64,000 nt of DNA from a bacterium. GTDB taxonomy: Bacteria > UBP18 > UBA7526. The notes beneath the pieces were generated by a model. It searched no databases. It was not told where the DNA came from and was given only the letters and a program-made list of their open reading frames with translations. Both the position numbers and the translations under genes were made by a program. This document shows, one piece after another, positions 1-64,000 of this stretch (positions are counted from its first letter, which is position 1; the number at the start of each line of letters is the position of its first letter). The DNA lies in contig JAUWYL010000001.1 of assembly GCA_030615855.1 (NCBI GenBank), positions 53,850 to 117,849 on the forward strand, written 5' to 3'.

Positions 1-1
1 C

Positions 2-259
2 ATCTCTCAGAACAAGCCCACAATACAGATTAAAGCTTCCTGTCCCGCCCTCAAGATAGAAAAAATCAAAGTGAGACTAATCCGAAAAGGAGAGATCATT
101 AAAGTTTTTGATGCCAATAACCCAGCAGAAATCACTTATGAGGATGATTACTATAAACCCGGGGAGAAGATCTACTACCGTATAAATATCGCTGCCCCGG
201 GAAGTAAAATAATTTCCAACCCCATATTCGTAAAGTTTACCCCGTTGGAGACGGAATAA
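2..259 (+). CDS. C-terminal part of a gene entering the window (PHP/DUF3604-like metallohydrolase C-terminus)
   Basis: Frame is open from the window edge; ends YYRINI...SNPIFV, typical of PHP-associated C-terminal domains. Confidence 0.5.
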   Translation: MSQNKPTIQIKASCPALKIEKIKVRLIRKGEIIKVFDANNPAEITYEDDYYKPGEKIYYRINIAAPGSKIISNPIFVKFTPLETE

Positions 260-344
260 AATGGAGAAAGTGGGCAGGTGGGAAGCTGAGTAAAAAGCTC
301 ACTTTCTCACTTTCTCGCCAGCTCGCCTGCAAGGGGTTTGCCAG

Positions 345-2702
345 ATGAAGGGAAGGATTCTATTCCGAATAGTGAAGGGAGGGCTCCTTTCTATTATCCT
401 CTATACTCCTCTCATCCATGCCACAAAGGGAATCGGCACCTTAACCACCACCTATATCCTCATTCTATTCCTGAGTATGCTCTGGCTCTTGAGGATGAAT
501 GGCCAGAGAAGTTTTAGATTCATAAATAGTCCCCTAAATCTTCCCTTGGCACTTTTTCTCCTTTTTGCTCTTCTCTCCACCCTTTTCTCTATCAATAAGG
601 GAGCAAGCCTCAGTGAACTCTATAAGGTCATTCTCTTCATTTTACTTTATTTCCTTTTAATCAATAATCTTAAAGAGAAATATCAATTCAGGTCTCTTTT
701 TCTTGCTATCCTGAGTATAGGAGGCATTGTTGCTGCTTATGGGCTCTATCAGTATTTTTCCCATTGGCCGAATTTAACTGAAATTTCCTCTACCTTCCCT
801 CCCAATCCTAACTCCTTGGCCGGCTATCTCCTCTTAATCATTCCCCTGGCCTTTGTCTATGCCCTATTCGCTTCCTCCAAGTGGCTCTCCGGGATGGGCT
901 TTGTTATCACCTTTCTTACTTATTCCTGTCTCTTTGCCACCCATTCTCGAGGAGGACGATTGGCCCTCTTCGGCTCCCTGATCCTCTTTCTCACCCTCAT
1001 CTTCAAGTATCTGAGGAGAAAAGAGCTTTTAAGGGCGAGATGGAGATTCTTAACCTTGGTTCTATTGCTCATCCTTCTCTCGGGAACCCTCTCTTCCCTC
1101 CGTCTTATTCCCAAGCCTCCTTCAGCTCAGCAGATTCCTCAGGTAGAGGAGGCTGGCTCGTCCCCGAGAATCGAGGCCCAGGGCCCAAGATATCCCCTTC
1201 GGGAATACTTCCATAGGGGTTTCACCCCTCTGGCGGGGATTTTTCCTGCAACAGTTCGGAAAAATTCCCTGTCACCCCTTGAGGGCAAGCAGATTCTTTC
1301 CCCCAACCCCCCTAATCCTCAGCATCGGAATTATTCAAATTCCGATGCTTCAAGCGATATCCTATTGGGAGAACCACTCTCCTTCCGCTCCTTCTCTTTC
1401 CAGAGAACCTCGACCAATAAGTTCATCTTCGATAGGCTTAAAATCTGGGGAAGAACCTTGGAGATCATAAGGGACTATCCCCTTTTGGGTAGCGGGATGG
1501 GGACTTACGGGATAATATTCAAGAGGCATAAGATCCCTACCCCCTTGACTTCCGGAACCATTGCCCGCTATGGTCAATCGGCAAGATTCGCTCATAACGA
1601 ATATCTTCAGATAGCAGCAGAGACTGGCCTCCCCACCCTAATAATCTTCTTATGGATAATAACTCTCATCCTCCGCACCGGCCTAAGGACCTTAAAAGAG
1701 TCTCAAGTAGCACAGGAGGTTTACGGTAAACGGTTAACGGTTAACGGTAAACCATTTATAACCATCGGCCTCCTCTCTGGCCTAACTGGGGTTCTCCTTC
1801 ACAGTTTCATCGACTTCGTCCTCCGTCCCCCAGCAACAGATATCTTATTCATCTACTTCATTGCTTTCATCATGCTCCAAGCGAAGGCGGGCGACGGACA
1901 GACGGACAGACGGACAGACGGACAGACCCATTACCCAGACTCCCTCTTCCACCACCTCTACCACAGTCCTCTCATTCGTGGCAGCCTCATCATCTGTGTT
2001 GCCTTAATCCTCGCTGGCCAGGCAACTCTTCCCTTGATAGCCTATAGACACTATAGAAAAGGGATCGACCATCAAAAGAATAAGGCCTTCGATCAAGCAA
2101 TATCCTCTTATCTCACCGCTCAGAGATTAGAGCCCACCAACGACCGCTATCATAAGAACCTAGGAGACCTCTATCGCCACCTGGCTCTTCTCTTTAAAGA
2201 AGAGAGGAGTTTCTGGCTGGAGAAGGCCACTGAGGAATGTGAGAAGATGGTCAGGTTGAGCCCTCGGGATAATCATTACAGGAGGGATTTAGGGGTCATC
2301 TACTGGCTCGCCTCCCAGGGAAGGGACAGGCTCCTGATGAATAAGGCCATCACCCAGTTTAAGGAATCTCTGAGGATCGATCCCACCTTCCCATTTTCTT
2401 CTTTCGCTTTAGGGGTCATCTATGCTAAGATAGGTTGGGTAGATAAGGCGATTGAGAGGTTTGAAAGAGCAGTCTACTACGAGCCAAATTATGCCGAGGC
2501 CCACTATAACCTGGCTACCCTCTATGTTTCCCAGGGCTTATTCAAAAAAGCGATTGCTGAATATCAAGAGATTGTTGAGATAGAGAATAAGAATCTCTTT
2601 CCTAAAGTATCCTGTGGTTATGAGAAGGCTCTGCTCAGCTTCGATTACTCTCTGGCCCATCACGGATTGAGAAGCTCTCTTAAAAAAGTGGCCAAATTTT
2701 GA
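345..2702 (+). CDS. O-antigen ligase (Wzy_C) family membrane protein with C-terminal TPR repeats
   Basis: Multiple TM helices, NPNSLAGYL, THSRGG, RLKIW..T.EII.DYPLLGSGMG, AHNEYLQIAAETG; TPRs at the C-terminus; carries repeat-derived inserts. Confidence 0.85.
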   Translation: MKGRILFRIVKGGLLSIILYTPLIHATKGIGTLTTTYILILFLSMLWLLRMNGQRSFRFINSPLNLPLALFLLFALLSTLFSINKGASLSELYKVILFILLYFLLINNLKEKYQFRSLFLAILSIGGIVAAYGLYQYFSHWPNLTEISSTFPPNPNSLAGYLLLIIPLAFVYALFASSKWLSGMGFVITFLTYSCLFATHSRGGRLALFGSLILFLTLIFKYLRRKELLRARWRFLTLVLLLILLSGTLSSLRLIPKPPSAQQIPQVEEAGSSPRIEAQGPRYPLREYFHRGFTPLAGIFPATVRKNSLSPLEGKQILSPNPPNPQHRNYSNSDASSDILLGEPLSFRSFSFQRTSTNKFIFDRLKIWGRTLEIIRDYPLLGSGMGTYGIIFKRHKIPTPLTSGTIARYGQSARFAHNEYLQIAAETGLPTLIIFLWIITLILRTGLRTLKESQVAQEVYGKRLTVNGKPFITIGLLSGLTGVLLHSFIDFVLRPPATDILFIYFIAFIMLQAKAGDGQTDRRTDGQTHYPDSLFHHLYHSPLIRGSLIICVALILAGQATLPLIAYRHYRKGIDHQKNKAFDQAISSYLTAQRLEPTNDRYHKNLGDLYRHLALLFKEERSFWLEKATEECEKMVRLSPRDNHYRRDLGVIYWLASQGRDRLLMNKAITQFKESLRIDPTFPFSSFALGVIYAKIGWVDKAIERFERAVYYEPNYAEAHYNLATLYVSQGLFKKAIAEYQEIVEIENKNLFPKVSCGYEKALLSFDYSLAHHGLRSSLKKVAKF

Positions 2703-2975
2703 CCCCGCCCCCATTTGTATTAGAGAAAACTTCTTTTAATTCGGCGCTTGAGATTGGCAAGCGAGGTTCCATGATGTTTCAATTTTTGCTCACGTTCTCT
2801 AGCATCTTTTGGGATACGATAAGCTTCATAATATATCAAAATCCAATTTTTGTCTTTTGCCCAATGTTCTTGTATCCTCCGTCTCAAATCCGTGGTGGAA
2901 CCAATATAAATTTTATGTGAAATTCTATTCTGAATAATATAGACGTATGACATAAGAACAAAATGGGGGCGGGGG
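2703..2975. mobile_element. Miniature element with CCCCGCCCCCATTT inverted ends and TTGA(C) direct repeats, carrying a GIY-YIG gene
   Basis: Left TTGA|CCCCGCCCCCATTTGT, right ACAAAATGGGGGCGGGGG|TTGAC; empty relatives at 20796, 36259, 36303, 40065, 50769. Confidence 0.65.
2720..2953 (-). CDS. Small stand-alone GIY-YIG nuclease (77 aa)
   Basis: MSYVYII...IYIGSTTDLRRRIQEH...YYEAY...ARERE..LK motifs; ATG at 2953. Confidence 0.85.
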   Translation of the reverse strand: MSYVYIIQNRISHKIYIGSTTDLRRRIQEHWAKDKNWILIYYEAYRIPKDAREREQKLKHHGTSLANLKRRIKRSFL

Positions 2976-3004
2976 TTGACAAGCATCTTTTAATTTGATA
3001 TACT
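2976..3004 (+). promoter_or_regulatory. sigma70-type promoter for the arsR-LCP operon
   Basis: TTGACA-17 nt-TATACT. Confidence 0.7.
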
Positions 3005-3063
3005 ATTTATGAATTCTCAATAATTTGAAGATACAAAAAGTCCTTTTAGAGTAGGAGGAGATA

Positions 3064-3351
3064 ATGAAGGATTTGAGACAGTCCGAGAAGGTCTTTAAGG
3101 CTTTAGGGTCCAGGACGCGGCTGAAGCTCTTGAGACTTCTCTGGCAGGAGGGGGAGTTACCGGTGACCCTCATTGCCCGGAGGTCGGGGATGACCATTGC
3201 CCGGGTCTCACGTAACTTGGGGATCCTGGAGAATGTAGGATTGGTGAAGACCAAGGAGACCAGAACCTGGGTCTTCTATTCCATCAATACCAATCCCTCG
3301 CATCCCTGGCAGGGGCTTTTGCTCAAACTCCTCAAAGAAGGATTTAAATAA
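3064..3351 (+). CDS. ArsR/SmtB family transcriptional regulator
   Basis: VFKALG..TRLKLL..L, VSRNL.ILE..GLV winged HTH; SD AGGAGG. Confidence 0.85.
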   Translation: MKDLRQSEKVFKALGSRTRLKLLRLLWQEGELPVTLIARRSGMTIARVSRNLGILENVGLVKTKETRTWVFYSINTNPSHPWQGLLLKLLKEGFK

Positions 3352-3359
3352 TAATTAAG

Positions 3360-4448
3360 ATGAAAAGGATAATTCTTGCCCTCATCCTAATAGTTCTATT
3401 AGCATCCCTTTTTCTTCTTAGAAAGAGTGCCTTAGAGAGGAGGCTGGAAGGGAAAGAGAGGCTTTCTTTTCTCATAATCGGTCTGGAGGGGGTAAAGGAA
3501 CCGCAGAGATTGAAAGATATCTTGCTTATTAACTACCAGCCCAATACTAAGAGAATAGCCTTGGTAATTATACCACCCCAGACCCTGGTCACTGAATCTA
3601 TGAAGCTGAGCACCCTTTACCGTCAGAAGGGGTATCTCCTGGTGAAAGAGACCCTGGAGGGTCTCTTGGATTTAGAGATCCCTTTCTATGTTGTGCTCGA
3701 TGACCAAGATATAGTCAGAATTATTAACCTTCTGGGAGGAATAGAAGTAGAGATCAATCAGCCCCTTTCTTATGGGAATGGCTTTTTAGAGGGGAAGAGG
3801 AGGTTATCTGGGAAAGAATGTCTGGCCTACTTGGAGTTTGAGGAACCTCGTTTTGGCGAGTTCGGCAAATTCTCCCGCTGGCAGAGATTCATCTGGACCC
3901 TCATCCAGAGATTTGGAGACTTCCCCCCAGACTCTAAATTAGCACGAGAACTCCTCAAAAGTTCCCCCCTTACCAACCTTAAGGTAAAGGATATCCTGGC
4001 CCTGGCTCAGGAAGCAGAAAATATAAGAGAGGCCGGGATAGAGGTAAAAAAGATTCCGGGCAGAACCATTTATAGAGACTGGATGAGCTACTGGCAGGTG
4101 GATATTTTAGCCACCTCTCAATTATTCAAGGAACTCAGTAGAGAACTGGGGAAGGGAAAAGGAATTATCCGGGTTGAGGTCCTGAATGGCTGTGGTAGAG
4201 GGGGGATCGCCTTCCAAGTGGCTCAAGACTTAAGAAGAAAGGGCCTGGATGTGGTAAATATCGGAAATGCCCGGAACTTCAAGTATAGAAAGACGCTCAT
4301 CTTGAATAGAAGTGGTAAGAAGGGATTGGCTCGGGAGGTAGCCAGGGTAGTAGGCTGTGGTGAGCCCCAAGATAGGATAGAGAAGAAGGCCCTGGTTGAT
4401 GTCACAGTCATCATCGGTCGAGATTACCTTGAGCATTATCTACAATAA
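3360..4448 (+). CDS. LCP (LytR-CpsA-Psr) family protein with LytR C-terminal domain
   Basis: N-terminal TM; INLLGGIEV; VEVLNGCGRGG.A; DVTVIIGRD. Confidence 0.8.
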   Translation: MKRIILALILIVLLASLFLLRKSALERRLEGKERLSFLIIGLEGVKEPQRLKDILLINYQPNTKRIALVIIPPQTLVTESMKLSTLYRQKGYLLVKETLEGLLDLEIPFYVVLDDQDIVRIINLLGGIEVEINQPLSYGNGFLEGKRRLSGKECLAYLEFEEPRFGEFGKFSRWQRFIWTLIQRFGDFPPDSKLARELLKSSPLTNLKVKDILALAQEAENIREAGIEVKKIPGRTIYRDWMSYWQVDILATSQLFKELSRELGKGKGIIRVEVLNGCGRGGIAFQVAQDLRRKGLDVVNIGNARNFKYRKTLILNRSGKKGLAREVARVVGCGEPQDRIEKKALVDVTVIIGRDYLEHYLQ

Positions 4449-4452
4449 ATCT

Positions 4453-4895
4453 TTACCACGAGGACACGAAAGAACGGAGACACGAAGATGGGTATAGAAT
4501 TTGAAGAACTATCAAGCAAAATTATTAAGGCAGCAATAGAAGTACATAAAAAATTAGGACCAGGATTCCTAGAATCAATATACCAACAAGCCTTGCTAAT
4601 CCAATTAAAGAAAGATGGGCTGAAAGTTGAAACTCAGAAAGAAGTAAAGATACACTATAACGGTCAAGAGGTAGGGACACATCGACTTGATCTAGTTGTT
4701 AATGAAACAATAATTATTGAATTAAAAGCAGTGAAAGAATTTGATGGAAGTCATATAGCACAGGTAATCTCATATTTAAAAGCCACGGGATTGAAAACTG
4801 GGTTGTTATTAAATTTTGCTAAAGCGACTTTAGAAATAAAAAGAGTAGTAAATTAAGTTTTTTTGTGTTTTCTTAATTTCGTATTTTCGTGGTAA
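4453..4895. mobile_element. Inverted-repeat cassette enclosing the GxxExxY gene
   Basis: TTACCACGA (4453-4461) / TCGTGGTAA (4887-4895) perfect 9-bp inverted ends with internal ACACGAA / TTCGT reiterations. Confidence 0.55.
4488..4856 (+). CDS. GxxExxY protein (PD-(D/E)XK-like nuclease fold)
   Basis: LGPGFLESIYQ.AL, RLDLVV...IIELKAV, QV.SYLK..G...GLLLNF; A-rich relative to neighbours. Confidence 0.9.
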   Translation: MGIEFEELSSKIIKAAIEVHKKLGPGFLESIYQQALLIQLKKDGLKVETQKEVKIHYNGQEVGTHRLDLVVNETIIIELKAVKEFDGSHIAQVISYLKATGLKTGLLLNFAKATLEIKRVVN

Positions 4896-4907
4896 TGAGG
4901 AGAATAG

Positions 4908-5648
4908 ATGGAGAAGACGAGAATCGTCCAATTGAGGAAGATCATTAAAGAGAAAAAGATTCATACCTTATTCCAGCCCATTGTTTCTTTAAAAGATCAG
5001 AAGCTCTTGGGGTATGAAGCCCTGAGTCGGGGACCAGAGGGCATGGCCTTGGAGAAACCGGCTCTCTTGTTTGAAACAGCAAATGCCAGTAGTATGACTT
5101 TAAAATTAGAGAATCTCTGTCACAGGCAGGCCATCAAGAGTGCCCAAAGACTTCCTAAAGGACTGAAACTCTTTCTCAATATTGAAACTCCGGTATTGGA
5201 TAGCCGCCTATACCAGAGGTTGGACTATCTTAGAGAATCAGCCTTGAGGCCAGAAGATATTGTTCTTGAGATCACAGAGAGAAGTGCAATAAAAGATATC
5301 AAAGATTTTAAGAAAAACATGGCCCTCTTTCGCAGGAAGGGTTTTCATTTTGCTCTGGATGATACCGGAACAGGCTATAATAACATAAAGGTCTTTTGGG
5401 AATTGAAGCCAGAATACCTCAAATTACCTGCTTTCCTGATGCGAAATATAGAGCGGGATCCCCTGAAAGAGAAGTTTATTAGGGTCTTGGTAGACTGTGC
5501 AAAGGGGGCAAAGGCAAAGACAATCGCTGAGGCAGTAGAGAGAAGAATAGAGCTTAAGGTTCTATGTAGGCTGGGAGTAGACTTTGGTCAGGGGTATCTC
5601 TTCGCCCGACCAGGGAAGCCCTTTCCCAAGCCCAGGAAGATTCGGTAA
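4908..5648 (+). CDS. Stand-alone EAL domain protein (putative c-di-GMP phosphodiesterase)
   Basis: FQPIV, YEALSR, LEITE, LDDTGTGY, IAEAVE, QGYLFARP. Confidence 0.85.
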   Translation: MEKTRIVQLRKIIKEKKIHTLFQPIVSLKDQKLLGYEALSRGPEGMALEKPALLFETANASSMTLKLENLCHRQAIKSAQRLPKGLKLFLNIETPVLDSRLYQRLDYLRESALRPEDIVLEITERSAIKDIKDFKKNMALFRRKGFHFALDDTGTGYNNIKVFWELKPEYLKLPAFLMRNIERDPLKEKFIRVLVDCAKGAKAKTIAEAVERRIELKVLCRLGVDFGQGYLFARPGKPFPKPRKIR

Positions 5649-5892
5649 ACGGTTACGGTTGCGCAACTCGTATCAAATGATATAGCACAATATCAAAAAT
5701 CAAAGTGCAAAAATCAAAATGACAATGCAAAATGTAAAATTTTAAGTTTTAATCTGTAATTTTGATATTTAATTTTCTTATAGGGTGTGTAATTTTAATT
5801 TTTGATGTTTACATTTTGATTTTTCTATATGGTTTCATTTTGATATTTGATATTTAATTTTTGATTTTCCTATAACGTATACCGAAAGACGA
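5643..5892. repeat. AT-rich CAAAAT/ATTTTG inverted microsatellite element; reverse-oriented copy at 38796-39008
   Basis: 5650-5690 matches the reverse complement of 38959-38999 at 37/41 nt. Confidence 0.75.
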
Positions 5893-5905
5893 ATTTCTGA
5901 GGAAT

Positions 5906-7546
5906 ATGATGGAGATTAGAGAAAAAATCATTGAGTCTCTTCAAGAGGCTCTTAAGAAAATTAAGGTGAAGAAGTATCCAGAGGTCCTTCTGGAGAGACC
6001 GAAGGAAAGGGGACACGGGGACTTTACCACAAATCTTTCTTTTTCTTTAGCCAAAGAGTTAAAGAAACCGCCCCAGGAGATTGCCAAAAGTTTGGTAAAA
6101 CACCTTGAGGCCCGCCCTAAGATAATAGAGAAGGTTGAAGAGGCCAAGGGATTCATCAATTTTTTTTTGGCTGAAGAGTTGCTCTTTGAAAATTTAATCC
6201 AAATTCTAAGAAAAGAGAAGAATTATGGGAAAAGCGAGACAGGTAAAGATAAGAGAATCCAGATTGAGATGGTGAGTGTCAACCCCACCGGCCCCTTACA
6301 TGTCGGCCATGGTCGGGGAGCGGCCTTTGCTGATACCTTAGCCAATATCCTGGAGGCCTCTGGCTACCAGGTGGAGCGGGAGTACTACATAAATGATATC
6401 GGCACCCAGATAGAGAACCTGGGCAAGTCCTTGAGGGCCAGGTATCTGGAACTCCTGGGCGAAGAAGTAGAATTCCCAGAGTATGGATACCAGGGAGAGT
6501 ATCTGATTGAGATGGCCCACAGATTAAAGGATAGAGAGGGCGATAAGCATCGAAAAGAGAAGATAGAATTCTTCACTCAATATGCCTCTTCAGATATTAT
6601 AGAGGGAATAAGAAAGGACCTTGAGGATTCTGGAATAAGGATAGACTCCTGGAAGAAAGAATCCGACCTCCACCGGGAAGGAAAGGTTAAAGAAGTTATC
6701 GATAATCTGAAGAAGAAAGGTTATCTCTATGAGAGGGAAGGGGCCCTATGGTTTAGGTCTTCCCAGTTTGGGGATGAGAAGGATAGGGTAATAAAAAAGA
6801 AGGATGGGTCCTCCACCTATTTAGCATCAGATATCGCCTATCATGAGGATAAGTTTAAGAGAGGATTTGATCATCTAGTAAATATCTGGGGTGCTGACCA
6901 TCATGGTTATGTGGAGCGCCTCCAGGCAGCAATAAGTGCTTTGGGTCATCCTAAAGAGAACTTGGACATCATCCTCTATCAACTGGTCAAACTCTCCCGC
7001 TCGGGAAAGCCGGTGGCCATGTCCACCAGGAAGGGAGAGTTCATCACTTTAAGAGAGGTAATGGATGAGGTAGGAAGAGATGTTACCCGCTTCTCCTTCT
7101 GTATGCGCTCCTCCTATTCTCATCTGGACTTTGATTTAGAACTGGCCAAAAAAGAATCCCCGGAGAACCCGGTCTACTATGTAGAGTATGCCCATGCTCG
7201 AATCTCGAGCATCTTTAAAAAGGCCAAGGAAAAAAAGGTAAAAAGAAAAAAGATTCAAGAGATAGATTTAAAATTGCTCAATACCCCAGAAGAGAAAAGT
7301 ATCCTAAAACTTTTGGCCCTCTTTCCAGATATCGTCACTTCTTGTGCTCAGAATTATCAGGTTCACAGTATCCCGAATTATCTCAGGGAAGTGGCCAGCG
7401 AGTTCCACACTTTCTATAATAGGCATCGGGTCTTGAGTGAGGACGCAGAGCTGACTCAGGCGAGATTAACCCTGGTGAAAGGAATAAGAATCGTCTTGCG
7501 TAATGGTTTGAGACTCTTAGGGATCAAAGCCCCCGAAAGGATGTAG
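5906..7546 (+). CDS. argS: Arginine--tRNA ligase
   Basis: NPTGPLHVGHGR (HIGH), MSTRKG, YVEYAHAR, C-terminal APERM. Confidence 0.97.
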   Translation: MMEIREKIIESLQEALKKIKVKKYPEVLLERPKERGHGDFTTNLSFSLAKELKKPPQEIAKSLVKHLEARPKIIEKVEEAKGFINFFLAEELLFENLIQILRKEKNYGKSETGKDKRIQIEMVSVNPTGPLHVGHGRGAAFADTLANILEASGYQVEREYYINDIGTQIENLGKSLRARYLELLGEEVEFPEYGYQGEYLIEMAHRLKDREGDKHRKEKIEFFTQYASSDIIEGIRKDLEDSGIRIDSWKKESDLHREGKVKEVIDNLKKKGYLYEREGALWFRSSQFGDEKDRVIKKKDGSSTYLASDIAYHEDKFKRGFDHLVNIWGADHHGYVERLQAAISALGHPKENLDIILYQLVKLSRSGKPVAMSTRKGEFITLREVMDEVGRDVTRFSFCMRSSYSHLDFDLELAKKESPENPVYYVEYAHARISSIFKKAKEKKVKRKKIQEIDLKLLNTPEEKSILKLLALFPDIVTSCAQNYQVHSIPNYLREVASEFHTFYNRHRVLSEDAELTQARLTLVKGIRIVLRNGLRLLGIKAPERM

Positions 7547-7576
7547 CCCCGCGTAGCGGGATAAATTAAAAAGTAT

Positions 7577-7684
7577 GGTAGTTACTACATCCCGTCAAAG
7601 CCGGGATTGTTACTATCGGTTACTACACTTCGTTGTTACTAACGGTTGCTTTTATTTCCGGTAACTGTTAGTAACCGCTGATAG
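7577..7684. repeat. GTTACTA-based element with internal hairpins; reverse-oriented copy at 58632-58752
   Basis: GTTACTACATCCCG...CGGGA.TGTTACTA...CTTCG shared in inverted orientation. Confidence 0.7.
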
Positions 7685-7694
7685 GGTGGTCGAT

Positions 7695-8324
7695 ATGAAG
7701 ATACGCTGGTTTGGTCAGGCCTGTTTTCTCATTGAATCAGAGAAGGGAATAAGAATAGTCACTGATCCTTTCAATTCCTCTCTGGGGTACAAGATTCCCC
7801 CCTTAGAGGCAGATATGGTTACCATAAGCCATGAGCATTATGACCATAACGCTACGGACCAAGTAAAAGGGAAACCAGAGATAGTAAGAGGAGTAGGCGA
7901 GAAGAAAATAAAAGATATCGCGATAAAAGGAGTGGATACCTTTCACGATAAGGCCCAAGGAGCCCAAAGGGGAAAGAACACCGTCTTTTCCTTTGAGATC
8001 GATGGAATGAAGATCGTTCACCTGGGAGACTTAGGTCATATACTCACTAAAGAACAGATTGGAGCCATAGGAGAGGTAGATATCCTCCTCATTCCCGTGG
8101 GAGGAACCTTCACCCTCGATGCCCAGGAAGCTACACAAGTAGTTGGGCAGTTGAAACCCAAGATTACCATTCCCATGCATTATAAGACCCCGGCCATCGA
8201 TCTTCCCATAGAAGGGGTAGAAAGATTTCTTTCTGGCAATAAGAATATAGAGAAGAAAAAAGAGTTGGAGAGCAGAAAAGAAGAACTGCCCAAAGAAGAA
8301 AAGATTATAGTTCTGGAGTATTGA
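7695..8324 (+). CDS. MBL-fold metallo-hydrolase
   Basis: SHEHYDH, HLGDLG, IPMHY. Confidence 0.9.
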   Translation: MKIRWFGQACFLIESEKGIRIVTDPFNSSLGYKIPPLEADMVTISHEHYDHNATDQVKGKPEIVRGVGEKKIKDIAIKGVDTFHDKAQGAQRGKNTVFSFEIDGMKIVHLGDLGHILTKEQIGAIGEVDILLIPVGGTFTLDAQEATQVVGQLKPKITIPMHYKTPAIDLPIEGVERFLSGNKNIEKKKELESRKEELPKEEKIIVLEY

Positions 8325-8327
8325 GAT

Positions 8328-8747
8328 ATGAGGAATCTCCTATTTACCATCTTAGGTATCATTATCATCGCTTCCCTGATCTTTCTCTTAGGTTATCTTG
8401 TGGGAAGGGGATATGAGCTAAGAGAGGAGCCCATATCCAAGAGAATCGAGAAAAAGGAAATGGTCTCTCCACCCCGAATTACTCCTAAGATTCCTCCTTT
8501 GAAAGAAGGGCTTCCCTATACGGTTCAGGTCGCCTCTTCTCAAAGTGAGGAGAAGGCCTTAGCATTAGTCAATAGATTAAAGGTCAAAGAGTATCCCGTT
8601 TATATCGAGGAAGTGGAATTAAAAGGGAAGAAATGGTATCGGGTAAGGGTGGGTTCCTTTCCGCATAAAGAAGATGCTTTAAAATTAGTAACCAGGCTGA
8701 AAGAAGAAGGTCTGCTAGATGCCATGGTCTGGAAGAGGGAGAAATGA
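8328..8747 (+). CDS. SPOR domain membrane protein
   Basis: N-terminal TM; YTVQVAS, WYRVRVGSF. Confidence 0.85.
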   Translation: MRNLLFTILGIIIIASLIFLLGYLVGRGYELREEPISKRIEKKEMVSPPRITPKIPPLKEGLPYTVQVASSQSEEKALALVNRLKVKEYPVYIEEVELKGKKWYRVRVGSFPHKEDALKLVTRLKEEGLLDAMVWKREK

Positions 8748-10027
8748 AAAAGATTAATATTGGACTGATTGGCTTTGGCACCGTAGGAAGTTCTGTGGTA
8801 AAAATTCTCAAAGAGAGAAAGGAACTCATCAAAAGGAAGTTGGGCGCTGAGTTAGTCATCAAGAGGATTGTCGATAAGGATATCTCTACCCCAAGGAAAG
8901 TAAAAGTGCCCGCCAAAATATTAACCAAGAGAATAAATGATGTCCTAAATGATCCGGAAATAGATATAGTCATTGAATTGATCGGTGACTCTCCCGTAGC
9001 AGAGAAAATCATCATGGGAGCGATCAAGAGGGGTAAGCCAATAGTAACAGCGAACAAGGCCCTCTTGGCAAAGAAGGGAAGGAGAATCTTTAAGGAGGCA
9101 GAAAGGAAGGGAGTGGAGATCTATTTTGAAGCGAGTGTAGGGGGTGGTATCCCCATCATCAAGGCCCTAAGGGAGGGCCTGGCGGCAAATAGGATCTCCT
9201 CTCTCTTCGGGATCATCAATGGCACAGCGAATTACATTCTCTCTGGAATGAGCCACTATGGATCGAGCTTCAAGGAGGCCCTGAGGGACGCCCGGGCCAA
9301 GGGCTATGCGGAAAGGGACCCTTCTTTAGATGTAGAGGGGATAGACTCTGCCCATAAGTTGACCATTCTCTCTACTTTGGCCTTCGAGGGTTTCGTAGAC
9401 TTAAAGGATATCTATAGGGAAGGTATTACGAAGATCACTTCTCAAGATATTCAATATGCCAAGGAGTTCGGCTATGTTGTGAAGCTACTGGCCATTGCCA
9501 AGGAGAGCAACGGTTCTTTAGAGGCCAGGGTTCATCCCACCATGATCCCCCAAGAGCATCTCCTGGCAGCGGTGGATGGGGCCTATAATGCCATCTATGT
9601 AAGAGGAGATCTCATAGGGAGGAGTATGTTCTACGGAAGAGGAGCAGGAGGATTTCCCGCAGCGAGTGCTGTAGTAGCGGACATCATGGATCTGGTCAAG
9701 TCAGGCGGCCGATTCCTATCCTCTAACTTCAGCAAGGGGCCTTTGAAGATTAAGAATATGGGGGAGGTGGAGACAAGATACTACATTCATTTTACAACCG
9801 TTGACCGACCGGGTGTCCTAGCTTCCATCTCTGGGATCCTGGCGAAACACAGGATTTCTATAGCCAGTGTCATCCAGAAAGAGAGGCGGGAGAAAGGGAA
9901 GGTGCCCATCGTTATGATGACTCATGAGGCCAAAGAGTCCTCAATCCAGAAGGCCTTAAGAGAGATCGATCGACTGAAGGTAGTGAAGGCGAAGTCCATG
10001 CTCATCCGGGTAGAAGGGGAACTCTAA
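8744..10027 (+). CDS. hom: Homoserine dehydrogenase with ACT domain
   Basis: GFGTVG, FEASVGGGIP, NGTANYIL, GYAE.DP. Confidence 0.95.
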   Translation: MKKINIGLIGFGTVGSSVVKILKERKELIKRKLGAELVIKRIVDKDISTPRKVKVPAKILTKRINDVLNDPEIDIVIELIGDSPVAEKIIMGAIKRGKPIVTANKALLAKKGRRIFKEAERKGVEIYFEASVGGGIPIIKALREGLAANRISSLFGIINGTANYILSGMSHYGSSFKEALRDARAKGYAERDPSLDVEGIDSAHKLTILSTLAFEGFVDLKDIYREGITKITSQDIQYAKEFGYVVKLLAIAKESNGSLEARVHPTMIPQEHLLAAVDGAYNAIYVRGDLIGRSMFYGRGAGGFPAASAVVADIMDLVKSGGRFLSSNFSKGPLKIKNMGEVETRYYIHFTTVDRPGVLASISGILAKHRISIASVIQKERREKGKVPIVMMTHEAKESSIQKALREIDRLKVVKAKSMLIRVEGEL

Positions 10028-11104
10028 GTGGGAGTGATTGAAAGGTACCGGGATTATCTGCCAATAACAGAGAAGACACCGGTCGTTACCTTAGACGAAG
10101 GGAATACCCCTTTAATTAAGGCTCAGAGTTTAAATAAATCCCTGGGATTAGAGATCTATCTCAAGTATGAGGGGGTAAACCCCACAGGTTCCTTTAAGGA
10201 TCGGGGAATGACGGTTGCTGTCTCTAAAGCAAAGGAGGAGGGAGCAAAGGCGGTGATGTGCGCCTCCACGGGTAATACCGCGGCCTCTGCTGCCTCCTAT
10301 GCTTCTCGAGCGAACTTGGACTGCATTGTCTTGATTCCCAAGGGAGCCATTGCCCTGGGCAAGCTTGCCCAGGCCCTGATGCATGGGGCAAGGGTGATTG
10401 CCATTGAAGGGAACTTCGATCAGGCCCTGAAACTTGCCCGGGAGATAACAGAGAAATACCCCATAAAACTGGTCAACTCCATAAACCCCTACCGCATTGA
10501 AGGACAGAAGACAGCGGCCTTCGAGATCTGTGATGAGTTGGGGAAAGCGCCAGACTATCAGGTAATGCCGGTAGGGAACGCGGGGAATATTACTGCCTAC
10601 TGGAAGGGGTATAAGGAATATAAAGAAAAGGGGAAGATTAAATCTCTACCGAAGATGCTTGGCTTCCAAGCGGCTGGCGCCGCTCCCATTGTTGAGGGAA
10701 AGATGGTTGAGAAACCGGAGACCATTGCCACGGCAATAAGGATCGGTAACCCTGCTTCTTGGAAGAAAGCGGAGGAAGCCCGGGATGAATCCGGAGGGCT
10801 AATAGATAAAGTAACGGATGAAGAGATCCTTGATGCCTACAGGCTAATCGCTTCTCAGGAGGGGATATTCGTGGAGCCGGCCTCTGCGGCCTCGGTCGCT
10901 GGCCTGCTCAAACTTCATAGACAAGGATACTTCAAAGAAGAACTTCACCGATCACCGATCACCGATCACCGATCACAGCCATTAGTGGTCTGCATCTTGA
11001 CTGGTCATGGACTGAAGGATCCAGATAGGGCCATTGCCCAAGCTGTAAAACCAAAGGTCCTCCCCCCAACATTGGAAGCAGTAGTGAAGGAATTAGGCTA
11101 TTAG
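10028..11104 (+). CDS. thrC: Threonine synthase
   Basis: [31 protein letters not shown]; heptamer insert at 10945-10978. Confidence 0.95.
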
Positions 11105-11116
11105 CAGAACATAGGA

Positions 11117-11251
11117 GGTTTACGGTTCACGGTGTACGGTTTACGGTAAAAAAACGGTAAACGGCAAACAGTCCCGACGGATGTCGGGACGGGCAAATTG
11201 AATAGTAGCTATTCACCAGCGGGGTAAGTAAAACGCACCGCTCAACCGTAA
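11117..11251 (+). repeat. Composite repeat (GGTTTAC arms plus 56-bp conserved structured core), copy 1 of 3
   Basis: Core GGGCAAATTGAATAG...CACCGCTCAAC at 11191-11246, also at 43492-43547 and 63935-63990. Confidence 0.85.
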
Positions 11252-11267
11252 GCGACATGGAGAAGAC

Positions 11268-12197
11268 ATGGTAAGAGTTAGGGTGCCGGCGACTACAGCA
11301 AATTTGGGACCAGGCTACGATGTTCTGGGCTTGGCACTTAAATTATATAACTTCATAGAGATGGAGAAGTCAGACAAACTCTCCATCGAGATTGAAGGGG
11401 CAGGAACGGACTCCCTCCCTAAGGATGAGTCTAATATCGCCTACCAAGCAGCCCAAGAAACCTTTAAAACCGTAAACGGCGGGCACCCCGACAGACGTCG
11501 GGGTCGGTTAACCGTAAACCTAAAACTCATCAATAACATTCCCTTAGCGAGGGGATTGGGAAGTTCTGCTGCGGCACGCATCGGAGCCTTGGTGGCCGCC
11601 AATAGATTGATAGGAGATAAATTATCTCAAGATGAGATCCTCAAAATAGCGGCAAGATTGGAGGGTCATCCGGATAACGTAGTCCCTGCTTTAGTGGGGG
11701 GATTGACAGTTGCTGCCTTAACAGGCGATAAGGTTAGATTTTTAAGATTTTCCAAGGTGCGAAATGATTTGAAGATAGTGGTTGCCATTCCTGATTTCAA
11801 AGTCTCAACTATTGAGGCCCGTAAGGTCTTGCCAAAAAATTTTAGTCTGATAGATGTAGTTACCACTTCGAGTAGTATTCTTTTCACGACTGCAATTCTG
11901 ACTGGGGAAGGTAGTCCAGAATTATTAGATGAGAGCATGCAAGACCGAATTCACCAGCCTTATCGCAAAAAACTTATTCCGGCAATGGACGAGGTTTTTA
12001 ATGCGGCTCGTAAGGCTGGCGCTCAAGGTGTGGCTTTAAGTGGTTCTGGCTCTACCATCGCGGCCTTCTCTATTGGAAATAGTGAAGAAAAAAATAAAGA
12101 AATAGGCCAGGCCATGGTCAGTACTTTTCAGAAGGCAGGTCACGAAAGTCATTATAAGATCTTAGATATCGATCGCGAAGGTGCAGTATGCCTTTAA
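11268..12197 (+). CDS. thrB: Homoserine kinase
   Basis: [35 protein letters not shown]; insert at 11467-11520. Confidence 0.95.
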
Positions 12198-13432
12198 TTG
12201 TTCAAAAATATGGAGGGTCATCAGTCGCTGATGTCGGGAAGATTAAGAATGTAGCCAAGAGGGTTAAGAGGACCGCGAAGAAGGGAAATAAGGTGGTGGT
12301 GGTTGTCTCCGCCCCAGGCGATACCACAGACCGCCTCCTCTCCTCCGCCTATGAGATAACTGCCCATCCCTCGGAAAGAGAAGTGGATATGCTCCTGGCT
12401 ACGGGAGAGCAGATTTCTATCTCTCTCTTAACTATGGCCCTGCATTCTTTAGGCTGTCCGGCCATCTCCTTCACTGGCCCCCAAGTCAGGATCCTCACCG
12501 ATATGGCACATACCAAAGCCAGGATCCTCTCCATAGATACTGAAAGGATAAAGGATGAATTAAAGAAGGGGAAGGTGGTAGTGGTTGCTGGCTTTCAGGG
12601 GATAAGTCGGGAGGAGGATATCACTACCCTGGGTCGGGGAGGAAGCGATACCACGGCCGTTGCCCTGGCTGCCAGCCTGAAAGCCGCCTCCTGCGAGATA
12701 TATACCGATGTGGAGGGAATCTATACTGCAGATCCCAGAATGGTTCCTTCTGCTGAGAGACTGAAGAAGATTTCCTATGATGAGATGCTGGAACTTTCGT
12801 CTCTGGGAGCAAAGGTAATGCAGCTACGGAGCGTGGAATTGGCCAAGAGATATAATGTGAAGTTACATGTTCGCCCAAGTTTTACTAATAAGGAGGGAAC
12901 CATGATTACCAAGAAGAGGCTCCGCCCCAGAGGGGCTCTGCCCCGGAGGGGCCTGGAGGCCCCGGAGGTCTGCGGGGTCACCTATGATAAGAATCAGGCG
13001 AAGATCACCATTCAGAGTGTTCCTGATAGGCCGGGGATTGCCTCTGTTATTTTTAGTAAGATAGCAAAGAAAAACATCAATGTCGATATGATCATCCAAT
13101 CTGCCAGTCTCAAGGGTTTAACAGATGTCTCCTTTACGGTAGCAGGAACTGATCTGAAAAAGGCCCTTCCCGCTATCAAGGAAATAGCAAGAAGAATAAA
13201 AGCCAGGGGAGTGGCCTCAAGCAAGGAAGTGGCCAAGGTCTCTATTGTGGGAGTGGGAATGAGGTCCCATCCCGGAGTGGCCGCCAGGATGTTCTCCTGC
13301 TTAGCAAAAAAGGGAATAAATATTGAGATGATTTCAACCAGTGAGATAAAGATCTCCTGTGTCATTGGGGAAAAAGAGGTCAAGAAAGCAGTGAGGTCAT
13401 TACATAAGGAATTCGGTTTAGGAAGGAGTTAA
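12188..13432 (+). CDS. lysC: Aspartate kinase
   Basis: [27 protein letters not shown], two ACT domains. Confidence 0.95.
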
Positions 13433-13435
13433 GAG

Positions 13436-15004
13436 ATGACTAAGGTGAGAATCTACGATACCACATTGAGGGACGGCGCCCAGGCAGAGGGAATCTCCTT
13501 CTCCTTAGACGATAAGGTGCGTATCGCTCAGAGGCTGGATGAACTTGGAATCCATTACATTGAGGGAGGTTGGCCGGGCTCCAATCCCAAGGACATAAAG
13601 TTCTTCCAGAGGATGAAGAGGATGAGACTGAAGAATGCTAAACTTACTGCTTTCGGCTCTACCAGAAGAGCGAAATATCCTGCGGGGAAGGATCCCAATA
13701 TCAGAGCCCTCTTAAAATCGGGAACCAAGGTGGTCTGTATTTTTGGGAAGAGCTGGGACCTCCATGTAAGGATTGCCCTGGGGGTCTCTTTAGAGAAGAA
13801 CCTCGAGCTAATTGAAGATTCTGTCTCTTATCTAAAGAAAAAGAAGAAGGAAGTAATCTACGATGCTGAGCACTTCTTCGATGGCTATAAGGATGATCCT
13901 TCCTATGCCTTTAAAACCTTGGAAGCGGCCCAAAGGGCGGGAGCGGACTGGATCGTCTTATGTGATACCAATGGAGGAACCCTTCCTTTTGAACTATCAA
14001 AGATCATGCGTGAAGTAAGGAAAAAGATTAAAGTTCCTCTGGGCATCCATGCCCATAACGATTCCGGCCTTGCTGTAGCCAATACCCTGACTGCAGTCCA
14101 GGAGGGTGCACTCCAGGTTCAGGGGACGATAAATGGTTTGGGGGAGAGATGTGGGAATGTAAACCTTTGTTCCGTGATACCGAACCTTCAGATAAAGATG
14201 GGGATGGAGTGTATCAAGAAGAAGCAGCTGGCAAGGCTGACCGAAGTCTCAAGGTATGTAGCAGAGCTTGCCAACCTACCTCATGATGAGAGGCAGCCCT
14301 TCGTAGGAAACTCCTCCTTTGCCCATAAGGGAGGGATACATGTGAGCGCAGTGAAGAAGGACCCCAGGACCTACGAGCACATCCTGCCAGAGCTGGTGGG
14401 GAACCATAGAAGGATATTGGTCAGTGAATTAGCAGGAAGGAGTAACATTCTCTACAAAGCAAAGGAGTATGGCCTGGATCTGGAGAAGAAGACCCCTCAG
14501 ACAGTGAAGGTCTTAAAAGACTTAAAGAGGCTTGAAGACGAAGGCTATCAGTTCGAGGGGGCGGAGGGCTCCTTCGAACTCCTGATGAAAAAGGCCCTGG
14601 GAAAGTATAAAAGCCTATTTGACTTAGAGGGTTTCCGGGTCACGGTGGAGAAGAGAAAGGATGGAACCTTAAATTGTGAGGCAACCATAAAGGTGAAGGT
14701 GGAAGGGATTGAAGAGCATACCGCAGCAGAGGGGAACGGCCCCATAAACGCTTTAGACAACGCCTTGAGAAAGGCGCTGGAGGAGTTTTATCCCTCTCTA
14801 AAAAATGTTCGCCTTACGGACTATAAGGTGAGAGTTCTGGATGTTAAGGCAGGGACCGCTGCTCCAGTGAGGGTCCTTGTGGAGGCCAGAGATAAAAAGG
14901 AGAGATGGGGAACGGTTGGAGTATCCACCAATATCATTGAGGCCTCCTGGCAGGCTCTGGTCGATAGTCTGGAGTATAAACTCCTCAAGAAACATAGAAA
15001 ATAA
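13436..15004 (+). CDS. cimA: Citramalate synthase
   Basis: [41 protein letters not shown]. Confidence 0.9.
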
Positions 15005-15250
15005 CAGATTTGTAGATTATCAGAACATCAGACTATCAGAATGAGAATTCAGAACATCAGAATACCGGGATGAGGGTGAGTCGTGGGTTGTGAGTCGGGT
15101 TGTGCGGATGGGTTGTGGGGTCTTTTTGCCTCACCCTCACTACTCACAACCTAACCCACTACTCACTACCCATCCCTACCCTTAATCAATCTGGCCTTCT
15201 GATATCTGACCTTCTCCATCTGATGTTCTGATAATCTGATATTCTTTTAT
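15005..15250. repeat. Nested inverted microsatellite arrays
   Basis: Outer ATCAGAAC.../...TTCTGAT arms enclosing inner GGGTTGTGAG.../...CTCACAACC arms. Confidence 0.75.
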
Positions 15251-15264
15251 AATGTGGTGATTAT

Positions 15265-16188
15265 ATGCCCCAGGGGACGCTACTTCTAATCTCAAGGACT
15301 ATCCTGCCCATCTTTACTATCGTAGGGGTGGGTTTTTTATTCTCGCGCGTTACAAGACTCAAACTCGATCCCTTAATCGATATCATCATCTATATCACCA
15401 CCCCCTGCCTGGTCTTCACCTCCATGATAAATAAAGAGTTTGTAGCACGAGAGTTTTTGAACATTGCTTTTGGGGCTTTTTTTGTCATGTTGTGTGGAGG
15501 GCTTCTTATCTTCCTCTTTTCCAAGATAAGGAGATTCGACCCCCGGCCCTTCTACCTTCCCATCATGTTCCCCAATACCGGGAATATGGGCCTCTCCGTC
15601 TCCCTCTTCGCCTTTGGAATAATAGGCCTCTCCAAAGGAATAATCTACTATGTTGCCTCCTGCCTCCTCTTCTTCTCTCTAGGGATCTACCTCTTAAGTA
15701 GGAAGTCGGGAATAAAGAACACCCTTAAGATACCAGTAATCTATGCCGCAATCATGGGCATTATCTTGAGCCTCTATCGTGCTCCACTAGTTAGTCTTTT
15801 TAAGAATTATCCTCTATTCCTCGAGTTCCTAAGGATCGGAAAGAGGACCATTGAGATGGTGGCTCGGCCTACCATCCCTTTGATGCTTTTAATGCTCGGC
15901 TATAGACTCTCTAATACCAAGGTCACTTCCTTCAGACTTCCCCTTGCCTGCGCCTTAGCGAGGATAGTTATGGGCCTCTCGCTAGCACTTATCTTCGTAA
16001 ATCTCTTTAAGATAACTGGCCTGAATAGGGCGGTCATCATTCTTATCTCTTCTCTCTCCTCACCCGTTGCCAGTTTCATGTTCGCTCAGAAGTTTGATGC
16101 CGAACCAGAATTGGCCGCCTCTACTATACTCGTCAGTACCCTACTCATGATTGTTACCATACCTTTAGTTCTGGCATTCTTGTGTTAG
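15265..16188 (+). CDS. AEC (auxin efflux carrier) family transporter
   Basis: ~10 TM, FPNTGNMGL, PTIPLMLLMLG, terminal STLLMIVTIP. Confidence 0.85.
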   Translation: MPQGTLLLISRTILPIFTIVGVGFLFSRVTRLKLDPLIDIIIYITTPCLVFTSMINKEFVAREFLNIAFGAFFVMLCGGLLIFLFSKIRRFDPRPFYLPIMFPNTGNMGLSVSLFAFGIIGLSKGIIYYVASCLLFFSLGIYLLSRKSGIKNTLKIPVIYAAIMGIILSLYRAPLVSLFKNYPLFLEFLRIGKRTIEMVARPTIPLMLLMLGYRLSNTKVTSFRLPLACALARIVMGLSLALIFVNLFKITGLNRAVIILISSLSSPVASFMFAQKFDAEPELAASTILVSTLLMIVTIPLVLAFLC

Positions 16189-16197
16189 AGGAAATTA

Positions 16198-19080
16198 ATG
16201 GCTATACCGACTAGATATCAACCAAAAAAAGTTGAAGAGAAGTGGTATAAGTACTGGATGGATAAGGGCTACTTCCACGCCGAAGTAGATAGAAAGAGAA
16301 AGCCCTTTACCATGGTCATCCCTCCTCCCAATATTACTGGGTCCTTACATATGGGCCATGCCCTGAACAATACCCTACAGGATATTTTGATTAGATATAA
16401 GAGGATGAGAGGCTACAATGCCTGCTGGATCCCAGGAACCGACCATGCGGGAATCGCTACCCAGAATGTTGTAGAGAAGGAGCTACTGAAAGAGGGGAAG
16501 AGTAGGTTTAATCTGGGAAGAGAGAAGTTTGTAAAAAAGGTCTGGGAGTGGAAAGAGAAGTATGGGAATAGAATTATCGAGCAATTGAAGAGGTTAGGAT
16601 GCTCCTGCGACTGGGAAAGATTGAGATTCACCTTGGATAAGGGATGCTCAGAAGCAGTGACCGAGACCTTTGTCAGACTATACGGGAAGGGCCTAATCTA
16701 TAGGGACGAATACATTATAAACTGGTGTCCCAGGTGTCAGACTGCTTTATCTGATATTGAGGTGGAGCACGAAGAAGAGAAGGGCCACCTCTACTACATT
16801 AAATACTTCTTCAAGCCCAACCCACCTGCCCACTTGCCCACCTGCCCACCTGCTTTCATTACCGTGGCTACTACCAGGCCAGAGACTATGCTCGGCGATA
16901 CTGCGGTGGCGGTCAATCCCAGGGATAAGAGGTTTAAGAAACTAGTAGGCAAGACCCTGATCCTCCCCATCCTTAATAGAGAAATACCCCTAATCAGTGA
17001 TGAGTATGTTGATCCAGAGTTTGGTACTGGAGCAGTAAAGATCACCCCAGCCCATGACCCCCATGACTTTGAGATAGGAAGAAAGCATAAACTTCCTGAA
17101 GTAAGAGTCATAGGTACCTCTGCAAAGATGACTGAAAAGGCCGGGAAGTACGAGGGATTGGATAGGTATGAATGTAGAAAGAGGCTTCTGGAAGATTTAA
17201 AGAAAAAGGGCTATTTAGAGAAGAAAGAGGATTATTCTGTTCCTGTGGGAAGGTGTTATAGATGTTCTACACCTATTGAGCCTTTGATCTCTCTGCAGTG
17301 GTTCTTGAGAGTAGAGGAATTAGCAAAACCGGCCATCGAGGTAGTAGAGAAAGGAAAGATAAATTATATCCCTGAGCGCTGGAAGAAGGTCTATCTGGAT
17401 TGGATGGCGGGTCTGAAAGACTGGTGCCTTTCACGGCAGATATGGTGGGGACACCGAATTCCCGTTTATTACTGCAAGAGATGTTTGAAAGAAACGGGAA
17501 TTCGGAATGCAAAATTGGGATCAAAAGGGATCATTGTGGCGAGGAAGAGGCCGAAGGAATGCCCCAATTGTGGGAATAAAAATTTGGTTCAGGACCCAGA
17601 TGTCTTAGATACCTGGTTCTCCAGTGCTCTCTGGCCCTTCTCTACCTTCGGCTGGCCGAAGAAGACAAAGGATTTAGCATACTTCTATCCCACAAGTCTT
17701 TTAATTACTGGCCATGAAATCATCCACCTCTGGGTGGCGAGGATGATAAAGATGGGACTGAAATTAATGGACGATATACCTTTTAGCGAAGTTTACATCC
17801 ATGGTATTGTTCGGGACAAGAAGGGGAAGAAGATGAGTAAATCCTTGGGGAATGTTATCGATCCCTTAGACATTATTGCTGAATATGGAACGGATGCCCT
17901 TCGCTTTACCTTAGCCTCTTCCTGTGCTCAGGGGCAGGACTTACAGCTATTCGATGAGAAGTTCACTTCAAGTAGAAACTTCGCCAATAAGATATGGAAT
18001 GCCTTAAGATTCGTCCTCATGAACCTCAAAGATTTTCAACCGATCACCGCGGGCACCCCGACAGATGTCGGGGCCGGATCACCGATCACCGGTTTATCCC
18101 TGGCTGACCGCTGGATTCTCAGTAGATACAATAGAGTTGTCAAAGAGGTAACAGATTCCATTGAAAATTACAGGATAAGTGAAGCAGCCCAATCCCTATA
18201 CCAGTTTATCTGGCATGAGTTCTGCGACTGGTATCTGGAAATGATAAAGCCCAGACTCTACCAACAAGAAGAAGCTATCGAGCCATCAAGCAATCGAGCT
18301 ATCGGGACGGACAGACGGACAGACGGGCAGACGGACAGACGGACAGACCTATCGTCTAAAGAAGCGGTGCAGTATGTGATGTGGTATGTTCTGGAGGGAA
18401 CATTGAAACTTCTCCATCCCTTCATGCCCTTTATCACAGAAGAGATCTGGCAGGCGCTAAAGCGCCATACGCAGATGACCGCAGATATAAACCTGTCTGC
18501 CGAGGAGGCAGGCGCAGATGACCGCAGATTAGAAAGCATTATGATTAGTTCCTGGCCAGAAGTTGATAAGAAGAGAATAGATACTAAAATAGAGAAGGAG
18601 ATGGCCCTTGTTATAGAGGTCACTACTTCGATCAGGAATATTAGATCAGAGATGGGAATCGCTCCCCAGGAAAAGATAGGGGCCATTCTCAAGATAAGGA
18701 GGAAAGACCAGCTGAAGACTTTAGAGAAGAACGCCACTTATATCAGAAACCTCGCTCGGGTATCTAGGATAGAGATGGGTCCGGATGTCAAAAAGCCCAT
18801 CCCCTCTGCCAGTGCGGTAATCGGTGAGATTGAAGCCTGGGTCCCCCTTAAAGAATTGATCGATCTGGTGAAAGAAAGAGCGCGCCTGAAAAGGCAGATG
18901 GACAAGGTGGCAGGAGAACTAAGAAGGGCAAAAGGGAAATTGGAGAGCGAAGATTTTTTAAGTAAAGCCCCGGCAAGAGTAATTGCTAAAGAAAGGAAGA
19001 AGGAGGAAGAACTTAAGGAAAGATCCGAAAAGTTAAAAAAGAGCTTTAAAAGCCTGCAATCGCAAAAGCGCAAAAAATAA
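16198..19080 (+). CDS. valS: Valine--tRNA ligase
   Basis: PPPNITGSLHMGH, GTDHAGIATQ, WCLSRQIWWGH, KMSKS; several repeat-derived in-frame inserts. Confidence 0.97.
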   Translation: MAIPTRYQPKKVEEKWYKYWMDKGYFHAEVDRKRKPFTMVIPPPNITGSLHMGHALNNTLQDILIRYKRMRGYNACWIPGTDHAGIATQNVVEKELLKEGKSRFNLGREKFVKKVWEWKEKYGNRIIEQLKRLGCSCDWERLRFTLDKGCSEAVTETFVRLYGKGLIYRDEYIINWCPRCQTALSDIEVEHEEEKGHLYYIKYFFKPNPPAHLPTCPPAFITVATTRPETMLGDTAVAVNPRDKRFKKLVGKTLILPILNREIPLISDEYVDPEFGTGAVKITPAHDPHDFEIGRKHKLPEVRVIGTSAKMTEKAGKYEGLDRYECRKRLLEDLKKKGYLEKKEDYSVPVGRCYRCSTPIEPLISLQWFLRVEELAKPAIEVVEKGKINYIPERWKKVYLDWMAGLKDWCLSRQIWWGHRIPVYYCKRCLKETGIRNAKLGSKGIIVARKRPKECPNCGNKNLVQDPDVLDTWFSSALWPFSTFGWPKKTKDLAYFYPTSLLITGHEIIHLWVARMIKMGLKLMDDIPFSEVYIHGIVRDKKGKKMSKSLGNVIDPLDIIAEYGTDALRFTLASSCAQGQDLQLFDEKFTSSRNFANKIWNALRFVLMNLKDFQPITAGTPTDVGAGSPITGLSLADRWILSRYNRVVKEVTDSIENYRISEAAQSLYQFIWHEFCDWYLEMIKPRLYQQEEAIEPSSNRAIGTDRRTDGQTDRRTDLSSKEAVQYVMWYVLEGTLKLLHPFMPFITEEIWQALKRHTQMTADINLSAEEAGADDRRLESIMISSWPEVDKKRIDTKIEKEMALVIEVTTSIRNIRSEMGIAPQEKIGAILKIRRKDQLKTLEKNATYIRNLARVSRIEMGPDVKKPIPSASAVIGEIEAWVPLKELIDLVKERARLKRQMDKVAGELRRAKGKLESEDFLSKAPARVIAKERKKEEELKERSEKLKKSFKSLQSQKRKK

Positions 19081-19139
19081 CCACAAAAACGCAAAGATTT
19101 AGCGTTCTTCGCGAACCTTTGGCGGTCTTTGCGGTTGCA
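19055..19139. repeat. CGCAAA-based inverted element overlapping the valS 3' end
   Basis: TGCAATCGCAAA / TTTGCGGTTGCA inverted ends (11/12). Confidence 0.65.
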
Positions 19140-19152
19140 AGAGAGGTAATCC

Positions 19153-20670
19153 ATGGCTCAGAAAAGAGAGGTCTGGAAGACACATACAGGCATGATCCTG
19201 GCCATGATCGGAACTGAGGTAGGCTTGGGGAATATCTGGCGGTTCCCCTACCTCTGCGGTCGCCATGGAGGGAGCGCTTTCTTAATTCCCTATCTCGTTC
19301 TCTTGTTCGGGATAGGCATCTTCGCCATGATGGCCGAGTGGGTCATTGGAAGATATTCCCGGAAAGACCCCTTAGGTGCCTTTGAAAAAATTAAATTTCC
19401 CAAGGGAAGGGAGGTAGGAGCCTGGGGGATCATCGGCCCCTTCTTTCTCTATGCCTACTACATTGTCATTACTAGTTGGGTTCTATTCTTCATCATCGCC
19501 TCCTTTGCTGGGCTATACTTTGGGAAAGATACTCAAGAGTTCTTCCTGAGCTTCTTATCCAGTCCTTATATCTTTTTATTCCATCTGGCCGCCGTTGCTA
19601 TTACGAGCGGCATTCTGGCTCTCGGGGTACAGAAGGGGATTGAGAAGGCCTGTAAATTCATGATTCCCGCCCTATTCATTCTCTTAATCATCGTCACAAT
19701 AAGATCCCTCACCCTTCCTGGGGCTTCCGCTGGTGTGGAATTCTATATGAGGCCCCGCCTGGGAGCATTACTGAATCCTGCGGCCTGGATCGCTGCCTTG
19801 GGCCAGATATTCTTCACCCTGAGTCTGGGCATGGGGGCCATGATCATTTATGGCTCTTATCTAAAAGATAAATGGGGGATCCCCACCAATGCTGTGGCCT
19901 GCGCCTTAGGAAATACCTCGGCCTCTATCTTGGCTGGCTTCGCCATCTTTCCCGCTGCCTTTGCCTTAGGATTGGGAAGTGCAGTCTCCGGGTCCCAGAG
20001 CATAGGACTGACCTTCCTTGTTCTCCCTAAAGTCTTTGAGAGGATGCCCGCCGGCTGGCTATTCGGAGGGTTATTCTTCCTTCTTTTAGCCTTCGGCGCT
20101 CTTTCTTCCGCCATAAGCATCCAGGAACCGAGTATCGCTTGGTTGGATGAGGAGGTGGGCTGGAAGAGGAAGAGGAGCGCCCTTTTCACCGGGCTTATCA
20201 TGTGGCTTATGGGTCTTCCCTTCATTCTCAACGGATATGTTATGGGAGGTTTGGGAGAGAAACTGGCTTTACTCTCCAAGATGGATATCATCATCGGCCA
20301 ATTGGCCCTGCCCCTCTTTGGACTATTGGCTATCGTTGGTATGGGCTGGGTCATGAAGGAGAAGGGCTTCCAGGAACTACATAAGAATGCCCGGCATAAG
20401 TTCGGGAAGTGGATCAGACCCTGGATGAGGATCGTCGTTCCTTCAGCAACTATCCTCATCTTCATCCTGAGCCTCATTACCGTCCTTGAGGAGAGGGGGG
20501 TAATTAAGAGGATTCTCCCTGTAGTTAAAATAAGAGAATTTGTTCCCCTGGGCATCGGGCCCTCAACAGTCATCATGATTATTCTAGCTACGGGGCTCGT
20601 CTGGGGAGGGTGCATCTTCTTAACTACTCGGGCAATAATCACAGAGAAAAGAAAGGAGAAAGGGATTTAA
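19153..20670 (+). CDS. Sodium-dependent transporter, SNF/NSS family
   Basis: VGLGNIWRFPY, GGSAFLIPY, ALGQIFFTLSLG. Confidence 0.92.
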   Translation: MAQKREVWKTHTGMILAMIGTEVGLGNIWRFPYLCGRHGGSAFLIPYLVLLFGIGIFAMMAEWVIGRYSRKDPLGAFEKIKFPKGREVGAWGIIGPFFLYAYYIVITSWVLFFIIASFAGLYFGKDTQEFFLSFLSSPYIFLFHLAAVAITSGILALGVQKGIEKACKFMIPALFILLIIVTIRSLTLPGASAGVEFYMRPRLGALLNPAAWIAALGQIFFTLSLGMGAMIIYGSYLKDKWGIPTNAVACALGNTSASILAGFAIFPAAFALGLGSAVSGSQSIGLTFLVLPKVFERMPAGWLFGGLFFLLLAFGALSSAISIQEPSIAWLDEEVGWKRKRSALFTGLIMWLMGLPFILNGYVMGGLGEKLALLSKMDIIIGQLALPLFGLLAIVGMGWVMKEKGFQELHKNARHKFGKWIRPWMRIVVPSATILIFILSLITVLEERGVIKRILPVVKIREFVPLGIGPSTVIMIILATGLVWGGCIFLTTRAIITEKRKEKGI

Positions 20671-20671
20671 T

Positions 20672-20794
20672 ATGCACTTGACTATATTGACTGGTGCCCG
20701 ATTCGGCTGGATATTCGTCATTCTCCAGATCATCATTATTTATACCATCTTCCTCCTCATCCAGAAAAGGGTGGAGTCTAGGAGAAAGAAATGA
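20672..20794 (+). CDS. Small single-TM protein (40 aa), possible NSS transporter accessory subunit
   Basis: Hand-translated MHLTILTGARFGWIFVILQIIIIYTIFLLIQKRVESRRKK; starts 1 nt after the transporter stop. Confidence 0.55.
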   Translation: MHLTILTGARFGWIFVILQIIIIYTIFLLIQKRVESRRKK

Positions 20795-20795
20795 G

Positions 20796-20898
20796 CCCCA
20801 CCCCTCACAGAATTGGTAATTTTGAGATTGAAAAACTTGAACTAATAGATTCTTTCTTTATAAAAATTATTTGCTTGACCACGAAAGGAGGGGCGGGG
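20796..20898. mobile_element. Empty CCCC(A/G)C-ended miniature element
   Basis: CCCCACCCCTC / GAGGGGCGGGG inverted ends (10/11), flanks TGAG / TGAA. Confidence 0.55.
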
Positions 20899-23213
20899 TG
20901 AATAATAAATCGCGCCTCAGGGAATGGGCTGGCCATCTCATCAAGCAACTACACATCGTTACTACTGATATGGGCATCTATCCTGCCAAGCATCCCATGA
21001 TCGCCCGATCCCTAAAGGCCTCCTATCAGGAACTAAGGGATTACCTGAAGAAGGAGAGGGACTTAACGATAAGCGTCGTTGAGAATAAATTGGTGGTAGA
21101 GGACCTCCCGCTGGAGGAGAGAGATAAGACATTCATCAAATTCAACTCTGACTTAAGTAGCCGGAAAATTCAGAGCATTACCTTCCTCAGAGGCCTAGAG
21201 ATGGAGGAGTTCCAGGCCCTCCTCCAGGTTCTGGCCACTAAACCAGATATCCTTGAGAAGAAAGGTGGAGCAACAAAGGCATTACTCCAGCCAGGCATTA
21301 GCCATCTAAGGATAAATGAAGTGCGCTATGAGAAGCTGGCCAAAGGCAAGAGAGTGCTCAGGATTGAGGAGGGGGTGGACCTGATAATCCAGTATCTTTT
21401 GGGGAAGACCCCCGGGATAGGTGAATTTAAGGATACCTTTGTTCAAGAGATAAAGAGGGATCCAAAGCGCGTTGGAGGACTAATTACTGATGTGGCCAAT
21501 GCCGTTGGCCGAACTGAAGAGGGAGTGGACCTCAGGGCGGAGGCCGTGCTGAGAAGCATCCAGAGGGTAGGGGATGACCTCCTGGATGGTTCGGTTCAGG
21601 CCTGGCAGGAGCTTAAAGCAGGATGGGCAGAGGTAATCCTATCATTAGAACCGGAGCTGCGCGCCATGATTCTAAGGGAAAAGGAGAAGATGAGGGTTGA
21701 TGGGACAGACGACCTCTTAAGGGATATCATAGACGAGTTCTCCAACCAAGCCATCCTGGATATCATATTGAGCGAATATAATCGAGGAGAACCGCTGATA
21801 AACCTGAAGTCTTTAGCAAAGAGGCTCTTCTCCTATCCCGAGCGAAAGGAGAGGCTGGGACCTCTTTTAAAGAAGAGATTGATGAAAGCCGGCATGTCAC
21901 AGGAGGATTACTCCTACTTAATAGGTGAAGAGATGTGGCCGGGCCTCTCCAGCGAAGAGAGGGCAAAGAGACTGCTTGAGAAAGAGCCCAGAGAGCTTCT
22001 GGATGAGGCCCTGTTAAAGACCATGGAATCAGTGATTAAGGGGTTGATTACCTCTGGGAAGGATGATCTCATTAGTCCTATTCTGAAGAAATTCTTAAAA
22101 AATTTGGAAGATCCGGCCTCTGTTATTCGCCAACAGACAGCGGAGGAATGCTTAAAGCTTATGGAAATTCTTCTTTGGAATAAGAAGTTTGAGATAGTGG
22201 AGGAAAGCACGAGAGTACTTATCCAGAACCTGGAAAAAGAGAAGGTTCTTGCAGTCTATTCTGCCCTGGCAACTAACTTGGAGAAGATAGCGAAACAACT
22301 TATCTCTTTCAAGAAATATTCCCCCACCATCGAGATAGTAAAGAAATTTACCCAGCATGCCTCTCCTGCCAGTAAGCAGTCCCGGGAAGAGCAGGAGCGC
22401 GCCCTTGAGGCAAGGAAAGGAATCGCAGATCCTTCTACCATAGAGGCCCTCCTCACTGCCCTGAAAGGTGAGGCTCTAAACCTAAAAGAGATATCTTTCC
22501 TTCTGGTTGCCCTAGGAGAGAGGGCAGTTAATCCCCTTATTGAGGTCTTGCAAGAGGAGAAGGATATAGAGGTGCGCAGAAGGATTATCCCGGTCTTTAA
22601 AGGAATGGGGCAGAAGGCCTTGGAACCCCTGAAGCTCCTCCTATCCGATAAGAGATGGTATGTGCTGAAGGATGTTGTTGAGATTCTGGGAGATATCGGG
22701 GATGAGTCTACCGTTTCTTCCCTTATCCTCCCCTTAAATCATGACTACTTCAAGGTGCGTGTGGAGACGGCCCTTGCTTTGGGAAAATTGGGAGGCCAGA
22801 GGGCGGTGGAGCTGTTAACTATTGCCCTCAAGGATAGGGATAATCTGGTGCGCGAGGTAGCCGTTACTTCCTTAGGGAATATGGGGGCAGTAGGAGCCCT
22901 TCCGGCGCTACTTAAGATAATTCACAGAAGAAGGTTCTTAAAGAAGGATATTACCTTTCAAAAGAAGGTCATCGAAGCCTTAGTCAAGATAGATCCTAAA
23001 GGAACAAAACCAGAGATCATTGGACTCCTTAAGAAGAAGCCACGACTGGGCAGAAAAAAATATGATGAGATCCGAATATGCGCTGTCATTACCTTGGGAA
23101 GGATGGGGGCTCAGGAGGCCTTATCCGAGTTAGAAAGGGCGAAGAAGGATAAAAACGAAAGACTGCGCCAGGCAGCAGAGCAAGCGATCAAAGAAATAAA
23201 AAAGCCTCAATAA
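20898..23213 (+). CDS. HEAT repeat protein
   Basis: N-terminal IYP..HPM motif; C-terminal HEAT/PBS repeats (LSDKRWYV, VRVETALALG); GTG start with SD GGAGG. Confidence 0.8.
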   Translation: MNNKSRLREWAGHLIKQLHIVTTDMGIYPAKHPMIARSLKASYQELRDYLKKERDLTISVVENKLVVEDLPLEERDKTFIKFNSDLSSRKIQSITFLRGLEMEEFQALLQVLATKPDILEKKGGATKALLQPGISHLRINEVRYEKLAKGKRVLRIEEGVDLIIQYLLGKTPGIGEFKDTFVQEIKRDPKRVGGLITDVANAVGRTEEGVDLRAEAVLRSIQRVGDDLLDGSVQAWQELKAGWAEVILSLEPELRAMILREKEKMRVDGTDDLLRDIIDEFSNQAILDIILSEYNRGEPLINLKSLAKRLFSYPERKERLGPLLKKRLMKAGMSQEDYSYLIGEEMWPGLSSEERAKRLLEKEPRELLDEALLKTMESVIKGLITSGKDDLISPILKKFLKNLEDPASVIRQQTAEECLKLMEILLWNKKFEIVEESTRVLIQNLEKEKVLAVYSALATNLEKIAKQLISFKKYSPTIEIVKKFTQHASPASKQSREEQERALEARKGIADPSTIEALLTALKGEALNLKEISFLLVALGERAVNPLIEVLQEEKDIEVRRRIIPVFKGMGQKALEPLKLLLSDKRWYVLKDVVEILGDIGDESTVSSLILPLNHDYFKVRVETALALGKLGGQRAVELLTIALKDRDNLVREVAVTSLGNMGAVGALPALLKIIHRRRFLKKDITFQKKVIEALVKIDPKGTKPEIIGLLKKKPRLGRKKYDEIRICAVITLGRMGAQEALSELERAKKDKNERLRQAAEQAIKEIKKPQ

Positions 23214-23242
23214 AACAGAAAAACTTTATTACTTTATAAGAT

Positions 23243-23267
23243 AGGTCCCGGTTGGGGCCTTTTTGTT
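23243..23267 (+). terminator. Intrinsic terminator
   Basis: AGGTCCC-loop-GGGGCCT followed by a T-run. Confidence 0.6.
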
Positions 23268-23418
23268 GTTATTAAGCAAAAGTTGTGGTAAAATAATTAA
23301 AAACATTGGAAGGAAGAGATTTAAACAGATGGATGCAGATGCAAACGGATAATAATCCGTCTGAATCCGCCCCAATCTGTATGCATCCGCATTTTGCCGA
23401 ACGAAGTGAGGCCTATAA

Positions 23419-25410
23419 ATGCCGAAGTTCAGATTGGTCTCTGACTATAAACCAAAAGGGGATCAGCCCCAGGCAATTAGGGCTTTGAATAGAGGCCTTG
23501 ACAAGGGGATGAGACACCAGACTTTGCTTGGGGTTACCGGCTCGGGAAAGACCTTTGCCATGGCCAATGCCATTTTCCATATCCAAAAGCCCACCCTCAT
23601 CATCTCCCACAATAAGACCTTAGCAGCCCAGCTATACTCTGAGTTCCGAAGCTTCTTTCCAGAGAATGCCGTGGAGTATTTCGTCTCTTACTATGATTAC
23701 TATCAGCCAGAGGCCTATATTCCCCAGACAGATACCTATATTGAGAAGGATAGTTCCATAAATGATGAGATTGATAGATTGAGATTGAAGGCCACCAGTT
23801 CCCTCATGTCCCGGGATGATGTGATCATCGTAGCTAGCGTCTCCTGCATCTATGGATTGGGCTCTCCTGATGAGTATAGAGAATTACTGGTCTTCTTGGA
23901 GAAAGGAGAGGAGATTTCAAGGAAAGAGATACTGAAGAGATTGGTGAGCATCCAGTATGAGAGGAATGATATCGATTTTGCCCGGGGAAGGTTCCGGGTG
24001 AGAGGGGATACCATAGAGATATTTCCCGCCTATACGGAAAACGCCTATAGAATAGAATTACTCGGGGACAAGGTAGAGAAAATTACCCAGATAGATCCCT
24101 TGGCTGGTAAGAAGATCGCTGACTGCAAGAAGGCCATTATCTATCCCGCAAAGCACTTCGTCACCACCTCCTCCCGATTAGAGAGAGCCATGAAATCCAT
24201 CGAAGAGGAACTGAAGGAGAGGTTAAAAGAATTGCGCTCCCAGAATAAATTGTTAGAGGTCCAAAGACTGGAGACCAGGACAAAGTATGACTTAGAGATG
24301 ATGAGGGAGATCGGCTACTGTACCGGGATAGAGAACTATTCCAGGCATCTATCGGGAAGGAGGCCAGGGAAGAGGCCCTGGTGTCTATTGGATTACTTTC
24401 CCGAAGATTTCCTACTCATCATCGATGAGTCTCATCAAACCATACCCCAACTAAATGGGATGTATAATGGAGATATCTCAAGGAAGAAGACCCTTGTGGA
24501 GCATGGCTTCCGACTTCCTTCTGCCCTGGACAATAGACCATTAAAGTTTAAGGAGTTCGAGAGATTGATGCCCCGAACAATATATGTCTCTGCTACCCCC
24601 CGGCCATACGAGATAGAGAAGAGTAAACAGATCGTGGAGCAGATCATACGGCCTACGGGACTGATTGATCCCAAGATCTCTGTGAGGCCGACAGAGAATC
24701 AGATAGATGATTTGATTGAAAGGATAAAGGAAAGGGTGAAGAATAAAGAAAGAGTCCTGGTAACTACCTTGACCAAGAGGATGGCAGAGGATTTAGCGGA
24801 TTACCTAACCCAGATGGACCTGAAGGTCAGGTATCTTCACTCCGAGATCAATACCATAAAGAGGGTCGAGATATTGAGAGACTTAAGGGCGGGAGAGTTC
24901 GACTGTCTGGTAGGGATAAACCTCTTGCGGGAAGGATTGGACCTGCCCGAGGTCTCATTGATCGCTATCTTGGATGCAGACAAGGAGGGCTTCCTGAGGA
25001 GCGAAACCTCTCTAATCCAGGTCGCTGGTCGAGCCGCGCGGAATGTCAATGGAGAAGTCATCATGTATGCCGATCGGGTAACCGGCTCCATGAAGGGGGC
25101 CATAAATGAGACCAATAGAAGAAGGGCTATTCAGTTAAAATATAATGAGAAGCATCACATCACTCCCAAGACCATCGAGAAGTCCATTCAGGATATGTTA
25201 GTGGTTTCCAGCGAATCGAAGGAGTATGTCTCCTCCCTATTAAGAGAAGGAGGATATCAGTACCTGCCAGCGAGGAACATTCCCCGGGTAATCTCTGACC
25301 TTGAGAGGCAGATGAAGGAAGCCGCGGATAACTTAGAGTTTGAGATCGCCGCTATGTTAAGAGATGAAATTATGAAATTGAAAGAAAAACTTTCCGAAGC
25401 AAGGGGCTAA
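23419..25410 (+). CDS. uvrB: Excinuclease ABC subunit B
   Basis: [28 protein letters not shown]. Confidence 0.97.
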
Positions 25411-25468
25411 AAAAGTCCCAATTGAAGTATAGAAAGCATTCGCTCTAATGCGAAAGTGGTGGAGAAAA

Positions 25469-26380
25469 ATGAAAAAGAAAATTGGGGGATTAAATCTAAA
25501 GAAAGTTAGGCCTATTGTGAGGATGGCTCTGGAAGAGGATGTTGGGAAGGGAGATATTACTACTAATCTTATTATTCCCAAAGGAAGGAAGGCGAGAGGG
25601 GCCATCTGGGTCAAAGAAAAAGGGATCATTGCTGGATTGCCAGTGATGGGATTAACCTTTAAGACAGTGAATAAAAAAGTAGAATTTAAAGCAAAAGTGA
25701 AAGAGGGAGAAAGGGTAAAGAAAGGGCAGGCGATCGCAGAAGTTATTGGTAATGCAAGGAGTATATTGACTGCAGAAAGGACGGCATTAAATTTTTTGCA
25801 GAAGTTATCCGGAATTGCTACCCTGACCAATCAATTTGTGGAAAGAGTTAAACCTTATAAGGTCAAAATTTTCGATACTAGGAAGACTACCCCGGGCTTA
25901 AGATACCTGGAGAAATATGCTGTGAGGTGCGGAGGAGGGTGTAATCATCGCATGGGACTCTGGGAGATGGTTCTCATAAAGGATAACCATCTTAAAATGC
26001 AAAATGCAAAATGCAAAATGCAAAATTTAAAGGATATAGTAGAAAAGATAAGGGAGAAGATACCAAAAGGGATGAAGATTGAGGTAGAGGCGAAGAATTT
26101 AAGAGAAGTAAGAGAAGCCTTAAAAGCAAGGGTGGATATTATAATGCTTGATAATATGAGCATAGAAAGGATGAAGAAAGCCATAAGGCTAATCCAATCC
26201 AGGATCCAGGATCCAGGATCTAGGATCCCTCTTATTGAAGCATCAGGAGGAATAACTTTAGAGAATGTGAAAAAGATTGCTAAGACTGGAGTAGATAGAG
26301 TCTCTATCGGTGTCCTGACCCATTCTGCCAAAGCCTTGGATATCAGTTTAAACATTGCAACCACAGAGGACACAGAATAA
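25469..26380 (+). CDS. nadC: Nicotinate-nucleotide diphosphorylase (carboxylating)
   Basis: ERTALN, DTRKTTPG, LIKDNH, IMLDNM, EASGGI; two heptamer inserts. Confidence 0.95.
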   Translation: MKKKIGGLNLKKVRPIVRMALEEDVGKGDITTNLIIPKGRKARGAIWVKEKGIIAGLPVMGLTFKTVNKKVEFKAKVKEGERVKKGQAIAEVIGNARSILTAERTALNFLQKLSGIATLTNQFVERVKPYKVKIFDTRKTTPGLRYLEKYAVRCGGGCNHRMGLWEMVLIKDNHLKMQNAKCKMQNLKDIVEKIREKIPKGMKIEVEAKNLREVREALKARVDIIMLDNMSIERMKKAIRLIQSRIQDPGSRIPLIEASGGITLENVKKIAKTGVDRVSIGVLTHSAKALDISLNIATTEDTE

Positions 26381-26501
26381 ACATAGAGGACACAGAATAA
26401 ACATAGAGGACGCAGAGAAATAAAAATATGAGAGAGAAAATTTTAAATATTGTAACCGCAAAAACGCAAAACATCCGCAAAAGCGCAAAAGAGACAAAAC
26501 T

Positions 26502-27530
26502 TTGAGAGAAAGAATTTTAAATCTTCTGTATCAACGAAAGAAAGAGTATGTTTCCGGGGAGGAATTGAGCCAGAAACTGGGGATTTCAAGGACTGCTATC
26601 TGGAAACATATCCAGGCCCTAAAGGGAGAGGGCTATAAGATTAATAGTCAAAAAAGATCGGGTTATTCCTTAATTTCGGTTCCCGACCTCCTCTTGCCCT
26701 ATGAGATTAAAAGAGATTTGAAGACTAAAATCTTAGGAAAGAAAATATACCACTTTAAGGAGATTGGCTCAACGAATGATTTTGCCATAAAGTTAGCACG
26801 GAAGGGAATAGGGGAAGGGGCAATAGTCGTTGCCGAAACTCAAGCCAAAGGAAAGGGGCGCCTGGGAAGAGAATGGTCTTCGCCTTTCGGTGGATTGTGG
26901 ATTTCCATAATCCTGAGACCAGAGATTCTTCCTACTCAGGCACCGAGGATGACGATCATCGCTGCCTTGGGAGTAGCAAAGACAATAAGGAAACTCTACC
27001 CCCTGGATGCCTTCATAAAATGGCCAAACGATGTTCTAATCCGATCTAAAGTTGGGACCATTCGCGCGAATGGGCGAATGAGAAAGAAAAGGTCTAGGGT
27101 CTTTAAAAAGGTATGTGGGATATTGACGGAGATGGGTGCGGAACAGGATACGGTCAATTATGTAGTGATCGGGATTGGAGTGAACTTAAATATTGATATT
27201 AAAAAATTTCCTATGGAATTCCGAAAAAATACTACTTCAATAGAAAAAGAACTGGGTCGCAAGATTGATAGTGTAGAATTTACCAAAAGAATGCTTGAAG
27301 AAATAGAGAATTTTTATCTTCTCCTTAAGAAACGAGGCTTTGCACCTATTCTAAAAGAGTGGAAGAAAATCTCTGCCACATTAGGAAAGAGAATAAAAGC
27401 GGTCTCTGGGAATAGAATCATAGAGGGAAAGGCTATAGACATCGATTCCCATGGAGCACTAATCATAAAGACAAAAGAAGGGAAAAAGGAAAAAATCTTA
27501 GCTGGCGACGTAACCTTAATGCGAAATTAA
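26502..27530 (+). CDS. birA: Bifunctional biotin ligase/repressor
   Basis: N-terminal HTH (SRTAIWKHI), GKGRLGREW, KWPND, KVCGIL; TTG start. Confidence 0.93.
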   Translation: MRERILNLLYQRKKEYVSGEELSQKLGISRTAIWKHIQALKGEGYKINSQKRSGYSLISVPDLLLPYEIKRDLKTKILGKKIYHFKEIGSTNDFAIKLARKGIGEGAIVVAETQAKGKGRLGREWSSPFGGLWISIILRPEILPTQAPRMTIIAALGVAKTIRKLYPLDAFIKWPNDVLIRSKVGTIRANGRMRKKRSRVFKKVCGILTEMGAEQDTVNYVVIGIGVNLNIDIKKFPMEFRKNTTSIEKELGRKIDSVEFTKRMLEEIENFYLLLKKRGFAPILKEWKKISATLGKRIKAVSGNRIIEGKAIDIDSHGALIIKTKEGKKEKILAGDVTLMRN

Positions 27531-27557
27531 AGCATTTTTTAATTTTTTCTTGTTTCC

Positions 27558-27606
27558 AAGAGCCCGCCTTTTCGCCTGCCTGCAGGCAGGGCGGGTTTTT
27601 GCTTTT
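27558..27606. terminator. Probable bidirectional terminator containing a CCTGCCTGCAGGCAGG palindrome
   Basis: GCCCGCC...GGCGGGT stem with T-run between convergent genes. Confidence 0.55.
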
Positions 27607-27708
27607 AGTAAAAAGCTTAAGAATTTGGAAACAATATAAAGAATTAATATAGGGGATTAGGAAGAACAGGAGGTGATCTTTAGAAATAGAAGACAGTCAT
27701 GTTTTTAA

Positions 27709-28791
27709 TTAAGGAAGAGAGGAGAAGGTGTTCTTCATTGCTGAGAGTTTTTCTTCTTTCAGGACATTTTGGATGGTGAAGATAATCACTCCTTTTGAAC
27801 CTTCTGCTTCAATGGCAATCTTTATTGCTTCTTTAAATTCTTCCTGGGGAATATTTCCTGCTTGGATGATGGGAAGGATCGGTTTACCCGATTCTCTATG
27901 GACATATTCTATAATCTCTCCAATCCAATCAGTTCTTTTTTCGCACATCTGGTGATAGACCATAGGGGAGAGGAAATCGACATATTCACCTAAGGAAAAA
28001 TAGTCTTGGCCGATTATATTCTTGATGGCGTTATTAAAATCCTTTTCTTGCCAGGGAACGGTGAATATTCCTAAAGTTTTTCCCTTGGTAATTTCCCTTG
28101 CCTCTTTCACAAAGTCCGCAATCTCTTTACATCTCCAATCCCGCCATTCCCTTTCATGATTCTTCAGAATCCAGGATGCTTTCTCCCTTGCTATCAGTAG
28201 TTCTTCAGGGATTGAGATCTTAGTATCTTCTTGGAACTTTTCTAAAGTAATGGGATCGAAAGAGGTCTCCTCTATTCTGGGGGAAGGAACCTCCCAGTGG
28301 CCGGGCCATCTGATAGCATCGAGCCAGATGCCATCGATATCCTTTGTTGCTAATTTCTCTATTTCTTCTAATTTCTCTCTACGAATTGCCTCTATGGTTG
28401 GAATAACCCCGGCATACCATCTATCCTTCTCAATCGGCTTACCTTTATCATTTATCGGTCGACTCTCTGGATATCTCCTCCAGTATTCTTCTCCCCCAAA
28501 GATCCCCACCGTTCCATAGACCTTTATCCCTACCCTATGCAAGGCTTCTAATAGTTCTGGGTCTTCATAGCCACCGAAGACAGCATTTATTCCCCAATCC
28601 TTCACTATTCTAGCGATTTCTTTCCCATTCTTTCCCCTAAAAATCTCTAAATCCTTAGAGAATCCATAGACAGCCTTTATCATTTTTTCCTCCTTCACTT
28701 TAATAGGGAAATGACGATAAATTGCTCCTCCAATCAGGAGAAACAAAGCCAAAACTCCCAATATTATCGCAAAAACTCTTTTCCCTAACAT
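27709..28791 (-). CDS. Membrane-anchored glycoside-hydrolase-like TIM barrel protein (GHL10/DUF187-like)
   Basis: N-terminal TM; DGIWLDAIRWP, DFLSPMVYH motifs. Confidence 0.6.
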   Translation of the reverse strand: MLGKRVFAIILGVLALFLLIGGAIYRHFPIKVKEEKMIKAVYGFSKDLEIFRGKNGKEIARIVKDWGINAVFGGYEDPELLEALHRVGIKVYGTVGIFGGEEYWRRYPESRPINDKGKPIEKDRWYAGVIPTIEAIRREKLEEIEKLATKDIDGIWLDAIRWPGHWEVPSPRIEETSFDPITLEKFQEDTKISIPEELLIAREKASWILKNHEREWRDWRCKEIADFVKEAREITKGKTLGIFTVPWQEKDFNNAIKNIIGQDYFSLGEYVDFLSPMVYHQMCEKRTDWIGEIIEYVHRESGKPILPIIQAGNIPQEEFKEAIKIAIEAEGSKGVIIFTIQNVLKEEKLSAMKNTFSSLP

Positions 28792-28813
28792 CGGCTACTC
28801 CTTTATTAATTAT

Positions 28814-28900
28814 GACGACGCACTTCGCTTACCTCGTCTACTAAAGATGCGGAGGAATAACAAAGTTCTCCCCGATAAATCGGGGAGGCATCTTTATTAT
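28814..28900. mobile_element. GACGACGC..CTTCGCT..CCTCGTC hairpin element (long form)
   Basis: Same start and TATTAT end as the 38-bp insert in yggU at 38611-38648. Confidence 0.6.
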
Positions 28901-28911
28901 ACCATATTCAT

Positions 28912-28940
28912 TTGACAAAGAAGGAATCTTGTGATAGTTT
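28912..28940 (+). promoter_or_regulatory. sigma70-type promoter for coaX
   Basis: TTGACA-17 nt-TAGTTT with upstream TG. Confidence 0.55.
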
Positions 28941-28961
28941 ATTATGATTAGGAGAAAAGCT

Positions 28962-29786
28962 ATGAAATATCTCTTAGCTATTGATGTGGGAAATACCACA
29001 ACAGCCATTGGTATCTTCAGGAAACGCGAATCAAAGCGAATGGAAAAAGGACGCGAATCAACGCGAATAAAGAAAGAAAAATTAGTCATTAACTGGCATG
29101 TTGCTACCATCCGCCAGAGGAGCGCAGATGAGCACTATATCCTCCTCGAGGAGTTATTTCGCTTTAACAAGATAAGGAAAGGGGATATAAGGGCCATGGT
29201 CATCTCTTGTGTCGTTCCTCCCGTATTGAGCGCTCTGGAGGAATTAGCCAGAAAGTATTTCAAGATTAAACCCCTGATCGTTAGTCCGGGCATTAAGACC
29301 GGGATAGCCATAAAATATGACGATCCCCGAGAGGTAGGGGCGGATAGGATAGTCAATGCCGTAGCTGCCTATGAGAAGCATGGTGGACCAGTAATTGTTG
29401 TTGACTTCGGTACCGCGACCACCTTTGATGTCATCTCCAAGAAGGGAGAATACCTGGGAGGGATCATTGCCCCGGGAATCCAGATTTCCTCCGATGCCCT
29501 ATTTGAGAAGGCGGCCAGACTCCCCCGAGTAGAGATTATAAAGCCCAAGAGAGTAATCGGGAAGGATACGGTAAGTTCCATACAGTCTGGTCTAATCTAT
29601 GGCTTCGTGGGCCAGGTGGATGAGATTATAAGAAGAATTAGCGAGGAATTGAGAAGCAAGCCAAAGGTTATCGCTACTGGTGGATTGGCAAAGCTAATTG
29701 CCACAGAATCAAAGACCATCGAGAAGGTAGATCCTCTGTTGACCTTGGAGGGCCTTCGCTTAATATATGAAAGGAATGTGAAATGA
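28962..29786 (+). CDS. coaX: Type III pantothenate kinase
   Basis: LLAIDVGNT, GADR, VDFGTATT, ATGG; 10-mer insert at 29024-29069. Confidence 0.95.
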   Translation: MKYLLAIDVGNTTTAIGIFRKRESKRMEKGRESTRIKKEKLVINWHVATIRQRSADEHYILLEELFRFNKIRKGDIRAMVISCVVPPVLSALEELARKYFKIKPLIVSPGIKTGIAIKYDDPREVGADRIVNAVAAYEKHGGPVIVVDFGTATTFDVISKKGEYLGGIIAPGIQISSDALFEKAARLPRVEIIKPKRVIGKDTVSSIQSGLIYGFVGQVDEIIRRISEELRSKPKVIATGGLAKLIATESKTIEKVDPLLTLEGLRLIYERNVK

Positions 29787-30838
29787 AAATTGGGATAATA
29801 GGAGCTTGGAATACTGATTCTGGGGCCTCGATACATGCAGAACTCGTTGGAAGAGGATGGGTGGAACTGGGTCATACCCTTAAGGTATTCACTTTTCTAA
29901 AGGAAAGTTTTCATGGGACGGTCATTACTGGAGAGGATGAGGATTTTGTCGTTCGCTGTTTTTCTACTTCAAGAGCCACCCCTCAAACTTTGGATCCTGT
30001 GCCTTTACTTACTTCCGATTACCAGTTCTTTGTAGCCCAGGATATAGGAATGATTCCTAAGGACCTCTTGGGGAAAATATTCCCCCACATAAAGAAGAAA
30101 GCAAAGACTATCAACGTCATTCATGATGGGAAATTATCTCCCGATCCTTCCTTCTATCAATTTGATTGGGATGGGATTGTCTGTTTTGATAAACGATATG
30201 CTGACTTTCTAAAGAAGGCCTATCCCGAGGATAAGATATTTATGATTCCCTACCCCTGTTATCCCTGGAAGCCAGGGAATAAGGAAGAGAGCCAAAAAAA
30301 ACTTAACCTCCCTAAAGATGAAAAGATAATCTTCCTCTTTGGCCTGGCCTCCGTATTAGGAGCCGATGCTTTTCCTGCCTTGAAATCATTGGAGAAAAAG
30401 TACCCCCTTAAAATTCTGGTGGTGACCACCTATCCTCCTTCCCTGGAAAAATGGAGAAGGATTGCTCAGGAAAACCCATTTGTGGAATTGAGAGAGAAGA
30501 TTCTGGATATGGGCGAACTCTATAGCTATCTTTATGCTTCTGATCTCTTTCTCTATAATAAGCCCTCCCTCCCTACGGTTGCCGTTTCTTCCACTGCCTA
30601 TCAGGTTCTCGGTTCTGGCTGTCCCATGGTGGCCTTGCATTCGAACTTCGTCGAGGAGTTTGGTAAGGCGATTATGACCTATGAGGATGAGAAAGGGATG
30701 ATAGCCAATATCAAGAGTGTCTTCGAGGAAGATGAGAGATATAGAGAACTTTTAAAAGAGCAGAAGAAGTATGTAGAAGAGAATTCAGGAATAAGGATAG
30801 CAAAAAGATTCCTGGAACTCTTTAAGAGGCTCTCTTAG
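29783..30838 (+). CDS. Glycosyltransferase (GT-B/GT4-like)
   Basis: N-terminal SGAS.HA..V, ASDLFLY, SSTAYQVLGSGCP; adjacent to GH130 genes. Confidence 0.6.
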   Translation: MKIGIIGAWNTDSGASIHAELVGRGWVELGHTLKVFTFLKESFHGTVITGEDEDFVVRCFSTSRATPQTLDPVPLLTSDYQFFVAQDIGMIPKDLLGKIFPHIKKKAKTINVIHDGKLSPDPSFYQFDWDGIVCFDKRYADFLKKAYPEDKIFMIPYPCYPWKPGNKEESQKKLNLPKDEKIIFLFGLASVLGADAFPALKSLEKKYPLKILVVTTYPPSLEKWRRIAQENPFVELREKILDMGELYSYLYASDLFLYNKPSLPTVAVSSTAYQVLGSGCPMVALHSNFVEEFGKAIMTYEDEKGMIANIKSVFEEDERYRELLKEQKKYVEENSGIRIAKRFLELFKRLS

Positions 30839-31074
30839 AGGTTAATATCGGTTAAAAACGGTCAATATTAGTTAATATCGATTGCATTTATGAGTTACGG
30901 TTAAGAAGCCCGTTTCAGTTCTCGTTATACGTTGTTCGGTTGCGAGGCTCGTTTCGTCTTATGTTTTTCGGTTGCGTTTTCTTTTCCGATAGACGTTTGC
31001 CGATTAACGATACGAGTTGCGCAACCGCAACCGTTTGACGATAGCCGACAAATTTGCAAAAGAGGGGGTTACAA

Positions 31075-31998
31075 ATGTTAAAAAGATATGAAGGGAATCC
31101 CATCTTAAAACCTATTAAGGAACATAACTGGGAAGCGCGGTGTGTCTTTAACGCTGCCGTTTACTACCAGGAGGGAGTGCATATTGTCTATCGAGGCCTG
31201 GGCTTTGATCAAATCTCAAAACTGGGATACGCTTTCAGCAAGGATGGCTACAAGATTGATAAAAGACTCATCCACCCCATATACGAACCAGCCGCTGAGC
31301 TTGAAAAAAGAGGAACTGAAGACCCCCGATTGACAAGACTCGGGGATAAACTCTACATGACCTATGCGGGGTTTAATGGGAAGAAGGCCCATGTCTGTAT
31401 GGCATCCATAAAGGTGGATGATTTCTTAAAAAATGATTGGAAGTGGGAGAGGTACGGATGCATCCTTCCCGAGTTGCCCGTTCCCAATAAGGATGATAAA
31501 AATGCCTGCTTATTTCCGGAGAAGGTAAAGGGAAGATATGTTCTTATGCATCGTATTCCCCCCGATATCTGGATTTCTTATTCTGATGACTTAAGAAACT
31601 GGCAGGACCATAAGATAATTGCCCGTCCCAGAGAGGGCTTATGGGATGAGGGGAAGATTGGAGCTGGCGGTCCGCCCATCAAGACAGAAAAAGGCTGGTT
31701 GTGTATATATCATGGGGTGGCCTGGAGGGATAGAAGGGAAAAGAAATTCTTTGGGACCTATCGCTTGGGAGTGATGCTTTTAGACTTAGACGATCCAGAG
31801 AAGGTGCTCTTCAGGAGCAAGCATCCCATACTGGAACCGGAGCAGGAATATGAAGAGCAGGGTTATGTGGCGAATATAGTTTTTACCTGCGGAACGGTTC
31901 TGATCGGCGACGAACTATTCTGTTACTATGGTGGGGCGGATACTGTTATCTGCCTTGCTACAGCAAAATTGAATGATCTGCTTTCTTTGAAAGAGTAG
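31075..31998 (+). CDS. GH130 family glycosidase/phosphorylase, paralog 1
   Basis: RYEGNPIL, VFNAA, EDPRL, DKNA.LFPEK, HR, YHGV, YYGGADT. Confidence 0.9.
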   Translation: MLKRYEGNPILKPIKEHNWEARCVFNAAVYYQEGVHIVYRGLGFDQISKLGYAFSKDGYKIDKRLIHPIYEPAAELEKRGTEDPRLTRLGDKLYMTYAGFNGKKAHVCMASIKVDDFLKNDWKWERYGCILPELPVPNKDDKNACLFPEKVKGRYVLMHRIPPDIWISYSDDLRNWQDHKIIARPREGLWDEGKIGAGGPPIKTEKGWLCIYHGVAWRDRREKKFFGTYRLGVMLLDLDDPEKVLFRSKHPILEPEQEYEEQGYVANIVFTCGTVLIGDELFCYYGGADTVICLATAKLNDLLSLKE

Positions 31999-32004
31999 AA
32001 GAAT

Positions 32005-32232
32005 AGGTTAGTTTACAGTAACCAGCGAACAGTAACCAGTATGGCTAAACCCTAAATCCACAATAATCAATAACCAAGAAACAAACACCAAATAATAATC
32101 AATGCCCAATAATCAATCACCAAACTGTTTTGAATTTGGATATTGGAATTTGTTTAATTATTGTATCTTGGTGTTTAAACAGTAGAATTTCAGAATTGTA
32201 AACTGGTTACTGTTAACTGTAAACTGGTAACA
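32005..32232. repeat. Nested inverted arrays (AGTAACC arms enclosing AATAATC/ACCAA arms)
   Basis: CAGTAAC arms also at 35364, 42976, 55398, 60236. Confidence 0.75.
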
Positions 32233-32260
32233 AATACCTACCTGGAAGGAGGTTAGAGAA

Positions 32261-33196
32261 ATGCTAAAGAGATATGAGGGGAATCCCATCTTAGAGCCCA
32301 TAAAGGAGCACACCTGGGAGGAGCAATTAGTTTATAATACTGCGGCCATTTATCTTGGGGGTAAGGTCCATCTCTTATACCGGGGAAGAGATAAGAAACA
32401 TGTATCCCGCTTTGGCTATGCCTCTTCCAAGGATGGCTTCCATATCGATGAGAGACTTCCTGAGCCGGTCTTTGGGCCCCAGAGTGAGATAGATTGTTTG
32501 GGATGCGAGGATCCCAGGATAACCAGGATCGGGGATACTTTATATATTCCCTATGCCGCCTTTGGCAGGCTTCCAGATTTTGGGGAAAATAATATAATAA
32601 AATTTGAACGTAAAGCTACTGTTATTCAGATTGGTCTGACTTCAATCTCGGTTGATGATTTTTTAAATCATAGATGGAACTTTACAGAGCGCCATTACCC
32701 CATACCCCGGGTCTTTAATAAAGACTGTGTCATACTGCCGGAGAAGTATAAAGGCAAGTATGTTATCTATCACCGCATTTCACCCCATATCTGGGTTTGT
32801 TTTTCGGATGATTTAGTTCACTGGTATGACCACAACATCATGATGATACCCGAAGGGGGATGGGAGGCTTTTAAAATCGGCGCCGGCGCACAACCCATCA
32901 AGACAGAAAAAGGGTGGCTTTTTATCTACCATGGAGTTTCAAATTCCCAGCATTATAGCATAGGCTTTGCCTTCCTGGATTTAGAGGATCCGACAAAGGT
33001 CATCTATCGCCATACTGGGCCCATTCTGGAGGCCAGGGAGAAGTGGGAGTTAGAGGGGATGGTGCCCAATGTGGTCTTTACCTGCGGGGCGGTCTTGAAG
33101 GATGGAGAAATATTTGTCTATTACGGAGGAGGGGATACCGCCATCGGGGTAGCCACCGCCCCCCTTACTGAATTTTTTAAATTAGCTGGACTGTAA
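32261..33196 (+). CDS. GH130 family glycosidase/phosphorylase, paralog 2
   Basis: RYEGNPIL, EDPRIT, NKD, YHR, YHGV, YYGGGDT. Confidence 0.9.
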   Translation: MLKRYEGNPILEPIKEHTWEEQLVYNTAAIYLGGKVHLLYRGRDKKHVSRFGYASSKDGFHIDERLPEPVFGPQSEIDCLGCEDPRITRIGDTLYIPYAAFGRLPDFGENNIIKFERKATVIQIGLTSISVDDFLNHRWNFTERHYPIPRVFNKDCVILPEKYKGKYVIYHRISPHIWVCFSDDLVHWYDHNIMMIPEGGWEAFKIGAGAQPIKTEKGWLFIYHGVSNSQHYSIGFAFLDLEDPTKVIYRHTGPILEAREKWELEGMVPNVVFTCGAVLKDGEIFVYYGGGDTAIGVATAPLTEFFKLAGL

Positions 33197-33225
33197 GAAC
33201 TTTTTTAAAAATTTGCATTTACTCC

Positions 33226-33253
33226 TTGACTTTTTACTAAAAAGGAATATAAT
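33226..33253 (+). promoter_or_regulatory. sigma70-type promoter of groESL
   Basis: TTGACT-16 nt-TATAAT. Confidence 0.65.
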
Positions 33254-33255
33254 AG

Positions 33256-33336
33256 ACACGGATTAGCACGGATAACAAAACGGATTAGCACAGATAAATC
33301 CGTGATCATCCGTAAAGAATTAGTGATTATCCGTGT
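33256..33336. repeat. 81-bp ACACGGAT...ATCCGTGT inverted element, copy 1
   Basis: Near-identical copy at 33642-33722. Confidence 0.85.
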
Positions 33337-33353
33337 ATAGAAGGAGGTGTTAC

Positions 33354-33641
33354 ATGGCCATCAAACCATTAGGAGATAGAGTGCTAGTAAAGCCCCTGGA
33401 ACCAAAAGAAGTGAAGAAGGGAGGAATCATCATTCCCGATACTGCTAAGGAGAAGCCCCAGGAAGGGAAAGTGATTGAGGTAGGAAAGGGGAAGATGCTT
33501 GAGGATGGAAAGGTAGTCCCTTTAGAGGTAAAGAAAGGGGATAGGGTCCTTTACAAAGAGTATGGTGGCACAGAGATAAAGATAGAAACAGAAAAATATC
33601 TTATCTTAGAAGGTGAGGATATCTTAGCAATCCTAAAATAA
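33354..33641 (+). CDS. groES: Co-chaperonin GroES
   Basis: [26 protein letters not shown]. Confidence 0.97.
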
Positions 33642-33722
33642 ACACGGATTGGCGCAGATAACAATACGGATTAGCACGGATAAATCAGTGACCATCCGTA
33701 AAGAATCCGTGATTATCCGTGT
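33642..33722. repeat. 81-bp ACACGGAT...ATCCGTGT inverted element, copy 2
   Basis: Direct repeat of 33256-33336. Confidence 0.85.
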
Positions 33723-33726
33723 ATAA

Positions 33727-35361
<1,635 letters not shown>

Positions 35362-35425
35362 AAAGTAACCAGTAACCAGTGAACAGTAACCAGTAGAAAA
35401 GTAGGAGAGCAAGTAAGTGAGAGAA

Positions 35426-35465
35426 AGGCAGGGTTCCCATTCAGGTAGGACCCTGCTTTTTGTTT
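35426..35465 (+). terminator. Intrinsic terminator after groEL
   Basis: GCAGGGT...ACCCTGC stem plus T-run. Confidence 0.65.
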
Positions 35466-35475
35466 GGAGGTTTAA

Positions 35476-35631
35476 ATGGCTTTCACTAAGAAGGAGTGGC
35501 AGGAGTTCTACCAGAGGAATCCAGACTTTCCGGCAACAGATTTCATGTGCCGAGAATTAGAGGAGAGGGCGAAAGAGAAGGGCTGTAGTCTGAATGAGGC
35601 TTGGAAGGGGATGAAGGAAGAAAAAGAGTAG
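35476..35631 (+). CDS. Small hypothetical protein (51 aa)
   Basis: SD GGAGG, ATG, MAFTKKEWQEFYQRNPDF...; followed by a terminator. Confidence 0.55.
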   Translation: MAFTKKEWQEFYQRNPDFPATDFMCRELEERAKEKGCSLNEAWKGMKEEKE

Positions 35632-35644
35632 GACTTTTTACAAT

Positions 35645-35679
35645 AAAAAGGGCCCCAGATTGGGGCCCTTTTCTTTTTT
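35645..35679. terminator. Bidirectional intrinsic terminator
   Basis: AAAAAGGGCCCCA-GAT-TGGGGCCCTTTT. Confidence 0.8.
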
Positions 35680-35689
35680 AGAAAATATT

Positions 35690-36210
35690 TTACCAGGAAT
35701 AAGGATCGAATTCTGAGGGTGGAATATAGAGGATGGTTGCATAACCTTTGCGCAGTAACTCAGCATTCACATTCTTCTGGCCAACATAGACCACAGCGAG
35801 CATCCTTCCATACTTATCTGTCGATCTCTCATCATCCACATCCAGATAGACTGTTTTGTCCTCACATAGACTTCTCACAAACTCCCTGGCCTCTTTTCCT
35901 CCTGGCTCATCCCTTCCCCCATACCTTACCTCTGGGGCATCGATGCCCACCAGTCTTACCCTTCTCTTAGAGCCATCCTGAAGCGCAACATTTATGGTAT
36001 CTCCATCTACAACATAATCGCAGTAGGCCCTTATCAGCCTCGCTTTTAAAGGTCTTCTTTGAGATACAACACCTGGTTCCCCCCTATCTTCTCTTCTATC
36101 TGAAAGACCTTCTTGAGATATGGGGCCATGAACTCCTCTCCCTTCTTCACTAAGAGGAAGCCAGCGCCGAAGATGGCCAATATGATGAGAAGAGTTAAAA
36201 AGCGCTTCAC
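35690..36210 (-). pseudogene. Thermonuclease (SNase-like) with an apparent frameshift in a G6 run
   Basis: VVDGDTI, VRLVGIDAPE, DKYGR.LA, VNAELL..GYA; the N-terminal TM part is in another frame; one extra G at 36079-36084 joins them. Confidence 0.75.
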
Positions 36211-36229
36211 GGTTCTACTCCTGGGTTAG

Positions 36230-36258
36230 ATTATTCCATATCGCCCTTTGGTTGTCAA
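36230..36258 (-). promoter_or_regulatory. sigma70-type promoter of the thermonuclease gene
   Basis: Minus strand TTGACA-17 nt-AATAAT with upstream TG. Confidence 0.55.
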
Positions 36259-36376
36259 CCCCGCACCTTTTATCCATTCAAAGCATTAAGGTAGAAAATG
36301 AACCCCGCCCCTTCCTTATCTGCAGTCGGGATTTGGGGAGAAGAAGGAGCGGGGTGAATATTGAAAAGGTGCGGGG
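36259..36376. mobile_element. Empty CCCCGC-ended element with a nested second element (36303-36354)
   Basis: Perfect 13-bp inverted ends CCCCGCACCTTTT/AAAAGGTGCGGGG, TCAA direct repeats; inner element flanked by TGAA repeats. Confidence 0.7.
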
Positions 36377-36440
36377 TCAAATTTTCCTTTCTTTTCTTGG
36401 GAGAATGTGGTAGATTAAAATTAGGAGGTGGACAGGAGTA

Positions 36441-37136
36441 ATGGAGAGAATCTTTGTGGGAACCTCTGGCTGGTACTACGATTGGAATCCCAAGAAGAAC
36501 TTCGTTTGGTTCAAGGAAAATTCGGGCCTAAACGCTGTAGAGCTCAATGCCAGCTTCTACAGGTTCCCCTTCCCTAATCAAATCAAGAGTTGGGCAAAAA
36601 AAGGAAAGGAATTCCGTTGGTCAATAAAGGCCAATAGGCTCATCACCCATGTCTTCAAATTTGGTGAGAAAGGACTATCCACTTGGAAAAAGTTTGAGAG
36701 ATTGTTCTCCCCCCTGGATGAATCGATAGACTTCTACCTCTTCCAGCTCCCTCCCAACTATACCCCAAAGGCAGTCGATGGATTAGAGAAATTTGTTAAG
36801 AAGACAAGACTGAAGAAAAGGTTCGCCTTAGAAGCAAGAAATATTAAATGGTATAATAAAGAATGGATTGAGTGGGCAAGGAAATTAGGAATTACCTGGG
36901 TGAGCGTGGACAGTCCAGACTTCCCCTTAGATATCTACAACACCAGTGGTCTAATCTATGAGCGTCTCCACGGAAGATATACCTGGTACTCCCACAATTA
37001 TACGGATGAAGAATTAAAAAATATCGCAAAGAGGATTAAGGAGAAGAAGCCCCAGGCAGTTTATGCCTTCTTCAATAACAACACCAATATGCTAAAGAAC
37101 GCCCGGAAAGCCCTCAAAGTATTCAAAGATACTTAA
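36441..37136 (+). CDS. DUF72 family protein
   Basis: VGTSGW.Y, VELNASFY, LFQLPP, Y.RLHGR, FFNN. Confidence 0.9.
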   Translation: MERIFVGTSGWYYDWNPKKNFVWFKENSGLNAVELNASFYRFPFPNQIKSWAKKGKEFRWSIKANRLITHVFKFGEKGLSTWKKFERLFSPLDESIDFYLFQLPPNYTPKAVDGLEKFVKKTRLKKRFALEARNIKWYNKEWIEWARKLGITWVSVDSPDFPLDIYNTSGLIYERLHGRYTWYSHNYTDEELKNIAKRIKEKKPQAVYAFFNNNTNMLKNARKALKVFKDT

Positions 37137-37154
37137 GAGAAACAAAATTTTTGT

Positions 37155-37183
37155 TTGCACTTTGGCTATTTCTGTTATATACT
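37155..37183 (+). promoter_or_regulatory. sigma70-type promoter upstream of proC
   Basis: TTGCAC-17 nt-TATACT. Confidence 0.5.
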
Positions 37184-37355
37184 GTGTATTTATGGTATAA
37201 GCAAATTACTTAACCGTTGCAAATCTGCCGTTCATCGTCAATCAGTCAAGGTTACCCGGTAACCGGATAGCCTTATATCTTTCAACGTATAACGAAAGAC
37301 GGAAAGTGCAAAAGTCCAGTAAATTATTAATGATAGGTATAATTGGAGGTTGGAG

Positions 37356-38165
37356 ATGCTGAAAAAGAGGGTTGCTTTTCTGGGAACAGGGAATATGGCT
37401 ACTGCTTTAATGAGAGGAATTATTGAGGCAGGACTTACCAAGCCAGAGGATATCATTATAAGTGATATTGATAAAGAGAAGTTAGGAGTTAGGAGTTCGG
37501 AGTTCGGAGTCATTGGGGCTAAAGATAATAGGGAAGCAGTTAAGGAAGCAGATGTTATTATTTTAGCGGTGAAGCCCAAAGATATAGAAGGGCTCTTAAA
37601 CGAGATTAAAGAATCTTTAGATTCAAAAAAACTGGTTATCTCTATCGCTGCTGGGATTACTACCTCCTATATCGAGAAGATGTTAAAAAAGGAGATCCCG
37701 GTTGTCAAGGTTATGCCCAATACCCCGGTGGCAGTGAAGGAAGGAACGAGCGCCTTCTCGATAGGGAAATATATTTCTCAAGAACAAGAGGAGATAGTAG
37801 AGAGCATCTTTGGGGCAGTGGGGAAGACGGTTAAGGTAGAGGAGAATCTCATGGATGCAGTTACTGCTCTCTCGGGAAGCGGTCCGGCCTATATCTTCTA
37901 TATTATCGCCTCTTTAATTGAAGCAGCGGTCTCCTTGGGACTGGATAAGAAGACCGCCACCACCCTCGCCATTCAGACGGTCCTCGGCTCCGCTAAATTA
38001 CTTCAAGAGACAGGTGAAGAGCCTGCTACCTTAAGGGAAAGGGTGACCTCTAAGGGAGGAACGACAGAGGCCGCCCTATTAGTCCTGGACGAGGGAAGAT
38101 TAAAAGAGACTCTGGATAAGGCATTGAAAGCAGCCGCCAAAAGATCAGAAGAACTTAAAAGGTAA
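37356..38165 (+). CDS. proC: Pyrroline-5-carboxylate reductase
   Basis: G.GNM, LAVKP, MPNTP, SGSGPAY, VTSKGGTT. Confidence 0.95.
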   Translation: MLKKRVAFLGTGNMATALMRGIIEAGLTKPEDIIISDIDKEKLGVRSSEFGVIGAKDNREAVKEADVIILAVKPKDIEGLLNEIKESLDSKKLVISIAAGITTSYIEKMLKKEIPVVKVMPNTPVAVKEGTSAFSIGKYISQEQEEIVESIFGAVGKTVKVEENLMDAVTALSGSGPAYIFYIIASLIEAAVSLGLDKKTATTLAIQTVLGSAKLLQETGEEPATLRERVTSKGGTTEAALLVLDEGRLKETLDKALKAAAKRSEELKR

Positions 38166-38167
38166 AG

Positions 38168-38467
38168 ATGTTTATTCTGGCAAACTTTATTGGAGCAATT
38201 GCTACTATCCTGAATATGGTGGTCACTATCTTAATCTGGCTCATTATTATTAGTGCCGTAATCTCCTGGGTGAATCCTGACCCCTATAACCCCATCGTCC
38301 AGTTTCTCCATCGTACTACAGAACCTATTTTGCGCCCCATTAGAAGATTAGTTCCTATAAGAGGGGTACCTATTGATTTTTCTCCTATGATTGCTATCTT
38401 GATTTTGATTTTCTTGCGTTTCTTTGTCATTAAATCACTAATAGAGTTAAGCTTCAGGTTGAAATGA
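38168..38467 (+). CDS. yggT: YggT family membrane protein
   Basis: SWVNPDPYNP, TEPIL.PIRR, IDFSP. Confidence 0.9.
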   Translation: MFILANFIGAIATILNMVVTILIWLIIISAVISWVNPDPYNPIVQFLHRTTEPILRPIRRLVPIRGVPIDFSPMIAILILIFLRFFVIKSLIELSFRLK

Positions 38468-38795
38468 ACCTCAGGGTAGAGGAGGGGGAGGACGGGGTAA
38501 CTTTCAGAATCAGGGTAAAACCTTCTGCTCCACGAAATGAGATTAAGGGACTTCGTGGAGAAGCATTGAAGATAGATATTAATGCTCCACCCGTGAAAGG
38601 CAAAGCAAATGACGACGCGCTTCGCTTGCCTCGTCTAATAAATATTATAAGGAGTGCATAAGATTTTTAGCAAAAGAGTTGAAAATATCAAAGTCAGATA
38701 TCGAGATTATATCTGGACTAAAATCGAGAGATAAGTTAGTTAAGATTAAAGGAATCAGCAAAGAGAAAGTATTAAAGGCTCTATGTCCTAAGTAA
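38464..38795 (+). pseudogene. yggU: DUF167/YggU family gene interrupted by a 38-bp element
   Basis: VKP.A...APPVKGKAN then, after 38611-38648, KECIRFLAKEL...IISGLKSR.K in another frame. Confidence 0.85.
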
Positions 38796-39008
38796 AGCGT
38801 TATACGTTTAAAGGTTGCGTTGAAAAATCAAATATTAAAAATTAAATATCAAAATTACATATTAAATATCAAAATGATTTAGCACAGCACAGATACACAT
38901 TAATAGAGTAAGCATAAGTTAAATTTTACATTTTGCGTTGTCATTTTGATTTTTAATTTTGCGCTGTATCATTTGATACGAGTAGCGCAACCGCAACCGA
39001 TAGACGTT
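38796..39008. repeat. AT-rich inverted microsatellite element (reverse copy of 5643-5892)
   Basis: Shared GATACGAGT.GCGCAACCG end and CAAAAT/ATTTTG arms. Confidence 0.75.
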
Positions 39009-39032
39009 TCACATTTATAGGGGTTAAGACAG

Positions 39033-40064
39033 ATGAGAACTGTTTGGTGGTCTAAAGGTAGAGTTAAACTCATCGATCAGACAAAACTCCCCTTCAAAAC
39101 AGAGATTCTGGAGTTTCGCGATTATAGAAAGTTGGCCCGGGCAATAAAGGGAATGAGACTGAGGGGGGCGCCAGCTATTGGAGTGGCCACTGCCTTGGGT
39201 ATCGCTTTAGGGATAAATTATTCTAAAGCATCCTCCTATGAAAAATTATCTCAGGAACTGGATAGAATAATAAAGACCTTTCAAAGGACGAGGCCAACTG
39301 CAGTCAACCTCTTCTGGGCCTGCCGAAGGATGAGGGAGAAGTTTCAAGAGAATAAAGATAGGAGTCTCAAAGAGATTAAGAGGATATTGATTCAGGAGGC
39401 GAAGAGGATCGTCCAGGAAGATATAGATTGTTGTAGAAGAATCGGGAAGTATGGGGCCTCCTTGATTAAGAAGGGAAGTTCTATCCTCACCCATTGCAAT
39501 GCTGGTGCTTTGGCCACTGCAGGTTATGGAACTGCTTTAGGGGTAATTAAGAGGGCACATGAAGAGGGCAAGAGGGTTAAGGTCTTTGTTGACGAAACTC
39601 GTCCCAGGCTCCAGGGAGCAAGACTCACTACTTGGGAATTGAAGAAGGCTAAGATCCCCTTTACCCTAATTACTGATAATATGGCTGGCTACTTCATGAA
39701 GAAGAAGAAGGTTGATTTGGTCATTGTGGGGGCAGATAGGATTGCAAGAAATGGTGATGTAGCAAATAAGATTGGAACCTATTCTCTGGCAGTTTTGGCC
39801 AAGGAGCATAAGGTTCCCTTCTATGTTGCTTGCCCCACATCAACCATTGATTTAAGACTTTCCTCTGGCAACAGGATACCCATTGAAGAGAGGGATATAA
39901 GGGAAGTGACCCATATTGGAAACAGACCCTTAGTTCCTAAGGGGACAAAGATAGCCAATCCCGCCTTTGATGTAACGCCTAATAAACTCGTTAAGGCCAT
40001 CATTACAGAGAAGAGAATTGCTCGAAGACCTTACAGGCAGAGTCTAAAGAAACTATTCATTTGA
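39033..40064 (+). CDS. mtnA: Methylthioribose-1-phosphate isomerase
   Basis: RGAPAIG, RPTAVNL, LTHCNAGALAT, DETRP, NKIGTY. Confidence 0.95.
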   Translation: MRTVWWSKGRVKLIDQTKLPFKTEILEFRDYRKLARAIKGMRLRGAPAIGVATALGIALGINYSKASSYEKLSQELDRIIKTFQRTRPTAVNLFWACRRMREKFQENKDRSLKEIKRILIQEAKRIVQEDIDCCRRIGKYGASLIKKGSSILTHCNAGALATAGYGTALGVIKRAHEEGKRVKVFVDETRPRLQGARLTTWELKKAKIPFTLITDNMAGYFMKKKKVDLVIVGADRIARNGDVANKIGTYSLAVLAKEHKVPFYVACPTSTIDLRLSSGNRIPIEERDIREVTHIGNRPLVPKGTKIANPAFDVTPNKLVKAIITEKRIARRPYRQSLKKLFI

Positions 40065-40162
40065 CCCCGCCCCCACTTATAAGAAGTTTTCAAGTTGCTA
40101 AAATAATATTAATAGGGAAAGTAACAAGATTTTTAAAAACGTCCCCAAAAATGGGGGTGGGG
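40065..40162. mobile_element. Empty CCCCGC-ended miniature element
   Basis: TTGA|CCCCGCCCCCAC ... ATGGGGGTGGGG|TTGAC. Confidence 0.7.
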
Positions 40163-40192
40163 TTGACTTTCCCCTTCTATAGATGGTATACT
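40163..40192 (+). promoter_or_regulatory. sigma70-type promoter of ileS
   Basis: TTGACT-18 nt-TATACT with extended -10 TG. Confidence 0.6.
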
Positions 40193-40223
40193 AAATAAAT
40201 TACATCTATTAGAGAAAGAAAAG

Positions 40224-42977
40224 ATGGATTACGATAAAACTCTTTGTCTACCAAAGACGAAATTTCCTATGAAGGCCGAGCTTCCCAAGAGGGAGCCGGA
40301 GATACTCTCTCTCTGGGATAGAATGGATATTTATCAGAGAATAAGGGAGAAGAAGGGGGCCAAGAAGTACATTCTTCATGATGGTCCTCCCTATGCCAAT
40401 GGGGATGTTCACATTGGAACCGCCCTCAATAAGATATTAAAGGACATCATCGTCAAGTTCAAAACCATGTCTGGTTTTGATGTCCCCTTTGTTCCTGGCT
40501 GGGACTGCCATGGTCTCCCCATAGAGCACCAGGTGATGAAGTTCCTGGGGCCCAAGGGACTAAAACTCTCTCAGGTTGAGATCAGAAAGAAGTGCCAGGA
40601 TTACGCTAAGAAGTATATCGATATTCAGAAAAAACAGTTCAAGAGATTAGGAGTCTTCGGTGATTGGAAGAATCCTTATTTAACATTGGACCCTGAATAT
40701 GAGGCAAAGATCATAGAAATTTTTGCTAAACTTATTAAAGAAGGTTATGTTTACAAGAGGAAGAAACCCATCCACTGGTGCCCCACCTGCAAGACCGCCT
40801 TGGCAGAGGCGGAGCTGGAATATAAGGATCGTACCTCTCCTTCAATTTATGTCAAATTCAAACTCCTCCACCCTGACCGTTCACCGATCACTGTTCACCG
40901 TTCACCGATTTATATTATCATCTGGACCACCACTCCCTGGACGCTCCTGGGCAATGTAGCCATTGCCTTCCATCCCAACTTCGATTACCAACTCCTCAAG
41001 ATAAATGATGAGATATTTATTATGTTAAAAGATTTAGTTGCCCCCATTATGGAGAGACTGGGAATAGAGAACTTTGAAGTGTTGGATACCATTAAGGGTA
41101 AGAGATTTGAGGGATTGGAGTGCCAGCATCCCTTTTTGGATAAGAGATCAAGGCTCATCTTAGCAGATTATGTTACTAAAGAAGACGGGACGGGCTGTGT
41201 TCATACCGCACCGGGCCATGGAGAGGAGGATTACCAGAGTGGAGTGAAGTATGATCTACCCATCCTTTCCCCAGTGAGTGAGAGGGGGGAGTTTACTGAA
41301 GAGGCAGGAGAGTTTAAAGGTCAGGATGTCTTTAAGGCGAATGAAGGAATCATTAAGAAACTAAAAGAGACCGGAAATCTAATCTATGAGGAAACTCTTA
41401 TCCACTCCTATCCCCATTGCTGGAGATGCAAGAACCCGGTCATCTTTCGGGCAACGGAGCAGTGGTTCATCTCTGTAGACCATAAGAATTTAAGGAGAAG
41501 AGCACTTACTGAAATAGACAAAGTGGAATGGATCCCGGATTGGGGCAGATCGCGCATCAGGGGGATGGTGGAGGTCAGGCCCGACTGGTGTATCTCGAGG
41601 CAGAGGGCCTGGGGGGTTCCTCTTCCCATATTCTACTGTAAAGAGTGTAATCACTACTTAGCAAGTGAAGAGAGCCTGGAAGCAGTTAAGGAATTAGTAA
41701 GAAGGGAGGGCTCTGATAGCTGGTTTAAGAAGGGAGTAGATGAAATTCTTCCTCAAGGCACTATCTGTCTCAATTGTGGAGAAAAGAATTTTAGGAAAGA
41801 AACCGATATCTTAGATGTCTGGTTTGAATCCGGGGTGAGCCACCAGGCGGTATTGACTACCAGAGAAGAACTATCTTATCCTTCTGACCTCTACTTAGAG
41901 GGAAGCGACCAGCACCGGGGATGGTTCCAGAGCTCTCTATTGACCGCCTTGGGATGTGAAGAAAAGACTCCCTATAAATCGGTTCTTACCCATGGCTTCA
42001 TGGTGGATGGCAAGAGGAGGAAGATGTCCAAGTCCTTAGGAAACCTCATCTCTTCTGAAGAGATGGTTAAAAAAAACGGGGCAGATGTTACCAGATTATG
42101 GGTGGCCTCTGAGAACTATCAGGAGGATGTTGCCTACTCTGATGAGATAATAGAGAGGATGCAGGAGGCCTATCGCAGAATCCGGAATACCTTCCGCTAT
42201 CTTCTGGGGAACCTCTCCGACTTCGATCCCAAAAAAGATAGCATAGAATATGATGGGATGTTGGAGATAGATAGATGGGCCCTCTCCCAGTTGCAGAGTC
42301 TCCTGGAGAAGGTGACCAAGGCCTACCACAGTTTCTCCTTCTATCAGATCTACCATCTGGTCCACAACTTCTGCACCATTCAGCTATCTTCTTTCTACTT
42401 CGATATCCTGAAAGATAGATTATATACCCAGGGAAAAGATTCAAAGGAGAGGCGTTCTGCCCAGACCGCCCTCCATGAGATACTCCTAGTTTCAGTGAAG
42501 ATTATGGCTCCCATCCTCTCCTATACCATAGAGGAGGTCTGGGAATATCTTCCCGGCGAGAAAGAGGAAAGCGCCCATCTCTCTGACTGGCCAAAAGTAA
42601 ATAAAAGATTCTTGAATAAAAAATTGGAAGAGAGATGGGAGAGATTAATCTCCATCAGGGAAAGGGTCTTAGACTCCTTAGAAAAGGCCAGGAAGGAGAA
42701 GAGAATAGGTAATTCCTTAGAAGCAGAGGTGGAGATCCGTTGTGAGAAGGAATACCAATTCCTGAAAAAATATGAGAAAGATCTTCCTGCTTTATTCATC
42801 GTCTCTAAGGTAAGGTTAGTAAAGAAAGGGAATGGAGAGATACTGGTCAAGGTGAAAAAGGCGCCAGGAAAGAAATGTAGCCGCTGTTGGAACTATTCCA
42901 TAGAAGTGGGCAAAAGTAAAGAGTACCCTACCCTCTGCCCAAGGTGCATTAGAGTAATCAAGAAATATTACAGTTAG
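40224..42977 (+). CDS. ileS: Isoleucine--tRNA ligase
   Basis: LHDGPPYANG..HIG, GWDCHGLP, WCISRQR, KMSKS, C-terminal Zn finger. Confidence 0.97.
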   Translation: MDYDKTLCLPKTKFPMKAELPKREPEILSLWDRMDIYQRIREKKGAKKYILHDGPPYANGDVHIGTALNKILKDIIVKFKTMSGFDVPFVPGWDCHGLPIEHQVMKFLGPKGLKLSQVEIRKKCQDYAKKYIDIQKKQFKRLGVFGDWKNPYLTLDPEYEAKIIEIFAKLIKEGYVYKRKKPIHWCPTCKTALAEAELEYKDRTSPSIYVKFKLLHPDRSPITVHRSPIYIIIWTTTPWTLLGNVAIAFHPNFDYQLLKINDEIFIMLKDLVAPIMERLGIENFEVLDTIKGKRFEGLECQHPFLDKRSRLILADYVTKEDGTGCVHTAPGHGEEDYQSGVKYDLPILSPVSERGEFTEEAGEFKGQDVFKANEGIIKKLKETGNLIYEETLIHSYPHCWRCKNPVIFRATEQWFISVDHKNLRRRALTEIDKVEWIPDWGRSRIRGMVEVRPDWCISRQRAWGVPLPIFYCKECNHYLASEESLEAVKELVRREGSDSWFKKGVDEILPQGTICLNCGEKNFRKETDILDVWFESGVSHQAVLTTREELSYPSDLYLEGSDQHRGWFQSSLLTALGCEEKTPYKSVLTHGFMVDGKRRKMSKSLGNLISSEEMVKKNGADVTRLWVASENYQEDVAYSDEIIERMQEAYRRIRNTFRYLLGNLSDFDPKKDSIEYDGMLEIDRWALSQLQSLLEKVTKAYHSFSFYQIYHLVHNFCTIQLSSFYFDILKDRLYTQGKDSKERRSAQTALHEILLVSVKIMAPILSYTIEEVWEYLPGEKEESAHLSDWPKVNKRFLNKKLEERWERLISIRERVLDSLEKARKEKRIGNSLEAEVEIRCEKEYQFLKKYEKDLPALFIVSKVRLVKKGNGEILVKVKKAPGKKCSRCWNYSIEVGKSKEYPTLCPRCIRVIKKYYS

Positions 42978-43055
42978 TAACCAGTAACCAGCGAACAGTA
43001 ACCAGTTTTTAACTGTACACTGTAAACTGTTAACTCCGACCGAAGGGAGGTCGCA

Positions 43056-43385
43056 ATGGAAGAGAAAGAGATCAAAAGAGAAAATGAGGCTAAAGCGTTG
43101 GAGAAGTTAAAGACTACAGTGCAGGGATTATCCGAACACTTGGAGAAGTTGAGAAGTGAGTATGTGGAACTCTTCAAAAGACCCCGGAAATTCATCTGGA
43201 TGAACCTTTTCTTAGGAATAGTGCGTGGGGTAGGGATGTTTATTGGAATGGCGGTCCTGGGTGCTATCTTGGTTGCTATTGGTACGATGATTATGAAAAA
43301 GGGGGAAGCTCTTCCAATAATTGGAGAATTCTTTGCCAAGATCAATCAGGTACTAGATCAGGTACTGAAGACGAGTGGTAAATAG
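43056..43385 (+). CDS. Hypothetical membrane protein (DUF5665-like)
   Basis: NLFLGIVRGVGMFIG, LPIIGEF. Confidence 0.6.
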   Translation: MEEKEIKRENEAKALEKLKTTVQGLSEHLEKLRSEYVELFKRPRKFIWMNLFLGIVRGVGMFIGMAVLGAILVAIGTMIMKKGEALPIIGEFFAKINQVLDQVLKTSGK

Positions 43386-43391
43386 CGTGAG

Positions 43392-43556
43392 GGATTTACG
43401 GTTAACGGTGTATGGTTTACGGTAAAAAACCCTCTCTCTTTTTACTTAAGATTACGATCCTAAACCGTAAACAGTAAACAGCCCGAAGGGCGGGCAAATT
43501 GAATAGTAGTTATTCATCAGCGGGGCAAGTGAAACGCACCGCTCAACGGTAAACGA
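43392..43556 (+). repeat. Composite repeat with 56-bp core, copy 2
   Basis: Core at 43492-43547, 52/56 identical to copy 1. Confidence 0.85.
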
Positions 43557-43576
43557 TTGATAGAAGGAGGAGACAA

Positions 43577-43951
43577 ATGAGAAAGAAGAGTTTGGAATAT
43601 TATAAGAAGAAGCTCTTAAAATTGAGGAATAGTCTGGTGGAGGAGATCGAGCATCTGGAAGGGAGGTCTCTCTCAAAGACCCAGAGGGATTCTACTGGTG
43701 ATCTCTCTGGCTATTCCTTTCACATGGCAGATGTTGCCACTGTAAATCATGAGAGGGAGAAAGCCTTGAACTTAAGGGGGAGCGAGGAAAACCTACTCTA
43801 TAAGGTGGATCAGGCTTTGTATCGTATTGAGAAGAGAACCTATGGCCTCTGTATCCAATGTCAGAGAAAGATCCATAAGAAGCGTCTTGCTGCCATTCCT
43901 TATGCTGAGCTATGCATCAAATGCCAGGCAAGTCAGGAGAAGAGAACCTGA
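43577..43951 (+). CDS. TraR/DksA family C4 zinc-finger regulator
   Basis: HMAD.A, YGLC..C...I...RL.AIPYA.LCI.C. Confidence 0.9.
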   Translation: MRKKSLEYYKKKLLKLRNSLVEEIEHLEGRSLSKTQRDSTGDLSGYSFHMADVATVNHEREKALNLRGSEENLLYKVDQALYRIEKRTYGLCIQCQRKIHKKRLAAIPYAELCIKCQASQEKRT

Positions 43952-44400
43952 TGTTCCTTTTTCTCCTGGCAGCCATCATCCTCATTTTAGACCAGGTATC
44001 AAAGTTCATCATCTGTCGGATCATACTGCCTGGGGGATCGTTTCCGGTAATTGAAAATATCTTTCATCTCACCTACGTTCAGAATCAAGGAGCAGCCTTC
44101 GGCCTCTTTCCCAATCAGACATTATTCTTTATTAGCATTACCCTACTCACCGTCCTCCTCATCCTCTTCTTTCACCAGAGGCTCTCTAAAAAAGGAAGTC
44201 CCCCCTCCTGGGCCCTGGGCCTTATTTTAGGAGGGGCATTGGGAAACCTGATAGATAGGATAAGGTTAAAAGCGGTCATCGATTTCTTAGATTTTAGCTT
44301 GAAGGGTCACCACTGGCCATCTTTTAATATCGCAGACTCCGCCATTACCATTGGAGCAATAATCCTCCTTTTCTCCGTGTTATTTAAAAAAGGAAAGTAA
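43951..44400 (+). CDS. lspA: Signal peptidase II
   Basis: LDQ.SK, N.GAAFG, GGALGNLIDR, FNIADSAI. Confidence 0.95.
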   Translation: MFLFLLAAIILILDQVSKFIICRIILPGGSFPVIENIFHLTYVQNQGAAFGLFPNQTLFFISITLLTVLLILFFHQRLSKKGSPPSWALGLILGGALGNLIDRIRLKAVIDFLDFSLKGHHWPSFNIADSAITIGAIILLFSVLFKKGK

Positions 44401-44401
44401 G

Positions 44402-45206
44402 ATGCATCCCATCCTCTTCGAAATAGGGCCATTGACCATCTATTCCTATGGGGTGATGCTTGCCTTGGCCTTTGTTGTGGGTATCTGGTTTGCCACCCGC
44501 CAGGCACGAAGAGAAGAAGTTTCCGCCAATACCATATTAGATCTCTCTCTCGTTGCCCTGTTAACTGGGATAATCGGCGCTAGAATACTCTTTGTTCTTC
44601 TCAATTTAAATTACTATCTTCTTCATCCCTTTGAGATCATCATGTTCTGGCAGGGAGGATTGATCTACTCTGGGGGACTCATTCTAGGGACATTATGCGC
44701 CATACTATTCCTGAAAGTCCGCAGGCTAAATATCTGGAAGGTAGTAGATATCTACGCCCCTTCTTTGGCTATTGGCCAGGCCATTGGCCGTATCGGTTGT
44801 TTTTTAAACGGCTGTTGCTTTGGTAAGCCGGTTTCCTGGGGAATCAAATTCCCTCCGGGAAGTATGGCCTCTTATGAACAGTTCTCTCAAAGTCTAATCA
44901 AGAGTGTCAATGAATACTCCCTTCCCGTTCATCCCACTCAATTATATTCTTCTCTCAATGCCCTGATAATCTTTCTTATCCTCATTCTGGTGAGAAGGAG
45001 GAAGAGATTTAATGGGGAACTCTTCTGGCTCTATCTTCTCTTATATGCCATCACCAGATTTGGCATTGAGTTCTTAAGGGGGTGATAATCGGGGTCCGGT
45101 ATTTTTTAATCTCTTTAGCATCTCTCAATTAATTGGAGTAAGAATATTTATTTTAGCTTTCATCATGTTTTTTGTGCTTAAAAGAAAGGAGGTGAAAATA
45201 GAATGA
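44402..45206 (+). CDS. lgt: Prolipoprotein diacylglyceryl transferase (apparent +1 frameshift in a G5 run at 45078-45082)
   Basis: GARI, GGL, GRIGCFLNGCCFG, HPTQLY, EFLRG; the +1 frame continues DNRG...SISQ plus a TM helix to a TGA overlapping the next ATG. Confidence 0.85.
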
Positions 45207-46168
45207 AGAAAAGCGTTTTGCTGCCACTTTTTATTCTTTTGGTCATTGCTGGTTGCGCCCCCAAAGCGGTGAAACTGGAGAATAGGTATATCCTAGGCGA
45301 GACTCTGAGATACAGGATGGAGGCAAGCGGTAAAGGGGCCATGACCTTAAGTGGCCTTCCTGGAGAGAAAGAAGCTAAGAGCATAGATATGGACATTCAT
45401 CTGGAGATGGATAGTAGCCAAAAGGTCTTGGCAGTTGATGAAGAGGGAACCGCAGATTTAGAACTCTCCTATGATCGGTTGACAGAGAAGATTACTTCTG
45501 CTGGACAAACCATGGAGATAATTGCTGACAAGGATGCTATCATCATGAGGCAGAATGGAAAGGTCATTTATGATTCTACTGCTCCTGAAGCAGAGAGAAG
45601 ACCTTCTCCGTTTAAGGGACTCATTGGACAGTCCATGAGTATGAAGGTGACTAAGACCGGGAAGATCCTGGAGGTTAAGGGGCTTGAAGGACTGAAGAGA
45701 CTCATGCCTCAACTTGATATTCAGGGAATGATCAAACAGAGTCAACCCGCTTTCCCGGAAAAAGAGGTAAGGATCGGAGAATCCTGGACTCAAGATGTAG
45801 AACTTCCTCTTCCCCAGGTAGGTAAACCGGTTACTATCGAGACCAAGTACACCCTGAAAGGCTTTGAGAAGGTTAAGGGATATAACTGTGCCCGGATAGA
45901 GGCCAAGGTGGATGTTCTGCTTACTGACCTGGTCTTCGACATGTCCCTGGGCAAGCCTCAGATAGAAGTAGGGATGGTCATTGATAGGCTTTCTCAGAAG
46001 ATGGAAGGGATACTTTACTTTGCTCATAAAGAGGGGATAGTTGTAAAGAGCGATCAGGATGTGGATATGAGCATGGAGATGACTACCAAGATGAAGAGAG
46101 CGGGGGAAGAGACGGAGATGAAGACCAAGATGGATATGAAGATGAAGGTAGTCATGGAACTTCAGTAA
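45203..46168 (+). CDS. Hypothetical beta-rich lipoprotein (DUF6263-like)
   Basis: Lipobox IAGC; FPEKEV.IGESW motif. Confidence 0.65.
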   Translation: MKKSVLLPLFILLVIAGCAPKAVKLENRYILGETLRYRMEASGKGAMTLSGLPGEKEAKSIDMDIHLEMDSSQKVLAVDEEGTADLELSYDRLTEKITSAGQTMEIIADKDAIIMRQNGKVIYDSTAPEAERRPSPFKGLIGQSMSMKVTKTGKILEVKGLEGLKRLMPQLDIQGMIKQSQPAFPEKEVRIGESWTQDVELPLPQVGKPVTIETKYTLKGFEKVKGYNCARIEAKVDVLLTDLVFDMSLGKPQIEVGMVIDRLSQKMEGILYFAHKEGIVVKSDQDVDMSMEMTTKMKRAGEETEMKTKMDMKMKVVMELQ

Positions 46169-46169
46169 T

Positions 46170-47105
46170 ATGTTCCGGTTCGTCATTGACCATCTCCAGG
46201 CCAACCAGAGAATAGACCTCTACCTTGTGCAAAAAAGATTAGACCTTTCCCGTTCCCAGATCCAAAGATTAATCTCCTCTGGCAAGATAAGAGTAAACGA
46301 TTTAGTTGTAAAACCGAGCTATAAAGTAAGAGTTAAGGATAGAATAGAGGTCACTATTCCCAAACCAAGGCCTCTTAAAATAGAGCCGGAGAAGATACCC
46401 CTTAGTATCCTCTATGAGGATAGGGATTTGATTGTGGTCAATAAGCCAAGGGGGATGGTGGTCCATCCTGGGGCAGGGGTAAGTTCTGGCACCTTGGTAA
46501 ATGCTTTACTCTATCACTGTAAGGACCTATCCGGCATCGGTGGGGTCTTAAGGCCAGGGATTGTCCATAGGTTAGATAAGGATACCAGCGGAGTCTTGGT
46601 AGTTGCCAAGAACGACTTCGCCCATCTTACCCTATCCAAACAGTTTAAAGAGAGAAGAGTCAATAAAAGATATATTGTCTTAGTAAAGGGTGGAGTCTTA
46701 AAAGAGCAAGGCAAAATTGAGGCTCCTATTGGTCGCCATCCAGTGAAGAGAAAGAAGATGGCTGCTGGTGTGAGAAGAGCAAGGAGAGCCATTACCAGTT
46801 ATAAGGTCTTAGAGAGGTTTAAGGACTTTACTCTCATAGAAGCCATCCCAGAAACGGGAAGGACCCATCAGATAAGGGTTCATCTGACCCATATCGGCCA
46901 TTCCATAGTGGGGGATGCGAAGTATGGGACGAAAAAACTCAAAACTCAAAACTTAAAACTTAAAATAGCAATAGATAATTTGAAGGGGCAGGCATTGCAT
47001 GCTCAGACCTTGGGCTTCACCCACCCTAGAACCAAGGAATATATGGAATTCAACGCACCCCTGCCAGAGGATATGGAAAAGGTAATTGAACTCTTAAGGA
47101 AATGA
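46170..47105 (+). CDS. rluD: RluA/RluD family pseudouridine synthase
   Basis: S4 domain, HRLDKDTSG, TGRTHQIRVH, QALHA. Confidence 0.93.
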   Translation: MFRFVIDHLQANQRIDLYLVQKRLDLSRSQIQRLISSGKIRVNDLVVKPSYKVRVKDRIEVTIPKPRPLKIEPEKIPLSILYEDRDLIVVNKPRGMVVHPGAGVSSGTLVNALLYHCKDLSGIGGVLRPGIVHRLDKDTSGVLVVAKNDFAHLTLSKQFKERRVNKRYIVLVKGGVLKEQGKIEAPIGRHPVKRKKMAAGVRRARRAITSYKVLERFKDFTLIEAIPETGRTHQIRVHLTHIGHSIVGDAKYGTKKLKTQNLKLKIAIDNLKGQALHAQTLGFTHPRTKEYMEFNAPLPEDMEKVIELLRK

Positions 47106-47698
47106 AAGTCATAGAGAATATTCCCATCGAGATTGAGAAAGAAGAGGTCTTGAAGAGCCTGGGGTATTATAGGAAGAAGAAAAGCGTTCTCTCCTCCAGT
47201 ATCGATGCTCTGATTGAGGAAGAGATGAAGAAGGCTAAGGGACTGATCAGGGGTAAAGGGATTTATGTTATCTTGCCAGTAGAATCTAAATCTAAAGATA
47301 AAATTGCCTTAAAGAATATTACCCTTAAGGGAAAGACCATCGCCAAGGCCATGGCAAAAGCAGAGGAAATTGCTCTCTTTGTGGATACCATTGGCCCCGC
47401 TTTAGAGGCAGAGGTCAACCGTCTCTACCAGAAAGATGAGTATACCAAGGCCACTATCCTGGATACCATCGGCTCTGTGGCAGCAGATGAAGGAGCAGAG
47501 TATCTGAACTCCATAATCGTAGAGAAGGCGAGGAAGAAGAGCACCCCCCGCTTTTCTCCGGGATACGGGAACTGGGATCTGAGCATTCAGAAGAAACTCC
47601 TGAAAGTCACCCAGGCCTCAAATATCGGGGTTACCTGCAACGAGGCCTTCTTCATGATACCCAGGAAGTCGGTCTCAGCAGCCATTGGATTATACTGA
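47102..47698 (+). CDS. Stand-alone B12-dependent methionine synthase activation domain
   Basis: TIG..LE, RFSPGYG.W, MIPRKSVSA. Confidence 0.85.
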   Translation: MKVIENIPIEIEKEEVLKSLGYYRKKKSVLSSSIDALIEEEMKKAKGLIRGKGIYVILPVESKSKDKIALKNITLKGKTIAKAMAKAEEIALFVDTIGPALEAEVNRLYQKDEYTKATILDTIGSVAADEGAEYLNSIIVEKARKKSTPRFSPGYGNWDLSIQKKLLKVTQASNIGVTCNEAFFMIPRKSVSAAIGLY

Positions 47699-47735
47699 TT
47701 AAAGTAGGAAAGAAGAAGAGTAGGAAAGTAGGAAA

Positions 47736-50132
47736 GTGAAAAAATCCTTTTTGGAGAGATTAAAAGACGAAATCCTGGTCTTTGATGGGGCGATGGGGAC
47801 GGAACTCCCCCCTAATTTAGGAAGATGCCCCGAAGGGTTAAACCTCACCCATCCAGAAGTAGTTGCTAAAGTCCATTCCTCCTATGTAGATGCTGGAGCG
47901 GATGTCATTACCACTAATACCTTTGGGGGGAATAGATTAAAACTAAAGGAGAGTGGTTTAGAAGATAAGTTAGAAGAAATCAATACCAGAGGAATAGAGA
48001 TAGCAAAGGAAGCGGCAGGAGATAAGGCATTGGTTGCTGCTTCTGTTGGCCCCACCGGAAAGTTATTAGAGCCTCTGGGAGAATTTACCTTTGACCAGTT
48101 CTACGATGTCTATCGAGAACAGATAAGAATTCTTGCTCAGGCAGGAGCAGATATCATCATCTTGGAGACCATGCTCGACATCCAGGAGGTGAAGATTGCC
48201 CTCTTAGCCGCAAAAGAGAATTGTGATCTTCCCGTAATCTCTTCCCTTACTTTTACTAAAGAGGGAAGAATGGTCACGGGAAGCGATCCTCTGATAGCTG
48301 CCACTATCTTAGAACCTTTAAAACCAGATCTCCTAGGAGCAAACTGTAGCTTGGGGCCTGAAGGGTTAATAAAAGTAATGAGGAAATTTGCTTCGGCAAC
48401 CGATCTTCCTCTCATTGTGGAGCCCAATGCCGGGCTTCCCAGAATGGTTCAAGGAAAGACCGTCTACCCCGCTTCCCCAGATTATATGGCGAGGTATGCT
48501 TCAGAGTTTGTTAACCTTGGAATAAATGTCGTAGGTAGTTGTTGTGGAAGCGGTCCTGAGCATACTAAGGCCATTATCAGTAAAGTAAAGGATAAAAGAC
48601 CCAAGAAAAGAAAAGTAAAATCGATGACTTATCTGGCATCAAGAACTAAGATCGCCTCTTTTGCTAAGAGACCAGTCATCATTGGGGAGAGGATAAACCC
48701 TACTGGGAAGAAGGCCCTTCAGGAAGAGTTAAGGAATGATAGATTCTCTTTAGTGAGGGAGGAGGCAAAGAAGCAGGCAGAGGAAGGGGCAAAGGTCTTA
48801 GATATGAATGTTGGTGGAGAGGGAATAGACGAAGCAAGGACTTTGAAGAAAGCGATCCTGGTTATAGAAAAGACAACTGACCTTTCTCTTTCCATCGATA
48901 GCCCCAATCCAGAGGCCATTGAGAAAGCCTTAAAAGTTATTGGAGGAAAGGCTCTCATCAATTCTGCAAATGGGAAAGAGGAATCTTTAAAAGTTATATT
49001 GCCCCTGGCCAAGAGGTTCGGAGCAGCGATTATTGGATTGACCTTAGATGAAGAGGGAATACCGAAGACTGCCGAGAAGAGACTCCAGATTGCCAAGAAG
49101 ATTGTTGATAGAGCAGTAAAAGTTGGGATTTCTAAAGAAAACATCTTCATCGATACCCTTACTTTGACAGTGGCCAGTCAGCAGGAACAGGCATTGGAAT
49201 CCCTGAAAGCCCTGAAGTTAGTAAAGAGGGAATTAGGGGTCAAGACAATTTTAGGAGTGAGCAACATCTCATTTGGCCTTCCCAATAGGCCTTTATTGAA
49301 TGCTACTTTTTATCATCTGGCGAAGAGCTATGGTCTGGATGCTGCCCTTATGAATCCCAGGGATGTTAAGTTAAAGGGTTCCTCCTTAGCATTAAAAGTT
49401 CTTAAGGGCGAGGATAAAGGAGCAAAGGAGTATATCAAGGTCCAGAAGGGAATAATAGAAGAAGAGATTAGACCAAAAGAAGAAGCGGATATTAGAATTC
49501 AGTTGAAAGAAGCAATTATTGAAGGTAATAAGGAAGATATCTTAAGACTTACGGAAGAGGCCCTGAAAAAAGAACTTAAGCCCTTAAAGATTATGGACGA
49601 GATTCTGACCCCGGCCATTACTTTAGTTGGTGAGAGATACGATGAGGGGATCTATTTTTTACCTCAGCTCATTTCCTCGGCAGAGGTCATGAAATTAGCC
49701 TGTGAGAGATTAAGCAAAGAAATGAAGAGAGAGACTATCTCTACCCAGGGGAGGATAGTTATGGCTACGGTAGAAGGAGACATCCACGATATCGGAAAGA
49801 ATATCGTCTCTTTACTCCTCTCCAATCATGGCTTTGAGGTAATTGACTTAGGAAAGGATGTTAAGAAAGAAAAGATTATTCAGGAAGTCCTCTCTCAGAA
49901 AGCAGATCTAATTGGCCTCTCTGCTCTAATGACCACTACTATGGGCCGGATGAAAGAAATAGGTGATGAACTGAAAAGACGGAGGATAGATATTCCCACT
50001 TTAGTGGGAGGTGCAGTAGTAACCAGTCAGTATGCTAAGAAAATTGGAGCGACCTATGCCGAGGATGCTATTGAAGCGGTAAAGAAAGCAAAAGAACTCA
50101 TAAGAGCAAGGGTGAGCAAGAAAAACAGATAA
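47736..50132 (+). CDS. metH: Cobalamin-dependent methionine synthase (Hcy, pterin and B12 domains)
   Basis: DGAMGT, GANCS, GSCCG, IGERINPTGK, DIHDIGKNIV, LSALMTTT. Confidence 0.9.
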   Translation: MKKSFLERLKDEILVFDGAMGTELPPNLGRCPEGLNLTHPEVVAKVHSSYVDAGADVITTNTFGGNRLKLKESGLEDKLEEINTRGIEIAKEAAGDKALVAASVGPTGKLLEPLGEFTFDQFYDVYREQIRILAQAGADIIILETMLDIQEVKIALLAAKENCDLPVISSLTFTKEGRMVTGSDPLIAATILEPLKPDLLGANCSLGPEGLIKVMRKFASATDLPLIVEPNAGLPRMVQGKTVYPASPDYMARYASEFVNLGINVVGSCCGSGPEHTKAIISKVKDKRPKKRKVKSMTYLASRTKIASFAKRPVIIGERINPTGKKALQEELRNDRFSLVREEAKKQAEEGAKVLDMNVGGEGIDEARTLKKAILVIEKTTDLSLSIDSPNPEAIEKALKVIGGKALINSANGKEESLKVILPLAKRFGAAIIGLTLDEEGIPKTAEKRLQIAKKIVDRAVKVGISKENIFIDTLTLTVASQQEQALESLKALKLVKRELGVKTILGVSNISFGLPNRPLLNATFYHLAKSYGLDAALMNPRDVKLKGSSLALKVLKGEDKGAKEYIKVQKGIIEEEIRPKEEADIRIQLKEAIIEGNKEDILRLTEEALKKELKPLKIMDEILTPAITLVGERYDEGIYFLPQLISSAEVMKLACERLSKEMKRETISTQGRIVMATVEGDIHDIGKNIVSLLLSNHGFEVIDLGKDVKKEKIIQEVLSQKADLIGLSALMTTTMGRMKEIGDELKRRRIDIPTLVGGAVVTSQYAKKIGATYAEDAIEAVKKAKELIRARVSKKNR

Positions 50133-50262
50133 AAAGTTAATAGCAGTTAATAACGGTTAATACCAGTTAATATCAATTGCTCTTTTAAATGCAACCGATT
50201 TTAACCGTTGATAACAGTTTTTAACCGATATTAACCTTCTTGCTAATCCGTGGAGGTAAGCA

Positions 50263-50919
50263 GTGATTATTAGTGAACAGAAACCGAGAGAAGAGATTTT
50301 AGAGATGCTAAAGGGTAAGGAAAAGGTATTCATCGTGGGTTGCGCTGCCTGCGCCACAAAGTGCCAGACCGGGGGAGAGGATGAGGTAAAGGAAATGAAA
50401 AGGGAACTAAAGAAAGAGGGCAAGAAGATTACTGGTACCATTGTTCTCGATACCCCTTGTGATGAGCGCATTGTGAAGAAAGACCTTTCTTCTCTTTCCT
50501 CCTTAAAGAATAGCAACTCTTTATTAATCATGGCCTGTGGCGTGGGATTGCAGACCATAGGGAAACTAATCGACAGGCCGCTCATCCCTGCTCTAAATCC
50601 TCTCTTTGCTGGAACCACAGAGAGGATTGGAAGATATTATGAATACTGCTCCCTCTGCGGCGACTGCCTCTTGGATGAGTTTGAAGGTCTCTGCCCTCTG
50701 ACGAGATGCGCCAAGGGACTATTGAACGGCCCCTGCGGCGGGGCACGGGATGGGAAATGTGAAGTAAACCCCGCCCCTGCGCGCAGGAGCGGGGTAAATG
50801 ATGAGATAGACTGTGTCTGGGCCTTGATCTATGAGAAGACAAAGGAGCCCCTTAAGACCTACTATGAGCCGCGGGATTACAAGAAGATATTGATGCCCGG
50901 AAGGAGGGTGGTGAGGTAA
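50263..50919 (+). CDS. metV: MTHFR C-terminal-domain protein (MetV-like Fe-S/Zn subunit)
   Basis: GC..CAT.C.TGG, C..CG.C, CP...CAKGLLNGPCGG; 30-bp insert at 50769-50798. Confidence 0.85.
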   Translation: MIISEQKPREEILEMLKGKEKVFIVGCAACATKCQTGGEDEVKEMKRELKKEGKKITGTIVLDTPCDERIVKKDLSSLSSLKNSNSLLIMACGVGLQTIGKLIDRPLIPALNPLFAGTTERIGRYYEYCSLCGDCLLDEFEGLCPLTRCAKGLLNGPCGGARDGKCEVNPAPARRSGVNDEIDCVWALIYEKTKEPLKTYYEPRDYKKILMPGRRVVR

Positions 50920-51782
50920 TGTCCCGTTTTTCTGAAAGATTGAAATCCAAGAAGTTTATCATTACCTGTGAGATCTTTCCCCCCAAGGGAACAGATCTCA
51001 CCAATCTCCTAAAGAAAGCGAAAGCACTAAAAGGGATTGTGGATGGGGTGAATGTCACTGATAGCCAGAGGGCGATAATGCGTATCTCTCCCTTAGCTGT
51101 CTGCCACATATTAAAAGAAAAAGGCCTGGAACCCATCTTTCAACTCACCTGCCGGGACAGGAATAGGGTTGCCCTACAATCAGACTTATTGGGGGCAAGT
51201 GCCTTAGGGATTGAGAATATCCTCATTCTATCTGGTGACCATCCAACAATTGGGGATCACCCAGAAGCTAAACCGGTCTATGACTTAGACCCGGTTCAAC
51301 TCTTAAAAACCGCTCGCACCCTGGAGAAAGGCGAAGATCTGGCGGGGAGGAGATTAAAGGGAACCCCCAAGTTCTGTCTGGGAGCAGTGGCCAACCCCTC
51401 CTTTGAACCCCTGGAATTACAGGTATTAATGATGGAGAAGAAGGTTCGAGCAGGAGCAGAGTTCTTCCAGACTCAGCCTATATTCGATCTAAGAACCTTT
51501 AAAGATTTTCAAAAGAAAGTTTCAAAGTTGGAGGCAAAAGTTATTATCAGTATCTTTCTTCTCAAATCCTTGAAGATGGCCCAACTCATGGATGAGATTG
51601 GGTTGAAGATCCCCAAGGAATATCTTAAAAGGTTGGAGAAAGCAGAGGACCCTTTGAAGGAAGGAATGAATATCGCTGTAGATTTAATCAAAGAGATAAA
51701 GAATGAATGTGACGGGGTTCATCTCATGGCCCTGGGAAAGGAGGAGTATATACCAGAGATTCTCAAGAGAGCAAATCTATAA
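50919..51782 (+). CDS. metF: Methylenetetrahydrofolate reductase
   Basis: PPKG, NVTD, TCRDRNR, LSGD, GAEFFQTQ, GVHLM. Confidence 0.92.
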   Translation: MSRFSERLKSKKFIITCEIFPPKGTDLTNLLKKAKALKGIVDGVNVTDSQRAIMRISPLAVCHILKEKGLEPIFQLTCRDRNRVALQSDLLGASALGIENILILSGDHPTIGDHPEAKPVYDLDPVQLLKTARTLEKGEDLAGRRLKGTPKFCLGAVANPSFEPLELQVLMMEKKVRAGAEFFQTQPIFDLRTFKDFQKKVSKLEAKVIISIFLLKSLKMAQLMDEIGLKIPKEYLKRLEKAEDPLKEGMNIAVDLIKEIKNECDGVHLMALGKEEYIPEILKRANL

Positions 51783-51794
51783 TGGGGGTGGTAT

Positions 51795-52124
51795 TTGGTA
51801 TCTATCGCTTATAAGTTAGAAAAACTTTTAGAAGGAAAAGGGAATAGATATCGTTTAGCAGTCATTGCTTCCAGAAGGGCAAGGAAGCTCAACGCTGGGG
51901 CTCCGGCACTAATAGAGAGCGAGGCACGAAAGATAACTTCTCGCGCTTTAGAGGAGGTACTCCAGGGAAAGATAAAGTATGAAAGGAGAGTCAAACCACC
52001 ACCTGAGAAGGAAGGAGAGAAACCCCTTCCCCCTATAGAAAAGAAGGAGGTACCGCCAAAAGCAACCAAGGAGAAGAAAGGTGAGAAGAAATCTATCCCG
52101 AAGGGATCACTTCGGGAGAAATAG
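51795..52124 (+). CDS. rpoZ: RNA polymerase omega subunit with Lys/Pro/Glu tail
   Basis: NRYRLAVIASRRARKL, ALEEV..GKI. Confidence 0.85.
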   Translation: MVSIAYKLEKLLEGKGNRYRLAVIASRRARKLNAGAPALIESEARKITSRALEEVLQGKIKYERRVKPPPEKEGEKPLPPIEKKEVPPKATKEKKGEKKSIPKGSLREK

Positions 52125-52675
52125 CCTGGCAGTAATCATCCTTTCAGTTCTCATTCTTTCTCTCAGTTGTGGAAAGAGAGAGAGGGTCCTTTCCGCTAGA
52201 GAATACTTTGATCAGGGTGCAAGCTACTTCAAGGAGAAGAGCTTTGCTTTAGGCGCATTAGAGTTTCAGAAGGTCTTAGAGAAATATCCGGAGAGTAAAT
52301 GGGCAGATAATGCCCAGTTTGGCTTGGGGCTCATCTATGAGGAACTGGGCGATTATCAGAAGGCAGTAGAGGAACTCAGGAAGGTGGTTACTAACTATCC
52401 TAAAGGAGATAAAGCACCCAATGCTCTCTTTGGTATGGGAGAGATCTATGAGAGGAGATTAAAAAATAAGAACCTGCTTCGCAGAACCTTGTTTTTTCAC
52501 TGACGCTCAAAAATAAGAACCTGCTTCGCAGAGCCTTGTTTTTTCGCTGACGCTCAAAAATAACTCGCAGGCCATAGATGCCTACCAGAAATTAGTAGAC
52601 GATTATCCAGGAGATAGATGGGCCCCTATGGCGCGAGAGAGAATAGAGAGATTAAGAAAGGAGGGAAAGAAATGA
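52081..52675 (+). pseudogene. TPR lipoprotein (YbgF/BamD-like) interrupted by a 2 x 47-bp insertion
   Basis: Lipobox SLSC, TPRs; deleting 94 bp restores LKNNSQAIDAYQKLVDDYPGDRWA... to a stop overlapping the next ATG. Confidence 0.8.
52462..52563 (+). mobile_element. Tandem 47-bp hairpin element with AAAAATAA boundaries
   Basis: AAAAATAA at 52462, 52509 and 52556; relatives at 54090-54149 (-) and 62563-62619. Confidence 0.8.
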
Positions 52676-53925
52676 GAAAATTAGCAAGTTTGATTCTGGC
52701 AGTATTGATGCTGAATGGGGTTTTCCTGGTTCAGGCCCAAGAGGCTACGGAGGAGGAGAGACTCTTTGCCTACTGCGACCGGCTCTATCAGTTGAATGAT
52801 GCCAAGATCTATCTCCTGGTTCAGGAAGAGTTCCAGAAGTTTCTGGATAGGTGTCCAGATAGTTCCGCAGCACCAGAGGCCCAGTACAAGATTGGTAACC
52901 TCTACACTAAAAGGAAGGAGAAACTCTTTGCTGTGGCTAGCCACATGAAGGGCCTCTATCTTTACCCTGGAGACTCCTGGGCAGAGAAGTCAAGACAGGA
53001 GATGCTGAGCATCGTCCCGGAGAAGGGGGAGGATCGGGAACTTCGGGCAAAGATGGCCACGGATGTGATACTCAAGACAGAACCCGCCTCATCGAGACAC
53101 TTCAGATACCTTGAGCACCTCTACCGGTTCGAAGAATCCAAACTCTACCAATTCACCTATGACCAGTTCCAGGAGTTTCTGAAAAGATATCCCGACTACG
53201 AGCAGGCTGACCTCGCCCAATTGAAACTGGCCCATCTGGTCAATAGACAGAAACTCTTCCATCAGGCCATCGCTCAGTATCTCAAGGTAGTCTACCTCTA
53301 TCCGGCAAGTCCTCTCTTGGCCGATGCCCGATACAAGGTGGGAAATATCTATCATTTGGAACTCAAGGACTACAAGCATGCCGTAGAGGCCTATCAGAAT
53401 GTAGTGAGCGACCATCCGGAGAGTGAGTGGGCAGATAACTCCCTGTGGAATACGGCCGAGATCTATGCTAAAGAGCTAAAGGAATATGGCCAGGCAATTA
53501 GGAACTACGAACTCTTTGCCCAGAGATACCCGGAGACCAAGCGCGCCCAGGACTCCCTTTACTCCGCAGCAAAGCTCTATCGGGATGAGACGGGCGACTA
53601 TGCCAAGGCCATCCAGACCTTCTCCCGCCTGGCAGAAGAGTATCCTGCTTCTCGGTATGCGGATTATGCCCTAGTGGGTGTAGCCAAGATCTATGAGGAA
53701 AAACTCAAGGATTTCCAGAAAGCAATCGAGGCCTACCAGGTAGTCCCTGAGAAGTATCCGGAGAGCAAGTATGCTGACGGTTGTCTCTACCAGATAGGAC
53801 TGATCTACGAAAAGGAACTGAAGTCCAATGCTCAGGCCATCGAGGCCTATGAGAAGTTGATCAAAAAGTATCCCGAATCCCGCTACTGCAAGAAGGCTCA
53901 AAGGAAACTCAAAAAACTAAAGTAA
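52672..53925 (+). CDS. Secreted TPR repeat protein
   Basis: Signal peptide; repeated A...Y..V...YP.S..A TPR units. Confidence 0.85.
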   Translation: MRKLASLILAVLMLNGVFLVQAQEATEEERLFAYCDRLYQLNDAKIYLLVQEEFQKFLDRCPDSSAAPEAQYKIGNLYTKRKEKLFAVASHMKGLYLYPGDSWAEKSRQEMLSIVPEKGEDRELRAKMATDVILKTEPASSRHFRYLEHLYRFEESKLYQFTYDQFQEFLKRYPDYEQADLAQLKLAHLVNRQKLFHQAIAQYLKVVYLYPASPLLADARYKVGNIYHLELKDYKHAVEAYQNVVSDHPESEWADNSLWNTAEIYAKELKEYGQAIRNYELFAQRYPETKRAQDSLYSAAKLYRDETGDYAKAIQTFSRLAEEYPASRYADYALVGVAKIYEEKLKDFQKAIEAYQVVPEKYPESKYADGCLYQIGLIYEKELKSNAQAIEAYEKLIKKYPESRYCKKAQRKLKKLK

Positions 53926-53929
53926 TCGG

Positions 53930-54192
53930 CTTCAAGCCGCAGGTTACAAGCTACAGATTACGTCAAACGGTTGCCCTTCACTTCGTTCAGGATACCTCAC
54001 CAAAGTGAAATATCCCGAGCTAACGGCGAGGGACAGTTACGCAACTCGTTTCGGTTTTCGTTAAACGTTTATCGTCAGACACGCAACCGTATTTTCGAGC
54101 GTTAGCGAGAAAACAAGGTTCCTGAGCGTTAGCGAAGGGCGTCCTTATTACGTAAGACGAAACGAGTATCGCAACCGATAAACGAAAGACGA
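53930..54192. repeat. Stack of REP-like palindromes and heptamer arms
   Basis: CCCTTCACTTCGTTCAGG...CCCGAGCTAACGGCGAGGG; GAGCGTTAGCGA twice; ACGAGT..CGCAACCG. Confidence 0.7.
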
Positions 54193-54198
54193 TTAGTG

Positions 54199-55392
54199 AT
54201 GAAGGAGATATTTGTGTTCAAGAAGACCATCGTTTTTGGAGTTACTGGCTCTATTGCTGCTGTTAAGGCAGAAAATCTGGTGAAATGGCTCAAAGAAATT
54301 GGCCGAGTTATTGTTGTTATGACCGAGGCAGCAAAGGAGTTCGTCTTGCCTGAAAGATTGGCTAAGACCTCGGGCAATAGGGTAGTGACCGGCCTCTTCG
54401 AAAAGTACCGAAAAGAGAGGGAAACGGTGGAGCATATCTCATTGGCAGAAGAGACAGACCTCCTTCTCATCGCTCCAGCAACGGCCAATACCATCTCTAA
54501 GTTAGCAAATGGAATCGCAGATGACATGCTTTCTACTTTAGTTCTAGCCACTAAGGCACCCATTCTCATCGCTCCAGCCATGAATACCAATATGTGGGAG
54601 ACCCCCATAATTCAAGAGAATGTAGCAAAATTAAAAGCAAGAGGCTATAGATTTATTGGCCCAGCATTTGGCAGGCTTGCCTCGGGCAGAATGGGCAAGG
54701 GAAGACTGGCTCCTTTAGGAAGGATTGTGAAGGAATCGGAAAGGATCCTAAAAGAGAAGAAGGAGTTAATAAAAAAGAGAATCTTGATCACCGCCGGACC
54801 GACTCAGGAGCCTCTGGACCCGGTAAGGTTCATCTCCAATCGCTCAAGCGGTAGAATGGGATATGCCTTAGCCCGAGCAGCCTTAAGTAGAGGAGGGGGG
54901 GTTACTTTGATCAGTGGCCCCACTCAGCTACTTCCTCCTTCCGGGGCAGAGGTCATCAATGTCCAGACTGCGAAAGAAATGCGAAGGGAAGTCTTAAGAA
55001 ATTTCAAGAAAGCGGATGTCTTCATATCCTGTGCCGCAGTAGCAGACTATAGGCCGAAAAAAAGGGAGAAGAAGAAGATCAAGGAAAGGGAAAGTTTTAC
55101 TTTAGAATTGGAGAGGAATCCAGACATCCTGAAAGAGGTTTCTAGGAAGAAGGGAAAGAGAATTTTGGTGGGATTTGCCCTTGAGACAGAAAATTTAGTG
55201 AAGAATGCCAAGGCCAAGTTAAGAGAGAAGAACCTGGATTTAATCATTGCTAACCCTTACTCTCAGGCAGGAAGAGAGACAAATATCATCAAGATAATTG
55301 ATAAAAAGGGAGGAGTCCAGAACCTACCCAGACTACTCAAGGAAGAAGTAGCAAGAAGAATTTTAGATAGGATAGCGAGAATGCTTAAATGA
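54199..55392 (+). CDS. coaBC: Bifunctional PPC decarboxylase/PPC synthetase
   Basis: GVTGSIAA, APATAN, APAMN, TAGPTQE.LDPVR.ISN.SSG.MG, VGFALET. Confidence 0.95.
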   Translation: MKEIFVFKKTIVFGVTGSIAAVKAENLVKWLKEIGRVIVVMTEAAKEFVLPERLAKTSGNRVVTGLFEKYRKERETVEHISLAEETDLLLIAPATANTISKLANGIADDMLSTLVLATKAPILIAPAMNTNMWETPIIQENVAKLKARGYRFIGPAFGRLASGRMGKGRLAPLGRIVKESERILKEKKELIKKRILITAGPTQEPLDPVRFISNRSSGRMGYALARAALSRGGGVTLISGPTQLLPPSGAEVINVQTAKEMRREVLRNFKKADVFISCAAVADYRPKKREKKKIKERESFTLELERNPDILKEVSRKKGKRILVGFALETENLVKNAKAKLREKNLDLIIANPYSQAGRETNIIKIIDKKGGVQNLPRLLKEEVARRILDRIARMLK

Positions 55393-55479
55393 AAGAAGTT
55401 TACAGTTGACAGTTTACAGTGACCAGTTTTTTTAACTGTTCGCTAGTTACTGGTTACTCCGAATGGAGTGAGGGATAGA

Positions 55480-56064
55480 ATGATCGTTGGAATAGATATC
55501 GATGGAGTAATAGCCGATTCTGAACCTGCTTACCGAAGAATGATAAATAGGTTATTCAATCTCCGTCTTAAACAAAAGGACATCACTTCCTATAAGTATG
55601 AGGAGTGTGCCGGGCTAACAGATGACCAGATGCGCCTCTTCTGGAAGACCTTCTACCACGAAGGAGGCTGGCTAAAGATTAAGCCCATTAAAGGAGTAAA
55701 AAAGTTCTTAGATAAGTTAAAAAGAGAGAAGCACAGAATAGTCATCGTTACCTCCCGACCGAGGAAACATATTAAGAAGGAGACCTTACAGTGGTTAAAG
55801 GAACATAAGATGCCCTATTCCGAACTCATCTTCTTAGAGAATCACAAAAGCAAGCACCAGGCAGCCCTATTACGTGGCCACAGATTCGATTATTTCATTG
55901 AAGATTACTATAAGTATGCCTTGGACCTTGCTAAAAGAAAGGTAAAGGTCTTACTTATGGATTATCCCTGGAATAGATGGGGAAAGCCCCATCCCAATAT
56001 CAAGAGAATCAAGAGTCTAAAAGAAGCAGAAGCAATTATTTCAAAAGAAAGGACTATCAAGTGA
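55480..56064 (+). CDS. HAD-superfamily 5'(3')-nucleotidase (NT5C-like)
   Basis: DIDGVIAD, VTSR, FIED, PWN. Confidence 0.8.
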   Translation: MIVGIDIDGVIADSEPAYRRMINRLFNLRLKQKDITSYKYEECAGLTDDQMRLFWKTFYHEGGWLKIKPIKGVKKFLDKLKREKHRIVIVTSRPRKHIKKETLQWLKEHKMPYSELIFLENHKSKHQAALLRGHRFDYFIEDYYKYALDLAKRKVKVLLMDYPWNRWGKPHPNIKRIKSLKEAEAIISKERTIK

Positions 56065-57095
56065 AGAATAGAAAGGGATGGAGAATATCACTTCTCTTCC
56101 TTCTGATTCTACTTTTTGGATTTGCTCCTGCAGAAATAGAGAAGCCCACTATTGCCCCCGTTCTGAATCAGAGCTATCTTCCTCAGGCCCGGGAGCTGAT
56201 CCAAGGAACTAAGGAGTATATCCATATCCTTCTTCTGGAGATCCATAAGGATGGTACTACTATAAGCTTAATGGAAGACCTTATCTCTGCCCAGAAAAGA
56301 GGAGTAGAGATAAAGGTCTTGTTAGAGAATAATCTTTTCTGTAATCAGGAGAGCTTTTCCTATTTCAGGGGAAAGGGGATCGAGGCCCGACTTGATTCAC
56401 CGAAGAAGTTCCTCCACCATAAGCTCATGATTATTGATGGAAAGGAAGTCCTTCTTGGTTCCACCAACTGGAGTTATATGTCTCTGGATTACAATAATGA
56501 GACTAATGTTCTCATTAAAGATGCAGATGTTGCCCGTTATTATGAAGAGTACTTTCAACTCCTCTGGAAGGATCCTACCCAAGAACCTGAGGTGCCTTTA
56601 TTGAAAACAAAAAAAGTTATTCCCTTAGCAGTAAAAAGGGACTATTTTAGCGAGCTCCATAATTTGCTTAGTAAAGCCCAGAAGCGAATCCATATTATAA
56701 TGTATGGCATGAGATACTATCCCCAGTATCAGGATAGCATAGTAAATACCATACTCAATGATTTAATATGGGCTAAAAAAAGAGGGGTGGAGGTCAAGGT
56801 TCTCTTAGAAAAGAGCGATTATAATCAGAAACTGAATAGATACAATGAAGAGGCTGCCCAGTATTTAGAAGAGAATGGGGTAGAGGTAAGGTTTGATTCT
56901 CCGGAGGTTCACACTCATGCTAAACTGATCATTGTTGATGGAGCCACCTTCTTAGGCTCCAGCAATTGGGGATATGGAGGCCTGGAACTCTACTTAGGTT
57001 CTAATGTTCTACTGCTTGCTCCCCAGATAACAGATTCTTACGAAAAGTATTTTCAAAGACTCTGGGCCCAGAGTGGAGAAGAGGGAAAAAGGTGA
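56061..57095 (+). CDS. Secreted phospholipase D-like protein with two HKD motifs
   Basis: HHKLMIID...GSTNWS and HAKLIIVD...GSSNW. Confidence 0.88.
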   Translation: MKNRKGWRISLLFLLILLFGFAPAEIEKPTIAPVLNQSYLPQARELIQGTKEYIHILLLEIHKDGTTISLMEDLISAQKRGVEIKVLLENNLFCNQESFSYFRGKGIEARLDSPKKFLHHKLMIIDGKEVLLGSTNWSYMSLDYNNETNVLIKDADVARYYEEYFQLLWKDPTQEPEVPLLKTKKVIPLAVKRDYFSELHNLLSKAQKRIHIIMYGMRYYPQYQDSIVNTILNDLIWAKKRGVEVKVLLEKSDYNQKLNRYNEEAAQYLEENGVEVRFDSPEVHTHAKLIIVDGATFLGSSNWGYGGLELYLGSNVLLLAPQITDSYEKYFQRLWAQSGEEGKR

Positions 57096-57098
57096 AGA

Positions 57099-57263
57099 AT
57101 GAAAAGAAAACCGCATCTTCATGAAATTGAGGAGAGGGAGAGGAAAAAGAAGGGGATTATCAGGTTCAGATGCGAGCATTGCCGGGAGATGGTGAAGATA
57201 GCAAGTGAGCCTCCCCTCCCCGTTTACTGTCCAAACTGTGGGAGATTGATGAAGAAACTATAG
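57099..57263 (+). CDS. Small zinc-ribbon protein (54 aa)
   Basis: Hand-translated ...FRCEHC...YCPNCG...; fills the gap between PLD and radC. Confidence 0.65.
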   Translation: MKRKPHLHEIEERERKKKGIIRFRCEHCREMVKIASEPPLPVYCPNCGRLMKKL

Positions 57264-57275
57264 GGAGGAGCGGAA

Positions 57276-57962
57276 ATGATGGAGAGGATGACCTTAAAGG
57301 ATCTCCCCCAGGCAGAAAGGCCCAGGGAGAGGCTCATAAGATATGGCCCAGATAAGCTATCCCTTACTGAGCTCTTAGCCATTGTTATTGGTAAGGGAAC
57401 CCCGGGAGAGCCGGTCTCTGTTCTTTCCTCTCGCCTGTTGAGCAAGTTCGGTGACCTCAATAGGTTAGAAGAAGCCTCTATAGAAGAATTGACTAAAATC
57501 AAGGGGATTGGTCAGGCAAAGGCCACCCAGATAAAAGCGGCCTTAGAACTGGGAAAAAGATTATTCTCTCAAGAAGAGATCAAAGGAAAGACGATTCAGA
57601 CCGCCGAAGATGTCTATAAATTAATGAGAGCGGAGTTTAAGAATAAGAAGAAGGAACACTTCAACCTCGTTCTATTGAATACCAGGAATCAGTTGATCAG
57701 GAAGGTATCGGTATCCAAGGGGACCTTGAACGCCAGTCTCATCCATCCTCGGGAGGTCTTCAAGTCCGCCCTTTCTCACTCTGCAGCCTCGGTTATTTTA
57801 GTCCACAATCATCCTTCTGGAGATCCCAAACCGAGTGATGATGATATAAAGATTACCAAGAGGCTCATTGAAGCCGGGAAGATAATGGGCATCGAAGTCC
57901 ATGACCATGTGATTATGGCTGGTGATAGATACACCAGCCTCAAGGCCCAAAAACTCATTTAG
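57276..57962 (+). CDS. radC: RadC/JAB domain protein
   Basis: RPRERL, KGIG.AKA, HPREVF, HNHPSGD, HDHVI. Confidence 0.95.
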   Translation: MMERMTLKDLPQAERPRERLIRYGPDKLSLTELLAIVIGKGTPGEPVSVLSSRLLSKFGDLNRLEEASIEELTKIKGIGQAKATQIKAALELGKRLFSQEEIKGKTIQTAEDVYKLMRAEFKNKKKEHFNLVLLNTRNQLIRKVSVSKGTLNASLIHPREVFKSALSHSAASVILVHNHPSGDPKPSDDDIKITKRLIEAGKIMGIEVHDHVIMAGDRYTSLKAQKLI

Positions 57963-57974
57963 GAGGAATCAAAG

Positions 57975-58601
57975 ATGGTTGAAGAAAAGAAACCCGAAGA
58001 AGAGCTAAAGCCAGAAGAAAAGGAGAAGGAAGAACCTGCGCCAGAGGAAAAACCTGCAACTCTGTCTGTCGACGAGGCAGGCGCAGAGGCCGCAGAGAAA
58101 CCCGCAAAGCCCGCAGAGGAAAAGAAGCCAAAGGAGGAGATTGAAAAAATTCTAAAAGAAGAAAAACCAGTAGATGCCCCAGAAGAGATACCAAAGCCTC
58201 CTGAGAAACCAGAGGAGGAAGTGCCGAAGCCTGAGGAAAAGATAGAAGAGAAGCCTCCCGAAGCTCCTAAGCCAGAGCCTGAAGTAAAGCCAGAAGAAAA
58301 ACCTAAAGAAGAAAAACCTGTTGAGGCACCAAAAGAAGCACCATCCGTTGAGGAAAAGAAACTACCGGAAGAAAAAGCAAAACCAGAAGAAATTAAAGCA
58401 CCGGAAGCCAAAGCACCACCAAAGCCCAAAGAGGAAAAGAAGAGAAAGAAAATAAGGAATATGAATCTGGAAGAGATAGAGAAGAAATTAAAAGAGACAA
58501 AGGAGAGGATGGGGGGATTACAATCAAAGTATGCCCAGCATCTCCTTCAGAGAAAGGAAGAACTCTTGAAGAAACAGGAAGGCCAACCTAAGAAAGAATA
58601 A
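57975..58601 (+). CDS. Glu/Lys/Pro-rich low-complexity protein with a conserved-looking C-terminal helical domain
   Basis: Strong SD, long EEKP repeats, C-terminal KKIRNMNLEEIEKKL...MGG..SKYAQHL. Confidence 0.7.
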   Translation: MVEEKKPEEELKPEEKEKEEPAPEEKPATLSVDEAGAEAAEKPAKPAEEKKPKEEIEKILKEEKPVDAPEEIPKPPEKPEEEVPKPEEKIEEKPPEAPKPEPEVKPEEKPKEEKPVEAPKEAPSVEEKKLPEEKAKPEEIKAPEAKAPPKPKEEKKRKKIRNMNLEEIEKKLKETKERMGGLQSKYAQHLLQRKEELLKKQEGQPKKE

Positions 58602-58631
58602 AGATCAAAACATTAGCCATCTAATACAAAA

Positions 58632-58752
58632 GGTTACTATCAGTTACTAGTGGTTACTATCGGTTACTAAGCGTTACTGCAACTGTTAGTAACAGCGAAG
58701 CGTAGTAACTATTAGTAACAGTCCCGCATTTACGGGATGTAGTAACCGTTTA
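58632..58752. repeat. GTTACTA-based element (reverse copy of 7577-7684)
   Basis: 10-nt GGTTACTA arms with CCCG...CGGG and GCGAAGC hairpins. Confidence 0.7.
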
Positions 58753-58772
58753 GAGAGAGGAGGTGATAGAAA

Positions 58773-59033
58773 ATGGCAGAGGAGAAAAAGATTGGCGTGG
58801 TGACCCACTACTTTGGCAAGATCACTGTGGCCATCATCAAGATCGAGGAAGAGGGCCTCAAGATAGGGGATACCATCCACTTCAAGGGCCACACCTCAGA
58901 CTTCACCCAAAAGGTGGAGTCCATGGAACTGGAGCATAAGACCATTCAGGAGGCCAAGGTGGGAGAGTCTATCGGCATCAAGGTTTCTGAGCATGCCCGA
59001 GAAGGGGATGTAGTCTACAAAGTGATAGAATAG
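58773..59033 (+). CDS. Small beta-barrel protein (translation elongation factor-like / U32 C-terminal-like)
   Basis: IGVVTHYF.KI.VA, GHTSDF.Q.V.SM, REGD.VY. Confidence 0.75.
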   Translation: MAEEKKIGVVTHYFGKITVAIIKIEEEGLKIGDTIHFKGHTSDFTQKVESMELEHKTIQEAKVGESIGIKVSEHAREGDVVYKVIE

Positions 59034-59158
59034 TTGACAAGTATATAAGGAAAATAGTTGGATTAGTATATTGGGTGGATTTTTAATTCAACCAGTCCAA
59101 CCAATCCACCTATTTCACTACCCTATACCTTGTCAGCTAACTGGATTCTGTGGTATCT

Positions 59159-59512
59159 ATGGAGAGAAAAGAGTTTGAGAGATTGGTTCTCAGAGCGCTC
59201 GAGGAACTGCCGGAGAGGTTTCGCAAAAAATTGGAGAACATCGAAATCGTGGTTGAAGACAAGCCTCGGACCACTACTCTGTCAGAATGTGAAATATCTC
59301 CTTCGACTACACTTCTTGGCCTATATCAGGGAGTGCCTCTGAAGAAGAGGGGCCCTTGGTATGGAAACATATTGCCGGATAAGATAACCATCTATCAAAA
59401 ACCAATTGAGTTGCTCTGTCGTAGTCGGAGAAAGATAGAAGAACGAGTGCGTGAGGTAGTGAGGCATGAAATCGGCCACTACTTTGGACTCAAGGAAAAG
59501 GATTTAAGATGA
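59159..59512 (+). CDS. Zincin-like metallopeptidase family protein
   Basis: LLGLYQGVP, PDKITIY, HEIGHYFG. Confidence 0.88.
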   Translation: MERKEFERLVLRALEELPERFRKKLENIEIVVEDKPRTTTLSECEISPSTTLLGLYQGVPLKKRGPWYGNILPDKITIYQKPIELLCRSRRKIEERVREVVRHEIGHYFGLKEKDLR

Positions 59513-59712
59513 AGAGGATAAGGGCTATTCCGGGAGTGGCAACCACAGATACCCTGATTACTGCTGAGCTGTGAGAAGAGGAAGCGGAAGGTCGGGAAGG
59601 AAGATAGACTATAGAAAGAATAAGAAGGGCCACAAGCTCCTCAAGAGACTGGCCTACAAGTATGAAATAACTCGGAAATCGAGGGTCGAGGATCGAGGGT
59701 CGAAAATTTAGA

Positions 59713-60138
59713 ATGGCCAAAAGAGAATTCTCTGCGGGTGGCATCGTAATCAAGAAAGAAAAAGGAAGACTCAAGATTCTCCTGATCAAGGATGGCTATG
59801 GAAGGTGGACTTGGCCGAAGGGGAATATCAGAAAGGATGAGTCCAGCGAAGATGCTGCCCTGCGGGAAACACAAGAAGAGACTGGCCTCAAGAAACTCCA
59901 GACAATAGAAAAATTCGACAGGATAAACTACTTCTACCGCTTACGTGGAGATCTAATCTTCAAGACCGTCTATCTCTTCCTGATGGAAGCAAGAGGGAGA
60001 GAAAAATTTGAGATCCAGACCTCAGAGATCCGGGATGCTAAATGGTTCACTCCTGAAGAAGCACTTAAGGCTGTGGCCTATAAAGGCTCAAAAGAGATTC
60101 TAAAAAAAGCCATCGAAAAAGCAAAAGAGCGCCTATAA
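59713..60138 (+). CDS. NUDIX hydrolase
   Basis: SAGG, PKG....E....AALRE..EETG. Confidence 0.9.
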   Translation: MAKREFSAGGIVIKKEKGRLKILLIKDGYGRWTWPKGNIRKDESSEDAALRETQEETGLKKLQTIEKFDRINYFYRLRGDLIFKTVYLFLMEARGREKFEIQTSEIRDAKWFTPEEALKAVAYKGSKEILKKAIEKAKERL

Positions 60139-60147
60139 CCCCCGCAA

Positions 60148-60222
60148 GCCCCTGTAGTTCAAAGGATAGAGCACCAGCCTCCGGAGCTGGGTGTGCAGGT
60201 TCGATTCCTGCCAGGGGCGCCA
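60148..60222 (+). tRNA. tRNA-Arg(CCG)
   Basis: Acceptor GCCCCTG/CAGGGGC, anticodon arm CCAGC-CTCCGGA-GCTGG, T-loop GGTTCGATTCC, encoded CCA. Confidence 0.95.
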
Positions 60223-60289
60223 TCACTTTTCTTTTTAACTGTTCACTGTAAACTGGTTACTGTTAACTCCCAAGCGAAGCGAGGGTAAG

Positions 60290-60685
60290 ATGAAATATAA
60301 AGATACTGGAGTCTGTTTCGTCTGTGGCGAGAAGAATGAGAGGGGTTTGAAACTCTCCTTTGAATTCGATAAGGAAAAGAAGAAAATCAAGACCCTCCTT
60401 AGGCCTCAGGAATGGCAGCAGGGCTTTGGGGGAATTGTCCATGGAGGATTCCTGGCTACCTTATTGGATGAGGTCATGGTGAAATTAGCATACGAAATTG
60501 GGACTCCGGCCGTGACTGCAGAGATGAACCTCCGCTTCAAAGAACCAGCAAGAATAGATAAAGATATTATTGTGACTGGTGAAATAATAAAAGAGACCAA
60601 GAGAATAATCTATACTAAGGCAAATGCTAAATATCGAGAAGGAAATATCGTTGCCGAGGCAGAAGGAAAGTTAGTAAGAATATAG
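60290..60685 (+). CDS. PaaI family thioesterase
   Basis: CFVCG..N..GL, QG..G.VHGG..ATLLDE. Confidence 0.9.
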   Translation: MKYKDTGVCFVCGEKNERGLKLSFEFDKEKKKIKTLLRPQEWQQGFGGIVHGGFLATLLDEVMVKLAYEIGTPAVTAEMNLRFKEPARIDKDIIVTGEIIKETKRIIYTKANAKYREGNIVAEAEGKLVRI

Positions 60686-60750
60686 ATTAATGAGACATCT
60701 CACTCTTAGTATGTTGGAATCATTCGCACGAATGAGCGAATGATAAATTA

Positions 60751-61575
60751 ATGTTAGTTGTTAAAGAGAAAGTATGTAAGTCTATCCTGAGTAAATCTGG
60801 TATTACTGATTACTCTTTGAACTGCTATACTGGTTGTGAGCATGGCTGCCTATACTGCTACGCTCGCTTTATGCGGGGATATACGGGACATAAGGAGCCC
60901 TGGGGAAAGTTCGTCGATGTCAAAGTAAACGCCCCCTTAGTCCTGGAGAAAGAGATAAAGAGAAAGCCAAGGGGTGAGGTCTTCGTAAGTTCTGTATGTG
61001 ACCCTTATCAACCCTTAGAAGAAAAATATCAGTTAACCAGAAAATGCCTTAAGATCTTGGTTGAGAATAGATTTCCCATAACCATCCTGACCAAGGGCTC
61101 TTTAGTAAAAAGGGATTTCGATATATTAAAAGGTTATCCTCAGGTGGAGTTAGGCTTGACCATCACCACTATGGATGAAGACTTAAAGAAAAAGATCGAA
61201 CCCCTTTCTTCCTCAAACAGAGAAAGGATCTCTACTTTGGAAGAAGCCTCAAAATTAGGGATTAAAAGCTATTGCTTCTTAGGACCCTTCCTTCCCTTCA
61301 TTGGGGATAGGGAGGAGAGCCTAAAGAGATTATTTGGGGCCGTCTCTTCTTTAAATTTAGATCATATCTACGTTGACAGATTAAACCTCAGGTTCGGTGT
61401 CTGGAAGAGCCTCTATCCCTTCTTAAAAAGGTATTATCCAGAAAATATCTCTAAAGTAAGTAAAGCACTCTTCAACAAACGAGAGAGCGAAAAGTATTCT
61501 TCAGAACTCCACCAGCGAATAAAAGATATAGCAAGAACCTTCCGTTTATTAGAAAAGATAGAGTTTTGCTTCTGA
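60751..61575 (+). CDS. Radical SAM protein (SplB/Rv2578c-like)
   Basis: N.Y.GC.HGC.YCYA, SS..DPYQP.E, ILTK. Confidence 0.88.
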   Translation: MLVVKEKVCKSILSKSGITDYSLNCYTGCEHGCLYCYARFMRGYTGHKEPWGKFVDVKVNAPLVLEKEIKRKPRGEVFVSSVCDPYQPLEEKYQLTRKCLKILVENRFPITILTKGSLVKRDFDILKGYPQVELGLTITTMDEDLKKKIEPLSSSNRERISTLEEASKLGIKSYCFLGPFLPFIGDREESLKRLFGAVSSLNLDHIYVDRLNLRFGVWKSLYPFLKRYYPENISKVSKALFNKRESEKYSSELHQRIKDIARTFRLLEKIEFCF

Positions 61576-62576
61576 TGATTGAGGTAAAGGCACCTACCAG
61601 GGTGGATTTAGCAGGAGGGACGTTAGATATCTACCCCCTCTATCTCTTTGAGGAGGGAAGCCTAACGGTTAATGTAGCCATTAACCTTTATTCCCAGGTA
61701 AAGATAGAGAAGAGAAGAGATAAAAGGATTCATATTAATTCTTTGGATTTGGGAAAAGAAGTTAGGGCAAAGGATATTGAGTCTCTGAAGTATGGAACGG
61801 AACTTGATTATCTCATCCGGATCATTAAGTTCTTTGCCCCTTCCAATATGGGTCTAAATATCACTACCAGGTGTCAGGCACCGAGGGGCTCTGGGATAGG
61901 TGGTTCCTCATCCTTTGCATTGGCATTGAGCGCTGGACTGAATAGATTGAGAAAGAAGAAATACAGTTTGGAAGAACTCATAGATATCGATACCGATTTA
62001 GAGGTTCAGAGTATCGGCACTCCCACCGGAAAGCAGGACTACTATGCCGCTGCCTATGGAGGAGTGAATGCCATCTGGTATGGCGTAGAGAAGGATCGGA
62101 TTGAGTCTCTATTGAAAGGAAGGATGATTAAGAGATTAGAAGAACACCTGATCCTGACCTTTACTGGCAAATCAAGGCGCTCCAGTTTTACCAACTGGCA
62201 GGCGGTGAGAGAGTACATAGATGGTAGGAAGAGTATAGTAGACAGAATGAAAAGAATCCGAGAAGCAGCCCTTGATATGCGAGAGGCCATTCTGAAAGAC
62301 GATTTCAGGAGAGCGGCAGATGCTTTGCATGAAGAGTGGGCGGCGAGGAAGGGATTGGTAGAAGGAATGGTCACCCCTAAGATAAGAAGAATAATGTCTG
62401 TAGCGAAAGAGACCGGAGCCTGGGCGAGCAAGGTATGTGGTGCTGGAGGTGGAGGTTCAATCATTACTTTCGCTAAACCAGAAAGAAGGAAAAGGGTTAT
62501 AAAAGCGGTTGAGAAAGTTGGAGGAAGAATCTTAGACTTTAAGATAGCGAGAAAAGGCCTTAAAATAAGAACCTGA
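61575..62576 (+). CDS. GHMP kinase (HddA-like sugar kinase)
   Basis: APTRVDLAGG..D, P.GSG.GGSS, GKQDY, GAGGGG. Confidence 0.88.
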   Translation: MIEVKAPTRVDLAGGTLDIYPLYLFEEGSLTVNVAINLYSQVKIEKRRDKRIHINSLDLGKEVRAKDIESLKYGTELDYLIRIIKFFAPSNMGLNITTRCQAPRGSGIGGSSSFALALSAGLNRLRKKKYSLEELIDIDTDLEVQSIGTPTGKQDYYAAAYGGVNAIWYGVEKDRIESLLKGRMIKRLEEHLILTFTGKSRRSSFTNWQAVREYIDGRKSIVDRMKRIREAALDMREAILKDDFRRAADALHEEWAARKGLVEGMVTPKIRRIMSVAKETGAWASKVCGAGGGGSIITFAKPERRKRVIKAVEKVGGRILDFKIARKGLKIRT

Positions 62577-62680
62577 CTTCGTCAGAACCTTGTTTCTTTG
62601 TTAACACTCAGAAATAAGAGAATAAGGATTCCTCCATAATCATTCTGTAATCACTGAAATCATTAAAGAAGGAGGCCAAA

Positions 62681-63556
62681 ATGGCAAAGAAATTGAAGTT
62701 GGGTTTGCCCAAAGGAAGCCTGCAGGAGTCGACCATCTCCATTTTTGAGAAGGCCGGCTATCGAATAAGAGTGGATGAGAGGTCCTATTTTCCCTCTATC
62801 GATGATCCAGAGATAGAGTGCATGCTCATCCGAGCCCAAGAGATGGCAAGATATGTTCAGGATGGGGTCATCGATTGTGGAATAACGGGAAAGGACTGGA
62901 TAATGGAGAATGGGGCAAAGGTCATTGAGATGGCAGATCTGGTCTATAGCAAAAGAGGAATGAGGCCGGTGAAATGGGTCTTGGCAGCGCCGGTATCAAG
63001 CAAAATAAAGTCGGTTAAGGATTTGCGAGGAAAAAGGATTGCCACAGAGGCCGTGAATTTAACGAAGGAGTATCTGAGGAAAAATAAGGTGAAGGCAATA
63101 GTTGAATTCTCCTGGGGGGCAACAGAAGTCAAACCCCCTAAATTGGCGGATGCCATCGTTGAGATCACAGAAACTGGCGCTTCTTTAGAGGCAAATAACC
63201 TGAGGATCATTGAGACCATTCTGGAATCTACTCCGAGGCTTATCATGAATAAAAAATCCTTGAAGGATCCCTGGAAGAGGAAGAAAGTAGAGAAACTTGC
63301 TCTCCTTTTAAAGGGGGCCATCAACGCCTTTGGCAAGGTGGGGCTCATGATGAATGTGAAAAAGAAGAACCTTAAAAAAGTATTGAAAATTCTCCCCGCC
63401 CTTCAGAAGCCTACCGTCTCTCCCTTAAGCGATCCCAGATGGGTGGATGTTACTACCATTATTGATGAGAGGGTGGTAAGAGATTTAATTCCTAAACTGA
63501 AGGAGGCCGGAGCAAATGGAATCGTAGAATATCCCCTGAACAAGATAATACTATAA
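62681..63556 (+). CDS. hisG: ATP phosphoribosyltransferase (long form)
   Basis: LPKGSL, RAQE, GITG.D, SWGATE, ETG.SL..N.L, C-terminal regulatory domain. Confidence 0.95.
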
Positions 63557-63618
63557 AAGTAGAAAAATAAGAAAGTGAGAAAGTGGGAAAGTGAGCAGGT
63601 GAGAGGACGAGAGGTTAG

Positions 63619-63762
63619 ATGAAGAGATTTTTGAAAAAGTTGAAATCGCTCTTCAAGGCGAAAAGATTTTTATGCGATTCCTGCAAGTATGATTATCGAG
63701 GTGCCTGTTCTCGCCCTGAGAAACCGAATGCTATCGAATGCCCGGATTATAAAAAGAGATGA
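63619..63762 (+). CDS. Small Cys-rich protein (47 aa)
   Basis: Hand-translated MKRFLKKLKSLFKAKRFLCDSCKYDYRGACSRPEKPNAIECPDYKKR; SD GAGG. Confidence 0.6.
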   Translation: MKRFLKKLKSLFKAKRFLCDSCKYDYRGACSRPEKPNAIECPDYKKR

Positions 63763-63829
63763 ACGCAAAAGCGCAAAATTGGGTGAAATAGTTAGATTGG
63801 GTGAAATAGTTGGATTAAAATCCAGAATA

Positions 63830-64000
63830 GAGGTTTACGGTTTCCGCCAAAGGCGGACCAGCCTCTGGCTGGAACGGTTTACGGTGTACGATAAAAAACG
63901 GTTAACGGTAAACAGTCCCGACGGCTATCGGGACGGGCAAATTGAATAGCAGCTATTCACCAGCGGGGTAAGTAAAACGCACCGCTCAACAGTTAACTAA
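63830..64000 (+). repeat. Composite repeat with 56-bp core, copy 3, with twin-hairpin insert at 63843-63872
   Basis: Core at 63935-63990, 55/56 identical to copy 1. Confidence 0.85.

Follow-up and report, generated by a model that had tools for sequence, protein, structure and literature searches.

Simple-sequence repeats with non-triplet units have been assumed either to be kept out of essential genes or to serve there as on/off switches, as at contingency loci, where a unit number that varies among strains flips the reading frame, typically of surface or virulence genes. Repeated DNA is translated in frame within core genes in the case of the Rickettsia palindromic elements, which are about 100-150 nt long and not tandem, and Borg repeats, where they lie in ORFs, have a unit length that is divisible by three. 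Heptamers of the STRR kind were reportedly described in cyanobacteria by Mazel in 1990 and are said to have been found inside the RNase P RNA gene by Vioque in 1997, and the SDR elements of Nostoc punctiforme, reportedly described by Elhai et al. in 2008, are said to be hairpins of 21-27 nt nested in tandem heptamers, sometimes inside ORFs.

The long simple-sequence repeats of prokaryotes have units of 5-11 nt, with heptanucleotides being the commonest (Mrazek et al. 2007, as summarised in PMC4679880 and PMC4692102), and in the summary given by PMC4679880 those of coding regions have units divisible by three. Repeats of GGGGA(C/T)T and GGGAATC are presented for Nostoc and Xanthomonas in PMC4692102, and marine Beggiatoaceae carry TAACTGA repeats in 2-6 copies, mostly intergenic with a few in ORFs, for which the account in PMC4679880 proposes a regulatory role upstream of start codons. 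REPINs are outlined as hairpin doublets between genes (PMC3116915), and the tandem repeats of Borg elements as fast-evolving sequences that create new low-complexity protein segments (PMC9879509).

The window analyzed here is a stretch of 64,000 nucleotides from an uncultured sediment bacterium in which arrays occur both between genes and in genes of essential enzymes, where they fall in surface loops, as they also do in its relatives. TRF and codon-aligned translation recovered each of the 7- and 8-nt arrays that a sequence-only reading had placed in frame within core enzymes, every one within an open frame. These arrays sit in thrC, valS, nadC, coaX, proC, ileS, and rluD and in a gene for an O-antigen-ligase-like membrane protein. 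The features are:

1718..1753, plus strand: 7-nt array of GGTTAAC/GGTAAAC, 5.0 units, in the O-antigen-ligase-like/TPR membrane protein gene (ORF 345-2702)
1893..1927, plus strand: GACGGACA array, 4.4 units, in ORF 345-2702, encoding the peptide DGQTDRRTDGQT
10945..10978, plus strand: TCACCGA array, 4.6 units, in thrC
12918..12952, plus strand: GC-rich self-complementary (palindromic) insert of 33 nt, period 16, in frame in ORF 12188-13432
15019..15245, no strand assigned: intergenic cassette (one example) in which an ATCAGAA-type array, together with its inverted copy, flanks a second, nested inverted pair
16821..16853, plus strand: CCCACCTG array, 4.1 units, in valS, in a loop near residue 208
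about 18034..18100, plus strand: interrupted TCACCGA array in valS, encoding GSPITG
18272..18348, plus strand: period-16 duplication followed by a GACGGACA array of 5.4 units (18306-18348) in valS, with the peptide TDRRTDGQTDRRTD
25994..26028, plus strand: AAAATGC array, 4.7 units, in nadC, with the peptide KMQNAKCKMQNL
26197..26228, plus strand: ATCCAGG array, 4.6 units, in nadC, with the peptide QSRIQDPGSRIP
29024..29076, plus strand: composite ACGCGAAT-type block, period 27, two copies, in coaX
37480..37510, plus strand: AGTTAGG/AGTTCGG array, 4.4 units, in proC
40876..40909, plus strand: TCACCG(A/T) array, 4.6 units, in ileS, with the peptide DRSPITVHRSPI
46934..46965, plus strand: AAAACT(C/T) array, 4.6 units, in rluD

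TRF delimited four of the arrays slightly more narrowly, at 1718-1752, 10945-10976, 25994-26026, and 40876-40907. The palindromic insert at 12918-12952 and the valS segments at 18306-18348 and about 18034-18100 carried no coordinates in the earlier reading. Its gene names stood, with the exception of a 'ligase', which is not a DNA ligase but an IctB/O-antigen-ligase-like membrane protein with TPR repeats. The peptides it saw shared by unrelated proteins are real, and link ThrC and IleS (DRSPITVHRSPI) to ValS (GSPITG) and the membrane protein (DGQTDRRTDGQT) to ValS (TDRRTDGQTDRRTD).

Across the genome that holds the window (G000; 1.375 Mb) we found 729 arrays, compared to 45 in a third-order Markov shuffle, with 152 versus 1 at period 7, 104 versus 0 at period 8, and 75 versus 4 at period 10. 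Chance is excluded as their source. Periods 7, 8, and 10 were dominant (together with 14 and 16), period 3 being represented by one array and period 6 by three. Head-to-tail units of this size far above chance, heptamers most frequent and a mainly intergenic location are also what the available summaries describe for long simple-sequence repeats, for which slippage has likewise been proposed as the origin. In contrast to the triplet-divisible coding units of those summaries, the arrays lying well within long ORFs had periods of 7 (n=57), 8 (n=16), and 10 (n=5). They make up a coding set of 78 non-triplet arrays in frame, aminoacyl-tRNA synthetases included, next to an intergenic set of 171, the ORF calls behind both sets being crude. 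Further differences are the roughly 150 units per genome, the mode near 4.4 units, the inverted pairing of intergenic arrays as hairpins beside gene ends, and the dispersal of identical copies.

As with the Rickettsia palindromic elements, a repeat of non-coding type is tolerated and translated inside core genes, here a short and tandem one. Cyanobacterial STRRs, as far as the published summary describes them, resemble the present arrays in consisting of tandem heptamers, in favoring about four units, in differing in length and sequence among close relatives, and in sometimes lying inside functional genes. However, the host here is another, deep-branching lineage with a 1.4-Mb genome, and its frame filter shows as a missing rung in the length ladder described below. 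STRRs belong to heterocyst-forming cyanobacteria and use a few defined heptamers. We rejected assignment to them on host lineage and unit number, STRR heptamer sequences aside: this lineage has only the five kin described below, and its arrays use about 49 distinct units in coding and 106 in intergenic positions, which share no motif. As the units are not rich in G, the G-quadruplex account of 'four units' given for GGGAATC-type repeats in PMC4692102 is inapplicable. The TAACTGA arrays of Beggiatoaceae are similarly intergenic for the most part with a few inside ORFs, but in the account of PMC4679880 they consist of a single unit with stops in all three frames of one orientation, and their ORF copies lie at protein ends. 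Borg repeats likewise evolve fast and yield low-complexity protein segments (PMC9879509), whereas the frame is here kept by the number of 7-, 8- or 10-nt units.

Judged from sequence, the coding arrays appear to be translated, because their units avoid stops and units falling in a dangerous phase are mutated. The consensus unit lacks stops in all three sense-strand phases in 67/78 coding arrays, as compared to 39/78 on the antisense strand, and is stop-free in 70/171 and 77/171 intergenic arrays on the two strands. The 11 coding arrays with a stop in their consensus contain variant units, mutated in the dangerous phase. For example, the AGTTCGG variant in proC occupies the phase where TAG would fall in frame, and at 1718..1753 each of the two units beginning at codon position 1 is of the GGTAAAC variant, so there is no in-frame TAA. 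Removal of the arrays from the mRNA, or their skipping by the ribosome, would make all of this unneeded, together with the continuous reading frame across 78/78 coding arrays and the absence of out-of-frame lengths in genes; we therefore regard non-translation as extremely improbable.

The distribution of array lengths (TRF minimum score 22), which is a distribution and not a set of mutation events watched as they happen, reveals the filter. Between genes, 7-mer arrays step by one unit through 17, 24, 31, and 38 nt, with peaks at 17, 23-25 (42 arrays), 30-32 (53), and 37-39 nt (12), and the 7- or 8-nt spacing of the intergenic ladder amounts to the whole-unit length change of long simple-sequence repeats. 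In genes, 7 period-7 arrays fall at 23-25 nt and 36 at 30-32 nt (Fisher p=0.0019), and for period 8 the coding and intergenic counts are 2 versus 27 at 27-28 nt and 9 versus 14 at 35-36 nt (p=0.0066; periods 7 and 8 pooled, p=1.6e-5), tests that overstate significance given that dispersed copies are not independent and ORF calls are crude. The rung kept in genes corresponds to three added whole units (+21 or +24 nt), and the out-of-frame rungs are missing there, a restriction that fits unit-wise slippage combined with a frame filter. At a TRF score of at least 40 the modal length was 32 nt in genes (19/57) and 31 nt between genes (16/66), with a partial end unit of 3-4 nt. Blocks of arbitrary size would favor run lengths in multiples of 3, so the coding mode of 32 nt counts against them. 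Between genes the period-7 ladder reaches its maximum near 4.4 units instead of declining monotonically, a shape other than that predicted by simple slippage.

Only five kin of this lineage were present in a collection of 199,900 species, all other relatives returned being of the 'same domain' level. In all five, the same loop sites hold arrays, usually built of other units, and period-7/8/10 arrays number 19-98 per 100 kb in their loci, as compared to 1.5 per 100 kb in outgroup loci (742 kb). The frame is open at every array site that their contigs cover. A contingency-locus interpretation was discarded on this account, as well as on the housekeeping nature of the genes and the missing out-of-frame rungs.

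Comparison site by site showed units altered in place. The array at 1718..1753 is identical in relative G002, and G005 has other 8-mers there; at 1893..1927, the G002 array is degenerate and longer by 24 nt, and G005 has AAACTGGC. In thrC, G001 holds an AGTCCAA remnant with a hairpin, and G003 and G004 a short ATCCAGG-type array. At valS 16821..16853 the change was concerted: CCCACCTG in G000 is CTCACCTG in G002, a C>T difference in 4/4 units with length unchanged, the units of the other four relatives being unrelated. A nested CCCGAC-AGAT-GTCGGG hairpin (18057-18072) splits the units of the valS array at about 18034..18100, which is uninterrupted in G001 and replaced by different 7-mers of equal total length in G002, G003, and G005. 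The 18272..18348 site reads AAACCGGC in G001, a GC-rich palindrome in G002, and two other 7-mers in G005. Five different units occupy the 26197..26228 site of nadC across five genomes, and across about 20 relatives the alleles at the NadC sites are found reassorted. The ileS array shares unit family and length with G002 (without two codons just upstream), G003, and G004, with AAGTCC(A/T) instead in G001; the rluD site has CTCCGAA in G002 and G003, with a nested 36-nt palindrome in addition in G002. Length is exactly constant with an unrelated unit in proC and in valS near residues 612-632. In proC, G000 and G001 carry the same array inside 91 nt of unbroken identity, in a gene with 86% identity overall, and the array lies in a recombination tract.

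Other differences are of presence and absence. The 51-nt block of coaX occurs in G000 and G003 and is absent from G001, G002, and G004 (2/5 genomes compared); the 33-nt insert at 12918..12952, which has a few family copies in G000, is lacking in G002; and the 15019..15245 cassette does not align with G002 or G001 despite conserved flanking genes. Of 15 internal length differences of at least 9 nt between two species of one genus (40 genes), at least 9 were repeat-related, involving arrays or small GC-rich palindromes. The array sites are old and common to the family. Set against solved structures, the loops are longer in ThrC (+12 residues compared to threonine synthase 2zsj) and NadC (+6 and +8 compared to 1x1o for the arrays at 25994..26028 and 26197..26228). 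The net change is 0 residues for ProC (3tri) and -2 for RluD (E. coli RluD, 1v9f), so in these two genes the array stands in place of other sequence and is not an insertion. The first NadC array is modeled as a helix end and loop at pLDDT 71-72, most of the remaining protein exceeding 90.

The sharing of sites by every family member, the preferred unit number (also described for GGGAATC repeats in PMC4692102), and the hairpin pairing near gene ends could indicate that arrays are useful, as motifs recognised in RNA or DNA by a regulator or nucleoid protein, or as a means of varying the surface loops of enzymes. We find this very unlikely. No motif unites the units, whose sequence is unconserved between relatives at all examined sites save those explained by recombination or close kinship; identity between G000 and G002 is 71.5% in arrays (108/462 nt gapped), 82.5% at 4-fold sites, and 90.9% in flanks, array substitution being at or above the 4-fold-site rate in 4/5 relative comparisons (G003 is the exception). 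Moreover, the peptides are polar, of low complexity and modeled with lower confidence, and the genes encode housekeeping enzymes. The translated segments are probably devoid of a function of their own.

Contigs of the relatives and Logan contigs frequently end at arrays, as would be expected of assembly artefacts. Yet arrays recur at the same sites across six genomes that were assembled separately, and in NadC sequences of metagenomic origin (about 20), with the reading frame kept throughout, and Logan contigs of run X1, possibly the source sample and so not fully independent, bridge the arrays at 16821-16853 (23 differences over the record, none listed within the array), 18306-18348 (0 differences), and 26197-26228 (1). 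Artefact is the least probable of the explanations considered.

A stronger rival concerns the dispersal of copies. In G000, 713 non-periodic 20-mers occur at 4 or more loci, the top two at 16 and 13 loci (the 20-mer ATCAGAATGAGAATTCAGAA of the 15019..15245 cassette is found at 13), and the order of imperfect variant units is identical at many loci, up to 16. In 62/78 coding arrays the unit is within one mismatch of some intergenic unit. Each lineage has its own dominant units; AAAGTCC, for instance, lies at 5 loci in the 53 kb of G001 covered, at none in the 64-kb window, and at 4 in the whole of G000. The occurrence of AAAGTCC at five unlinked G001 loci and of identical imperfect blocks at up to 16 loci means that copying between loci is needed beyond slippage. 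Hairpins of the CCCGAC-RGAT-GTCGGG family occupy 16 loci in G000, of which 10 are within 25 nt of an array (genome baseline 6.4%) and adjoin 7-mer arrays, and 5 are inside ORFs, an arrangement that may resemble the one reported for SDR elements.

These observations, the clean presence/absence inserts of 30, 33, 36, and 54 nt between G000 and G002, the like length modes of coding and intergenic arrays and the composite sites with two adjacent arrays in relatives are what would be expected if a dedicated enzyme-driven system wrote whole cassettes, tandem or palindromic and about 31-36 nt long, into the DNA with a preference for arrays already there, in-gene copies being in frame by chance. We consider such a system unlikely, given the one-unit ladder between genes, the 32-nt coding runs, the zero and negative net lengths of proC and rluD, and the lack of conserved terminal motifs or target duplications around the dispersed copies. 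Reverse transcriptase RVT_1 (PF00078), Cas1, and Ku were each found in 0/6 genomes, as was the Y1_Tnp transposase (PF01797), a profile that matched 6/14 known genomes in a control. Rewriting by a diversity-generating retroelement or retron was rejected on the RVT_1 result, and assignment to REP/REPIN, alike in its intergenic hairpin doublets but dependent on RAYT transposases in the account of PMC3116915, on the Y1 result. RecA was present in 6/6 genomes; MutS (MutS_V profile) and MutL were found by profile search in 0/6, claims of gene absence resting mainly on G000 (93.6% complete) because the other five genomes are 53-85% complete. Short NucS_C-like matches (37-44/124 profile positions) in 5/6 genomes, 4 above cut-off, may represent another form of mismatch repair in the lineage.

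The sequence-only reading held that arrays enter genes as blocks related to intergenic arms and do not grow by slippage. Its first half is upheld by the kinship of units, the recurrent imperfect blocks, the lineage-specific units and the coaX presence/absence; its second half conflicts with the intergenic ladder, the in-gene rung, the coding mode, the replacements in proC and rluD, and the old shared sites. We favor, with somewhat better than even confidence, the view that coding arrays are the in-gene survivors of a family-wide tandem-repeat process, slippage filtered by frame, which looks like the process of heptanucleotide long simple-sequence repeats and cyanobacterial STRRs and not a new machine. 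Slippage during replication between microhomologies of 3-4 nt that are 7, 8 or 10 nt apart would add or remove whole units; arrays would come to rest near 4.4 units and homogenise internally, would at times be copied from locus to locus, would acquire small nested GC-rich hairpins, and would move between lineages by homologous recombination, in a lineage that has RecA and in which a lack of MutS and MutL may play a causal part. To persist in a gene an array would need three added whole units (21 or 24 nt), no in-frame stop and a tolerant loop or helix end, giving polar low-complexity loop segments, and the path to that state would have to avoid a lethal intermediate. Passage from one to four units in an essential gene runs through frameshifted intermediates, which counts against stepwise slippage.

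Alternatively, and with low probability, arrays could be cassettes of counted size (about 4.4 units at any unit length) rewritten from other arrays by an unrecognised templated process, for which ectopic conversion or template switching in a lineage without MutS/MutL is a candidate. If this were true, the lineage-dominant unit would repeatedly overwrite loops of essential enzymes with length and frame preserved, by an array-targeted mutational mechanism rather than plain slippage.

Heptanucleotide simple-sequence repeats were known; what is added here is the length ladder with its single in-gene rung, the stop avoidance of coding units, the concerted substitution in valS, the recurrent imperfect blocks with units dominant by lineage, and the failure to find MutS, MutL, reverse transcriptase, Ku, Cas1 or Y1 transposase in 6/6 genomes. 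With its missing rung, the ladder lets mutation (between genes) and selection (in genes) be read for a single process within the same genome. That repeats not rich in G favor about four units calls into question the G-quadruplex explanation for heptamers elsewhere. In practice, the arrays interrupt assembly and exaggerate the apparent divergence of proteins in lineages of this kind. The failure to detect MutS and MutL in 6/6 genomes makes a relation of repeat load to repair capacity testable. In this family, non-triplet repeats routinely supply loop sequence to aminoacyl-tRNA synthetases and biosynthetic enzymes.

The window covers positions 53850-117849 of contig C30 in genome G000, a 1.375-Mb assembly of 45 contigs with 44.5% G+C and 93.6% completeness, and the runs that contain window DNA are labeled as marine sediment, sediment, and subsurface metagenomes. 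The species collection holds five kin within its family (G001 to G005), all further relatives returned being related at the level of domain only. Each of the arrays that a sequence-only reading had described inside genes was recovered in place and in frame by TRF and by translation of the window, and translation likewise upheld its claim that unrelated proteins carry common array-encoded peptides. The array observation is real. NCBIfam supported the gene names thrC, valS, nadC, coaX (type III pantothenate kinase), proC, ileS, and RluD-type pseudouridine synthase; the gene that had been called a ligase (ORF 345-2702) instead encodes an IctB/O-antigen-ligase-like membrane protein with TPR repeats.

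Repeat features located in the window
18306-18348: GACGGACA x5.4 array in valS (TRF)
about 18034-18100: TCACCGA array in valS, interrupted by a small hairpin
12918-12952: GC-rich self-complementary insert, 33 nt

The top tandem repeat of the window (TRF score 190) was a 47-nt unit present in 2.2 copies at 96% identity (52462-52563).

Arrays were counted genome-wide as non-overlapping TRF hits with a score of at least 40, using a third-order Markov shuffle as control. G000 contained 729 arrays versus 45 in the shuffle, including those of period 7 (152 versus 1), 8 (104 versus 0), 10 (75 versus 4), 14 (95 versus 3), and 16 (49 versus 4); TRF found a single period-3 array and three of period 6. 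The density of period-7, -8, and -10 arrays was 24 per 100 kb in G000 and 19 to 98 per 100 kb in the loci of the five relatives, and 742 kb of outgroup loci from 104 unrelated bacteria held 11 of them (1.5 per 100 kb). When placed on crude ORF calls (1263 ORFs covering 88.8% of G000), 357 of the 729 arrays were intergenic, 125 lay across an ORF end, 49 were close to one, 28 fell within short ORFs, and 170 were deep within long ORFs, the last including 57 of period 7, 16 of period 8, and 5 of period 10. Intergenic arrays were mostly paired with inverted copies to give nested hairpins, with a purine fraction of 0.586 in the arm closer to the upstream gene versus 0.473 in the other.

The arrays are neither the product of chance nor an assembly artefact. 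Six genomes assembled independently, as well as some 20 NadC sequences from metagenomes, have arrays at the same protein positions. Three arrays were spanned by Logan contigs of sequencing run X1, which may be the source sample of G000 and hence not fully independent; two of the spanning records showed 0 and 1 differences from the window across their full length, and the record over 16821-16853 showed 23, those listed all lying outside the array. Logan contigs break or branch at arrays common to many loci (e.g., 25994). The Logan joints 15053/15197 and 12906/12949 were set aside as possibly coming from other loci or relatives. Among the relatives, thrC of G003 is split over contigs C65 and C19 and valS of G004 over C133 and C116, with one valS contig terminating at the array site near residue 208. 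These split genes, together with the Logan breaks, suggest that the repeats probably contribute to fragmented assemblies in such lineages.

Coding arrays (those kept in frame inside ORFs) are translated. The sense-strand consensus unit was free of stops in all three phases in 67 of 78 coding arrays versus 39 of 78 on the antisense strand; stop-free units were found in 70 and 77 of 171 intergenic arrays on the two strands, and in 53-64% of random units. The remaining 11 coding arrays avoid stops through variant units. At 1718-1753, for example, GGTAAAC replaces GGTTAAC in both units that start at codon position 1, and the stop-prone phase in proC holds AGTTCGG instead of AGTTAGG. Array-encoded segments have an excess of H, Q, T, P, S, and R and are poor in E, A, and L. 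In the AlphaFold model of NadC (mean pLDDT 88.2), both arrays form helix ends and loops, with block pLDDT values of 71-72 versus more than 90 across most other parts. Relative to homologues, the arrays are not simply insertions.

Length at array sites relative to homologues
NadC site 1: +6 residues versus solved homologue 1x1o
NadC site 2: +8 residues versus solved homologue 1x1o
ThrC: +12 residues versus solved homologue 2zsj
ProC: no length change versus solved homologue 3tri
RluD: -2 residues versus solved homologue 1v9f
CoaX: 17 residues missing in three relatives

Array lengths were analyzed with TRF at a low threshold, in place of a histogram of near-exact runs, which breaks up imperfect arrays. 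Intergenic period-7 arrays formed a ladder of 7k+3 nt, with rungs at 17 nt, 23-25 nt (n = 42), 30-32 nt (n = 53), and 37-39 nt (n = 12), and period-8 rungs stood at about 20, 27-28, 35-36, and 43-44 nt. No ladder was seen in the shuffled genome. Among coding arrays, the rung corresponding to a gain of two units was almost empty and that corresponding to three units (21 or 24 nt) was full.

Arrays on ladder rungs, coding versus intergenic
Period 7, 23-25 nt: coding 7, intergenic 42
Period 7, 30-32 nt: coding 36, intergenic 53
Period 8, 27-28 nt: coding 2, intergenic 27
Period 8, 35-36 nt: coding 9, intergenic 14

Fisher tests of coding versus intergenic rungs gave p values of 0.0019 (period 7), 0.0066 (period 8), and 1.6e-5 (pooled), all overstated because the copies are non-independent. 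Array size is counted in units and not in nucleotides; a ruler of constant nucleotide length was rejected, since 7-mer arrays most often measure 31-32 nt but 8-mer arrays 35-36 nt. The arrays end in a partial unit of 3-4 nt, the expected remnant of slippage between short microhomologies. The ladder and its missing rung are the signature of whole-unit gain and loss filtered by the reading frame. The sequence-only reading had argued that slippage was excluded by the frameshifts it would cause and that arrays were inserted as blocks related to intergenic arms. The exclusion is contradicted by the intergenic unit ladder, the frame-filtered rung in genes, and the modal coding length of 32 nt, which is not divisible by three. 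Block insertion is only partly right: recurrent imperfect blocks do favor copying between loci, but the ladder speaks for unit-by-unit change.

Slippage nevertheless leaves several patterns unexplained, namely recurrent imperfect blocks, unit blooms, a preferred size, and dispersed hairpin families. Identical imperfect orders of variant units recur at many loci (e.g., GAAAGTGA-GAAAGTGG-GAAAGTGA-GCAGGTGA), and each of 713 non-periodic 20-mers has at least four loci, the most frequent having 16 and 13. Units bloom lineage by lineage: AAAGTCC occupies 5 loci within 53 kb of G001 and 4 loci in the whole of G000, none of these lying in the window. The maximum of the period-7 ladder lies near 4.4 units and not at the shortest rung. 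The hairpin family CCCGAC-RGAT-GTCGGG occupies 16 loci, 5 of them in ORFs, and 10 of the 16 lie within 25 nt of an array versus a 6.4% baseline. The recurrent blocks, blooms, and dispersed hairpins indicate that copying between loci exists to some extent.

Four intergenic segments (5647-5878, 7580-7677, 11106-11258, and 15062-15189) each match several to many other contigs of relatives and are family-wide multi-copy cassettes, held in spacers that are not orthologous. In G000 and G002, the ligase-like gene contains an in-frame structured element of roughly 170 nt (1184-1360), which the G005 orthologue lacks and which has matches at 74-93% identity on many separate contigs of all five relatives. 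Rfam, searched over the window at gathering thresholds, returned one tRNA only and no family for this element.

Where a site lies inside the contigs of relatives, most or all of them carry an array there, usually of another unit, the exception being coaX, where three relatives lack the block. Site 1 of nadC carries AAAATGC, AAAGTCC, or TTCAGGC among family genomes, and site 2 carries five different units in five genomes; the two sites have no fewer than eight alleles apiece among 20 family NadC proteins, in reassorted combinations. The valS site near residues 612-632 holds four different 7-mers with identical total length, and the proC site three different units with length unchanged. Unit change can be concerted across an array, as in valS, where CCCACCTG in G000 corresponds to CTCACCTG in G002 with the difference present in all four units.

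Nucleotide identity of coding arrays, 4-fold sites, and flanks
G000-G002: arrays 71.5% (108 of 462 nt gapped), 4-fold sites 82.5%, flanks 90.9%
G000-G001: arrays 54.0%, 4-fold sites 71.3%, flanks 86.5%

Consequently, coding arrays evolve somewhat faster than the neutral proxy and with many indels; a rate orders of magnitude above neutral was rejected, as they show only about 1.6 times the differences of 4-fold sites. Turnover of intergenic cassettes is far higher, and most G000 spacers fail to align with G002 spacers even though adjoining genes are 90-96% identical. Comparison of 40 genes (15,007 codon columns) between G000 and G002 gave 15 internal indels with a minimum size of 9 nt; arrays or small GC-rich palindromes (30, 33, 36, or 54 nt) account for at least 9 of the 15. 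The zinc-finger region of valS (16198-19080), near residues 430-470, carries a different low-complexity segment in each relative around a CxxC...CxxC insertion, with two extra 63-nt stretches in G002.

Some array sharing conflicts with overall kinship. The coaX block occurs only in G000 and G003, and G000 shares its exact proC array with G001, within a 91-nt identical run that lies inside a 5' tract of about 280 nt with high identity, the whole gene being 86% identical. Array alleles are therefore carried between lineages on short homologous recombination tracts. G000 and G002 are 84% identical in valS and 96% in the ligase-like gene, the two extremes, with thrC and nadC at about 95%; this spread, the greater closeness of G000 valS to G001 than to G002, and the abrupt identity switch inside proC reveal the genomes as recombination mosaics.

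Four enzyme families were examined as candidates for the copying between loci, namely RVT_1 (reverse transcriptase), Ku, Y1_Tnp, and Cas1, and each was found in none of the six family genomes. MutS_V and MutL (DNA_mis_repair) were likewise found in none of the six, and RecA in all six. NucS_C matches, all in ORFs of 128-154 aa, were short, covering only 37-44 of the 124 profile positions, and were not counted as NucS. Without canonical mismatch repair, slipped or mismatched intermediates and recombination of diverged sequences should be tolerated, and its absence may be the cause here.

We take the nearest analogues of these arrays to be cyanobacterial STRRs and the small dispersed repeats nested within them. 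Among the papers returned by literature searches, none described arrays with non-triplet units translated in frame within core enzymes. According to PMC4679880, which summarizes Mrazek 2007, heptanucleotides are the commonest class of long simple-sequence repeats in many prokaryotes, slippage set by the polymerase footprint has been proposed for them, and repeats reported within genes have units divisible by three. The same paper places TAACTGA repeats mainly upstream of genes and, inside ORFs, at protein ends, and PMC4692102 describes GGGAATC and GGGGA(C/T)T repeats that prefer four units and avoid coding regions. The arrays of this family are a lineage-wide repeat system, of a general kind that is known and in a form that is unusual and informative.

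Follow-up and report, generated by a model that had tools for sequence, protein, structure and literature searches.

The six features that we recognise in the window (by which we mean the whole 64-kb stretch of DNA analysed here) belong to a mobile family whose members are bounded by mutually pairing G+C-rich ends, CCCCGC(A/C/T)CC... and its complement, and flanked by a 4-bp duplication, TT(C/G)A, before a pyrimidine. As to what moves them, the explanation that we favour, and consider reasonably probable on the strength of sequence comparisons, is that this family of mobile hairpins is mobilised by a GIY-YIG nuclease; the nuclease likely drives an element that ranks among the smallest self-contained mobile ones known.

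Table 1. Elements of the family in the window, with the component parts of the gene-bearing element #1.
Feature	Position (strand)	Remarks
GIY-YIG-bearing element #1	2703-2974	14-bp perfect ends CCCCGCCCCCATTT / AAATGGGGGCGGGG
Left TTGA flank, element #1	2699-2702 (+)	its TGA terminates the Wzy_C/TPR gene upstream (345-2702)
Left terminal inverted repeat CCCCGCCCCCATTT, element #1	2703-2716 (+)	
GIY-YIG nuclease gene #1	2720-2953 (-)	77 aa + stop, 234 nt; small single-domain Ssn/UPF0213-like
Right terminal inverted repeat AAATGGGGGCGGGG + one extra G, element #1	2961-2975 (+)	
Right TTGA, element #1	2976-3004 (+)	within TTGACA (-35-like); TATACT (-10-like) 17 nt on; by eye
ORF-less 103-bp element	20796-20898; with flanks 20792-20902 (+)	flanks TGAG/TGAA
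118-bp element	36259-36376; with flanks 36255-36380 (+)	flanks TCAA/TCAA; nested element inside
Nested 52-bp hairpin element	36303-36354; with flanks 36299-36358 (+)	flanks TGAA/TGAA
ORF-less 98-bp element	40065-40162; span listed 40061-40168 (+)	flanks TTGA/TTGA
Minimal 26-nt hairpin element	50769-50794; with flanks 50765-50798 (+)	flanks TAAA/TAAA; in TAAATG stop/start overlap

An initial annotation of this DNA had reported six elements with CCCC(G/A)C...G(C/T)GGGG ends, and all six could be read directly from the window, with positions and flanks as claimed save for an additional G at 2975, between the right end of element #1 and the right TTGA. The TGA within the left TTGA of element #1 closes an ORF of 802 codons; on the other side, the -35-like and -10-like boxes form a putative promoter upstream of an ArsR-like gene (3064-3351), and TTGACA...TTATACT is present in the related genome G001 without element #1. 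The 98-bp element, whose ends are almost the same as those of element #1, has a -35-like box, TTGACT, at its right flank, while at the 103-bp element the terminal G and TGAA form a GTG fused to an ORF of 771 codons. Relatives of the 103-bp element lie elsewhere in the same genome (C30 154760, C3 53723 and C14 26036), and the composite of the 118-bp element and its nested partner recurs at C30 150310-150427, with further copies in G002 and G004 that are 91-94% identical. The claim that the interiors are unrelated holds inside the window; genome-wide, families with related interiors occupy different loci. Copies inside these families are diverged, not identical, and activity may therefore be old.

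A genome-wide search for the end pattern, applied to the genome that holds the window (G000; 1.375 Mb in 45 contigs) with at most one mismatch in the first 10 nt, recovered 59 inverted pairs that end in CCCCGC...GCGGGG and span 23-375 bp. Identical 4-nt direct flanks border 33 of the 59, whereas 2000 permutations gave 9.2 on average and never more than 17; inverted flanks border just two. Among the identical-flank pairs the 4-mers rank TTCA>TGAA>TCAA>TTGA, and the target rebuilt from all 33 reads T (32), T (33), C or G (23 and 8), A (33), and then T (17) or C (15). Near-identical 26-nt hairpins carry matched but different flanks – TTAA/TTAA at C7 11814, TAAA/TAAA at 50769 in the window – and the 4-nt flank therefore derives from the target and not from the element. 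Within the window CCCCRCCCC occurs eight times where 1.28 +/- 1.03 are expected (0 of 100 shuffles reach 8), and chance is excluded for this longer motif; the hexamer CCCCRC alone shows no enrichment there (55 against 44 expected; 9 of 100 shuffles reach 55), so that the signal resides in the longer motif together with pairing. The end motif TKVACCCCGCNCC is found 73 times in G000 (control 2) and 31, 79, 14, 52 and 31 times in five family relatives (controls 0-1), compared with 0, 0, 0, 2 and 1 times in five genomes without the gene.

Members range from bare hairpins of 23-26 nt, through ORF-less elements of 50-150 bp, some of them nested, to gene-bearing units of 272-374 bp. Nothing but a single-domain GIY-YIG nuclease of 77-101 aa, of the Ssn/UPF0213/SLX1-like type, is encoded within the larger units, and gene-bearing and ORF-less copies have their ends in common, as the terminal inverted repeats of a transposable element should be.

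That the elements are true insertions is supported by comparison with related genomes. For three of the window's six, one to three relatives each have the element exactly missing from the same site, with one 4-mer left: the 103-bp element in G003 (L042), the 98-bp element in G002 (L022) and G003 (L025), where a single TTTGAC...TATACT stands in its place, and the 26-nt hairpin in G002 (L031), G004 (L028) and G003 (L030). In G002, a genome of the same genus, the syntenic site lacks the second GIY-YIG element of G000 (element #2; C35 39164-39537); this empty site reads cTTCATc, with a left-hand gene 41% identical over 390 aa (E 2e-100) and 70% DNA identity on the right. The empty alleles foreseen by the initial annotation are thus found, and its more specific expectation, a site with a single TTGA, was borne out for the 98-bp element and not for element #1, for which G001-G005 provide no clean empty site. 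Element #1 occupies the same place in G002, and synteny with the upstream gene is broken in G001, G003, G004 and G005; among the metagenome-contig joints listed, none spans 2703-2975. Between G000 and G002 element #1 differs at 1 of 280 positions, its flanks at 65 of 1452 and 22 of 1451.

Because these empty sites are precise and retain one 4-mer, they argue for insertion with a 4-bp target duplication and against conserved terminator stems. A broader version of the latter idea would have the features arise in place at gene boundaries as terminators, RNA-processing stems or protein-binding palindromes, and some observations fit: every element is intergenic and lies at a stop or start codon, two pairs bracket tRNA genes as processing stems would, and the short elements fold into stable hairpins (z -3.4 for the 26-nt hairpin; z -3.1 for the nested element, with 0 of 200 shuffles folding equally well; z -6.1 for the 118-bp element as single-stranded DNA). 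We regard such immobility as exceedingly improbable, since exact presence or absence at three sites of the window, in as many as three relatives, already contradicts it; moreover, related interiors recur at unrelated loci, one element is nested within another, the 98- and 103-nt elements fold no better than shuffles (z -1.5 and -1.1), and right flanks are TTCA, TTGA or TGAA rather than runs of T. Intrinsic terminators were rejected on similar grounds: the right flanks TTCA/TTGA are followed by mixed bases, loops between paired ends extend to 350 nt, and empty sites exist.

The protein encoded by element #1 matches the Pfam GIY-YIG family (PF01541) with 43.6 bits (cut-off 22.6). Searched across the whole genome, PF01541 gave 59.1 bits for the C35 gene (#2) and 41.1 bits for the window copy, and both small GIY-YIG genes of G000 lie inside CCCCGC-type ends, those of element #2 being CCCCGCACCTTTT, the commonest end type. 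Residues Y5, Y16, G18, R26, H30 and E55 (window numbering) are invariant in alignment A1, and the columns equivalent to Y5, Y16, R26, H30 and E55, which by reference to I-TevI and UvrC we take to be catalytic, are invariant also in alignment A3. Among solved structures, UPF0213 proteins come closest and the structure-specific nuclease SLX1 next. A homodimer model scored 0.54 (best control 0.00), with a partner pLDDT of at least 88 and runs agreeing in 100% of contacts; of proteins with solved structures, 20 of the 30 that are pairs reach this mark, as does 1 of the 23 that are single chains, and the model supports self-binding.

Homologous GIY-YIG genes in other genomes, whose flanks the initial annotation had proposed to compare, carry the same kind of ends. 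Close relatives of protein #2 (55-77% identity, several other phyla) sit in units of about 290-310 bp with (C)CCCGCACCT ends, and such ends are present on every one of the closest loci among the 39 that protein #2 recovered from named MAGs of Omnitrophota, Planctomycetota, Uhrbacteria, Saccharibacteria, Parcubacteria, Nitrospirae and Thermodesulfovibrionia. At 20 of these 39 loci, against 2 of 390 shuffles, there are flanking inverted repeats of 14 bp or more; a wider locus set has repeats of this length at 29 of 95, against 6 of 950. A tree of 121 proteins contains a clade of 23 rows (SH-aLRT 91), all of them end-bracketed, that includes both G000 genes. In three distant GIY-YIG units TTTA at one end faces TGAA at the other, which reads as a lengthened inverted repeat and not as a duplication.

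Small nucleases of this kind have a precedent. The main text of Chenal et al. (Nat Commun 2025, PMC11893778) describes Ssn GIY-YIG proteins that attach to hairpin repeats of single-stranded DNA, make their cut just upstream, and also act on stems built of two separate strands; the repeats flank the nuclease's own gene, and an IS-like origin is floated there as a hypothesis. Cutting of single-stranded DNA beside the hairpin, with double-stranded DNA and RNA left uncut, is a defining trait of the Ssn family. The initial annotation knew of no bacterial TIR element with GIY-YIG as its only gene; in this light that statement is outdated, and the idea advanced here is only partly new. By profile comparison our nucleases are homologous to Ssn family (cd10448) proteins, the comparison running through an SRM-flanked clade (A4): the profile of the end-bracketed clade (A3) aligns with A4 at 99.5% in hhalign (E 5.9e-23), and in the tree the window-type proteins form a sister clade of the SRM-flanked one, not a part of it. 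In both systems a single-domain protein of about 80-100 aa is encoded between inverted copies of a repeat of which the same genome holds many more; sequence and geometry of the repeat differ. Each NTS is its own hairpin, whereas here the two repeats are halves of one stem across the unit; the ends are of CCCCGC type here and CGTCATTCC...GGAATC there; and the C-terminus reads FGKAYGQLKxRI in place of KKWKRxWKLxLIE. SsnA is called monomeric in PMC11893778, at odds with our homodimer model. The terms 'target site' and 'duplication' are absent from its main text; new here, relative to that text, are the 4-bp target duplications, the empty sites, nested copies, ORF-less derivatives whose interiors are unrelated, and a distinct clade of proteins with mutually pairing ends. 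An SRM-like motif is present in 9-61 copies in five genomes, picked by the very feature subsequently counted, against 0 in controls; its stem variants are genome-specific and match the copies beside the gene.

A further question is whether some other enzyme could be responsible. These genomes are incomplete MAGs, and insertion sequences are frequently missing from MAG assemblies. Searches for Y1_Tnp (PF01797) and DDE_Tnp_1 found none in G000-G003 (a control search with Y1_Tnp gave matches in 6 of 14 reference genomes), and those for rve, the TnpB zinc ribbon, DDE_3 and IS110 found none in G000, G001, G002 and G005. G003 has matches to rve and IS110, G004 to rve together with a TnpB match below the Pfam cut-off. 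No multicopy repeat of at least 600 bp was found in G000.

It is conceivable, if rather unlikely in our judgement, that the hairpins are mobile and the nuclease a mere passenger or a domesticated single-stranded DNA nuclease, with another enzyme or a replication-linked host process moving them; lying between two repeats, the nuclease might restrict incoming repeat-carrying DNA as SsnA restricts transforming DNA in Neisseria. The main text of PMC11893778 shows such a host-level role in transformation and offers mobility only as a hypothesis on origin. In the same direction point the want of any known strand-transfer activity among GIY-YIG enzymes, the 14 end-motif matches in G003 (82% complete), where the small GIY-YIG gene was not found, and an internal gap of 7-11 residues in protein #1 relative to its relatives, on account of which the window's own copy may be inactive. 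The passenger role sits poorly with the linkage of gene and specific end sequence across several phyla at 55-77% protein identity, with the bracketing of all 23 rows of one protein clade, and with the absence of gene-bearing unit #2 itself from the syntenic site in G002. Nor is a substitute enzyme apparent: none of the six transposase families was found in the genus, all six being negative in G000-G002, with rve matches in G003 and G004 and IS110 in G003, and bare hairpins of 26 nt are probably too short for DDE paired-end complexes.

The favoured explanation, that the nuclease mobilises the family, would have ORF-less elements use it in trans. It would recognise the stem formed by the two ends in single-stranded or extruded DNA, as published Ssn proteins do hairpins, and nick at the base of the stem, adjoining TTSA. 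To our knowledge GIY-YIG enzymes hydrolyse DNA and have no joining activity; since a hydrolytic enzyme of this type alone cannot transfer strands, the pasting step would need host functions, with host polymerase and ligase finishing the move. That surviving insertions sit at gene boundaries would follow from the signals which the duplication restores: at ATGAA starts, the element's G plus TGAA would be read as GTG, with a GGAGG/AGGTG-like stretch of the end just ahead of it, TGA stops would be retained, and TTGAC -35-like boxes would be regenerated. Of the GIY-YIG-driven mini-transposon originally proposed, then, the insertions, duplications, ORF-less derivatives and linked ends stand, and catalysis by the nuclease is what we infer; on the two points by which that proposal had offered to be judged, homologues do carry the ends and empty alleles do exist.

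GIY-YIG enzymes are also classical homing endonucleases, and a drive of homing type, in which the nuclease cuts element-free sites or replication intermediates and the filled template is copied by recombinational repair instead of the element being excised and reinserted, would have the short flanks mirror cut-site preference. Typical homing targets recur among the homologues: 32 of 96 genes have a tRNA gene no more than 150 nt away, several have a duplicated partial tRNA, and one relative with 24-bp inverted ends interrupts 23S rRNA genes, some 150 nt from the 5' end, in both of the rRNA copies that genome G166 holds. Element #1 is, besides, more conserved than its flanks, as expected of recent copying between strains. 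We nonetheless judge homing distinctly unlikely, for it needs a homologous empty allele and leaves unexplained the spread over dozens of unrelated sites of a single genome, the matched duplications of different 4-mers on the same hairpin, and nested insertions. Neither a group I intron nor any other Rfam family covers the elements: at the gathering threshold the window yields one tRNA and nothing else, and at E<=0.1 no intron family appears at 16 loci. A homing endonuclease within a group I intron was rejected for this want of intron RNA around the gene, and the NCBIfam model of group I intron endonucleases scores 32.3 bits, below its cut-off of 56. From I-TevI, Seg and the Penelope GIY-YIG domain, with which the protein shares catalytic fold and conserved residues, the units differ in the absence of DNA-binding domain, intron RNA and reverse transcriptase.

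There are parallels with REP/REPIN-RAYT systems and the IS200/IS605 family: short palindromic, non-autonomous intergenic repeats, a low-copy gene between inverted repeat copies, very small coding capacity and, we suspect, hairpin recognition in single-stranded DNA. Identity with them was rejected, the Y1 HUH transposase being absent from G000-G003; the enzyme here is a GIY-YIG hydrolase. We know of no target duplications in IS200/IS605 elements or REPINs, whereas in the present elements the 4-bp duplications are matched and pairing is terminal, not subterminal. The GTAG/CGTC tag of REPs, as given in the available text of PMC3733652, is absent here.

With DDE MITEs and the Correia elements of Neisseria the family shares terminal inverted repeats, a short duplication, intergenic location and many ORF-less copies, and probably also ends that recreate expression signals upon insertion. 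In Correia elements the ends give rise to promoter boxes and RNase III sites. Unlike those elements, the present ones descend to 23-26 bp and have as sole gene a nuclease of 77-101 aa; DDE_Tnp_1 and DDE_3 were not found in the genomes searched, and rve only in G003 and G004.

A last comparison concerns insertions in CPR rRNA genes. According to the available text of PMC11270868 all GIY-YIG proteins there lie in insertions resembling neither intron class; that text has 0 occurrences of 'inverted repeat', and neither inverted ends nor duplications figure in it. The window's elements differ in being intergenic, and it is the G166 relative, within its 23S rRNA gene, that resembles these insertions and the RNase III-excised intervening sequences of 23S rRNA.

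The initial annotation had proposed, from inverted ends and 4-nt flanks, that the CCCCGC-ended elements of the window are mobile. This reading proved largely right: the elements show 4-bp duplications, and empty sites exist in relatives. Reading of the five window regions recovered every listed element, end and flank in its place; in the gene-bearing element (element 1) one surplus G separates the right end (2961-2974) from the right TTGA (2976-2979). The open reading frame within it encodes 77 residues and lies above the Pfam cut-off for GIY-YIG. The word CCCCRCCCC occurs eight times in the window against 1.28 expected, a number reached by none of 100 shuffles; the hexamer alone is not enriched there. 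Rfam recognised one tRNA and nothing else in the window, and no family covering CCCCGC-ended elements either there or at the relatives' loci examined (two sub-threshold eukaryotic matches at the latter were set aside as chance).

Locations of the elements and of accompanying features in the source genome
Feature	Location	Remark
Element 1	window 2703-2975	nuclease gene 2720-2953 (-)
Element 2	C35 39164-39537	nuclease gene 39292-39489
Other window elements	window 20796-20898, 36259-36376 (nested 36303-36354), 40065-40162, 50769-50794	
Second copy of the nested composite 36259-36376	C30 150310-150427	
Inverted pairs around tRNA genes	C3 19901-20016; C35 109006-109158	CCCCGCACCAT.. and CCCCGCCCCATT.., respectively; tRNA genes complete, minus strand
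Second palindromic family	C25 20563-20716; C45 22094-22245; C18 15261-15635; C26 14378 onward	words CACGGATT/CACAGATT
A+T-rich dispersed repeats	window 5690-5870, 37217-37323, 38798-39006, 42976-43059, 43462-43558, 50126-50239	short oligomers such as aaaatcaaa, cagtaacc, cggttaata
Candidate operator	window 3012-3031	gaattctcaataatttga
Pile-up of metagenome contigs	window 5484-6147	depth >1000 in two runs
Overlapping contig ends (examples)	C20 end/C36 start; C6 end/C23 start; C25 start/C42 end	

A scripted scan of all 45 contigs of the source assembly (G000, 1.375 Mb) for CCCC(G/A)C ends, allowing at most one mismatch over the first ten bases, returned 59 inverted pairs spanning 23-375 bp, with sizes grouped near 25, 50, 75 and 100-118 bp. 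Identical direct 4-base flanks border 33 of them (TTCA 15, TGAA 7, TCAA 5, TTGA 3, and TTAA, TAAA and CTCA once each), against a mean of 9.2 and a maximum of 17 when right flanks were re-dealt among pairs in 2000 trials; inverted flanks border only two. Brought to a common orientation, the reconstructed target reads T-T-(C 23, G 8)-A followed by T or C, the next base after TTGA always being C. Two near-identical 26-nt hairpins have different matched flanks (TTAA/TTAA at one site, TAAA/TAAA at the other), and the flank thus derives from the target. Several element families share interiors at unrelated loci, and the nested composite of the window is present a second time on contig C30, to which the window belongs. 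In G000 the end motif TKVACCCCGCNCC is present 73 times (control 2), and in five relatives of the same family 31, 79, 14, 52 and 31 times (controls 0-1); counts of 18, 13, 1, 6 and 8 in five distant genomes with end-bracketed GIY-YIG genes (the control in G176, one of these, was 11) and of 0, 0, 0, 2 and 1 in five genomes lacking the gene are an illustration rather than a test, both groups having been picked by the feature counted.

Other repeat types fit the data poorly. Integron attC-like sites, whose cassette boundaries also resemble direct repeats, were rejected since no G preference before the left 4-mer was apparent by eye and the elements are dispersed rather than arrayed; CRISPR-like repeats were rejected for want of arrays. 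A 771-bp pair at C16 8213-8983, considered as a larger element, resolved into two parts, one complete 48-bp element and a degenerate hairpin lying apart from it at the start codon of an ordinary gene, and none of three candidate long-range pairs of 600-4000 bp was convincing.

Two window stretches were searched against five genomes of the same family (G001-G005) and the junctions aligned. Empty sites with a single 4-mer – a check proposed beforehand – were found for three elements. The 98-bp element at 40065 is missing from G002 (same genus) and G003 (another genus), where a single TTTGAC stands 17-18 nt ahead of TATACT; the 103-bp element at 20796 is missing from G003; and the 26-nt hairpin at 50769 is missing from G002, G003 and G004, whose sequence there is ...gaagTAAAtgatgag..., containing one TAAA. 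In every case the flank alignments overlap by exactly four bases. Judged by these junctions, all three are insertions with a 4-bp duplication. The alternative that the ends are conserved terminator stems was rejected on the empty sites and the right-flank sequences.

The gene-bearing elements were followed in the same way. Element 2 is missing from the syntenic place in G002. One neighbouring gene there is 41% identical over 390 residues (E 2e-100), the opposite flank matches at 70% DNA identity, and the empty junction has the sequence cTTCATc, which on the other strand is an ATGAAG start. Element 1 has no clean empty site in G001-G005: G002 carries it, with one of 280 positions different from G000 against 65/1452 and 22/1451 in the flanks; in G001 the downstream promoter lacks it and adjoins different DNA; and in G003 the region is partly N-masked. 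In G004 (contig C34) two other CCCCGC elements occupy the promoter of the ArsR-like gene where G000 has element 1, one of them stopping exactly at the ATG of that gene (GGTGCGGG|ATGAAG); elements have therefore entered this intergenic space independently. Among the joints listed for metagenome contigs (four runs; contigs, not reads) on window 1500-21400, none runs across 2703-2975 or 20796-20898. Between the promoter-like boxes and the ArsR-like gene lies gaattctcaataatttga, of which the corresponding upstream region in G001 (contig C47) holds two copies; it may be an operator of the ArsR-like regulator.

A further feature of the insertions is their relation to gene signals. In 20 of 118 element-orientations a GTG formed from the last G of the element and a TGAA flank opens a reading frame of 136-803 codons. 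The other flank is ATGAA in most of these cases, and insertion therefore split an ATGAA start codon, leaving a GTG start behind the purine-rich end; that end, AAGGAGGGGCGGGG or AAAGGTGCGGGG, is a possible ribosome-binding site. At TTGA elements the left TGA terminates an upstream frame of 207-802 codons, and on the right TTGAC(A/T) resembles a -35 box. Either target choice or the survival of insertions that do no harm may lie behind this pattern, or both may.

A Pfam search of G000 located GIY-YIG domains in four places. Two are long open frames that look like UvrC-type repair proteins; the two small genes are both enclosed by family ends, that of element 2 lying between TTCA|CCCCGCACCTTTT and AAAAGGTGCGGGG|TCAT; a nested 53-nt hairpin element adjoins it. 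With a profile of 14 proteins, members of the small family were found in 127 of the 301 genomes sampled, frequently in several copies each. Within 100 nt of the ORF ends, 29 of 95 scored loci (96 were fetched) have inverted repeats of 14 bp or more; among shuffled controls the figure is 6 of 950. The element 2 protein, used to scan named genome records, yielded 50 loci; among the first 39 – the last 11, mostly Pelagibacterales with partial matches, being left out – 20 have such repeats, against 2 of 390 controls. That homologous GIY-YIG genes carry these ends, as had been anticipated, is borne out by the closest relatives of this protein (55-77% identical), all of which have (C)CCCGCACCT... 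ends and form units of ~290-310 bp, two of them reading TTGA|...|TTGACA exactly as in the window. Their MAG labels are Omnitrophota, Planctomycetota, Sedimentisphaerales, Uhrbacteria, Saccharibacteria, Parcubacteria, Nitrospirae and Thermodesulfovibrionia, and so high an identity between phyla suggests horizontal spread. The tree built from 121 proteins, a quick one with few columns and many unresolved forks, contains a clade of 23 rows (SH-aLRT 91), all end-bracketed and including both G000 genes, a clade of 34 (SH-aLRT 100) with other repeat types, and a clade of 29 with no flanking repeats.

The protein family, its hairpin repeats and the comparison with insertion sequences were published in 2025 (Chenal et al., Nat Commun 2025, PMC11893778), and our finding is for that reason not categorically new. 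As described in the main text of that paper, Ssn proteins (cd10448), small single-domain GIY-YIG nucleases, bind single-stranded DNA at a hairpin repeat (NTS/SRM) and cleave it immediately upstream, leaving duplex DNA and RNA uncut; 42% of homologues have NTS/SRM repeats on both sides, and genomes rich in the repeats mostly possess an Ssn gene. The NTS-ssnA-NTS arrangement was likened to an insertion sequence, to IS200/IS605 and to REP/RAYT, as a hypothesis about its origin and domestication; the reason for the many copies of the repeat, and for the position of the gene between two of them, was left open, and the terms 'target site' and 'duplication' are absent from that text (PMC11893778). 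Our profile of the CCCCGC-ended clade matches that of the SRM-flanked proteins with 99.5% probability. The other repeat classes at relatives' GIY-YIG loci correspond to the published SRM: in agreement with that description, the hairpin TCATTCCNGCGNAAGCNGGAAT is multicopy in five distant genomes (G219, G101, G245, G016 and G172; 9-61 copies, reversed-pattern controls 0), each with a compensatory stem variant – CCCGCG/CGCGGG, CCTGCG/CGCAGG or CCGGCG/CGCCGG – that is the one beside its own GIY-YIG gene. Separately, the GIY-YIG genes of CPR rRNA insertions are described as lying outside introns (PMC11270868). Besides these two papers, whose supplements may add repeat types or taxa, possibly this clade, we found no literature linking GIY-YIG to bacterial inverted-repeat or REP-like elements, and none on Ssn later than PMC11893778. 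What is new is the direct comparative evidence for transposition-like insertion; a separate clade whose units of ~300 bp are enclosed by two ends that together form one stem; ORF-less hairpin derivatives down to 26 nt; and the manner in which insertions appear to rebuild start codons, stop codons and -35 signals.

The finding is real. Genome comparison shows pairing ends, 4-bp duplications of TTSA (TTCA/TTGA), insertion polymorphism, and the coexistence of ORF-less and gene-bearing members, and the GIY-YIG protein belongs to a family for which cutting of single-stranded DNA at the base of a stem has been proven in other systems. In the most likely working, the recognition structure would be the stem built by the two ends; in bare hairpins of 23-26 nt, too short for synapsis of two separate duplex ends, hardly any other structure could serve. 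The nuclease would nick each strand next to TTSA, and host enzymes would fill and seal. A dimer would suit symmetric cuts: the homodimer model of the element 2 protein scores 0.54 against 0.00 for the best control (20 of 30 proteins whose solved structures are pairs reach this mark, as does 1 of 23 solved as single chains), with pLDDT of at least 88 and full agreement between runs, whereas SsnA is called monomeric in the main text of PMC11893778. The nearest solved structures are two UPF0213 proteins, then SLX1. By the published rule, Ssn makes its cut upstream of the hairpin; an attempt to obtain a 4-nt stagger on this basis gave no complete excision-insertion scheme, and the mechanism is an outline. 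Homing-type copying of the element strikes us as quite improbable.

That the nuclease is a passenger we consider unlikely. Y1_Tnp and DDE_Tnp_1 were not detected in G000-G003, nor rve, the TnpB zinc ribbon, DDE_3 or the IS110 domain in G000, G001, G002 and G005, in searches that cover incomplete assemblies and in which absence is not proof; rve has a single match each in G003 and G004, IS110 one in G003, and TnpB a match under Pfam's cut-off in G004. Self-comparison of G000 revealed no multicopy repeat of at least 600 bp. On a bolder reading, which we hold to be slightly less likely than not, GIY-YIG nucleases of the Ssn type would be true transposases and define a class of prokaryotic mobile element that had not been classified before. 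The autonomous unit would comprise two stem-pairing ends of 10-20 bp and one gene of 77-101 codons, ~270-310 bp in all; it would move via a hairpin or single-stranded intermediate, make 4-bp duplications, seed hairpin MITEs down to 23-26 nt and spread between phyla, its ends being so shaped that insertion at ATGAA, TGA or TTGAC would restore a start codon, a stop codon or a -35 box.

We know of no insertion sequence as small as this; IS200 measures ~700 bp. If the nuclease is indeed the engine, hydrolytic GIY-YIG would join the short list of transposase chemistries, the minimum size of autonomous DNA elements would have to be set lower, there would be an explanation for a widespread class of bacterial hairpin repeats, and the ends would offer a clear case of rebuilding an interrupted start codon, ribosome-binding site, stop codon or promoter box – possibly how elements persist in a streamlined 1.4-Mb genome. 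The same class would then account for NTS/SRM expansions, some non-intron rRNA-gene insertions and tRNA-adjacent small GIY-YIG genes. The window locus and its relatives supply the genetic signature of movement that had been missing – duplicated targets, alleles without the element, nested copies, derivatives that lack an ORF, and gene-end linkage across phyla – and the 'IS-like' idea is therefore directly testable with a 300-bp construct.

Several further observations concern RNA genes and other repeats. A tRNA gene lies within 150 nt at 32 of the 96 fetched loci. A separate clade of small GIY-YIG genes with no flanking inverted repeats sits beside tRNA genes (L009, L013/L095, L017, L164, L165 and other loci), and at several of these a 5' tRNA part, ending in the T-loop (GGTTC|), is duplicated, which suggests insertion into tRNA genes by another route. 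The tRNA-bracketing pairs of G000, which belong to the CCCCGC family, lack matched flanks and could be processing stems, two decayed adjacent elements, or a captured tRNA. In G166, the genome of one relative, the two rRNA operons of contig C1 (L087/L102) carry, within the 23S rRNA gene ~150 nt from its 5' end, a 320-bp unit with a GIY-YIG gene and 24-bp inverted ends, resembling an intervening sequence whose stem RNase III could remove. Members of the second palindromic family in G000 are nested in or abut CCCCGC elements; the A+T-rich repeats, intergenic and common to relatives, lack CCCCGC ends. Finally, many contig ends of G000 share 500-780 bp with the end of another contig, at 84-92% identity, which suggests a mix of closely related strains whose assembly breaks where the strains diverge.
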